40,192 bases of DNA from Bacteroidota bacterium (GCA_009936675.1 JAACDY010000172.1:1-40192); one strand, 5' to 3'; positions 1 through 40,192 are shown, numbered from the stretch's first letter. Translations and numbers: made by a program. Notes: generated from the letters alone by a model not told the origin.

Positions 1-91
1 CCCCTTTATCGTTAAATAACTGTATTTTAACTGTTTAATCTTCAATAATTTTATTACAATTTATTTTTTTGAATAATTTTATATTTGAAAA

Positions 92-598
92 ATGAATCTT
101 CCTCAACATCTTTTTGATATACAGAACGTCTCTTATGCTTTCATCAGCTTAATCCTTTTTTCAGTGTTGATGGGGAGCTTTTTGGTTTATTGTTTACGTA
201 CAAAAAACACGCACAAATCATACAAAGAGCAAATTGCTTTGTTGGAAGCCCGATCACTTAGGGCCCAAATGAATCCTCATTTTATTTTCAACGTTTTGAA
301 TGGTCTTCAGAGTATTTTGATCCTTAAATCGGAACAAGAAGTGAATCGTTATATGGGACATTTATCCAATTTGCTGCGCATGACTTTGGATTTGAGCAAA
401 AAAGAAGCCATCAATCTCGGTGAAGAGATCGGTTATTTGAAGAGTTATATCGAACTTCAGCGCATCCGCCATGGCCCATTTATTGCGATGAAAAATCTTG
501 GGACAGCCCATGGGTTGTTCAAGCCAACATCGACTTTACACCCACACTGTTTGCCCAGGATCAAAATCTTAATCAATACTATCAGGCCGAAAATGTAG
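92..598 (+). pseudogene. LytS/YehU-type sensor histidine kinase, 3'-truncated remnant (no ATPase domain)
   Basis: There is one N-terminal TM helix, then the His_kinase (PF06580-type) signature LRAQMNPHFIFNVLNGLQS and YLKSYIELQRIR. Recognisable similarity stops near aa ~128 (nt ~475) and the frame runs into unrelated sequence and a TAG. Only ~200 nt remain before the next gene, so no HATPase_c domain can be encoded. No LytTR partner is adjacent. Confidence 0.55.
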
Positions 599-637
599 CG
601 CAAATGGATCTGTGGCTGATTGACAATTTTTCCGACC

Positions 638-719
638 CCAACTGATGCATCAGTTGGAAAAACACCGAAAGGTGTTTCCCCCAATAATTGACAGGTGTGG
701 GTTCAATTTTGGGGGTTTT
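638..719 (+). terminator. Three consecutive stem-loops ending in a T-tract (intrinsic terminator or small structured RNA)
   Basis: A perfect 20-bp palindrome CCAACTGATGCATCAGTTGG lies at 638-657. A second hairpin AAACACC-GAAA-GGTGTTT (GNRA loop) lies at 660-677. A third, 13-bp stem CCCCCAATAATTGA/TCAATTTTGGGGG with one bulged T spans 678-715 and is followed by TTTTGCCTCCTTTTTTTT. Confidence 0.45.
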
Positions 720-794
720 GCCTCCTTTTTTTATTTACTATTTAATTGGTAAATAAAAAAAGTCCGAGAATTCCAATAATCACTACTTTAGACT

Positions 795-1490
795 ATGTTT
801 TTACGGGCTTTGATTGTAATGTTATTATGGGTAAGTGTGTCAATGGCACAGCGAAATTTACACGAGCGTTGGGAGGGTCAATTGGAGCGCTATGTTGCTC
901 CCACAGGAGCGATCAACTACAGCGATTGGAAAAAAGAAGTTCATGGGTTGGTTTCCTACCTCAAGGCCCTTGAAGATCATCCTCCACAGCCCTATTGGAC
1001 TGCTTCTGACCGCAAGGCATATTGGATCAACGTTTACAATGCTGCCACGGTGGCACTGGTACTGAAACACCATCCGCTTGAAAGCATACGCGACATTGAC
1101 AAGCCTTGGAAAACCGCTGTTTTCCATTGGGGAGATCGTTCTATGAGTCTGGAGCGCATCGAAAGGCAATTGTTGGAAATGGGTGATCCCCGTATCCTTT
1201 TTGCCTTGCACCGCGCTACGGCATCCGGCCCCGATCTTTCAAGGCAGGCCTTTCGGAGCAATACCCTAGAAAGGCAACTCGATGAGGCGGCAGTGAAGTT
1301 TTTGAACGACCCCGACCAAAACCAATGCCACGAGGACAAAACCCGGTTGTCAAGGATCTTTCTGTGGAACTTTAGGTATTTTGGTGCTTTGAAACAAAGG
1401 GTGACGCTGCTTCAAAAATACGGCTGTACGGGAGTTGATCAAAAAACAAAGTTTCGCTACCTGCCTTTCGACTGGCAGCTCAACGAATAG
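795..1490 (+). CDS. DUF547 domain-containing secreted protein
   Basis: It has the signal peptide MFLRALIVMLLWVSVSMAQ. The DUF547-type core is KAYWINVYNAATVALVLKHHPLESIRDI ... ILFALHRATASGP. Length is 231 aa, with ATG start and TAG stop. Confidence 0.8.
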   Translation: MFLRALIVMLLWVSVSMAQRNLHERWEGQLERYVAPTGAINYSDWKKEVHGLVSYLKALEDHPPQPYWTASDRKAYWINVYNAATVALVLKHHPLESIRDIDKPWKTAVFHWGDRSMSLERIERQLLEMGDPRILFALHRATASGPDLSRQAFRSNTLERQLDEAAVKFLNDPDQNQCHEDKTRLSRIFLWNFRYFGALKQRVTLLQKYGCTGVDQKTKFRYLPFDWQLNE

Positions 1491-1525
1491 TTGTCGTGCA
1501 AGAAAATTCTTTCAAAAAGGGATAC

Positions 1526-1708
1526 TCAATTGACAATGGCATAGTAGAGCCCAAAGATCATCACATACAAAAGCCCACAAGTGACCAAAAAGATGATAAA
1601 ATAGAGGGCTCCAGAAAACCAATCGAAGCCGTCCTTGAACTGATCGATAATCTTAATCGCAACAATCAAGCAACACAGAATAAAAAGAAATGATAAAATA
1701 TAAATCAT
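1526..1708 (-). CDS. Small hypothetical membrane protein (two predicted TM helices)
   Basis: This 60-aa ORF is very hydrophobic (ILSFLFILCCLIVAI ... FIIFLVTCGLLYVMIFGLYY). It is co-directional with, and downstream of, the rluB-like gene. The overlapping plus-strand ORF 1496..1693 is low-complexity and hydrophilic, and looks like its shadow. Confidence 0.35.
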   Translation of the reverse strand: MIYILSFLFILCCLIVAIKIIDQFKDGFDWFSGALYFIIFLVTCGLLYVMIFGLYYAIVN

Positions 1709-1808
1709 AAGCAGGTATTTAATAGCCTTTCGGGCATTGAGGATGCCTTAAAAAACTAAGATTAGGGTTACTACAATTTACGAAAAAAAAGAAGATTGTC
1801 GGGAGTCT

Positions 1809-2570
1809 CTAGGAGATCATATTGAGGAATTGGATTTCTTTGTCGGTAAGGACACGCCACCGGCCTCTGGGGAGGTCTTTTTTGGTCAATCCGGCCAGTA
1901 GCACCCGATCCATAGACATTGCCTTTAGAGATCTTTGTTCCAATATTTTTTTAAGCAAACCCGGGGAGAGATTGGAGGCTTCGATACCAATTTCCTTTTT
2001 GGTGGCCCCTTGGATGTAGGCCGCAGATTTGACCTTGTACACCTTGTCCCGGATTCGAATGCCTTTGGTCAATGCCTCCAGGTCGGCAGCCTGAACATTT
2101 TGATCCAAAATCACCTGATAGAGGGTAGGAAAACGCGATTTGGGGTCGGCCAGTTTCTGGCGTAGTTTTTCGTCGTTGGTCATCAACAGTAGACCGGTAA
2201 CCGTTCGACCCATATCCCCCACTGGAGGTACTTTTTCGGAATGGGTACTGCGGATGAGCTCCTGCACAGATTTTTTGATCTGTCCGCCTTGGGTAGTCGC
2301 TACAAAACCCTTGGGTTTGTTCATCAAAAGATATACGGGAGGACTGTTGTTAACCTTTTGGTCGTCATAGCGCACTTGATCTCCTCTTTGCACCCGCAAT
2401 CCCATTTAGGTCACCACCTTACCGTTGACTTGCACCAAGCCCATAGCAATCAACCCATCGGCCTCACGGCGCGAACAAATGCCCGCATTGGAAAGGAATT
2501 TGTTTAAACGAATCCCCTCAGGGGAAGCAGTTCCACCCTTGGGGGCAGATTTTTTGAAATTTTCCGGCAC
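1809..2570 (-). pseudogene. RluB/RsuA-family pseudouridine synthase with S4 domain, interrupted by an in-frame TAA at 2406..2408
   Basis: The upstream piece is too short for the ORF track. From GTG at 2570 it reads MPENFKKSAPKGGTASPEGIRLNKFLSNAGICSRREADGLIAMGLVQVNGKVVT, a typical S4 domain. TAA follows, and the same frame continues MGLRVQRGDQVRYDD...YLLMNKPKGFV...TGLLLMTND...DRVLLAGLTKKDLPRGRWRVLT. The start codon is uncertain. Confidence 0.8.
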
Positions 2571-2577
2571 GACTTTC

Positions 2578-3459
2578 TTATTTGTACATGAAATAGATGC
2601 CCAATACCCCCATAAGGATGTGGATTTTGAACATATTGTGGATCCAAAGGTACGTTTTTTGCGTCGATCTCCACCAGAGCAACAGCACTACAATGCCCAA
2701 AAAGACCACACTCCAATAGTAGTAATAAACCATCAGCCCCAAACCACTTCCAATGAGCCGGTAGATGGGGAAATGGGTCAATAGTATCAAAACAGTCAGG
2801 ATCATTTTGGTGGTGCTGTGTCCAAAAACGATGGGCAAGGTTCGGTAGGAAGTCACCCAATCGCCTTTGTAGTTCTCCAAATCCTTGACGATGTCTCGGA
2901 TCAGGATCAAGAAATACAGATAGAGGGCGTGATCAACGATCAGCCATTGAAAGTTTTTAAAATAGAGGGTGATGGCAAAAAAAGGAAAAACCACCAAGGC
3001 CGAGGCGATGATGTTACTGATCCAAAACAAGCGTTTGAGACTACTGCTATAGCCCCAAATGGCGAAAGTAAAAAATCCAAAAAACAACAGTGCTTTAAAG
3101 GAGACAAAACCTGCCGCTATCAGTGCGGCTCCGTTGAGCAAAAAATAGAGCATCAACTGACTTCTCAGTGAAATGAGGTGCTCCAACATGAATTTTTGGG
3201 GGTGGTTGATGCGGTCTCTTTCGGCATCGTAAAAATTGTTGATGATGAATCCGGCCGCGGTAGAAAAGGCGGTGGCCAAAACCAACGCAAAGAGTTGAGG
3301 ATCGAGGATTACCGACCAAAAGGGTCTTTGGGGGGCCAAAATGTAGAGGGAACTGAGGTATTGGGCGGCGATCAGCAGGGCAATGTTGTAGCCCCTTACC
3401 ATGGGAAAAGGTCCAAAGAGTGAAAGCAGAAAAGGACGAGGGGACTTGGGTGGGGTCAT
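2578..3459 (-). CDS. UbiA-superfamily polyprenyltransferase (integral membrane)
   Basis: It is multi-TM and carries the first Asp-rich motif NNFYDAERDRINHP and a second acidic patch IRDIVKDLENYKGD. I place the start at the ATG at 3459 (MTPPKS...), 4 nt after the upstream gene's stop, rather than at the track's 3567, which overlaps that gene by ~100 nt. Confidence 0.85.
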   Translation of the reverse strand: MTPPKSPRPFLLSLFGPFPMVRGYNIALLIAAQYLSSLYILAPQRPFWSVILDPQLFALVLATAFSTAAGFIINNFYDAERDRINHPQKFMLEHLISLRSQLMLYFLLNGAALIAAGFVSFKALLFFGFFTFAIWGYSSSLKRLFWISNIIASALVVFPFFAITLYFKNFQWLIVDHALYLYFLILIRDIVKDLENYKGDWVTSYRTLPIVFGHSTTKMILTVLILLTHFPIYRLIGSGLGLMVYYYYWSVVFLGIVVLLLWWRSTQKTYLWIHNMFKIHILMGVLGIYFMYK

Positions 3460-3463
3460 GGGC

Positions 3464-4393
3464 TTAGAAGTAATGAACCACTTCGAGTCGGTAGCCTTGG
3501 AGTGCCTTTTGGGCCGCCTCCAGATCTTGGGTAAATCCCAGCACATATCCGCCCCCTCCCGAACCACAAAGCTTTAGGTAGTAGGCGTTTGTTTCCAGTC
3601 CCTTTTTCCACAGCTCGTGAAATTGGGCTGGGATCATGGGTTTAAAGTATTGCAAAACCAAAGCCGACAGTGATTTCATATTGCTCAAAAGGGATTTGAG
3701 GTTGCCTTTGAGGAAATTTTCCACACAGCGGTCGGTCATTTGGGTAAACTCGTCGCGCATCATCTTGCGAAAGCCTTCTTCTTTCATGTTTTCCAAAAAG
3801 AGGGAAACCATGGGTGCGGTGACACTGCTGCCCCCACTATCTATCAGAAAAACAGCCCCTTTGCCTTGGGCATTTTGTGCGGGGATTCCAGTGGTTTCGA
3901 TTTTGTCCTTGGAGTGAATCAGCAGGGGCAAACTCAAATAGCTATTAAGGGGATCCAAACCAGAGGACTGGCCGTGGAAATAGGATTCCATAGCAGCAAA
4001 AATACTTTTGAGACGGCTGAGTTTTTCTGGGGTCAGATCGGCTTGGGGGGAAATTTTGTCCACCGCATAGCGGTCGTAAAAGGCGGCGACCAATGCTCCA
4101 CTGCTGCCCACACCATAGCCCTGAGGGATACTGCTGTCAAAATAAAGGCGGCGATCCAAATCGGCCTGTAGGGCCTCCCAATCCAAACGCAGTAATTCTT
4201 CTGGTAAACCCTTGAGGTATTCGGTATAGTCACACAAACTTTGGTGAGAGGCAAGGGTGACCTCGGTTTCCTCCTCGGCCCACTTGAGGGTTCCCTTAAA
4301 AAAATTGTAGGGAATGGAAAGCCCTTTGGAGTCTTTGATGATACCATATTCTCCAAAGAGTAGAATTTTCGCAAAAAATAAGGGTTCTTTCAC
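3464..4393 (-). CDS. GHMP-family kinase, mevalonate kinase-like
   Basis: The N-terminus is ILLFGEYGII, GHMP motif II is PQGYGVGSSGALVAAF and motif III is KLCGSGGGGYVLGF. It lies directly downstream of the diphosphomevalonate decarboxylase gene. The start is GTG at 4393. Mevalonate versus phosphomevalonate specificity cannot be decided by eye. Confidence 0.8.
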   Translation of the reverse strand: MKEPLFFAKILLFGEYGIIKDSKGLSIPYNFFKGTLKWAEEETEVTLASHQSLCDYTEYLKGLPEELLRLDWEALQADLDRRLYFDSSIPQGYGVGSSGALVAAFYDRYAVDKISPQADLTPEKLSRLKSIFAAMESYFHGQSSGLDPLNSYLSLPLLIHSKDKIETTGIPAQNAQGKGAVFLIDSGGSSVTAPMVSLFLENMKEEGFRKMMRDEFTQMTDRCVENFLKGNLKSLLSNMKSLSALVLQYFKPMIPAQFHELWKKGLETNAYYLKLCGSGGGGYVLGFTQDLEAAQKALQGYRLEVVHYF

Positions 4394-4402
4394 ACTACTA
4401 AG

Positions 4403-5473
4403 CTAATTTTTTTTGGCACCATTTCCCACTTGATCCTCAATGTATTGTCCCTGTTGACAATGAACAAGCAACTCTTTTTGGATAAAATCCATAATGGGAT
4501 TGCGGTCTTGACGGGGATAGAGCAGGTGAACATTGGCTCCCGCGTCAAGGGTAAAGCACAAGGGCAAATCTGTTTGAGCTCTAAAATCCCAGACTTTTTG
4601 GAGTAGGGCCAAGGTATTGGGTTGCATCAATACAAAGCGTGGATTGGAGGTCATCATCATGGCGTGGAGGGTAAGGGCCTCGGCTTCAGTCAGGTCAATA
4701 AAACGCTCCAGATCGCCGGTAGTGAGTGCAGCTTTAATCTCTTCAAGGTGGCTATGGGCTTGTTCAAATCGTTGGGCAGCAAAAGGGTGGCCCTGCATCA
4801 GTCCATGACCCAGGGTGCTGCTCACCTTTTTTTGTCCTTTGTCCACAATCAATACCGTGTCTTGATAATCGTGGAAAATGGGGTGCCATTCCACAGCGGG
4901 CGCAATGGCATAGTGGTCGTTGCTTTGGGGGAAAGCCTTGCTTTGTCCCCATACCATTAGGGGTCCTGCAATACTTCTTGCGGCACTCCCCGACCCCAGT
5001 CGGGCCAAAAATGAGGCTTTTTGCAAAGCAGCCTCCTCCGTCCAGAGGGGGTGAAACTGTTTTTCGAAATCCACGATACATAGCGCCAATGCTGCCATGG
5101 CCGATGCAGAGGAAGCGATGCCACTGCTGTGGGGAAAGGAGTTTTGGCTGGAAATCGACAGCCGATGTCCTTCCAAAGCTGGGAAATAGGGGGTGATCCG
5201 CTCCAAAAACTGTTGAATCTTGGGGTGAAATGCGGGTTGTTTTTTTTGTTCAAACAAAAAGTCAAAGGCCGTTTCACCGGTCTGACGCGGGGAAAAGCTT
5301 ACCGCAGTAGTGGTCACACATTGGGAAAGGGTAAAACTGATGGAGGGGTTTTGGGGCAGTTGCTGGCCGTGTTTTCCCCAGTATTTGACCAAGGCAATGT
5401 TGCTGGGTGCCTGCCATTGGGTCTGATAATGTCCCTTTATGGGATCATTGAAAACAAATGATTTCTTACTCAT
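4403..5473 (-). CDS. mvaD: Diphosphomevalonate decarboxylase
   Basis: Hallmark motifs are APSNIALVKYWGK and SSGIASSASAMAALA, plus LGSGSAARS. Length is 356 aa. Confidence 0.9.
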   Translation of the reverse strand: MSKKSFVFNDPIKGHYQTQWQAPSNIALVKYWGKHGQQLPQNPSISFTLSQCVTTTAVSFSPRQTGETAFDFLFEQKKQPAFHPKIQQFLERITPYFPALEGHRLSISSQNSFPHSSGIASSASAMAALALCIVDFEKQFHPLWTEEAALQKASFLARLGSGSAARSIAGPLMVWGQSKAFPQSNDHYAIAPAVEWHPIFHDYQDTVLIVDKGQKKVSSTLGHGLMQGHPFAAQRFEQAHSHLEEIKAALTTGDLERFIDLTEAEALTLHAMMMTSNPRFVLMQPNTLALLQKVWDFRAQTDLPLCFTLDAGANVHLLYPRQDRNPIMDFIQKELLVHCQQGQYIEDQVGNGAKKN

Positions 5474-5542
5474 GGATCACAAAGATAATTGATGGCCGGG
5501 GTGGAAAAAAATATAGCCGAATGAAAATGATTAGCTTTGAAG

Positions 5543-6025
5543 ATGAAAAGGAAGTTACTTTTTTCCATTGTCGGCGGTGTAATCGTCTCTATGTTGGTGG
5601 GCTTTTTGGCGGGTCAGGCCACACAAAGCTCCGTCAATACGTGGTATGCAAGCTTGGAAAAACCTTTTTTTAACCCCCCGAATTGGATATTTGCACCCGT
5701 TTGGACAGTGCTCTATCTGCTGATGGGGATTGCCGTGGGGCGGATATGGAATTATGGTATCCACCACCGCTGGGTCAAAAGTGCAGTTTACCACTTTGGA
5801 TTCCAACTCTTGGTCAATGGACTTTGGTCCTTAGTTTTTTTCGGACTGAGGAATCCCATCTGGGCTATGGTGGTGATTCTAGTCCTGCTGTTTTTGATTG
5901 TCAGAACCATACAACAGTTCAGAATCGTTGATCTTCTTGCCGCACGACTGCTTTATCCCTATTTGATTTGGGTTGTTTTTGCCACTTACCTCAATGCAGG
6001 GATTGTTTTACTCAATTTTTTGTAA
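5543..6025 (+). CDS. tspO: TspO/MBR family tryptophan-rich sensory protein
   Basis: WYASLEKPFFNPPNWIFAPVWTVLYLLMGIA is present, with five TM helices and many Trp. ATG at 5543 is preferred over the track's TTG at 5537. Confidence 0.9.
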   Translation: MKRKLLFSIVGGVIVSMLVGFLAGQATQSSVNTWYASLEKPFFNPPNWIFAPVWTVLYLLMGIAVGRIWNYGIHHRWVKSAVYHFGFQLLVNGLWSLVFFGLRNPIWAMVVILVLLFLIVRTIQQFRIVDLLAARLLYPYLIWVVFATYLNAGIVLLNFL

Positions 6026-6055
6026 ATTGGTATTGCAACCAAATCTATAATTATC

Positions 6056-6466
6056 ATGTTATCAAGAGCAACCTTATTCGGAACCCTTATTGGTTTTATC
6101 TTTTTGTTTTTTGGTGGGTGGATTTTTTACGACAGTCTGGCCACCGATTTTTTCTCTCAACACTATGTCAATATGCCCGCTATGATGGAGGCAGATATGA
6201 ACTATATCACCCTTGGTGTTTTGATAGAAGCCTACCTCTTGTCACTGATCTACGGAAAGTGGGCACAAGGGAACTACAACCTCCAGAGTGGCTTTAAATT
6301 CGGGGCTTTACCCGGTATTTTTGTAGGACTAGGTATCAATATGGTGATGCTAGGCACCATGGAATTACTCGACATTCAGGGCACTTTGGTCGATGCGGCA
6401 TGGAACGTAGTTTACTTCGGTATCGCAGGTACGCTAAACGGCTGGGTTTTCGAGAAACTGACTTGA
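6056..6466 (+). CDS. Hypothetical integral membrane protein (about 4 TM)
   Basis: The 136-aa ORF has clear hydrophobic segments (LFGTLIGFIFLFFGGWIF, ITLGVLIEAYLLSLIY, ALPGIFVGLGINMVML, VVYFGIAGTLNGWVF). I recognise no family motif. Confidence 0.6.
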   Translation: MLSRATLFGTLIGFIFLFFGGWIFYDSLATDFFSQHYVNMPAMMEADMNYITLGVLIEAYLLSLIYGKWAQGNYNLQSGFKFGALPGIFVGLGINMVMLGTMELLDIQGTLVDAAWNVVYFGIAGTLNGWVFEKLT

Positions 6467-6492
6467 ATTTAAACGTGTGGGAAATCAACCTT

Positions 6493-6518
6493 TAGGTTTT
6501 AAAACCTAGCGATTTTTT
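6493..6518 (+). terminator. Weak AT-rich hairpin plus T-tract after the membrane-protein gene
   Basis: The palindrome TAGGTTTTAAAACCTA (6493-6508) is followed by GCGATTTTTTC. It sits in the convergent intergenic gap. Confidence 0.3.
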
Positions 6519-6620
6519 CTAAGAGGAGGGTTATTTGGGATCAATCGACAGCAAGGGTTCCTCTAAAATTAGAGGAATTTTCCTACACTAAACGAGGGGC
6601 TAATATGGAAAGGATTCTGA

Positions 6621-6935
6621 TTATTCAGGAGCTAATTCAACTTTTAGTCCCTCTAGTTTTTTATCCATAGGAATTTGACCCCCAAGGCGGCTGTTTTCTT
6701 TAACGTGGAAAGCCTCGGACAGCATGGCTTCTTCATCTGGACTTTTCTCATTCAGGGGATGATCGCTCAACACATAGCACTGGCAAGAAGCACACATGGC
6801 CATTCCACCACAAGTCCCCTCCACGGGCAATTCGTAGGCTTTACACACCTCCATTAGGTTCATTGCCATGTCGGTGGGGGCATCGAGTTGATGGGATACC
6901 CCCTCCCGGTCAATTACTGTGATTTTGATTTCCAT
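6621..6935 (-). CDS. [2Fe-2S] ferredoxin, adrenodoxin/putidaredoxin type
   Basis: It has the C-x5-C-x2-C cluster motif (GTCGGMAMCASCQC) and a C-terminal NSRLGGQI block. Its ATG abuts the FNR stop codon (TAAATG). Confidence 0.85.
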   Translation of the reverse strand: MEIKITVIDREGVSHQLDAPTDMAMNLMEVCKAYELPVEGTCGGMAMCASCQCYVLSDHPLNEKSPDEEAMLSEAFHVKENSRLGGQIPMDKKLEGLKVELAPE

Positions 6936-7988
6936 TTATTCGATGGTTTTGATGGTTGATTTTTGGGCTTCTTTTCGACTGCCGTCGAATCCTGAAATTC
7001 CACTTACAGTAGTGTATTTGAGAACGTTTCTTTTGTCGGGATAAATGCGCTGGAAGGCACTTTGGCACATCAAAGTAGCTTCATGGAAGCCACAAAGTAT
7101 TAGTTTGAGTTTCCCCGGATAGGTGTTGACATCGCCAATGGCGTAAATTCCAGGAATATTGGTTTGATAGTCCAGACTGTTGTCCACTTTGATGGCGTTT
7201 TTTTCAATTTCCAATCCCCATTGGGCGATGGGACCCAGTTTGGGAGTCAATCCAAAAAGGGGAATAAAATAATCCACAGGATGTGCTAGGGAAGTTCCCT
7301 CATGGTTAATGGTTACAGAGGACAAGTGCTTTTCGCCCTCCAAAGCGGTGACTTGGGCAGGAGTGATGAGTTGGATTTTGTTTTGGTCTTTGAGGGCTTG
7401 CACTTTTTCTACCGAATCGAGCGCACCTCTAAATTCGTTGCGGCGGTGCACCAAAGTAACACTTTGGGCTATGTCTGCCAACACTATGGTCCAATCCAGT
7501 GCCGAATCCCCACCTCCGGCAATGAGTACTTTTTGATTGCGGTATTTTTCGGGCTCACGGATGATATAGTCCACCCCCTTGTCCTCCCATTTTGCCAAAT
7601 CGGCCAAGTCGGGCTTACGCGGTTCGAAAGTCCCTAAACCTCCAGCGATGGCAACAACAGGGGCTTGGTGCTGGGTACCCTTATTGGTGGTAACCACAAA
7701 GCTACCGTCTTTCTTTTTTTCGATTTCTTGAGCGGTTTCCCCCAACGTAAAACCGGGTTGGAAGGGTTGGATCTGTTTCATCAACTGATCGACCAAGTCG
7801 CCCGCCAAAATTTCGGGGCGGGAGGGGATATCATAGATGGGTTTTTTGGGATAGATTTCGGCACACTGCCCTCCGGCTTTGGGGAGGGAATCGATCAGGT
7901 GGCATTTTAACTTTAACAATCCTGCTTCAAACACCGCAAACAAACCAGTAGGCCCGGCTCCAATAATGATGATGTCCGTTTTGATCAT
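6936..7988 (-). CDS. Thioredoxin-reductase-like ferredoxin-NADP(+) reductase
   Basis: The FAD Rossmann motif is IIIGAGPTGLFAVFEAG, the NADPH motif is LIAGGGDSALDW, and AIGDV is present. Length is 350 aa. Confidence 0.9.
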   Translation of the reverse strand: MIKTDIIIIGAGPTGLFAVFEAGLLKLKCHLIDSLPKAGGQCAEIYPKKPIYDIPSRPEILAGDLVDQLMKQIQPFQPGFTLGETAQEIEKKKDGSFVVTTNKGTQHQAPVVAIAGGLGTFEPRKPDLADLAKWEDKGVDYIIREPEKYRNQKVLIAGGGDSALDWTIVLADIAQSVTLVHRRNEFRGALDSVEKVQALKDQNKIQLITPAQVTALEGEKHLSSVTINHEGTSLAHPVDYFIPLFGLTPKLGPIAQWGLEIEKNAIKVDNSLDYQTNIPGIYAIGDVNTYPGKLKLILCGFHEATLMCQSAFQRIYPDKRNVLKYTTVSGISGFDGSRKEAQKSTIKTIE

Positions 7989-7991
7989 GGG

Positions 7992-8237
7992 CTAGGCAGG
8001 GTCAACACTGACAACCTCCTCGATCTGAGGAACGTATTTTTTGATGGTCATCTCTACCCCCGACTTAAGAGTCATCTGATTGACAGTACAGGAAACACAG
8101 GCTCCGTGGAGCTTTACCTTTACCTTTTTGTCATTTTCGATAGCAACCAAAGAAATGTCCCCGCCGTCTGAGGCCAAAAAAGGACGAATCTCTTCCAATG
8201 CTATCAGTACTTTCTCTTCTATTTGTTGTGTATCCAT
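7992..8237 (-). CDS. NifU C-terminal-domain (Nfu-like) Fe-S scaffold/carrier protein
   Basis: LEEIRPFLASDGGDISLV and the CxxC motif in LHGACVSCTVNQMTLKSGVE are present. I place the start at the ATG at 8237 (MDTQQIEEKV), 5 nt after the Mrp stop. Confidence 0.85.
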   Translation of the reverse strand: MDTQQIEEKVLIALEEIRPFLASDGGDISLVAIENDKKVKVKLHGACVSCTVNQMTLKSGVEMTIKKYVPQIEEVVSVDPA

Positions 8238-8242
8238 TTGTG

Positions 8243-9370
8243 TTATTTTACGGCGGCGCAACCCACCATATTGGTGATGGCTACGGCCTTGGTTGGTGGT
8301 AAGGTGGTATTTCTTTTCAATAATTGGGTCACCAAGTTTTGGGTGACCTCGGTAAAGGACTGCTGAATAGGCGTGGCCTCTTGCAATGCGGCAGGTCTTC
8401 CCACATCGGCCGCTTCTCTCACTGATTGCACCAATGGCAAAGCACCGAGGAAGGGTACGTTTTTGTCTGCAGCCAAATTTTCTGCGCCTTGCTTCCCGAA
8501 AATGTAATATTTATTATCGGGCAATTCCTCAGGGGTGAAATAGGCCATATTTTCGATAATGCCCAAAACTGGGACATCTATATTTGCTTGTGTAAACATG
8601 GCGATTCCTTTTTTGGCATCTGCCAAAGCCACATTTTGGGGAGTACTGACCACCACCGCCCCATTCAAGGGAAGAGATTGTACTATACTCAGGTGAATGT
8701 CACCCGTACCCGGCGGAAGGTCAATGAGTAAAAAATCTAGGTTTCCCCAGTCGGCGTCAAAGATCATTTGATTGAGAGCCTTGGCTGCCATTGGGCCACG
8801 CCAAACCACCGCTTGGTTGGGTTGGGTGAAAAATCCGATGGACAAGACCTTGACTCCATAATTTTCTACTGGTGCCATTTTGGATTTACCGTCCACATTG
8901 ACCGATAGGGGTCTTTTGCCCTCCAGATCGAGCATGGTGGGTATGGAAGGGCCATAAATATCGGCATCCAAAATCCCAACTTTACAACCCATTTGGGCAA
9001 GAGTAACCGCCAGATTGACTGTTACGGTAGATTTTCCTACGCCTCCTTTTCCAGAAGAGATCGCAATAATGGAATCTATACCAGCTATGGGCTGACCCTT
9101 GATGGGTGCTGCTGGAGCAGGAGTTTCTACTTTGGTGTTAATTTTGATTTTGGCCTTGGAATGAACTTTTTCATGCAGTACTTCCATAATGGTGACCTCT
9201 AATTTTTTTCGGGCTTGTAGGCTAGGATTGGTCAAACGAACATCAATGTCGATCTCATCTGCGAAGACCATAATGTTGGTCACGGCCTTGCTGTCAATCA
9301 AGTTTTCTCCTGCTCCTGGTGCAGTGATTGTTTTCAAGGCTTGCACCACCTCTTGCTTGTTCAATTTCAT
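8243..9370 (-). CDS. apbC: Mrp/ApbC/NBP35-family Fe-S cluster carrier ATPase
   Basis: It has an N-terminal DUF59-like domain, the deviant Walker A SGKGGVGKST, and LLIDLPPGTGD. Length is 375 aa. Confidence 0.9.
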   Translation of the reverse strand: MKLNKQEVVQALKTITAPGAGENLIDSKAVTNIMVFADEIDIDVRLTNPSLQARKKLEVTIMEVLHEKVHSKAKIKINTKVETPAPAAPIKGQPIAGIDSIIAISSGKGGVGKSTVTVNLAVTLAQMGCKVGILDADIYGPSIPTMLDLEGKRPLSVNVDGKSKMAPVENYGVKVLSIGFFTQPNQAVVWRGPMAAKALNQMIFDADWGNLDFLLIDLPPGTGDIHLSIVQSLPLNGAVVVSTPQNVALADAKKGIAMFTQANIDVPVLGIIENMAYFTPEELPDNKYYIFGKQGAENLAADKNVPFLGALPLVQSVREAADVGRPAALQEATPIQQSFTEVTQNLVTQLLKRNTTLPPTKAVAITNMVGCAAVK

Positions 9371-9429
9371 CTCCAGCCAACTTATTTTTGGAATTACAAA
9401 TATACTCTAATCTACTCGGAAACAAAAGT

Positions 9430-9765
9430 TTAGATTTCAAAGGGTGGTAGGGCCGCATTGGGATCCCAAAAAAAGTCTTTAAAATCAATGATTTGATCAT
9501 TTTTAACGGAGATTCCCTCATTTTCGAGAAGTTGTTGCATCAATTTGGATCCAGGGAAATGGTGCTTTCCAGTCAATAAACCATTGCGGTTGACAACCCG
9601 ATGGGCGGGCACTTCGGGCCGCTGATGGGAGGCGTTCATGGCATAACCTACCATTCTAGCACTCTGGGGATGACCCAAATAACGGGCGATGGCACCATAG
9701 GAAGTAACCCTCCCAGGCGGAATCTTTTGAACGACTGCATAGACCTGATCAAAAAATAAAGACAT
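9430..9765 (-). CDS. MGMT-family alkyltransferase-like (ATL) protein; active-site Cys replaced by Ala
   Basis: The DNA-binding domain is IPPGRVTSYGAIARYLGHPQSARMVGYAM. The usual PCHRV acceptor motif reads VPAHRVVNRNG. Length is 111 aa with no N-terminal domain. Its ATG overlaps the trmB stop (ATGA). Confidence 0.8.
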   Translation of the reverse strand: MSLFFDQVYAVVQKIPPGRVTSYGAIARYLGHPQSARMVGYAMNASHQRPEVPAHRVVNRNGLLTGKHHFPGSKLMQQLLENEGISVKNDQIIDFKDFFWDPNAALPPFEI

Positions 9766-10439
9766 CAGTTGAATTGAAATTGAAGATAGGTGATGGGTAT
9801 GTTTTGCTCTAAAAACATTTTTTCATAGAAGGTTTGTATTGCCACCGCACTTTGCGGAGCATGGGGATTGTTGTAAATGTCGTGGTGGGCATAAAGCAAG
9901 TGGTAGGCCGGATCGTGCATCAATCCCAAAGTATAACCGTGTAAAAAGGCGCTGTCGGTTTTGAGATGAACACTGCCCTGATCTTGCAGTATCTTTTGAT
10001 ATCGATTCAAAAAAGCTGGATGGGTCAATCGGTGTTTGCTTCTTTTGAATTTGATCTGCGGATCGGGAAAGGTGATCCAAATCTCGGACACTTCACCATC
10101 GGCAAAAAGGGTATCAATCAACTCGATTTGCGCACGGACAAAGGCAATATTTTCCCTGTTTTCTTCCAGTGCTGTTTTGGCACCCCTCCAAAAGCGTGCG
10201 CCTTTGATATCAATACCTATGAAATTCTTGTCGGGATTTTGAGTGGCCAAATGGAGGGTGTACTCCCCTTTTCCACAGCCCAACTCCAATACGATGGGGC
10301 GGTCATTCCCAAAATACTTTTGGTGCCAGTGGCCTTTGAGCTCAAAAGCATCTTTTTCTAATTGCTCTCGCGAAGGCTGAATGACGTTTTTGAAGGTTTG
10401 ATTCTCCTTAAATCGTTTGAGTTTGTTTTTACTTCCCAT
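9765..10439 (-). CDS. trmB: tRNA (guanine46-N7)-methyltransferase
   Basis: The SAM motif is VLELGCGKGEYTLHLA, with IGIDIKG and WITFPDPQ also present. Length is 224 aa. Confidence 0.9.
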   Translation of the reverse strand: MGSKNKLKRFKENQTFKNVIQPSREQLEKDAFELKGHWHQKYFGNDRPIVLELGCGKGEYTLHLATQNPDKNFIGIDIKGARFWRGAKTALEENRENIAFVRAQIELIDTLFADGEVSEIWITFPDPQIKFKRSKHRLTHPAFLNRYQKILQDQGSVHLKTDSAFLHGYTLGLMHDPAYHLLYAHHDIYNNPHAPQSAVAIQTFYEKMFLEQNIPITYLQFQFN

Positions 10440-10476
10440 GGCCTTAAATCAGATGACAAATTTAGCCAATGAGAAA

Positions 10477-11544
10477 TTAATCTTGGGTAGATCTTACCTC
10501 TTTGGTGACCCGCTGGAGGGAAAAAGAAAATTCGGACCCTGCCCCGGGGGTACTTTCGACCAAAAGTTTTTCCTGATGGGCTTCGATAATGTGCTTGACG
10601 ATGGACAAGCCCAATCCCGAACCTCCTGCTTTCCGATTTCCAGATTTGTCCACCCGATAAAAACGCTCGAAAAGTCGGGGCAAGTGCTCCTCTGCTATCC
10701 CTTCCCCATTGTCAGAAATCTTGACCAATATCTTTTCTTCGTTCAGTTCTTCCAAGCTCACTTCAGTTTTTCCGTTTTTTACGCCATACTTCAGTGAATT
10801 GACAATCAAATTGGTCAATACCTGCTGTATCCTTTCTTCATCGGCAAAAACCTGATAAGACTGGGTGTACTCCCGATCAAAACCGATTGAAATTTTGTTT
10901 TTAATGGCTTGCATCTCGAGCAAATCAAAAACGTTTTCGATCAACTCATTGATGTCAAAAAAAGTCCTGTCGATGGTTTTAATACCAGATTCAAATTGGG
11001 TGATCAAGTCCAAATCTTTGACCACATAAATCAAGCGTTACACACCCTTAGCCGTTCTTTTGAGGTATTTTTCTCTGACATTTTTGTCTCCAATGGCTCC
11101 CTCCAACAAAGTGAGTACATAGCCCTGTATGGTAAACAAAGGGGTTTTTAGTTCATGGGATATATTTCCGATAAATTCCTTTCGGTAGTCTTCCTTTTCT
11201 TTGAGGGTCTCAATTTCTAGTTTTTTGTCGTCGGCAAACTTTTGAACACTTTCCCGAAGAGCCTCCATATCAGATTGAACAATTTGTTGGCTCATTGATA
11301 CGCCCGAGGGAGAAAGATCGTTGTAAATGCCCTTGATTTTATTGAGAATAAACCTTTCAATTCGATAATTGATTAGGAACACTGAAAAAATAAAGAATAA
11401 CAAAAGCATAATTGCCACCAACAGCAGAATTTCGGTATCGGGTTTTAGGTCGATGACTAAAAATAAAAGAGTCATCATCAAGACCAACAATCCAACCAAA
11501 ATGGCCGACAAACGAAATGCAACTCTAAAATTCTTAATTCTCAA
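10477..11544 (-). pseudogene. Two-component sensor histidine kinase (HisKA + HATPase_c), interrupted by an in-frame TAA at 11038..11040
   Basis: The 5' ORF has two TM helices and the H-box ISHELKTPLFTIQGY, and ends ...KRTAKGV-TAA. The same frame continues RLIYVVKDLDLITQ... with an N-box (LTNLIVNSLKY), G1 (DNGEGI) and G2 (GSGLGLS). The total of 1068 nt is divisible by 3. Confidence 0.85.
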
Positions 11545-11552
11545 AACGGGAA

Positions 11553-12245
11553 TTATTTGGAGGGTTGAACAAATTTATAACCCACGCCTTTGACAGTCTT
11601 GAAATATTTGTCCCCCACTTTTTCTCTGAGTTTTCGGATGTGAACATCTATGGTTCTATCCCCCACTACTACTTCACTCCCCCAAACGACTTCCATGATT
11701 TTTTCTCTTTTGACCACCTTATCTGGTTTGGAAGCCAAAAGGTAAAGGAGTTCAAATTCTTTTCGGGGTAAGGAGAAGGTTTTCCCTTTGTGGGTGACTT
11801 CATACTGTTCTTTTTCAATGATGAGTTTGCCCAGTTGGATTTTATCTTGATTTTCTTCTTCTTTTTTGAGGCGACGTAAAAGAGCTTTGACTTTGGAAAC
11901 AATGATTTTGGGCTTGATGGGCTTGGTAACATAGTCGTCTGCGCCAGCATCAAAAGCCGCTACGTAGGAATAATCTTCCCCCCTAGCGGTGAGAAACATG
12001 ATGATTGTGTCGTTAAAAGTAGGATCGCTACGCAATTCTTCACAGGCTTCAATACCATCCATTTCAGGCATCATCACATCCATGATGATTAAATGAGGGG
12101 TGTTTTTTTGAGCCTTCTGTAGGGCCTCTTATCCATTGGAGGCTGTCTTTACGTTGTATCCCTCTTGTTCTAGGTTGTATCTTATGATCTCAATAACATC
12201 GGGTTCATCGTCAACCAACAATATTTTAATATCCTTTTTTTTCAT
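11553..12245 (-). pseudogene. OmpR/PhoB-type response regulator, interrupted by an in-frame TAA at 12129..12131
   Basis: From ATG 12245 it reads MKKKDIKILLVDDEPDVIEIIRYNLEQEGYNVKTASNG-TAA-EALQKAQKNTPHLIIMDVMMPEMDG. The receiver Asp and YVTKP are present, then a winged-helix output domain (LPRKEFELLYLL...TVKGVGYKF). The total of 693 nt is in frame. Confidence 0.85.
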
Positions 12246-12376
12246 CAATTCTCTAATTTACTAATATAAAGATTTATCCCTTCATAGGGTTAAAAATACG
12301 TTTGTAAGCGTTCACAAATCATAATCGACATTAATTTTATTAAATTTGGGAAAATTTATCTAATAAAAATCTGACT

Positions 12377-12703
12377 TTGCGACTTGCACTGCTCTTTTTG
12401 TATCTTCTCTCAATGCATTTTGTTACTGCACAAAATGCACAAGGGGATTCTAGTAGTGCTATTTCGACAGAAAAATTAAGCTTTCAGTTGTATCCCAATC
12501 CCTATGCAGGGGGTAAGCTCCACGTTGTCTCCCATCCTACTGACATCAAAAACATAGTGATTCTCAATATTTTGGGTGAAGTGGTTTTTCAAATCACCAC
12601 TTATGAGAATTATGTAATGCCCAACAACCTCACCAGTGGGATCTACATTGTGAAAATCCAACAGGGATCCCAACAAGGATTGAGCCGTTTGGTGGTGCCT
12701 TGA
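12377..12703 (+). CDS. Minimal T9SS C-terminal-sorting-domain protein (signal peptide plus CTD only)
   Basis: It starts at TTG. The signal peptide is MRLALLFLYLLSMHFVTAQ. After about 15 residues a T9SS type-A CTD pattern begins: LYPNPYAGGKLHV...VILNILGEVVF...LTSGIYIVKIQQGSQQGLSRLVV. Length is 108 aa. Confidence 0.6.
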   Translation: MRLALLFLYLLSMHFVTAQNAQGDSSSAISTEKLSFQLYPNPYAGGKLHVVSHPTDIKNIVILNILGEVVFQITTYENYVMPNNLTSGIYIVKIQQGSQQGLSRLVVP

Positions 12704-12716
12704 TTGTGCCAACAAA

Positions 12717-13703
12717 ATGATCATCGAAAATTTGGAAAATTTTTGGGAAATCGACAGCCAAGCTGCCTTTGAAGCTTTGGCCGTAAAAACCTTTTATTTT
12801 CAATACGAAAACAACAAGGTTTACCGATCTTTTTGTGATCTGATCAACTGTCACCCTTCTGAAGTTGCTGCAGTAAAAGACATTCCCTATCTGCCCATTT
12901 CTTTTTTCAAATCAAAAAGGATATGCTCCTTTGCGTCAGAAAATATGGATTTTTTTAGTTCCAGTACCACCTCCGGCGGAAGTCCTTCAAAGCATTATTA
13001 CCGTCAACTGGAAGATTATCAAATGAGTTTCCGCAAGGGATTTGAACATTTTTTTGGAGCCATTGAAGATTTTAGAGTACTGGCTCTTTTGCCCTCTTAT
13101 ATGGAAAGATCGGGTTCCTCTCTCATTTATATGGCCAATGATATGATCCGCAATAGTGCTCAGCCAGAAAGCGGTTTTTACCTCAATCAATGGGAATCCC
13201 TGAAAAAAACCATCGACCAAGGGGAAGAAAAAGGTCAAAAAACACTGTTGTTGGGGGTATCTTTCGCCCTACTGGATTTGGTAGAGCAGTATTCATTTAA
13301 CCTTCAGCATACCTGGATTATGGAAACCGGAGGAATGAAAGGCAGGAGAAAAGAATTGACCCGCGAGGCCTTGCACGACCAACTGAAAAAGGGTTTTGGA
13401 GTTTCCAAAATTTACTCGGAGTACGGGATGACCGAATTACTCTCTCAAGCCTATTCCAAAGGGGAAGGGGTTTTTGAATGTCCCCCCTGGATGCGAGTCT
13501 CTGCCCGGGAGAATCAAGATCCTTTCCATCTGCTCCCTTGGGGACAAAGCGGGGGGTTGAATGTCATTGATCTGGCCAACCGCGACAGCTGCGCTTTTAT
13601 TGCAACAGAAGACCTCGGCAGGATTCATTCCAACTCACGCTTTGAAGTCTTGGGACGTTTGGATGCAACAGAAATACGGGGGTGCAACTTAATGGTGGTC
13701 TAG
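12717..13703 (+). CDS. LuxE/PaaK-like acyl-protein synthetase / adenylate-forming family protein
   Basis: It matches the conserved Bacteroidota pattern: [51 protein letters not shown]. Length is 328 aa. Its end converges on and overlaps tyrS by 4 nt. Confidence 0.65.
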
Positions 13704-14995
13704 ACGACCTTTACAATAAAATAATTTTTTTTACCCCTTTGTAGTAAAATGTATTGGTCATCGATCAAATCACTAGATCCAATGGCATAACTCTCATTTA
13801 CCTTGGTTTTGTTTACAGAAATGGAGTTTTCACTCAGTGCCCTACGGGCCTCTCCATTGGATTTTAAAAAGGAGGTGTGGGAAGCCAACAAGGCGATCAT
13901 GTCAATGCCATTGTTCAAATCAGAACGAGAAATCTCCGACTGGGGAACCCCTTCAAAGACCTCCAAAAAGGTTTGGCGATCAAGGTTTCTTAAATCCTCA
14001 GCCGTGGATCGACCGAATAAAATTTGACTGGCTTGAATGGCTTTTTGTAAATCTTCCTCAGAATGAACCATACGGGTGACCTCCTCGGCAATGGTTTTTT
14101 GCAGTAACCTCATATGAGGGTTTTCTTGGTGTTGCACGATCAAACCCTCTATGGTGACCTTGTTCAAAAGGGTGAAAATTTTAATGTAGTTTTCAGCATC
14201 CTCGTCAGAAGCGTTCAACCAATACTGATAAAACTTGTAGGGAGAGGTTCGGGTCTTGTCCAACCAAACATTACCCCCTTCTGTTTTCCCAAATTTTGTT
14301 CCATCGGCCTTGGTTATTAATGGACAGGTGATGGCATAGGATTTTCCGCCCAACTTGCGTCGGATCAATTCTGTTCCCGTGGTGATATTCCCCCACTGAT
14401 CACTGCCGCCCATTTGCAACTTGCAGTTCATGTTTTGATAGAGGTGTAAAAAGTCATAGCCCTGCAGCAATTGGTAGGTAAATTCGGTAAAAGACATGCC
14501 CACTTTGGCATCGCTGCCAAGGCGTTTTTTTACGGAGTCCTTGGCCATCATATAGTTGACGGTCAAATGCTTACCAATATCACGAGAAAAATCGATCAAA
14601 CTGAAGTCTTTGGTCCAATCATAGTTGTTGACCAATTGAGCCGCTTTGGGGTTGGCGGGATCAAAATCAAGAAATTTTTGCAGTTGGTTTCTAATGCCAT
14701 CCACGTTTTTCTGTAATGCCTCTGCATCCAAAAGATTTCTTTCGTCGGACTTTCCAGAAGGATCGCCAATCATTCCTGTGGCTCCACCCACTAGAGCAAT
14801 AGGCCTATGACCCGCCCTTTGAAAATGGATCAAAATCATGATTTGCACCAAGCTACCAATGTGAAGGGAATCGGCCGTTGGATCAAAACCAATATAACCC
14901 GATGTGATGTTTTGGTTCAAATGATCCTCTGTTTCGGGCATAATGTCGTGCAACATGCCTCGCCAACGAAGTTCTTCTACAAAATTTTTCTGCAT
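13700..14995 (-). CDS. tyrS: Tyrosine--tRNA ligase
   Basis: The HIGH motif reads DSLHIGSLV and the KMSKS-equivalent reads KFGKT. A C-terminal S4-like domain is present. Length is 431 aa. Confidence 0.95.
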
Positions 14996-15072
14996 TGCTT
15001 TGATTTGAAAGCAAAGATAGATTTATGCCCTAAAACAAAAAATTATTCTTTAAAAAGCATTAGTTTTAGTTT

Positions 15073-16044
15073 ATGATTTTATTGACCGGAGCAACAGGAT
15101 TTATCGGTTCTCATTTGATGTGTCATTTGGCACAAAAAGACATTTTTCCCGTGGCCATGTTCCGACATGAGTCAAATAAAAAAAGGGTTTGGAAACAATT
15201 TGAATCTCAATTTGCCGATGCCCAAAAACGCTTTGATAAAATCACTTGGAGAAAAGCGGACTTTAGAGACCTGCCCAGTTTGGATGCTGCCTTTGAGGGA
15301 ATCAGTCATGTGTACCATTGTGCTGGCTATATTTCCTTGGCACAACGCGATGCCAAAAAACTACTGGAGATCAATGAAAAAGGGTCTGCCTACTTGGTCA
15401 ATCTGTGTTTGTCCCATTCGGTCAAAAAATTGGTTTATGTCAGCTCCATAGCTGCCCTAGGCAACGACCCCTCTATATCAGTCATCGACGAAAACACCCC
15501 TTGGGACAACAATATCGACAAAAACCCTTATGCCTATTCCAAATACGGAGGGGAAATGGAAGTGTGGCGGGCCATGCAAGAGGGGCTGAATGCAGTCATC
15601 GTCAATCCGGGTATCGTACTGGGAAAAGACAGTCCCATTGAAACATTACTCCTACGACACAAAAAAGGCTTGAGGTGGTGTACCACCGGAAATAATGCTT
15701 TTGTGAATATCCAAGATGTCATCACCCTTATGGATAAACTGATGGATTCCAAAATCGAAGGAGAACGCTTTATTTTGGTAGCCGAAAATTGGTCTGGAAA
15801 AGTTATGGTAGAAACACTCCTCAAATCCGGAGATTTTCGTCCGAGGGTGTTTTTTATTCCCAAAGGTTTTTTGTACTTCTTGTGGGGATTGGAACATCTG
15901 ATGCAACTGCTGGGCATCAGAAGACGTTTCTTGACCCGCGCCATTATTTCTGGTCAATACGAGCAAAAAACCATTGACGGAAGCAAAATAAAATCCTTTG
16001 TAGATTTTGAGTACTCCCCCATCACAAAGTTGATTTTCGACTGA
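15073..16044 (+). CDS. NAD-dependent epimerase/dehydratase family (extended SDR) protein
   Basis: The N-terminal Rossmann motif is LLTGATGFIGSHL and the catalytic YxxxK reads YAYSKYGGE. Length is 323 aa. Confidence 0.8.
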   Translation: MILLTGATGFIGSHLMCHLAQKDIFPVAMFRHESNKKRVWKQFESQFADAQKRFDKITWRKADFRDLPSLDAAFEGISHVYHCAGYISLAQRDAKKLLEINEKGSAYLVNLCLSHSVKKLVYVSSIAALGNDPSISVIDENTPWDNNIDKNPYAYSKYGGEMEVWRAMQEGLNAVIVNPGIVLGKDSPIETLLLRHKKGLRWCTTGNNAFVNIQDVITLMDKLMDSKIEGERFILVAENWSGKVMVETLLKSGDFRPRVFFIPKGFLYFLWGLEHLMQLLGIRRRFLTRAIISGQYEQKTIDGSKIKSFVDFEYSPITKLIFD

Positions 16045-16067
16045 GGGATTGAAACAACAGTAAAACG

Positions 16068-16427
16068 CTACTCCTCTTTGATGCGCATTGATTCATTAAT
16101 GCTGTCATTAAGTCTGTCGAGCTCCAATTGAATTTTTTTAAAAATAGGGACGTATTTTTTGGGGTTTTTGGCATAATAGGATTGACTGGAGGCCAATTGT
16201 GCGCTATCGATACCGTGTTTTTCATAGAGATATTCGGCCACCAAAAGATCTTCTTTATCCTGAATATAGGAAGCTTCGCGTTTGATGTTTTTCATCAAAA
16301 TAATGTCCGTCATAACCTCGCTCATTTGATCGGGAGGGATCAAATCATTGGGCGGCTTGTTGTCCCCCGTCGCTGTACAGGAAGAAACTACAAGGGAGAG
16401 AAGGAAAATATTTTTTTTCATGTTCAT
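16068..16427 (-). CDS. DUF4296-like lipoprotein
   Basis: A lipoprotein signal (LLSLVVSSC) is followed by LIPPDQMSEVMTDIILMKN. Its position just downstream of dihydroorotase is typical for Flavobacteriia. An ATGA overlap links it to the upstream gene. Confidence 0.65.
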   Translation of the reverse strand: MNMKKNIFLLSLVVSSCTATGDNKPPNDLIPPDQMSEVMTDIILMKNIKREASYIQDKEDLLVAEYLYEKHGIDSAQLASSQSYYAKNPKKYVPIFKKIQLELDRLNDSINESMRIKEE

Positions 16428-17761
16428 CGATCAAAAGTAAGTTTTTTACCCAATGCACTTTCGATAATTTCTCCATCATCGTACACCAGATTCCCATTGA
16501 CAAAGGTCTTGATGATGGTGGCTCCAAAAGTAGTTCCCTCAAAAGGAGACCATCCGCACTGATAGCGCAAATCTTCTTTGACAACTGTATGTTTTTTATT
16601 GAGATCGACCAAAACCAGATCGGCAAAATAACCTTCACGAAGAAAACCACGGTTTTGAATTTTAAACAGTATTGCTGGATTGTGACAGGCTTTTTCGACC
16701 AGCTTTTCCAGCGAAGTTTTGCCCTGTTGTACGGCGGTCAATAGGGCAACATAGGCGTGTTGCACCAAAGGCCCCCCCGACGGAGCTTTGGTGTAGGGGT
16801 TTTGCTTTTCTTCAAGGGTATGGGGGGCATGGTCTGTGGCCAATACATCAATTTTGTCCTCGTTGAGGGCTTTCCAAAGAGCCTCTCGGTCACTGGCTTT
16901 TTTAACCGCAGGATTCCATTTGATCAAGGTTCCCTTTTGAGCATAATCTTCTTCCGAAAACCAAAGGTGATGCACACAGACCTCGGCAGTTATTTTCTTT
17001 TCTGCCAATGGCTTTTCGTTGGAAAATAATTCTGTTTCAATGGCCGTAGACAAATGAAAAACATGCAAGCGAGCTCCAGTGGCTTTGGCTAGGTGAATGG
17101 CACGTGAAGAAGAACGATAACAAGCGGCCTCACTTCTGATTTCTGGGTGCTTTTCAATAGGGATATCGTCTCCGTATTGAGCGATGTGTTCCGCTAAGTT
17201 TTTTCGGATGGTGTTTTCATCCTCGCAATGAACGGCAATGGGGATGTCGGTACTGGAAAAAATCTTTTGCAATACCTGTTCATCGTCTACCAACATATTG
17301 CCAGTAGAAGACCCCCAAAACAATTTGAGTCCTGCCGCTTGGGTGGTATCAAAAGTCTTGATTTCTTCCAGATTGTCATTGGTTCCACCAAAGAGAAAAC
17401 CATAATTGGCGATGGAGGTTTTTGCTGCCCTGTCCAATTTGTCCTCTAAGGCGTTTTGGGTAGTGGTTTGGGGATTGGTATTGGGCATTTCTATAAAGGA
17501 GGTAATCCCCCCTGCCACCGCTGCACGAGACTCTGAGGCAATGGTAGCCTTGTGCGTCAGACCAGGCTCCCTAAAGTGGACTTGGTCATCGATCCAACCT
17601 GGCAACAAATGAAGACCCGTAGCATCAATGAGTTCCTCACTCCCAGTAGGGGCAATGTGATGGCTGATTTTCGCGATTTTTTCCCCTCGAATCAAGAGGT
17701 CTTTTTGGCAAAGTTCACCTTCATTGACCAATTGGGCATTTTGTATTAATATTTCCCTCAT
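16424..17761 (-). CDS. pyrC: Dihydroorotase / cyclic amidohydrolase family protein
   Basis: Amidohydrolase-fold motifs are present: PGWIDDQVHFREPGLTHK, AVHCED, VFHLST, ATDHAPH. Length is 445 aa. Confidence 0.85.
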   Translation of the reverse strand: MREILIQNAQLVNEGELCQKDLLIRGEKIAKISHHIAPTGSEELIDATGLHLLPGWIDDQVHFREPGLTHKATIASESRAAVAGGITSFIEMPNTNPQTTTQNALEDKLDRAAKTSIANYGFLFGGTNDNLEEIKTFDTTQAAGLKLFWGSSTGNMLVDDEQVLQKIFSSTDIPIAVHCEDENTIRKNLAEHIAQYGDDIPIEKHPEIRSEAACYRSSSRAIHLAKATGARLHVFHLSTAIETELFSNEKPLAEKKITAEVCVHHLWFSEEDYAQKGTLIKWNPAVKKASDREALWKALNEDKIDVLATDHAPHTLEEKQNPYTKAPSGGPLVQHAYVALLTAVQQGKTSLEKLVEKACHNPAILFKIQNRGFLREGYFADLVLVDLNKKHTVVKEDLRYQCGWSPFEGTTFGATIIKTFVNGNLVYDDGEIIESALGKKLTFDR

Positions 17762-17766
17762 TGAGT

Positions 17767-18480
17767 TTAGTTAAATAGACTTTTGATCCTCAAAATCAAA
17801 ACGGCAGACAGCGCCTCCCAAATAATCCTTCCATTCATTTTGGAAACCCCCAGCACTCTGTTGGTGAAAATAATGGGATGTTCCTTGTATTTGTACCCTT
17901 TCTTCCAAATTTTAAATTTCATCTCGATCTGAAAGGCATAGCCTACAAATTTTATTTTATAAAAATCCAACTGCTCCAAAACTTCTCTTCTATATCCGAC
18001 AAAACCTGCAGTGGGGTCTTTGATGGGCATAAAGGTAATCCACCTGACATACAAAGAAGCAAAATAGGAGAGTAAAATCCTACTCAAAGGCCAGTTGACC
18101 ACATTGATGCCTTTGACATAGCGTGATCCAATGACCAAATCATAATCAGAGTTGAGATAGGCGAGCATTGGAGACAATTCTTTGGGATCGTGAGACAAAT
18201 CGGCATCCATTTCAAAAATAAAGTCGTATTGCTTTTCTAAAGCCCATTTGAAACCATGAATATAGGCCTTTCCCAAGCCCTCTTTAAGGGCGCGTTGCTC
18301 CAAAAATAGCCGATCGGAGTGGGTTTTCATCAGTTCCAAAACCAAATCGGCAGTACCGTCCGGGGAGGAATCGTCCACCACCAGAATGTCAAAGGCTTTG
18401 TCCTTGAGGGTCTTTTCAACAACGGTTTTGATGTTTTCAACCTCATTGTAGGTGGGAATGATAACTAAGGCTTTGTCCAT
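17767..18480 (-). CDS. GT2 polyprenol-monophosphate mannose/glycosyl synthase
   Basis: Motifs are VIIPTYNE, VVDDSSPDGT and EMDADLSHDP. Length is 237 aa. Confidence 0.85.
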   Translation of the reverse strand: MDKALVIIPTYNEVENIKTVVEKTLKDKAFDILVVDDSSPDGTADLVLELMKTHSDRLFLEQRALKEGLGKAYIHGFKWALEKQYDFIFEMDADLSHDPKELSPMLAYLNSDYDLVIGSRYVKGINVVNWPLSRILLSYFASLYVRWITFMPIKDPTAGFVGYRREVLEQLDFYKIKFVGYAFQIEMKFKIWKKGYKYKEHPIIFTNRVLGVSKMNGRIIWEALSAVLILRIKSLFN

Positions 18481-18550
18481 AGGCAGGGGTAAAAATACTA
18501 AATAGTTAGAAATAAAGTGAAGAGTTAAAATACTTCCTTAATTTTATTTC

Positions 18551-19168
18551 ATGTTTCAATGGACTGAAAAAATTCATCTACAACAAGACTGGATTACTGT
18601 TTTGATCATTTTGATCTTCACACTCAGTGTTTACCTATTTAACAGAAACCCCCATCAATTCAAACTTCTGGTGTGTTTTTGGAGATCCAAAAGTTATTTC
18701 AACATCTATGACAAGGAGAAATATGCCAATCCCTTACATATGTTCAACTTGATCTTGATATTCATAACATTGATTACCGTCTCGCTTTTGAGTTATTTTT
18801 TCTACGAAAAAATCTTATTTTCCCTATTGGGAGGGATCTCATTTCTATCATTTCTTTTGTTCATCTCGGCAGTGGTTGTTCTTCGTTATGGATTACTCAA
18901 ACTCATTTTTCAGCGCTCAAATCATTTGGAACTCTTTCTACAAACCGTTTTCAGAGGCATCAGTTTTTATGCAATGATCAGCCTCTACGCTCTATTCCTT
19001 TTTTCGGTCTATCACTTCGGTTTTCCTGACAATTCGAACTTTCTTTTCTTGATAATCATATTGATTCTCTTATTTGTATTTGTAACACAACTCACCGTTT
19101 ACTTAAGAATCATTAGGTTCCATCAAATCCGCATAGTATATTTAATTTTGTATCTTTGTGCTTTCTAA
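18551..19168 (+). CDS. DUF4271-like multi-pass membrane protein
   Basis: It has about 6 TM helices. Its position immediately upstream of the hemD-like gene is the arrangement I associate with DUF4271 in Flavobacteriia. Confidence 0.6.
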   Translation: MFQWTEKIHLQQDWITVLIILIFTLSVYLFNRNPHQFKLLVCFWRSKSYFNIYDKEKYANPLHMFNLILIFITLITVSLLSYFFYEKILFSLLGGISFLSFLLFISAVVVLRYGLLKLIFQRSNHLELFLQTVFRGISFYAMISLYALFLFSVYHFGFPDNSNFLFLIIILILLFVFVTQLTVYLRIIRFHQIRIVYLILYLCAF

Positions 19169-19231
19169 ATCGCGCCCTGGCTTTGGCTCTACAAGACGAT
19201 TTATTAGACAAAAGCAAAATTTAGAAGAAAT

Positions 19232-19948
19232 ATGAAAGTGAAGACTATTTTGGTTTCTCAGCCTGAACCTGCCAGTAAGAAGTCTCCCTACTCTAGATTA
19301 CAAGAAAAGCATAAACTGAAAATTGATTTCCGTCCCTTTATTCACGTAGAAGGTCTGTCGGCAAAGGAAGTGAGGTTGCAAAAAATCAATTTCTCTGATT
19401 TTGACAATATCATTCTAACCAGTAGAAACGCCGTAGATCATTTCTTTAGAATCACAGAAGAAATGCGTTATAAAGTACCTGACTCCACCAAATATTTTTG
19501 CCAGTCCGAGGCAGTGGCCTATTACCTTCAAAAATATGTGGTTTACAGAAAACGCAAAATATATGTAGGTGAGAAAAGCATCACCGATTTAGAAGCTGTA
19601 TTTAAAAAATTTGAAAAAGAAAAGTACTTACTCCCTTCATCGGATGTTCTCAAACCGAGTATTCCAGACTGTCTAAACAAAATGGGGATTGACTGGACTC
19701 GTGCACCTTTATATAAAACTGTGGTGAGTGATCTTTCCGATTTGAGAGATGTTTACTACGATGTTTTGGTATTTTTTAGTCCTTCGGGAATCGAATCTCT
19801 TTTTAAGAATTTCCCTGATTTTGAACAAAACAACACCCGAATTGCAGCCTATGGTAATGCCACCGTCCTTGCTGCCGACAAAGCTAAGTTGAGAATCGAT
19901 ATCAAAGCTCCCACCCCCGACACTCCCTCTATGCCCATGGCCATATAA
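19232..19948 (+). CDS. hemD: Uroporphyrinogen-III synthase (HemD-like)
   Basis: It reads MKVKTILVSQPEP...IDFRPFIHVEG...ILTSRNAVDHFFRI...FFSPSGIESLF. The ORF stops at TAA 19946-19948, but the frame continues KYISSNGK to TAG 19973-19975 (see findings). Confidence 0.8.
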   Translation: MKVKTILVSQPEPASKKSPYSRLQEKHKLKIDFRPFIHVEGLSAKEVRLQKINFSDFDNIILTSRNAVDHFFRITEEMRYKVPDSTKYFCQSEAVAYYLQKYVVYRKRKIYVGEKSITDLEAVFKKFEKEKYLLPSSDVLKPSIPDCLNKMGIDWTRAPLYKTVVSDLSDLRDVYYDVLVFFSPSGIESLFKNFPDFEQNNTRIAAYGNATVLAADKAKLRIDIKAPTPDTPSMPMAI

Positions 19949-19985
19949 AAATACATCAGTAGCAACGGTAAATAGATAAACTTCC

Positions 19986-20363
19986 CTAATTCGTTTTATC
20001 CTTAAAAGCTTTCCAAAGCAATACTGTCCAACCCAATATCAGTAAACTCCCTCCTATGGGGGTAACTGGACCCATCCACGTTAAGTCAAAAGAAGTCAAT
20101 TTCCCCAGACAGAGTGCAAAAATACTGAAGGAAAAAAGGACAACACCCCAAAAAAACAGTCTGAATATTACAGGATTTCTGGCCAAAGGAATTTGTGAAA
20201 AAATCAATAGTGCCAATCCGTGATACATCATGTATCGAATTCCGGTTTGAAAAGATTCTAAAACTTCTGGCGAAAAATAGGCTTTGAGGGCATGACTTGC
20301 AAAAGCACCCAACACTACTGCTAACAGGGCAAAAGCCCCTCCCGATAAAATATATTTTCTCAT
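19986..20363 (-). CDS. DUF423 family membrane protein
   Basis: GAFALLAVVLGAFASHALK is present, with 4 TM helices. Length is 125 aa. Confidence 0.75.
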   Translation of the reverse strand: MRKYILSGGAFALLAVVLGAFASHALKAYFSPEVLESFQTGIRYMMYHGLALLIFSQIPLARNPVIFRLFFWGVVLFSFSIFALCLGKLTSFDLTWMGPVTPIGGSLLILGWTVLLWKAFKDKTN

Positions 20364-20470
20364 AAGAGTTAATGTAAAATTAATACTATAAATTCCAATC
20401 GAATAATTTATTAATTTTATTAATACAAATATGAGTTTTAATTCGATTTATAAAGGTTAAAAGATAGATT

Positions 20471-20941
20471 TTGAAGACAAAAAACGAGCGAGTAGTCATT
20501 GACGGCTTGGATAAAATCATTCTCAGAGCATTGATGAGGGATGCGAGAAAGTCAATCAATGAAATTTCAAAAACTGCAGGAATATCGGGGGCAGCCGTTC
20601 ATCAACGGCTCAAAAAACTGGAGAATTCAGGACTCATATCGGGATCTCAAGTTGTGATTAATCCCAAAATACTGGGCTACAAAACAATGGCCTTTATCGG
20701 TATTTACTTGGACAAAGCAATGCGGAATCCAGAGGCTGTAAAACAGCTCGAAAAAATTCCCGAAGTGATCGAATGTCACTACACTACTGGCCATTGGAGT
20801 GTTTTAATCAAAATACTTTGTGAGGACAATGAACATTTGATGACCCTATTGAACCACGAAATTCAAACCATAGATGGGGTGTCCAGAACAGAGACCTTTA
20901 TTTCACTCAACCAGCAGATCAAAAGGCAAATTCAATTGTAA
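20471..20941 (+). CDS. Lrp/AsnC family transcriptional regulator
   Basis: The HTH is LDKIILRALMRDARKSINEISKTAGISGAAVHQRLKKLENSGLI, followed by a RAM domain. Only TTG at 20471 is available as a start that keeps the HTH. The upstream region is AT-rich and repeat-like (TTATTAATTTTATTAATA). Confidence 0.85.
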   Translation: MKTKNERVVIDGLDKIILRALMRDARKSINEISKTAGISGAAVHQRLKKLENSGLISGSQVVINPKILGYKTMAFIGIYLDKAMRNPEAVKQLEKIPEVIECHYTTGHWSVLIKILCEDNEHLMTLLNHEIQTIDGVSRTETFISLNQQIKRQIQL

Positions 20942-20949
20942 AAAATTCT

Positions 20950-21219
20950 TCAATTATTATTGCGGTGGATTAGAGTAAATACGATGATGAACATTTGTAG
21001 TATGCCAGAAACTACATTGGCCGTAATTACAGCAATACTTTCGATCAAAACTCCATAGCAAAACCAAATACAAATTCCGATGAACATGATCACATACATG
21101 GAAACAGAAACACCACTGGCGTCGCGTTTTTTCCATATTTTGAGAAACTGAGGCACAAAGGCAATGGTGGTAAAAGTGGCGGCAATCAGCCCGATAATTT
21201 CAATATGCAAATCACTCAT
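20950..21219 (-). CDS. SemiSWEET / PQ-loop family transporter
   Basis: This 89-aa protein has 3 TM helices and the PQ motif FVPQFLKIWKKRDASGVS. Its ATG overlaps the leuS stop (ATGA). Confidence 0.8.
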   Translation of the reverse strand: MSDLHIEIIGLIAATFTTIAFVPQFLKIWKKRDASGVSVSMYVIMFIGICIWFCYGVLIESIAVITANVVSGILQMFIIVFTLIHRNNN

Positions 21220-24035
21220 CAGATGACAATATTTATGATTTTTCCAGGAACTACTATGATTTTTTTGGGCGTAGCTCCATCAATTTGATCCAATGTACGT
21301 TGTTCCTTCATTACCGCCTCCTTGATTTCCTCTACCCCCATGTCTAAGGAAAACTTGAGGGTAAAACGCATTTTTCCATTGAAGGAAACTGGGTATTCTT
21401 TGGCAGTCTCCTCAACCTTAGTGGGATCGAAAACAGGAAAAGGCTCAAATTCGATGCTCTGGCTATGCCCCAACTTTTGCCATAACTCTTCACAAAAATG
21501 AGGAGCAAATGGGGAAAGCAATACCAATAGAGGTTCCAAAACTGCTTTATTTGAACATTTTAAGGCCGTCAATTCATTGATACAGATCATAAAACTACTG
21601 ACACAGGTATTGAAAGATAGGCGTCCAATGTCGTCAGTTATTTTTTTGATGGTCTGATGCAGTATTTTTAAGCTTTCTGGACTGGGAGCTTGTTCACTTA
21701 CCAACCACTGATCTTGTTGGTAAAACAACCTCCAGAATTTTTTGAGGAAGTTGTGCACCCCCGAAATTCCAGCAGTATTCCAGGGTTTGTCCTGCTCAAT
21801 GGGGCCTAAAAACATTTCATACATCCTGAGTGTATCGGCACCATAGGTGTCACAAATTTCATCGGGATTGACTACATTGTATTTTGACTTGGACATTTGT
21901 TCAACCTCTCTACCCACAATATATTTTTCGTTTTCAAGCACGAAGTCTGCTTTTTGAAAATCTTTTTGCCAATTTCTAACCGCCTCCACGTCCAACTCGT
22001 CTTGGGTATTGACCAAGCTTACATCCACGTGTATGGGTTCTACTTCTTGATTGCCAATCAAGCCTTTGGAAAGAAAAGTTTGGGTGCCTTTTTTGCGGTA
22101 CATAAAAGCAGAATTGCCAAGGATCATTCCCTGATTCACGAGCTTTTTAGCATATTCCCCCGTGTGAGCATATCCCAAGTCAAAAAGTACTTTTTGCCAA
22201 AATCTAGAGTATAAAAGATGACCCGTAGCATGCTCACTACCTCCCATATAAAAATCTACTTTACTCCAGTAGTCCAAAGCTCTGGAACCTACCCATTCCT
22301 TTTGATTTTGGGCATCCATATAACGGTTGAAATACCAAGAACTCCCCGCCCATCCAGGCATGGTATTGAGTTCCAATGGGAAGACCGATTGATGGTCGAT
22401 TCTATCTGCGGAAACCAATTCCTCATTGATCTCATCCCATGCCCATATTTTGGCATTCCCCAAGGGAGGTTTTCCATCTTCGGTAGGGAGGTATTTTTCT
22501 ACTTCGGGCAATTCCAAAGGCAAGTGTTGCTCTGGTAAAGGTACGGGGACATCTCCCTTAAAGTAAATAGGAATAGGCTCTCCCCAATATCTTTGGCGAC
22601 TGAAAACAGCATCTCTAAGTCTATAATTTACCGAACCTTTGCCACATTGTTTGGATTCCAACTCGGCAATGACTTTTTCCAGTGCTGCCTTGAAATCCAA
22701 ACCGTTTAAAAAATCAGAATGGGTCAATTTTACATTCCCTTTATCGACAAAGGCACCTTCGGACACATCAACCCCCTCGAAAATATTGATAATCGGTAAA
22801 TTGAAATAGGTGGCAAAATCAAAATCTCTTTGGTCTCCAGAAGGCACTGCCATGACTGCACCAGTTCCATATCCTGCCAAAACATACTCCCCAATCCAAA
22901 TGGGAATTGGTGCTCCAGTAAAAGGATGAAGAGCATGGGCTCCTGTAAATACACCACTAATCGATTTGACATCGGCTTGGCGTTCGCGATCGGATTTCTG
23001 AGCGACTTTAGCGGTATAATCCGCAACAGCTTTTTGCTGTTCTGGACGGGTAATTTTTGTGACCAACTCATGCTCTGGGGCAAGGGTCATATAGGTGACT
23101 CCAAATACAGTATCGGGCCGGGTAGTAAAAACCTCCAATTTCTCAGGATGATTTTCAATTTCAAAATAAATGCTGGCCCCTACCGATTTTCCAATCCAAT
23201 TCCTTTGCATTTCTTTGAGGGAATCCGACCAGTCCAATTCGTCCAACCCCAACAAAAGTCTGTTGGCATAGGCTCCAATGCGCATACTCCACTGACGCAT
23301 TTTCTTTTTGGTTACAGGATGACCTCCACGCTCTGAAACTCCATTTACAATTTCGTCATTGGCCAAAACCGTTCCCAAAGCAGGACACCAATTGACTTGT
23401 GTTTCGGATAAATAGGTGAGTCGGTAGTTGAGTAAAACTTTTTGTTGCTGTTCATGGTCAAAGGCTTTCCAATCTTGGGCATTAAAAACAGGAGTATCTT
23501 TGTCACAATGCGCTTTTACTTTTATATTTCCTTCCTTTTCAAAGCTGAGGATCAATTATGAAATAGGAATTGCCTTATCGGCCTCGAGATCATAATAGGA
23601 ATCAAATAACTTCAAGAATATCCACTGTGTCCATCGATAGTAATCCGGTTCTGAAGTCCTCACCTCTCGATCCCAATCGAAGGAAAATCCCATTCGGTCG
23701 AGCTGTTGACGGTATCTATTGATGTTGGCAATAGTTGTTTTGGCGGGATGCTGTCCAGTCTGAATGGCGTATTGCTCTGCTGGTAGTCCAAAAGAATCAT
23801 AGCCTTGTGGATGCAAAACATTAAAACCCAAGTGCCTTTTGAATCGCGCGACAATATCACTGGCAATATACCCTAAGGGATGCCCCACATGCAGTCCTGC
23901 CCCAGAGGGATAGGGAAACATATCCAATACATAATACTTGGGTTTATCGCTATGGTTGTCTGCCTTAAAGGTTTTGTGGGTCGACCAAAAGTCTTGCCAC
24001 TTTTTTTCAATTTGCAGAAAATCGTAATTCATCAA
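21219..24035 (-). pseudogene. leuS: Leucine--tRNA ligase, reading frame interrupted by one in-frame TAA at 23556..23558 (formally a pseudogene; may be an artefact or still functional)
   Basis: The 5' ORF (159 aa) carries HIGH ([16 protein letters not shown]) and ends ...[12 protein letters not shown]. The same frame continues LILSFEKEGN... through the CP1 editing domain, a KMSKS loop reading QMSKSKYN, and the anticodon-binding and C-terminal domains. The total of 2817 nt (939 codons) is the normal bacterial LeuRS length. Confidence 0.9.
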
Positions 24036-24150
24036 GGCTGGTTTTTTGAATGCGTAAAAATACGCTTATTAAGGAAAGGAAAAAAAGTTTCCGGCAGTCA
24101 AGCTTCTTTTTAGTGATGGTTTTTTAATTTTACTGAAATAAACCTTCCTT

Positions 24151-25029
24151 ATGAGCCAACTGTCGGAAGAAAAATTCAATAAACGAAGACTGATTTCCAC
24201 CTATTTCTCAGTGGTGGTAAGTATTTCTTTGGTACTATTTCTAACCGGTATCATTGGGATTCTGTTGGTCAATTCGAAAAAAGTGGCGGATCACTTCAAG
24301 GAACAAATCGTTATGACAATTTATGTCAAAGACGCTGCCAAAGAAATCGAACTGAAGCAATTGCAAAAAACCCTACGCTTGAACGCCGCGACCAAAAAGG
24401 TCATTTATGTATCCAAAACAGAGGCTTCCAAGAGACACGCCAACGAAATCGGGGAGGACTTTATGGAGTTTCTGGGATACAATCCGTTGCTCAGCTCTAT
24501 AAACGTTTACTTTAAAGCGTCATTTTTGAATCCTGCCGTGGTTTCCAAACTCAGCAAAGACATTACTCTTTACAGCTATGTAAATGAAGTAGTTTACGAT
24601 CGGCCACTGCTTGAGCTATTGGATCAAAACATCAAAAAAATTACATTTTGGATGCTCTTGGCCAGTGGTATCTTCATTCTTGTTGCCGTGCTTCTGATCA
24701 ATAGTTCTATTAGACTGTCGATCTACTCCAAAAGAATGATCATCAAAACCATGCAACTGGTAGGAGCCACCAAAAGCTTTATCCGCAGGCCCTTTATCAA
24801 AACCCACCTATTGATGAGTACTATAGGGGCCATTATTGCCATGTTGGGCATGGCTTTGGTTCTTTATGAAATGGAAAAACGATTTCCCGAATTGCAAATT
24901 TTCGAAAACCCACTGGAACCGGCAGTGGTTTTTGCAGGCGTATTTCTTTTGGGTTTGGGGATCACAATTATAAGTACTTTCTTTGCCACACAACGTTATC
25001 TGAATCTAAAGTCTGACGCAGTAAATTAA
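24151..25029 (+). CDS. ftsX: Cell-division permease-like protein FtsX
   Basis: It has an N-terminal TM helix, a periplasmic domain, then 3 C-terminal TM helices with MQLVGATKSFIRRPF. Length is 292 aa. Confidence 0.85.
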   Translation: MSQLSEEKFNKRRLISTYFSVVVSISLVLFLTGIIGILLVNSKKVADHFKEQIVMTIYVKDAAKEIELKQLQKTLRLNAATKKVIYVSKTEASKRHANEIGEDFMEFLGYNPLLSSINVYFKASFLNPAVVSKLSKDITLYSYVNEVVYDRPLLELLDQNIKKITFWMLLASGIFILVAVLLINSSIRLSIYSKRMIIKTMQLVGATKSFIRRPFIKTHLLMSTIGAIIAMLGMALVLYEMEKRFPELQIFENPLEPAVVFAGVFLLGLGITIISTFFATQRYLNLKSDAVN

Positions 25030-25038
25030 TCTTTTAAG

Positions 25039-25284
25039 ATGAGTGACCCGACACCAAAAAAAGAACTCTTGTTCAGCAAAAGAAATTATCGTTTTTTGCT
25101 CCTCTCCATAGCAGTGATTGCCTTGGGTTTTATCCTTATGGCGGGAGGCGGTAGCGATGACCCTAATGTTTATAACCCAGAAATTTTTAATTTTCGCAGA
25201 ATCAGATTGGCACCCACCATCGTTCTGACAGGCTTTGGATTGGCCATTTATGCCATCTTAACGCCCTCAAAAAAAAGTAAATGA
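25039..25284 (+). CDS. DUF3098 family small membrane protein
   Basis: It reads FSKRNYRFLLLSIAVIALGFILMAGG...FNFRRIRLAPTIVL. Length is 81 aa. The position between ftsX and uppP is conserved in Flavobacteriia. Confidence 0.75.
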   Translation: MSDPTPKKELLFSKRNYRFLLLSIAVIALGFILMAGGGSDDPNVYNPEIFNFRRIRLAPTIVLTGFGLAIYAILTPSKKSK

Positions 25285-26069
25285 GTGCGCTAGAAACATT
25301 GATTCTTGGAGTCGTTCAAGGTCTAACTGAGTTTTTACCGGTCTCCTCTAGCGGACATTTGGAATTGGTCAAGGCCATTTTCGGAAGTGATTATGAACAA
25401 CAACAGGGCTTGTTGGTCACCATCACCCTCCATGCTGCAACTGCTTTCAGCACCATTTTTGTGTTCAGAAAAGACATCGCATTGATCCTTTCCGATTTAT
25501 TGTATTTTAAAAAAGGGGAGAGTTTGAATTTCAGCATGAAAATTATTCTTTCCATGATACCAGCGGTGATCATCGGTCTTTTTTTTGAGGGTTTCATCGC
25601 CTCTCTTTTTGATGGTAAAATCGCTCTGGTTGGAGCCATGTTGATGATTACGGCCTTGCTTTTGATTTTGGCAGATCGGGTCAATGAAAACAACAAAAAA
25701 TTGAATTACACCAAAGCATTCTCCATAGGTGTGATCCAAGCCATTGCCATTCTTCCCGGAATTTCGAGGAGTGGAGCCACCATCGCACTGGCCGTTTTGC
25801 TGAAGATTGATCGTGACAAAGCCGCCCAATTTTCTTTCCTCATGGTCATTCCATTGATTCTGGGAAGTATGGCCAAAAGCATAATGGATGGAGACCTGAG
25901 TCAAGAAAATACAGCACTGCTTCCTTTGTTGGTAGGTTTTGTTAGTGCTTTCATTACGGGAGTTGTTGCTTGTCGTTGGATGATTGCTCTTGTAAAAAAA
26001 AGCCAGCTCAAATCCTTTAGTATATACTGTGTCGCGGTGGGGGTAATTGCTATTCTTTTTAGTTTGTGA
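25281..26069 (+). CDS. uppP: Undecaprenyl-diphosphate phosphatase
   Basis: Motifs are GVVQGLTEFLPVSSSGHL and PGISRSGATI. Length is 262 aa, multi-TM. Confidence 0.92.
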   Translation: MSALETLILGVVQGLTEFLPVSSSGHLELVKAIFGSDYEQQQGLLVTITLHAATAFSTIFVFRKDIALILSDLLYFKKGESLNFSMKIILSMIPAVIIGLFFEGFIASLFDGKIALVGAMLMITALLLILADRVNENNKKLNYTKAFSIGVIQAIAILPGISRSGATIALAVLLKIDRDKAAQFSFLMVIPLILGSMAKSIMDGDLSQENTALLPLLVGFVSAFITGVVACRWMIALVKKSQLKSFSIYCVAVGVIAILFSL

Positions 26070-26070
26070 C

Positions 26071-26769
26071 ATGAATTTATCACTTGAATCCATCTTGGAG
26101 GGTCAGCTTTTGTTGGTGGACAAACCACTGGAATGGACATCTTTTCAAGTGGTCAACAAATTGAGGTGGGCTTTAAGAGCAAAATACCAGCTTAAAAAAC
26201 TTAAGGTGGGGCATGCAGGAACCCTAGATCCATTGGCCACGGGACTCTTACTGATCTGTACTGGGAAAATGACCAAAAAAATCAGTGAAATACAAGCCCT
26301 TGAAAAAGCCTATACCGGAACCATTACCCTAGGAGCCACCACTCCCTCCTACGATCTCGAAACAGCCATAGATCAAAATTTCTCCATCGATCACATCACC
26401 AAACCGCAGTTGAATGCGGTTAGGGAAAAGTTTAAAGGCGAAATTGACCAATACCCACCCATTTACTCTGCCATAAAAAAAGAAGGGAAGCGCTTGTATG
26501 AATGCGCCAGAAAAGGAGAGAAAACAAAAATTGAGTCGAGAAAAGTTACCCTTTACGCCTTTGATTTCATACAAATCGACCTTCCTCAAGTGCACTTTCA
26601 TGTCCGCTGTTCAAAAGGAACATACATCAGATCCTTGGCCCATGATTTTGGCCAAGCATTAGAATCTGGAGCACATTTGAGTCAATTGAGAAGAACAGCC
26701 ATAGGTGCTTATACTGTGGAAGATGCTCTTACCCCCAATCAAATCACAGAGAAACTAGACGGAATATAA
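26071..26769 (+). CDS. truB: tRNA pseudouridine(55) synthase
   Basis: The catalytic motif is KVGHAGTLDPLATGLLLIC, with GTYIRSLAHD also present. The start is taken at ATG 26071, directly after the uppP TGA. Confidence 0.92.
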   Translation: MNLSLESILEGQLLLVDKPLEWTSFQVVNKLRWALRAKYQLKKLKVGHAGTLDPLATGLLLICTGKMTKKISEIQALEKAYTGTITLGATTPSYDLETAIDQNFSIDHITKPQLNAVREKFKGEIDQYPPIYSAIKKEGKRLYECARKGEKTKIESRKVTLYAFDFIQIDLPQVHFHVRCSKGTYIRSLAHDFGQALESGAHLSQLRRTAIGAYTVEDALTPNQITEKLDGI

Positions 26770-26802
26770 TCTAGGGATGAACCTATAGTCCTTGATTTTT
26801 AA

Positions 26803-26810
26803 TAATTTTG
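26803..26810 (+). promoter_or_regulatory. Candidate Bacteroidota -7 promoter box (TAnnTTTG) upstream of nadA
   Basis: TAATTTTG lies 17 nt upstream of the nadA ATG. This is a motif match only. Confidence 0.3.
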
Positions 26811-26826
26811 TATAAATCATTTGATT

Positions 26827-27822
26827 ATGGAACTCACCTCAGAAGAGGTATCGAAAAGATTGGATCAAAAGGGATACTTGGATTTAGAGATTCCCGAAGG
26901 GCTCGATTTGGTTTCAGCTATCAAACAACTCAAAAAAGAAAAAAAGGCGGTTTTGCTGGCGCACTACTATCAAGAAGCCGAAATTCAAGAGTTGGCCGAC
27001 TATCTGGGCGACAGCCTATATCTGGCCCAAGCGGCAGAAAAGGTAGCGGCTGATATGATTGTTTTTGCTGGAGTTCACTTTATGGCCGAAACGGCTAAAA
27101 TCATCAATCCCACCAAAAAAGTTATTCTTCCAGATTTGAACGCAGGCTGTTCGCTGGCCGACTCATGCCCCCCTCATGATTTTAAGAAATTTATTGACCA
27201 ATACCCCGGTGCGCATGTAGTGACTTATATTAATTGCTCAGCAGAAATAAAAGCCTTGAGTAGCATTGTATGTACTTCGAGCAATGCCTTAAGGGTCATT
27301 GATTCCATCCCCGAAGGAGAGACCATTATTTTTGCTCCCGACAAAAACTTGGGACGTTATCTAATCAAGCAAACCGGAAGGGATATGATCCTATGGGATG
27401 GATCATGTATTGTACATGAAGCATTTTCCTTTGAAAGAATTGTAACTCTTGCCAAGGAAAACCCCACAGCCAAATTCATCGCCCATCCCGAAAGTGAATC
27501 TCAAGTGCTTGACATTGCTCATTATATCGGCTCAACTTCTGGCTTGTTAAACTTCGTGGAAAAAGATTCCGCACATAGCTTTATCGTGGCTACCGAAGCA
27601 GGAATTCTTCACGAAATGAAAAAACGCTGTCCCGAAAAAACCTTTATCCCTGCACCAGTGGAGGATGAAACTTGCGCTTGCAGTGAATGTGCCTTTATGA
27701 AACTCAATACACTGGAGAAATTATACCTGTGTTTGGAGCATGAGCAGCCCGAAGTAAAATTATCTGAAAGCCTTATAGAAAAAGCCAAACTTCCCATTAC
27801 CAGAATGTTAAAGCTCGGCTAA
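26827..27822 (+). CDS. nadA: Quinolinate synthase
   Basis: It reads LLAHYYQ...[14 protein letters not shown]...GCSLADSC...CTSSNA, with C-terminal Cys residues. ATG is at 26827. Confidence 0.92.
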
Positions 27823-27825
27823 AAT

Positions 27826-29382
27826 ATGGATACCAATATACTCGTCATAGGCAGTGGTATTTCCGGATTGACCTATGCCATCAAAATGGCAGAGCAGAAT
27901 CCTAGTCTCGAAATCGTTATGATTTCAAAAAACAGTCTCCTAGAAAGCAATACCCGATATGCCCAAGGAGGAATCGCAGTAGTCTCCAACTTTCAAAAGG
28001 ATTCTTTCGACAAACACGTTGAAGATACGATGATTGCCGGAGCAGGGGAATGTGACAAGGAGGTGGTTGAATTTGTCGTAAAAGAGGGGCATGAACGCCT
28101 CCAAGAATTGATCGATTGGGGGACTCACTTTGACAAACAAAAAAATGGTTTACACCTCACCCAAGAAGGGGGACATTCTGAAAAAAGAATTGTACACCAC
28201 AAAGACAAAACTGGACTTGAAATCCAGAAATCCCTGATCCGTAAAATCAAAACTTTTTCCAACATCTCTCTTTTGGAAAACCACACCCTCGTTGACCTGA
28301 TTACCGACCACCATAGTGGAAGCCATTATCAAAGATGTTACGGAGCCTATGTGATTTCCAATTTAGAACAAGAGATTATTAAAATTTCAGCTCAAATCAC
28401 CGTCCTCAGTACAGGAGGTGCCGGACAGCTTTTCTCTCATACGACCAATCCCGAAAATGCTACGGGAGATGGCTTGGGGGCCGCCTACAGGGCCAAAGTG
28501 TATATGGAGGGGCTGCCATTCGTTCAGTTTCACCCTACTGCACTTTATCCTAAAATCAACGGAAATACATTTTTGATTTCAGAGGCTGTTCGTGGAGAAG
28601 GAGCCATTCTTAAAACCGTTTCTGGTAAAAGATTCATGACCGAAAATCACCCTAAGGCCGAACTTGCTCCCCGAGATATCGTGGCTCGATCCATAGCAGA
28701 AGTGGTCAACGAAACTGGAGATGACTATGTTCTTTTGGATTGTCAAGCCGTCAGCGAAAAAGAATTCGAAAATCAATTCCCTACCATTAAAGAAAACTGT
28801 CAAAAAGTTGGAATCAATCCCCCAAAAGATTCCATTCCAGTGATCCCTGCCGCTCACTATTTTTGTGGAGGTGTCAGTGTGAATCACTATGGAGAAACAA
28901 GACTAAAAGGCTTGTACGCCATTGGAGAGTGTAGCCATACAGGCCTTCACGGTGCCAATCGTCTGGCTTCAAATTCACTGTTGGAATCCCTAGTGTTTTC
29001 TCATCGGGCGGCACTCAATTCTCTCGATCAAATGAAGGAAGATTTACCCCCAAAAGAATTCTACCTCCAGCTACCAGAATGGAAAGAGGAACACTATATC
29101 TCCAATGAAAAAATCAGTGCTATTGGTCGAATGAAAAAGCAATTACAAAACTTAATGACCGCTAAAGTGGGGATTTTTAAAACCTCATTAGGACTGACTG
29201 AGGCTGAAATGGAGTTAAAAAATATTTTCTCGGAAACCCAAGACATTTACCGACAAAATAAATTGACCTTGGGAATTTGTGAGTTGAGGAATATGGTCAG
29301 TGTGGCCTATTTGATGATCAAACAGTCCCAAGACTTAAAACATAACAAAGGAGTTTTTTACAATCAAGACTACGTTGAATAA
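27826..29382 (+). CDS. nadB: L-aspartate oxidase
   Basis: The FAD motif is VIGSGISGL, with RYAQGGIA, FVQFHPT and HGANRLASNSLLE also present. Length is 518 aa. Confidence 0.93.
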   Translation: MDTNILVIGSGISGLTYAIKMAEQNPSLEIVMISKNSLLESNTRYAQGGIAVVSNFQKDSFDKHVEDTMIAGAGECDKEVVEFVVKEGHERLQELIDWGTHFDKQKNGLHLTQEGGHSEKRIVHHKDKTGLEIQKSLIRKIKTFSNISLLENHTLVDLITDHHSGSHYQRCYGAYVISNLEQEIIKISAQITVLSTGGAGQLFSHTTNPENATGDGLGAAYRAKVYMEGLPFVQFHPTALYPKINGNTFLISEAVRGEGAILKTVSGKRFMTENHPKAELAPRDIVARSIAEVVNETGDDYVLLDCQAVSEKEFENQFPTIKENCQKVGINPPKDSIPVIPAAHYFCGGVSVNHYGETRLKGLYAIGECSHTGLHGANRLASNSLLESLVFSHRAALNSLDQMKEDLPPKEFYLQLPEWKEEHYISNEKISAIGRMKKQLQNLMTAKVGIFKTSLGLTEAEMELKNIFSETQDIYRQNKLTLGICELRNMVSVAYLMIKQSQDLKHNKGVFYNQDYVE

Positions 29383-30235
29383 TTTTTACAACACCTATAA
29401 AAACGCAATCGATCGCTTTATTGATCAAGCCCTTGAAGAAGACATTGAGGGGGGCGACCACAGTAGCGATGCCTGCTTTGATGATGGTTTAAAAAGAGAG
29501 GCTGTATTGAAGGTCAAGGACAATTGTATCATCGCCGGTATCACATTGGCGCAAAAGATTTTCCATCGACATGACCCGTCATTGAACCTAAGTCCACTGT
29601 GTAAGGAGGGGGAGAAGTTGGAACCCGGGGCAGTGGCCTTTCGGATCGAGGGGAAAGCCAAGTCCCTATTGTCCTCCGAACGATTGGTACTGAACTGCAT
29701 GCAGAGAATGAGTGGGATCGCTACCCTATCCCATCAACTCAGTCACAAGATAAGACACACCAAGTGTAAAATTCTAGACACCCGCAAGACCACACCAGGA
29801 TTCCGTTATCCCGAAAAATGGGCGGTTACCATAGGCGGTGGTTACAACCACCGGATGGGTTTGTTCGATGCCATTATGATCAAGGATAACCACATCGATT
29901 TTTGTGGTGGACTCCCCCAAGCCTTGGAAAAAACCAAAGCTTATTTAACAGAAAATAGTCTGGAAATACCTGTCATCGTAGAAGTAAGAAACGGATTTGA
30001 AATCGATCAGGTGATGAATTTTCCCTGGGTAAAAAGGATTCTACTGGACAATATGTCTCCCAAAATATTGATGGAACATGTCCAAAAGATCGATGGTGAA
30101 TTTGAGACAGAAGCCTCGGGAAATATAATTGCGGACAACTTAGTCTCCTATGCCGAAACAGGCGTGGATTATGTGTCCATGGGTGCCCTCACCTATGCCG
30201 CAATCCCTATTGATTTGAGTTTAAAAGCCGTATAA
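29375..30235 (+). CDS. nadC: Nicotinate-nucleotide diphosphorylase (carboxylating) / quinolinate phosphoribosyltransferase
   Basis: It reads [44 protein letters not shown] and LDNM. The start is TTG, overlapping nadB by 8 nt, because no in-frame ATG sits near the N-terminus. Confidence 0.88.
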
Positions 30236-30245
30236 AGTTTCCCTC

Positions 30246-30262
30246 TATATTTGCTATATTTG
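30246..30262 (+). promoter_or_regulatory. Tandem duplicated -7 promoter boxes (TATATTTG x2) upstream of pyrH
   Basis: CTATATTTG-CTATATTTG forms a direct repeat. Both copies match TAnnTTTG, and the second ends 14 nt before the pyrH ATG. Confidence 0.35.
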
Positions 30263-30276
30263 TGGAATTCCAAGCT

Positions 30277-30984
30277 ATGAAATACAAAAGAATCCTTCTA
30301 AAATTGAGTGGTGAAGCACTGATGGGACATCAAAACCATGGGATCGATCCCGTGAGACTGAACGAGTATGCTACCGAAATCAAGGAAATCCAAAAAACAG
30401 GTACAGAAATCGCCATCGTCATTGGTGGAGGAAATATTTTCAGAGGTGTCTCGGGAGCCAGTAAGGGAATGGATAGAGTTCAGGCTGATTATATGGGAAT
30501 GCTTGCCACTGTAATTAATGGTTTGGCATTGCAAAGTGCATTGGAAAACAATGATGTTCCGACCAGACTTCAGACGGCCATCAAAATCGAGGCCATTGCA
30601 GAACCTTTCATCAAAAGAAGGGCCACCCGTCATCTAGAAAAAGGGAGGGTCGTTATTTTTGGTTCTGGGACCGGAAATCCCTATTTCACTACCGATTCTG
30701 CAGCAGTATTACGGGCCATAGAAATCAATGCCGATGTAATATTGAAAGGAACTAGAGTAGATGGCATCTACAATGAAGACCCCGAAAAAAATAAATCTGC
30801 TGTCAAGTTTGATAAACTGTCATTCGACGAGGTTTTAAAAAAGGGACTCAAAATTATGGATACTACTGCTTTTACATTGAGTCAAGAAAACAAACTACCC
30901 ATCATAGTCTTTGATATGAATACCAAAGGAAACCTCATCCGAATTATCAAAGGTGAAAATATAGGAACCCGAGTTGATCTTTAA
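30277..30984 (+). CDS. pyrH: UMP kinase
   Basis: It reads [25 protein letters not shown] and [16 protein letters not shown] 30277 is preferred over the track's GTG 30262, which lies inside the promoter boxes. Confidence 0.93.
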
Positions 30985-30996
30985 ATTGTTATCAAA

Positions 30997-31551
30997 ATGA
31001 ATGAAGAAATCATAATCATCACCGAAACAGCAAAAGAGAGCATGGATCTGTCTATCAAACATTTGGAAAAAGAATTGCTCAACATCAGAGCAGGAAAGGC
31101 GAATCCCATTATGTTAAACGCTGTCATGGTGGAATATTACGGAACTCCCACTCCCCTGAATCAAGTGGCCAACGTCAATACACCCGATGGAAGAACCCTG
31201 AGCATTCAACCTTGGGAAAAGGCGTTATTACCCGAGATTGAAAAAGGGATATTACAAGCCAATTTGGGCTTTAACCCAATGAACAATGGAGAATCTTTGA
31301 TCATCAGTATCCCTCCATTGACAGAAGAACGCAGAAGAGAATTGGTCAAATTGGCAAAAGCAGAGGCTGAAAACGCAAAAATCGCCATCAGAAACGTACG
31401 AAAAGATGCCAACAACGAAATCAAAAAAACCGATACATCCGAAGACCTCCAAAAAAACGCTGAAATAGACATTCAAGAATTAACGGATCAATACATCACC
31501 AAAGTAGACGAAATTCTTAACGTCAAGGAAAAAGAAATATTAACTGTATAG
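30997..31551 (+). CDS. frr: Ribosome recycling factor
   Basis: Typical Frr sequence is present (LLNIRAGKANPIMLNAVMVEYYGTPTPLNQVANV...PPLTEERRRELVK). Length is 184 aa. Confidence 0.95.
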   Translation: MNEEIIIITETAKESMDLSIKHLEKELLNIRAGKANPIMLNAVMVEYYGTPTPLNQVANVNTPDGRTLSIQPWEKALLPEIEKGILQANLGFNPMNNGESLIISIPPLTEERRRELVKLAKAEAENAKIAIRNVRKDANNEIKKTDTSEDLQKNAEIDIQELTDQYITKVDEILNVKEKEILTV

Positions 31552-31581
31552 TATGCCCAAGACTGGTGGTGGCTCTTGATA

Positions 31582-33966
31582 ATGAAGCGTAAAAATAATT
31601 TTTGGGGTACTGTTGCGAACTTAATTCTAAGAAATCGCTTTATCATCATTGGGGCCATAGTGGTGGTCACTCTCTTTTTAAGTTCACAGTGGCAATACAT
31701 GCGGTTTACTTTTACAGAAGCCAATTTACTGCCTAGCTCACATCCCGAAAACATCCAATATGATGCTTTTGTAGAAACCTTTGGTGAAGAAGGTAATTTG
31801 ATCGTTATCGCCCTCAAAGAAGAGCAATTTTTCGAACACAAAACCTTTGAAAAATGGATCACTCTCAACAAAAAAATTGATTCCTTTCCAGAAGTGGATT
31901 TTACCCTATCGACCAATAATGTTCAGGAATTGGTCAAGGATGAAAACCTAAAATCATTTGTACTCAAATCGGTTTTTGATGTTGAAAATTATGAGCTTTC
32001 TGATATTGAAAAATTCAAGCAAAAACTTCTATTAGAACTTCCATTCTACAAAAACATCCTTTACGACCCAGATGGTGAAACGATCCGATCTGCCATTTAT
32101 ATGGACAAAAAGATCGTCAACACAGTTCAACGGAAAAATTTTATTTTTAAAACTTTCATTCCCTTAATAAGCGCTTTTGAAAAGGATACCGGCTTGGATG
32201 TAAAAATTTCTGGTATGCCCTACATCAGAACTTTAAACGCCCAGAATATCGTTGACGAAATAGGAGTTTTTGTCCTTTCTGCCATGTTGCTTACCAGTCT
32301 AATCTTTTTTCTTTTTTTCAGATCTTTCAGAGCCACCTTTATCTCCATGTTTGTAGTGATGATTCGCGTGATGTGGGCCTTTGGGATTTTGGGATTGCTC
32401 CGTTACGAAATCACGGTACTGACAGCACTGATTCCCCCTTTGATTATCGTCATCGGAGTACCCAATTGTATTTTTCTGATCAACAAATACCAACAAGAAG
32501 TTGCCAAGCACGGAAACATGGTCAAATCCTTGCAAAGGGTAATTATGAAAATTGGCAATGCCACACTGATGACCAACCTGACCACTGCATCGGGATTCGC
32601 CACTTTTATTTTGACCGACAGTAAAATATTGAAAGAATTTGGAATCGTTGCCTCGATCAATATCATTGCCATTTTTCTCCTATCGCTGTTGATCATTCCC
32701 GTCGCCTACAGTTTTATGGCTCGACCCAGTAAAAAACATTTGGAACACCTGAACAGCCTTTACCTGAAAAAATTTGTAAAATGGATGGAGAATAGGGTCA
32801 GAAATAATAGAATCAATGTCTACATCATCTCCATCGCCGGTTTGGTAATGGGTATCATTGGAATTTACCAAATCAATATTTCGGGAAGTATCATTGAGGA
32901 CATGCCCAAAAAGTCTGAATTTTTTAAGGACATCCTTTTCTTCGATGCCGAGTTTAACGGTATCGTACCCATAGAAATAATTGTTGATAGCCGAAGGAAA
33001 GGGGGTGCCACAAGACTATCTACCCTCAAAAGGGTTGAAAAACTTGAACAATACATTGAAGACATTCCCGAACTCTCCTCTCCGATCTCATCGGTGAGTG
33101 GTGTCAAATTCATAAAACAAGCCTATTACAATGGCAATCCCAACTATTACCAACTCCCAACATCCCAAGAAAATTCTTTTATTGCCCACTACCTCAAAAA
33201 TGTAGAGGATTCCAAGGGCTTGATGCAAAATTATATTGACAGTACTGCTCAATTCAACAGGGTTACGACTTTTATGAAGGACATTCCCACCGAACGCATC
33301 GAAGAAATTGAAGAGGATCTGGTCAAAGAGATCGATAAAATTTTCCCTCCCGAACGCTATGAGGTCAATCTGACTGGAAAAACCCTGTTGTATCTTAAAG
33401 GCACTCATTATTTGATTCGAAATTTGATCATTTCACTTTCGTTGGCCATTTTACTGATTGCCATTTTTATGGCTTATATGTTTCGATCCTTCAAAATGAT
33501 TGTCATTTCATTAATTCCCAATTTATTGCCGCTGATCATAACCGCAGGTGTGATGGGGTTTTCGGGTATTCCCCTCAAACCCTCTACCATACTGGTTTTC
33601 AGTATTGCATTTGGAATTTCGGTGGATGATACCATTCATTTTTTGGCCAAATACAGACAGGAATTGATCGCCAATAAGTGGAAAATCAAAACCGCAGTAT
33701 ATATCGCTCTGAAGGAAACCGCAGTGAGTATGTTTTATACTTCGATTGTATTGTTCTTTGGATTTGCAGTATTTATGAGTTCAAATTTTGGTGGGACAGT
33801 CGCCTTGGGTGGATTGGTTTCGGTCACCCTGCTTTTTGCCATGCTGGCCAATTTGATTCTCCTACCCTCTTTGCTCATTTCATTGGAAGATAGCGTTAGC
33901 AACGAAAAGGTAATCAAAGCACCTAAAATTAATATTATTTCTGATGAGGACGGAAAAAAATCCTAA
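31582..33966 (+). CDS. MMPL/RND-superfamily transporter (two 6-TM SSD-like bundles)
   Basis: At about 795 aa it has two hydrophobic blocks, each preceded by a large soluble loop. It reads LILRNRFIIIGAIVVV...FTFTEANLLPSSHP...FGEEGNLIVI. ATG 31582 is preferred over TTG 31576. Confidence 0.8.
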   Translation: MKRKNNFWGTVANLILRNRFIIIGAIVVVTLFLSSQWQYMRFTFTEANLLPSSHPENIQYDAFVETFGEEGNLIVIALKEEQFFEHKTFEKWITLNKKIDSFPEVDFTLSTNNVQELVKDENLKSFVLKSVFDVENYELSDIEKFKQKLLLELPFYKNILYDPDGETIRSAIYMDKKIVNTVQRKNFIFKTFIPLISAFEKDTGLDVKISGMPYIRTLNAQNIVDEIGVFVLSAMLLTSLIFFLFFRSFRATFISMFVVMIRVMWAFGILGLLRYEITVLTALIPPLIIVIGVPNCIFLINKYQQEVAKHGNMVKSLQRVIMKIGNATLMTNLTTASGFATFILTDSKILKEFGIVASINIIAIFLLSLLIIPVAYSFMARPSKKHLEHLNSLYLKKFVKWMENRVRNNRINVYIISIAGLVMGIIGIYQINISGSIIEDMPKKSEFFKDILFFDAEFNGIVPIEIIVDSRRKGGATRLSTLKRVEKLEQYIEDIPELSSPISSVSGVKFIKQAYYNGNPNYYQLPTSQENSFIAHYLKNVEDSKGLMQNYIDSTAQFNRVTTFMKDIPTERIEEIEEDLVKEIDKIFPPERYEVNLTGKTLLYLKGTHYLIRNLIISLSLAILLIAIFMAYMFRSFKMIVISLIPNLLPLIITAGVMGFSGIPLKPSTILVFSIAFGISVDDTIHFLAKYRQELIANKWKIKTAVYIALKETAVSMFYTSIVLFFGFAVFMSSNFGGTVALGGLVSVTLLFAMLANLILLPSLLISLEDSVSNEKVIKAPKINIISDEDGKKS

Positions 33967-33986
33967 ACCTATTTTGTAAATAAGCC

Positions 33987-33994
33987 TATCTTTG
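33987..33994 (+). promoter_or_regulatory. Candidate -7 promoter box (TATCTTTG) upstream of asnS
   Basis: It matches TAnnTTTG about 13-19 nt upstream of the two candidate asnS ATGs. Confidence 0.3.
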
Positions 33995-34012
33995 CGCAGA
34001 AAATTGATGAGC

Positions 34013-35446
34013 ATGAAACACCTTCGATTAGCCGAATTATTGAGTCAACCCGAAAAATACGACACCGTAGTAGTCAGGGGTTGGGTAAGAACATTTCGAG
34101 CCAACCGATTCATTGCCCTCAATGATGGCTCCACGATTGAAAATCTCCAATGTGTTGTTGATTTTGAAAATACGGATGAGAGCTTGCTCAAAAAAATAAA
34201 TTCAGGGGCTGCCGTTGAGATTAAGGGTCAACTTGTAGAAAGTATGGGAAAGGGTCAATCGCTAGAGGTAATGGTCGAAACGATTAAAATCGTTGGAGAA
34301 GCCGATCCCGATCTCTATCCCATTCAACCCAAAAAACACAGTTTTGAATTTTTGAGAGAAAAAGCTCACCTAAGGGTGAGAACAGCAACCTTTAGTGCAG
34401 TGATGCGCATTCGCTCTGTACTGTCATTTGCCATTCATCAGTTTTTTCAAGACAAGGGCTTTTGCTATGTCCACACACCCATCATAACGGGTAGTGATGC
34501 TGAAGGCGCTGGAGAAATGTTCCGTGTATCGGTTTTAGATCCCCAAAAACCACCCATTGATGACGAGGGAGCGGTGGATTTCAAACAAGACTTTTTTGGA
34601 AAAGAAACCAACCTCACTGTATCTGGACAACTGGAAGCAGAAACCTATGCTCAAGGGCTGGGAAATGTCTATACTTTTGGCCCTACTTTTAGGGCTGAAA
34701 ATTCAAACACCTCCCGTCACTTGGCTGAGTTTTGGATGATTGAACCCGAAATGGCTTTCCACGATCTAGACGACAATATGGATTTGGCCGAAGAGTTCAT
34801 CAAGTATACCCTTGAATATGTTTTGGAAAAATGCGAAAAAGATTTGGCTTTTCTCGATCAACGTTTGGCCAACGAAGAAAAGACAAAACCTCAAAACCAA
34901 AGGAGTCCTATGGGCTTGATGGAAAAAATAAAGTTTGTTGTCCAAAACGAATTCAAGCGGGTTTCTTATACCGAAGCCATAGATATTCTCAAAAATTCAA
35001 AGCCCAACAAAAAGAAAAAATTCGACTATTTGATCGAAGAGTGGGGAACCGATTTGCAAAGTGAACACGAGCGTTATTTGGTTGAGAAACATTTCAATGC
35101 ACCCGTTATACTCTACGATTATCCCGCTAAAATTAAAGCCTTTTACATGCGGATGAATGAGGATCAAAAAACCGTTCGTGCGATGGACATCCTCTTCCCT
35201 GGTATTGGTGAAATCGTGGGTGGTTCTCAGAGAGAAGAGCGTCTGGAGGTTTTGGAAAAGAGAATTGAAGAATTGGGAATTGATGCCGAAGAACTTTGGT
35301 GGTACCTCGATTTAAGACGTTTTGGGAGCACACCTCACAGTGGATTTGGCTTAGGATTTGAACGTTTGGTACTTTTTGCCACTGGGATGTCCAACATCAG
35401 AGATGTGATTCCTTTTCCACGTACCCCTCAAAACGCCACATTTTAA
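34013..35446 (+). CDS. asnS: Asparagine--tRNA ligase
   Basis: It has an OB-fold N-terminus (VVVRGWVRTFR), class II motif 2 (FRAENSNTSRHLAEFWMIEPE) and motif 3 (GFGLGFERL). The start is either ATG 34007 or 34013. The track's TTG 33992 lies inside the promoter box. Confidence 0.93.
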   Translation: MKHLRLAELLSQPEKYDTVVVRGWVRTFRANRFIALNDGSTIENLQCVVDFENTDESLLKKINSGAAVEIKGQLVESMGKGQSLEVMVETIKIVGEADPDLYPIQPKKHSFEFLREKAHLRVRTATFSAVMRIRSVLSFAIHQFFQDKGFCYVHTPIITGSDAEGAGEMFRVSVLDPQKPPIDDEGAVDFKQDFFGKETNLTVSGQLEAETYAQGLGNVYTFGPTFRAENSNTSRHLAEFWMIEPEMAFHDLDDNMDLAEEFIKYTLEYVLEKCEKDLAFLDQRLANEEKTKPQNQRSPMGLMEKIKFVVQNEFKRVSYTEAIDILKNSKPNKKKKFDYLIEEWGTDLQSEHERYLVEKHFNAPVILYDYPAKIKAFYMRMNEDQKTVRAMDILFPGIGEIVGGSQREERLEVLEKRIEELGIDAEELWWYLDLRRFGSTPHSGFGLGFERLVLFATGMSNIRDVIPFPRTPQNATF

Positions 35447-35497
35447 TTCGTATAGCTCCCCTTACTTTTTTTATCTTTATGAAAGCTATTTCATAAT

Positions 35498-36952
35498 ATG
35501 TTAAAACAACAGCTCCAAATAAAGCTTTCTCAAAAACTGTCTCCTCAACAAATTCAGTTGATGAAGCTCATTCAATTGTCCACATTAGACTTGGAACAGC
35601 GAATTCAATCTGAAATTGGGGAAAATCCTGCCTTGGAAAAAGGGAAGGAAATGGATGAGAATGAAATGCAAGAATCCGACCCTTATGACGATTATCAGAA
35701 TGATCAAAAAATAGATACTGATGACATCGATATTGACGCTTATTTGAGCGACGATGAAATTCCTAACTACAGAATCCAATCCAACAATCAATCGGCCGAT
35801 GATGAAAACACTGAGATTCCCTTTTCTGGAGGAATTAGTTTTCACGAATATCTAGAAAGCCAGTTACAAAATTTGATCCTTACCGTCAAGGAACGACCCA
35901 TTGCAGAATTTCTTATAGGGAGTATTGACAATAGTGGCTATCTGAGAAGGTCTGAGGAAGATATCATTGATGATTTGGCCTTTACCCAAAACATCATTGT
36001 AGAAAAACAAGAACTGAAAAGGATTCTCAAAAAAATACAGTCGATGGATCCCCCAGGCGTAGGAGCCAGAACTCTTCAAGAGTGTCTTTCCATTCAGTTG
36101 AGCCGGAAAGAAAAAGACCGCCCAGAAGTGGAACTGACCCGTAAAATCATTGATACGGCCTTCGATGAATTTTCCAGAAAACATTACCAGAAATTACAAG
36201 ATCGATTCCATTTGACGGAAGACCAGTTACGTGGAGTTTTTGATGAAATCGCCAAGCTGAACCCCAAACCCGGTGGGGCACTCTCTGACAGCAATCAAAA
36301 CACTCATATCGTTCCAGATTTTATATTGACCATTGAAAACGGTACTTTAAAAGTTACACTCAACAGAAGAAATGCCCCTGAATTACGAATTTCCAAGAAT
36401 TACAAGGAGATGCTTTCTGGTTATGCTGAGGCAACTAATAAAAATAAATCACAACAAGAAGCAGTACTTTTTATCAAACAAAAATTAGATGCTGCCAAAT
36501 GGTTTATAGATGCTATAGAACAAAGACACCAAACCCTTTACCTAACCATTAACGCCATTGTAGATTACCAAAGCGCCTATTTTTTGACAGGAGATGAACA
36601 AAAGCTAAAACCCATGATTCTTAAGGATATAGCTGATAAAATTGATATGGATATTTCGACCATCTCTAGGGTGGCTAACAGTAAATATATAGACACGCCC
36701 TATGGGGTAAAACTATTAAAAAGTCTTTTTTCTGAGGGCATGAAAAATGATGAAGGAGAGGATGTTTCGACGATTGAAATCAAACATATTCTCGATAAAC
36801 TCATCTCCAACGAAAACAAAAAAAAGCCCTTGGCCGACCAAGCACTATCTGCAATGCTCAAAGAGAAAGGGTACAAGGTCGCACGAAGAACGGTTGCAAA
36901 ATACCGCGAACAAATGGACATTCCTGTCGCCCGACTCAGAAAATCAATCTGA
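35498..36952 (+). CDS. rpoN: RNA polymerase sigma-54 factor
   Basis: It has an N-terminal Gln/Leu-rich region, an acidic region, and the RpoN box ARRTVAKYREQMDIP. Length is 484 aa. Confidence 0.93.
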   Translation: MLKQQLQIKLSQKLSPQQIQLMKLIQLSTLDLEQRIQSEIGENPALEKGKEMDENEMQESDPYDDYQNDQKIDTDDIDIDAYLSDDEIPNYRIQSNNQSADDENTEIPFSGGISFHEYLESQLQNLILTVKERPIAEFLIGSIDNSGYLRRSEEDIIDDLAFTQNIIVEKQELKRILKKIQSMDPPGVGARTLQECLSIQLSRKEKDRPEVELTRKIIDTAFDEFSRKHYQKLQDRFHLTEDQLRGVFDEIAKLNPKPGGALSDSNQNTHIVPDFILTIENGTLKVTLNRRNAPELRISKNYKEMLSGYAEATNKNKSQQEAVLFIKQKLDAAKWFIDAIEQRHQTLYLTINAIVDYQSAYFLTGDEQKLKPMILKDIADKIDMDISTISRVANSKYIDTPYGVKLLKSLFSEGMKNDEGEDVSTIEIKHILDKLISNENKKKPLADQALSAMLKEKGYKVARRTVAKYREQMDIPVARLRKSI

Positions 36953-37615
36953 TCAAAGAATATAAAAAATCAAGCCCAATTTGATGGTTTGGAGATGAGG
37001 GTGACGATCTTCAGAAAACTTTACATCCGATTTGTAAATAGATTTCAAATCGTATTCAAAAAACAAATTCCAAGTGTTGTAACCCAAGGATAGAAAAACC
37101 GCTGCGTTGTTTTTTCTGATAAAATCACTTTGGATGGATTTTCCGTAAAAGGGTTTATAGTATTCGGCAAAATTTAAGATGTATTGTAGTCCCCCATAGA
37201 ACCGCCAAAAGTCAGTTCGATCAGGGGTGGATGTTCTAAAGCGGAGGGAAAGAGGAATAACAAGGGAGGAATAGGTTTGACGGTTTTCGTCATTGCCTTT
37301 GATAGAGAAGCTAGAATTTTCACCTTCTGAGTCCAAATAAAGATTGGAAATCAATCGATTGTAGGCATATCCGACGCCTAAACCTACTGCTGTTCGACCT
37401 TTGGCATTCAGGGGTATATCCCTTACAAAACCGAACTGGAAGTTGTTTGAAAAACCATTTTGTTTGAATCCATTGATGTTCTCTTGTTGAAGTTGTAATC
37501 CAAAACTCACGTAAAATTGATCTTCCCTGTATTTTGTAGACAAGCTGTCTTGTTGGGCCATTGCTTTACACCCCAACAATAAGATTCCTGCACAAAATAA
37601 ACGTCGAAGTGACAT
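36953..37615 (-). CDS. Outer-membrane beta-barrel (porin-family/PorT-like) protein
   Basis: A signal peptide is present, beta-strand residues alternate, and the C-terminus ends in aromatic residues (LGLIFYIL). Length is 220 aa. Confidence 0.65.
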   Translation of the reverse strand: MSLRRLFCAGILLLGCKAMAQQDSLSTKYREDQFYVSFGLQLQQENINGFKQNGFSNNFQFGFVRDIPLNAKGRTAVGLGVGYAYNRLISNLYLDSEGENSSFSIKGNDENRQTYSSLVIPLSLRFRTSTPDRTDFWRFYGGLQYILNFAEYYKPFYGKSIQSDFIRKNNAAVFLSLGYNTWNLFFEYDLKSIYKSDVKFSEDRHPHLQTIKLGLIFYIL

Positions 37616-37661
37616 TCTTCTATAATTTCACTGCTAAATTAATCTACTCAAACAATGGTAT

Positions 37662-37691
37662 AAAAAAAGTGCCACAAAGGGCACTTTTTTT
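37662..37691. terminator. Bidirectional intrinsic terminator
   Basis: AAAAAAAGTGCC-ACAAAG-GGCACTTTTTTT has a GC core stem flanked by complementary A7 and T7 runs. It lies 16 nt downstream of the exbD stop on the minus strand. Confidence 0.75.
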
Positions 37692-37706
37692 ATATACAAT
37701 AGAAAT

Positions 37707-38189
37707 TCAATCAATGTTTTGAGCGAAATCTCCTACACGAGTGGTGTAATTGATCTTCAAAGCGTTGACTTTTCTAAGTTCTTGTTTAATATCAGAAATC
37801 AGTCCCATTTTGGTATCACCATCCACTTTGAGCGCAGTGGTCAATACATTTTGCAATTCCTGACGTTTTGATGCGCGTTCTGACAGAACAAAAGCACCTA
37901 CCTCGGAAACGGTAGCAAATTTATCGTTGAGTTGAATACGGGCTTGTGTACCGTATTTATCAGCATAACGACTGGAAGGCTCTCCCGCATAGATGTACAT
38001 TACACGGTCTTTTTTGTCCAATTTCTGAATTTGATCCGCAGCTGGCAATTGATTTTTGACCATCAAAGTACTGTCACGCATCACCGTAGCAACCATAAAA
38101 AAGAACAGCAACATGAAAACGATATCGGGTAAAGACGCCGTTGAAATTGCGGGTAAATCTCCTCCTTTTTTCTTTTTAAATTTTGACAT
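37707..38189 (-). CDS. exbD: ExbD/TolR family biopolymer transport protein
   Basis: The N-terminal TM segment reads SLPDIVFMLLFFFMVAT and is followed by a periplasmic domain. Length is 160 aa. Confidence 0.88.
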   Translation of the reverse strand: MSKFKKKKGGDLPAISTASLPDIVFMLLFFFMVATVMRDSTLMVKNQLPAADQIQKLDKKDRVMYIYAGEPSSRYADKYGTQARIQLNDKFATVSEVGAFVLSERASKRQELQNVLTTALKVDGDTKMGLISDIKQELRKVNALKINYTTRVGDFAQNID

Positions 38190-38200
38190 TACTGTATTAT

Positions 38201-38824
38201 TTAGTTGGTTTTACTGGGTTCAGCTTCAGAAAGTTTTTGTGGGAACAATAATTTGACCTCAGAAAGTTTGGGTTTTAATCTTAGTTTTTCTTCTGGGGAA
38301 GTTCTGGGATCGGAATACTTCTTGTTGGCTTCAACAAAAGACATGCCCTCGTTGGGAAACAATCTGGAAAATTCTCGGTCTCTCAGTTCGTTATAGGCAG
38401 CTACCAATTCATTCTGAACAGCGATATAAACTCTATAAGATGTTTCTCTATCATTTTTTAATGAAATGATGGCTTTGTCGGGGTTGTCGGAAGATTTTGA
38501 ATCTCCAGGCCCTTGACAATAGTCACAGGCTTCTTCTCCTTCTCCTCCTCCATTGTCAAGAAATTCCACCGCCAAGGCACGTAAATCTGAGATGTCGGTC
38601 AACTCCTCCTCTGCCAACAATTGATTGTTTTTGTTGACCACTACCGTAAAAATATTCTTCTGTTTGATAATTGGTGGGTCTTCAATATCCTCAATGGGTG
38701 GTAGTTTTCTGTTAAGCCCACTATCGGTTTCAATGGTAGTAGTTACCAAGAAGAAAATCAACAGTAAAAAGGCAATATCTGCCATTGATCCTGCATTAAC
38801 TTCTGGTGCTGATCTTTTGGCCAT
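38201..38824 (-). CDS. exbD: ExbD/TolR family protein, long form with an acidic, Cys-containing insertion
   Basis: It reads SMADIAFLLLIFFLVTT, then a periplasmic domain with LKNDRETSYRVYIAVQNEL and the insertion GGGEGEEACDYCQGPGD. Length is 207 aa. Confidence 0.85.
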   Translation of the reverse strand: MAKRSAPEVNAGSMADIAFLLLIFFLVTTTIETDSGLNRKLPPIEDIEDPPIIKQKNIFTVVVNKNNQLLAEEELTDISDLRALAVEFLDNGGGEGEEACDYCQGPGDSKSSDNPDKAIISLKNDRETSYRVYIAVQNELVAAYNELRDREFSRLFPNEGMSFVEANKKYSDPRTSPEEKLRLKPKLSEVKLLFPQKLSEAEPSKTN

Positions 38825-38830
38825 GGCTTA

Positions 38831-39280
38831 TTATTTTTTAATAATCTTAGTTACTCCAGAGAACAACATCAAACCGATGGCTACTGCAGCGAGTATATAA
38901 AATGCTCTGATGCCCGTACCGACCCATCTGGCGCCGCTTGCAGACAACACCTCACCGTCCTTCAGAGGGGTTTCAACACCATCTGAAAGCACATAAGAGA
39001 TCACAATCACCACCAAAAAAAGTCCTACTGAAATTGCAGCTTTCTTTAATTTGGCAGGGTCAGAGAACAATCCTAAAAGTGTAAAAATCAATGTTACTGC
39101 TATGGTAATGAGCAATACAATTCGAGCCAATTCAACCAGTGGGGAAACCGCACCAAAATCACCCATAGAAGCGGCCATTTTGATATCATCATCACCAGTA
39201 CCGATAATCCTGAGTAGGAAAAAAGCGGCCAATACGCCAATGATGGCACTGACTATTTTGATTATATTCTGAATTTTCAT
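38831..39280 (-). CDS. Hypothetical 4-TM membrane protein embedded in the exbB-exbD cluster
   Basis: The 149-aa ORF has four hydrophobic helices and is tightly packed between exbB and exbD (gaps of 8 and 6 nt). Confidence 0.6.
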   Translation of the reverse strand: MKIQNIIKIVSAIIGVLAAFFLLRIIGTGDDDIKMAASMGDFGAVSPLVELARIVLLITIAVTLIFTLLGLFSDPAKLKKAAISVGLFLVVIVISYVLSDGVETPLKDGEVLSASGARWVGTGIRAFYILAAVAIGLMLFSGVTKIIKK

Positions 39281-39288
39281 ATTTCCAA

Positions 39289-40116
39289 TTATTTTTTCTG
39301 AGCTACCAAAATGTCAATCAGGTTAATGGAAGCGTCTTCCATATCGTTGACGATACTATCAATCTTGGCAATGATGTAATTGTAAAATACTTGAAGTATA
39401 ATGGCAACAATCAAACCGAAAACGGTGGTCAAAAGGGCTACTTTAATACCCCCTGCAACCAATGAGGGTTGCATGTCACCCGCAGCTTCGATTTTGTCAA
39501 AAGCCTGAATCATCCCGATTACCGTCCCCATAAACCCAAGCATAGGAGCCAAGGCGATGAATAACGAAATCCAAGAAACGTTCTTTTCCAATTGTCCCAT
39601 TTGAACACCACCGTAAGCAACTACTGCTTTTTCGGCACTGTCAACACCTTCGTTGACGCGGTCGAGACCTTGATAGAAGATGGAAGCAACAGGACCTTTA
39701 GTATTTCTACAAAGTTCTTTGGCAGCTTCTACACCTCCAGAAGATAAGGCTTCCTCAACTCCTGCAGTCAATTTTTGGGAATTGGTAGTCGCCAAATTAA
39801 GGTAGATAATACGCTCAATGGCTATGGCAAGACCTAAAATCAAACAAATCAAAACGATTCCCATAAAGCCTGGGCCTCCTTCGATAAATCTTTTCTTAAG
39901 TTCTTGTGTAAAAGAAGCTTCGGTGGGAGCTGCTGCTTCTTCCACAGCTTCGGGCTCCTCCATTGCTGGAGCTTCCTCAACCACGGCTTCTTCCTCAACA
40001 GCTTCTTCTTGTTGCTCAGTTTCCTGAATGGTTGGATTTAAAATTGTTGTAGCATAAGACAAAGATTGGAACATCAACATCCCAACAAGGCTTAGGGCAA
40101 AAAATAATTTTCTCAT
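39289..40116 (-). CDS. exbB: MotA/TolQ/ExbB proton-channel family protein with an acidic Glu/Ala-rich N-terminal extension
   Basis: The signal peptide is MRKLFFALSLVGMLMFQSLSYA. An E/A-rich tract follows (QETEQQEEAVEEEAVVEEAPAMEEPEAVEEAAAP), then the MotA_ExbB core (LAPMLGFMGTVIGMIQAF, ALLTTVFGL). ATG 40116 is preferred over TTG 40125. Confidence 0.88.
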   Translation of the reverse strand: MRKLFFALSLVGMLMFQSLSYATTILNPTIQETEQQEEAVEEEAVVEEAPAMEEPEAVEEAAAPTEASFTQELKKRFIEGGPGFMGIVLICLILGLAIAIERIIYLNLATTNSQKLTAGVEEALSSGGVEAAKELCRNTKGPVASIFYQGLDRVNEGVDSAEKAVVAYGGVQMGQLEKNVSWISLFIALAPMLGFMGTVIGMIQAFDKIEAAGDMQPSLVAGGIKVALLTTVFGLIVAIILQVFYNYIIAKIDSIVNDMEDASINLIDILVAQKK

Positions 40117-40192
40117 TTTGATCAAAGTTTTATTCTATTGGATAATTTTTTAAAGATAAAAAAAAATACATATTAATAGCATCTTTTTTGCA

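Follow-up and report, generated by a model that had tools for sequence, protein, structure and literature searches.

Six in-frame TAA codons in conserved genes of a marine Flavobacteriaceae contig most likely belong to a noisy database record

The contig JAACDY010000172.1 (GCA_009936675.1) from marine Flavobacteriaceae carries an in-frame TAA inside six genes, and the question is whether these codons are read through by the bacterium or arise from the record itself. The window, that is, the whole stretch of DNA analysed here, is the entire 40,192-bp NCBI contig, so the stops stand in the public record. A biological origin would make this the first UAA-tolerant or UAA-recoding bacterium.

The first-pass annotation proposed that four pairs of adjacent reading frames are single genes split by a TAA alone, with hemD as a weaker fifth candidate. 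The four pairs, all on the minus strand, were confirmed at the positions given below and hemD turned out to be a real case; the count nevertheless has to be raised to six, as the stop in the DUF4271 gene had been overlooked. The sites, with the codon found in conspecific contigs, are the following:

2406-2408, minus strand: TAA at codon 55 of an rluB-like pseudouridine synthase gene (1809-2570); conspecific codon CAA (Gln)
11038-11040, minus strand: TAA at codon 169 of a HisKA/HATPase_c histidine kinase gene (10477-11544); conspecific codon GAA (Glu)
12129-12131, minus strand: TAA at codon 39 of an OmpR-type response regulator gene (11553-12245); conspecific codon AAA (Lys)
19166-19168, plus strand: TAA at codon 206 of a DUF4271 gene (18551-19207); conspecific codon AAA (Lys)
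19946-19948, plus strand: TAA at codon 239 of hemD (HEM4) (19232-19975); conspecific codon GAA (Glu)
23556-23558, minus strand: TAA at codon 159 of leuS (21219-24032); conspecific codon CAA (Gln)

Every one of the six stops is a single first-position change from a Gln, Glu or Lys codon (on the coding strand C>T, G>T, A>T, A>T, G>T and C>T in the order above). The earlier statement that frameshifts and TAG or TGA interruptions are absent held in the set of 47 genes with all private changes annotated, with which a 44-gene set agrees: neither contains an internal TAG or TGA.

The comparison set consisted of 17 independent conspecific metagenome sources with 99.3–100% identity to the window, obtained from ENA, JGI, Logan and the NCBI MAG GCA_018699515.1. 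All sources that reach the sites have sense codons there and intact genes. In the rluB-like gene, position 2408 is G in both conspecific contigs that reach the site (L106 and L108, the only two), and the L106 product is an intact 253-aa S4/PseudoU_synth_2 protein. The histidine kinase codon is GAA in 10 of 10 sources, and of 79 wider relatives 66 carry Glu in the same column and 12 carry Asp. For the response regulator AAA and an intact 230-aa protein were found in 11 of 11 sources, for DUF4271 AAA in 8 of 8 (a product of 218 aa, versus 205 aa in the window), for hemD GAA in 8 of 8, and for leuS CAA in 7 of 7. The hemD frame runs for 8 further codons past its TAA and then meets TAG; in every relative the protein has 247 aa and aligns across the stop. 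The truncated 238-aa hemD product is already present in NCBI nr. The leuS column is variable among the LeuRS homologues listed (E, K, Q, T, A, D, S), and 120 of 120 of these listed matches are free of interruption. An in-frame TAA was likewise found neither in the 17 conspecific sources nor in two genus-level contigs (L081 and L082), whose genes are intact as well.

Over 39,382 bp, 47 sites private to the window and 5 others separate it from the ENA scaffold SONG20-1_SAMN08290287_265, with no indels, and Logan contigs of the run SRR6441340 give the same pattern; to judge by these alignments, both evidently represent the same strain as the window. The comparable span is:

1-39382, no strand assigned: region comparable with conspecifics, with 47 window-private substitutions and 0 indels

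All 47 private changes are missing from every other source (2–11 sources per site). Since the six sites are occupied by ordinary codons for Gln, Glu or Lys in the same strain, noise of the record is the most likely source of the stops.

The alignment of close relatives that the first-pass annotation had suggested for establishing the ancestral codons thus gave CAA, GAA, AAA, AAA, GAA and CAA. This does not agree with its view that the rluB-like and leuS sites were Glu codons altered by GAA>TAA: the same strain has CAA (Gln) at both, and the regulator has AAA (Lys). The misassignment arose because Glu does occur at several of these positions in genus-level relatives. With the ancestral codons in hand, G>T accounts for only two of the six stops, those of the histidine kinase and hemD.

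Another claim, that TAA has not been reassigned here, was sustained. TAA ends 23 of 44 tabulated genes and 23 of 47 in the fuller set; these terminal codons align with the stops of genus-level relatives, where they face TAA, TAG or TGA, and in the nadA/nadB and pyrH/frr gene pairs a TAA alone stands between the members. By these alignments TAA is a normal terminator. As regards reassignment, no in-frame TAA is shared by the lineage outside this record, the ancestral residues are not one consistent amino acid (Gln, Glu, Lys, Lys, Glu, Gln), and TAA is not depleted as a terminator.

The stops have to be considered together with the other private substitutions. Given 47 of these, 0.95 in-frame TAA-creating changes are expected and 6 were observed (simulation P ~3e-4), so the TAA count is above chance. 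The window-private changes comprise 13 synonymous, 26 missense and 6 nonsense ones, lie at codon positions 1, 2 and 3 in the proportion 21/11/13, and include 17 transitions versus 30 transversions (Ts/Tv 0.57) in a nearly flat spectrum. By contrast, when private changes are pooled over the other contigs, 80 are synonymous, 64 missense and 0 nonsense with Ts/Tv of 1.2, and the two sets differ both in the synonymous versus non-synonymous division (Fisher P = 0.002) and in nonsense changes (P = 1.4e-4). The dN/dS of the window-private changes is ~1, and they carry no signature of purifying selection.

The same absence of selection is seen at individual residues, two of which are located as follows:

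6680-6681, minus strand: two adjacent private substitutions in an adrenodoxin-type [2Fe-2S] ferredoxin gene (6621-6935), changing Cys86 to Gly (SRLGCQ to SRLGGQ)
21899, minus strand: private AAA>CAA change in the leuS KMSKS motif, K712Q, giving QMSKS

In the putidaredoxin/adrenodoxin family the Cys at this place is the fourth cluster ligand. In alignment to PDB 2mjd the SRLGGQI of the window faces SRLGCQI. All 120 listed LeuRS homologues have the KMSKS Lys, and its replacement is the sole departure of the window among near-invariant LeuRS columns. The losses of Cys86 and of this Lys are ones that a living cell could hardly bear; W156R and L149W are further radical missense changes at invariant residues in the same record.

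The private changes are also clustered and biased in context. Seven neighbour gaps are ≤35 bp versus 1.9 expected (P = 0.002), and the hemD stop itself is flanked by further private changes at 19934 and 19969. The altered base lies directly 5' of AA, on either strand, in 21 of 47 window-private changes versus 22 of 157 private changes of other contigs (P = 2e-5). Eleven TAA trinucleotides were made by private changes where 3 are expected, and 5 of these 11 fall outside the reading frame or on the non-coding strand. The in-frame share is 6 of the 11 versus 2.4 expected (P = 0.017), and 10 of the 21 NAA-context changes versus ~4.5 expected. This mild in-frame excess remains and counts against the noise reading.

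Taken together, it is quite probable that the six TAAs belong to a set of ~47 base errors private to one deposited contig and that neither recoding nor suppression is involved. The changes are private to the record and missing from same-strain assemblies, free of purifying selection and of non-biological spectrum, dependent on DNA context regardless of frame and strand apart from the in-frame excess, and clustered on the scale of reads; their technical origin is what we infer from these properties. Substitution errors would have entered during sequencing, amplification or consensus building, through a process limited to substitutions, clustered over tens of bases and favouring the base directly 5' of AA on either strand. 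Rewriting the N of NAA would turn CAA, GAA and AAA into TAA, and under such a process TAA would be far commoner than TAG or TGA, given the great abundance of CAA, GAA and AAA among the codons of these genes. The underlying strain would then have CAA, GAA or AAA at the six sites, full-length proteins and the standard code. An artefact was the explanation placed first by the first-pass annotation, and of those it offered this one is the best supported.

The likeness to consensus, base-call or amplification errors of draft MAGs and SAGs, which end up annotated as internal stops in genes, lies in changes that are private, unselected (dN/dS ~1, Ts/Tv ~0.5), clustered and context-dependent. The difference is that here only substitutions occur, with 0 indels, and that the preference is for the base 5' of AA and for short A/T runs, unlike the common Illumina GGC/8-oxoG, 454 and nanopore profiles. 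It also counts against the artefact reading that the spectrum fits no familiar error profile, being neither that of 8-oxoG nor that of deamination and lacking indels of the 454 or nanopore type.

Among the alternatives, the substitutions may have been real in the sequenced template (for instance one cell that was damaged or dead, a single molecule that was amplified, or a clone), fixed before amplification or in its course and never exposed to selection, which we regard as rather unlikely. In that case the record would faithfully reproduce a template that was not viable. It would suit a backbone that matches the strain from an independent sample assembly with 47 substitutions on top, as well as dN/dS of ~1 with lethal-looking changes included, and the bias toward bases 5' of AA and A/T runs could be the signature of a lesion or a polymerase, not of base-calling. 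Usual amplification or single-cell artefact rates, however, lie one to two orders of magnitude below the ~1.2e-3 private changes per base of this record, and clusters within ≤35 bp suit read-level errors better than independent lesions. As for recoding, the practical outcome would be the same as that of an artefact.

The suppressor strain offered by the first-pass annotation, in which an ochre suppressor tRNA or leaky termination would make UAA tolerable, is very improbable; TAG and TGA nonsense mutations would be purged in such a strain. Its attraction is that six of six premature stops are TAA (chance ~0.46^6 under uniform substitution), that somewhat more of the TAA-creating changes than expected are in frame, and that Gln, Glu and Lys are the residues inserted by classical E. 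coli ochre suppressors. But the TAAs occur in no other contig of the species or the same strain, and they replace three ancestral amino acids, including the kinase Glu, in whose column 78 of 79 homologues carry E or D. A tolerant strain would still purge other deleterious changes, yet C86G, K712Q, W156R and L149W persist at dN/dS of ~1, and such radical missense changes are beyond the rescue of any suppressor. The enrichment of TAA-creating changes is just as strong outside the reading frame and on the non-coding strand, and 23 of 47 genes close with TAA, several adjoining the next gene. No tRNA gene was found in the window, in the conspecific flanks or in five related loci. E. coli ochre (UAA) suppressor strains, which insert Gln, Lys, Tyr or Glu, resemble the window in having UAA only, from Gln, Glu and Lys codons, and differ from it in that here the stops are unshared, missense changes are equally unselected, three ancestral amino acids are involved and a suppressor tRNA gene is unseen in the window and flanks.

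The stop reassignments known in bacteria are all of UGA, to Trp or Gly (PMC8629427); they share with the window an in-frame stop in conserved genes of an uncultured bacterium, whereas here another codon is concerned, the TAA terminator is not depleted and clade-wide conservation is lacking. In Blastocrithidia nonstop UAA has a dual meaning, Glu and stop, and some ciliates have ambiguous stop codes (PMC12153298; bioRxiv 10.1101/2022.04.12.488043). The likeness consists in in-frame UAA in conserved genes alongside UAA as terminator, with Glu in relatives at some sites. These codes, however, belong to eukaryotes, extend over whole lineages and involve in-frame stops by the thousand together with dedicated changes in tRNA and eRF1, in contrast to six sites of one record replacing Q, E and K. 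A related reading, in which the cell or lineage is truly mutated and survives by partial UAA readthrough, the NAA bias being the footprint of an undescribed mutational process, seems to us very improbable; it would make this marine Flavobacteriaceae strain an ochre suppressor or one in which TAA has a dual meaning.

An even smaller chance is given to an oxidative 8-oxoG (G>T/C>A) library artefact, or a mutator of the mutY/mutM type, as the source of GAA>TAA, a signature that the earlier annotation had put forward. Two of the six stops are GAA>TAA and genus-level relatives have Glu at several sites, but of the 47 private changes only 6 are C>A or G>T, invariant columns hold no G>T missense change, and against genus relatives the spectrum of the lineage has no C>A excess (8.8% versus 5.4% and 10.7% in two relatives). 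Oxidative damage as the sole cause is refuted by the polarised same-strain substitutions.

No more credit can be given to ordinary pseudogene decay under relaxed selection, the earlier idea of a mutator or relaxed-selection lineage included: several genes are indeed interrupted in one 40-kb stretch, but frameshifts and deletions are absent (0 indels over 39 kb), TAA is the single stop type, essential single-copy leuS is affected, and in place of lineage-shared, transition-rich changes the window shows private, transversion-rich substitutions of near-flat spectrum in read-scale clusters over an intact-strain backbone, absent from two same-strain assemblies.

In summary, the evidence most likely points to a noisy database record and not to a real biological feature. 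In the flagged NCBI contig leuS, hemD, the two-component genes, the rluB-like gene and DUF4271 will appear in annotation as pseudogenes or truncated proteins. With CAA, GAA and AAA so common, an NAA-biased substitution process can look like codon-specific recoding. Comparison at the genus level can mislead, while the true ancestral codons came from same-strain contigs. In screens for alternative genetic codes, in-frame stops should be polarised against conspecific assemblies before they are interpreted.

An in-frame TAA interrupts six genes of the window, each at a position where the conspecific contigs have a sense codon:

2406-2408, minus strand: rluB-like gene (conspecific CAA, Gln)
11038-11040, minus strand: HisKA/HATPase_c histidine kinase (conspecific GAA, Glu)
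12129-12131, minus strand: OmpR-type response regulator (conspecific AAA, Lys)
19166-19168, plus strand: DUF4271 gene at 18551-19207 (conspecific AAA, Lys206)
19946-19948: hemD (conspecific GAA, Glu)
23556-23558, minus strand: leuS (conspecific CAA, Gln)

The four sites claimed in the first-pass annotation (rluB-like gene, histidine kinase, response regulator and leuS) were confirmed by translation across the stops, and hemD, listed there as a weaker fifth candidate, proved to be genuine: the frame runs for 8 codons past the TAA and then reaches TAG, and the relatives' protein, 247 aa long in all of them, aligns through the stop. The sixth premature TAA, absent from that list, shortens the membrane protein encoded by the DUF4271 gene, which has 218 aa in the conspecific contigs, to 205 aa. 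Internal TAG or TGA codons, which had been said to be missing, were indeed not found in the 47-gene set used to annotate the private changes (bases at which the window differs from all conspecific contigs), and a 44-gene tabulation agrees. Comparison of the sequence around the stops revealed no common motif, such as a methylation site, apart from the AA after T.

The earlier statement that TAA is not reassigned holds, as this codon ends 23 of 44 tabulated genes (23 of 47 in the fuller set). The terminal TAA codons align with TAA, TAG or TGA in genus-level relatives, and the internal ones with AAA, GAA or AAG. The neighbours nadA/nadB and pyrH/frr share a frame and are parted by TAA alone, yet they are distinct genes; these and the further candidate read-through pairs (TspO/next gene, TrxR-like/ferredoxin, ftsX/DUF3098, pyrH/frr/MMPL and the exbD pair) were examined and are all separate genes. 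The glycosyltransferase gene at 17767-18480 (minus strand) stops at a TAA where genus-level relatives read CAA and end two codons later; since this stop is common to all conspecific contigs, it can be considered a natural species-level difference outside the noise.

The LeuRS homologues, which reach 89% identity, belong to uncultured marine Flavobacteriaceae; none of them is interrupted, and two genus-level contigs (L081 and L082, ~82-84% nucleotide identity) show perfect synteny with the window and every gene intact. Conspecific contigs were found through window proteins that occur identically elsewhere. They represent 17 independent sources (ENA, JGI, Logan and the NCBI MAG GCA_018699515.1), are 99.3-100% identical to the window and span its positions 1-39382, no position being covered by fewer than 2 sources. 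No conspecific was found among GTDB representative genomes (best response-regulator match 85% identical) or by a protein-guided scan of JGI metagenome_contigs (best response-regulator match 92%), and the exact flanks of the leuS site had no match in the latter database. Yet look-up of exact proteins showed the species to be frequent in assemblies from ENA, Logan and JGI. All six genes are intact in all conspecific sources: the rluB-like protein has 253 aa, the kinase 355 aa, the regulator 230 aa, the DUF4271 protein 218 aa, HemD 247 aa and LeuRS 937 aa.

At 47 positions the window differs from every other source, and six of these changes make the TAA codons. Outside these sites it shows 5 differences in 39,382 bp from the ENA scaffold SONG20-1_SAMN08290287_265 (L086/L098/L106) and 0-1 differences from the Logan contigs of run SRR6441340 (L090/L107), while other strains of the species are 0.12-0.5% different. 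Given this near-identity, the window represents the SONG20/SRR6441340 strain with 47 extra substitutions, which two independent assemblies of that strain lack; judged by sequence, the record could come from the very sample or strain of SONG20-1_SAMN08290287 / SRR6441340, for which a literature search gave no paper. An exact-sequence look-up found the window proteins, among them the truncated 238-aa hemD product, at NCBI on one contig of 40,192 bp, the full length of the window, so the stops belong to the public record and were not added later, and a planted or synthetic edit was rejected on this ground. Other public assemblies of the population have their own, indel-type errors, as in the JGI contig L100 (3300046167, Ga0494228_01352), where at locus 13021-16757 the MMPL gene is split into 458 + 290 aa vs 794 aa and the class-II aaRS gene (PF00152, tRNA-synt_2) is shortened to 434 aa vs 477 aa, and 9 gap openings separate the contig from the window.

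All 47 private changes are substitutions, with zero indels against the same-strain scaffold, and their rate is 1.2e-3 per base compared with 0.5-4e-4 in most other contigs. They comprise 17 transitions and 30 transversions and fall on codon positions 21/11/13. Two lie between genes; of the rest, 13 are synonymous, 26 missense and 6 nonsense. When the private changes found in the other contigs are pooled, 80 are synonymous, 64 missense and none nonsense (Fisher test, P = 0.002 for synonymous/non-synonymous and P = 1.4e-4 for nonsense). They are also clustered, with 7 neighbour gaps of at most 35 bp vs 1.9 expected (P = 0.002), as at the hemD stop, which belongs to the group 19934/19946/19969, and at the DUF4271 stop with the pair 19138/19166. 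Some remove residues at which variation is not expected. Two adjacent substitutions at 6680-6681 lie in the ferredoxin gene (6621-6935, minus strand), and by one of them Cys86 of this adrenodoxin-type ferredoxin is replaced by Gly, SRLGCQ becoming SRLGGQ in the alignment to PDB 2mjd; in this family the Cys is established as the fourth [2Fe-2S] ligand. In leuS (minus strand) the AAA>CAA change at 21899 gives K712Q and turns KMSKS into QMSKS at a column that is Lys in 120/120 homologues and 7/7 conspecific contigs, so that this gene carries a second inactivating-looking change besides its TAA.

The number of TAA stops exceeds chance: if 47 substitutions fell uniformly, 2.1 stops would be expected, 0.95 of them TAA, and six TAA were observed (P ~ 3e-4). 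This excess goes back to a DNA-context bias. The changed base lies directly 5' of AA, on either strand, in 21/47 cases vs ~10 expected (P ~ 2e-4) and vs 22/157 for the private changes of other contigs (P = 2e-5), and 18/47 changes fall in A/T runs of at least 3 bases (9.6 expected). Since 13% of the window codons are CAA, GAA or AAA, a replacement of N in NAA will frequently produce an ochre codon and seldom an amber or opal one. The TAA trinucleotide is made by 11 private changes, 5 of which fall on the non-coding strand or in another frame, which indicates a process with no need of a reading frame; the in-frame excess left (6/11 vs 2.4 expected, P = 0.017) may be due in part to the choice of the window for its stops. 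AAA>CAA accounts for six more private changes (for example 21899, 22649, 33151 and 37186), AAA>AGA occurs at 10493, 22282 and 38433, and AAT>CAT at 30077 and 36785, among others; Lys AAA codons received 9/45 private coding changes, being 5.6% of codons, and many of the changes break up A/T runs of 3-6 bases. Comparison of the 47 changes with named platform error profiles gave no match.

According to these data the six TAAs are most likely a record-specific sequence error, which would arise in sequencing, amplification or consensus building, and the testable defining features of an assembly-level error are present. That the changes are real in one unselected template, for example from a damaged cell or from amplification of one molecule, is unlikely.

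Ochre suppression or a dual-meaning TAA is very unlikely, and a truly UAA-tolerant strain is hardly credible. To our knowledge a dual-meaning UAA (Glu and stop) is confined to eukaryotes, such as Blastocrithidia, whereas in the window TAA replaces Gln, Glu and Lys. Neither any relative nor the same strain has these TAAs, the residues replaced are of three kinds, missense changes that look lethal stand alongside the stops, and the TAA-making bias is present out of frame too. There are no tRNA genes of any kind in the window or in five related loci, so these loci are silent on a suppressor. Established bacterial reassignments concern UGA in every case (PMC8629427), and according to a 2026 preprint an inferred sense meaning of TAA/TAG needs the support of phylogeny and a cognate tRNA (10.64898/2026.04.02.715157). 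None of the testable defining features of reassignment or suppression was found.

The G>T explanation had assumed Glu (GAA) at the rluB-like and leuS sites, but the conspecific codon is CAA (Gln) at both; GAA>TAA stands for the histidine kinase and hemD only, the other four codons being CAA or AAA. From codon usage alone (P = 0.02 for 4/4 changes from GAA) a damage or mutator model looked marginally possible, the substitution spectrum of the lineage, taken against relatives of the genus, gave no information since ~1,800 natural differences hide the signal, and private-substitution counts at invariant columns were normal; polarising against the conspecific contigs finally rejected the model. 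Oxidation to 8-oxoG cannot be the sole cause, since C>A and G>T together make up only 6/47 private changes. Generic decay of genes is at odds with the lack of indels and with TAA as the single type of internal stop.

The observation of recurrent internal TAA codons is confirmed and widened to six sites, and its most likely interpretation is an artefact. Were the changes real in a single template, the consequence would be the same as for a sequence error, namely no recoding.
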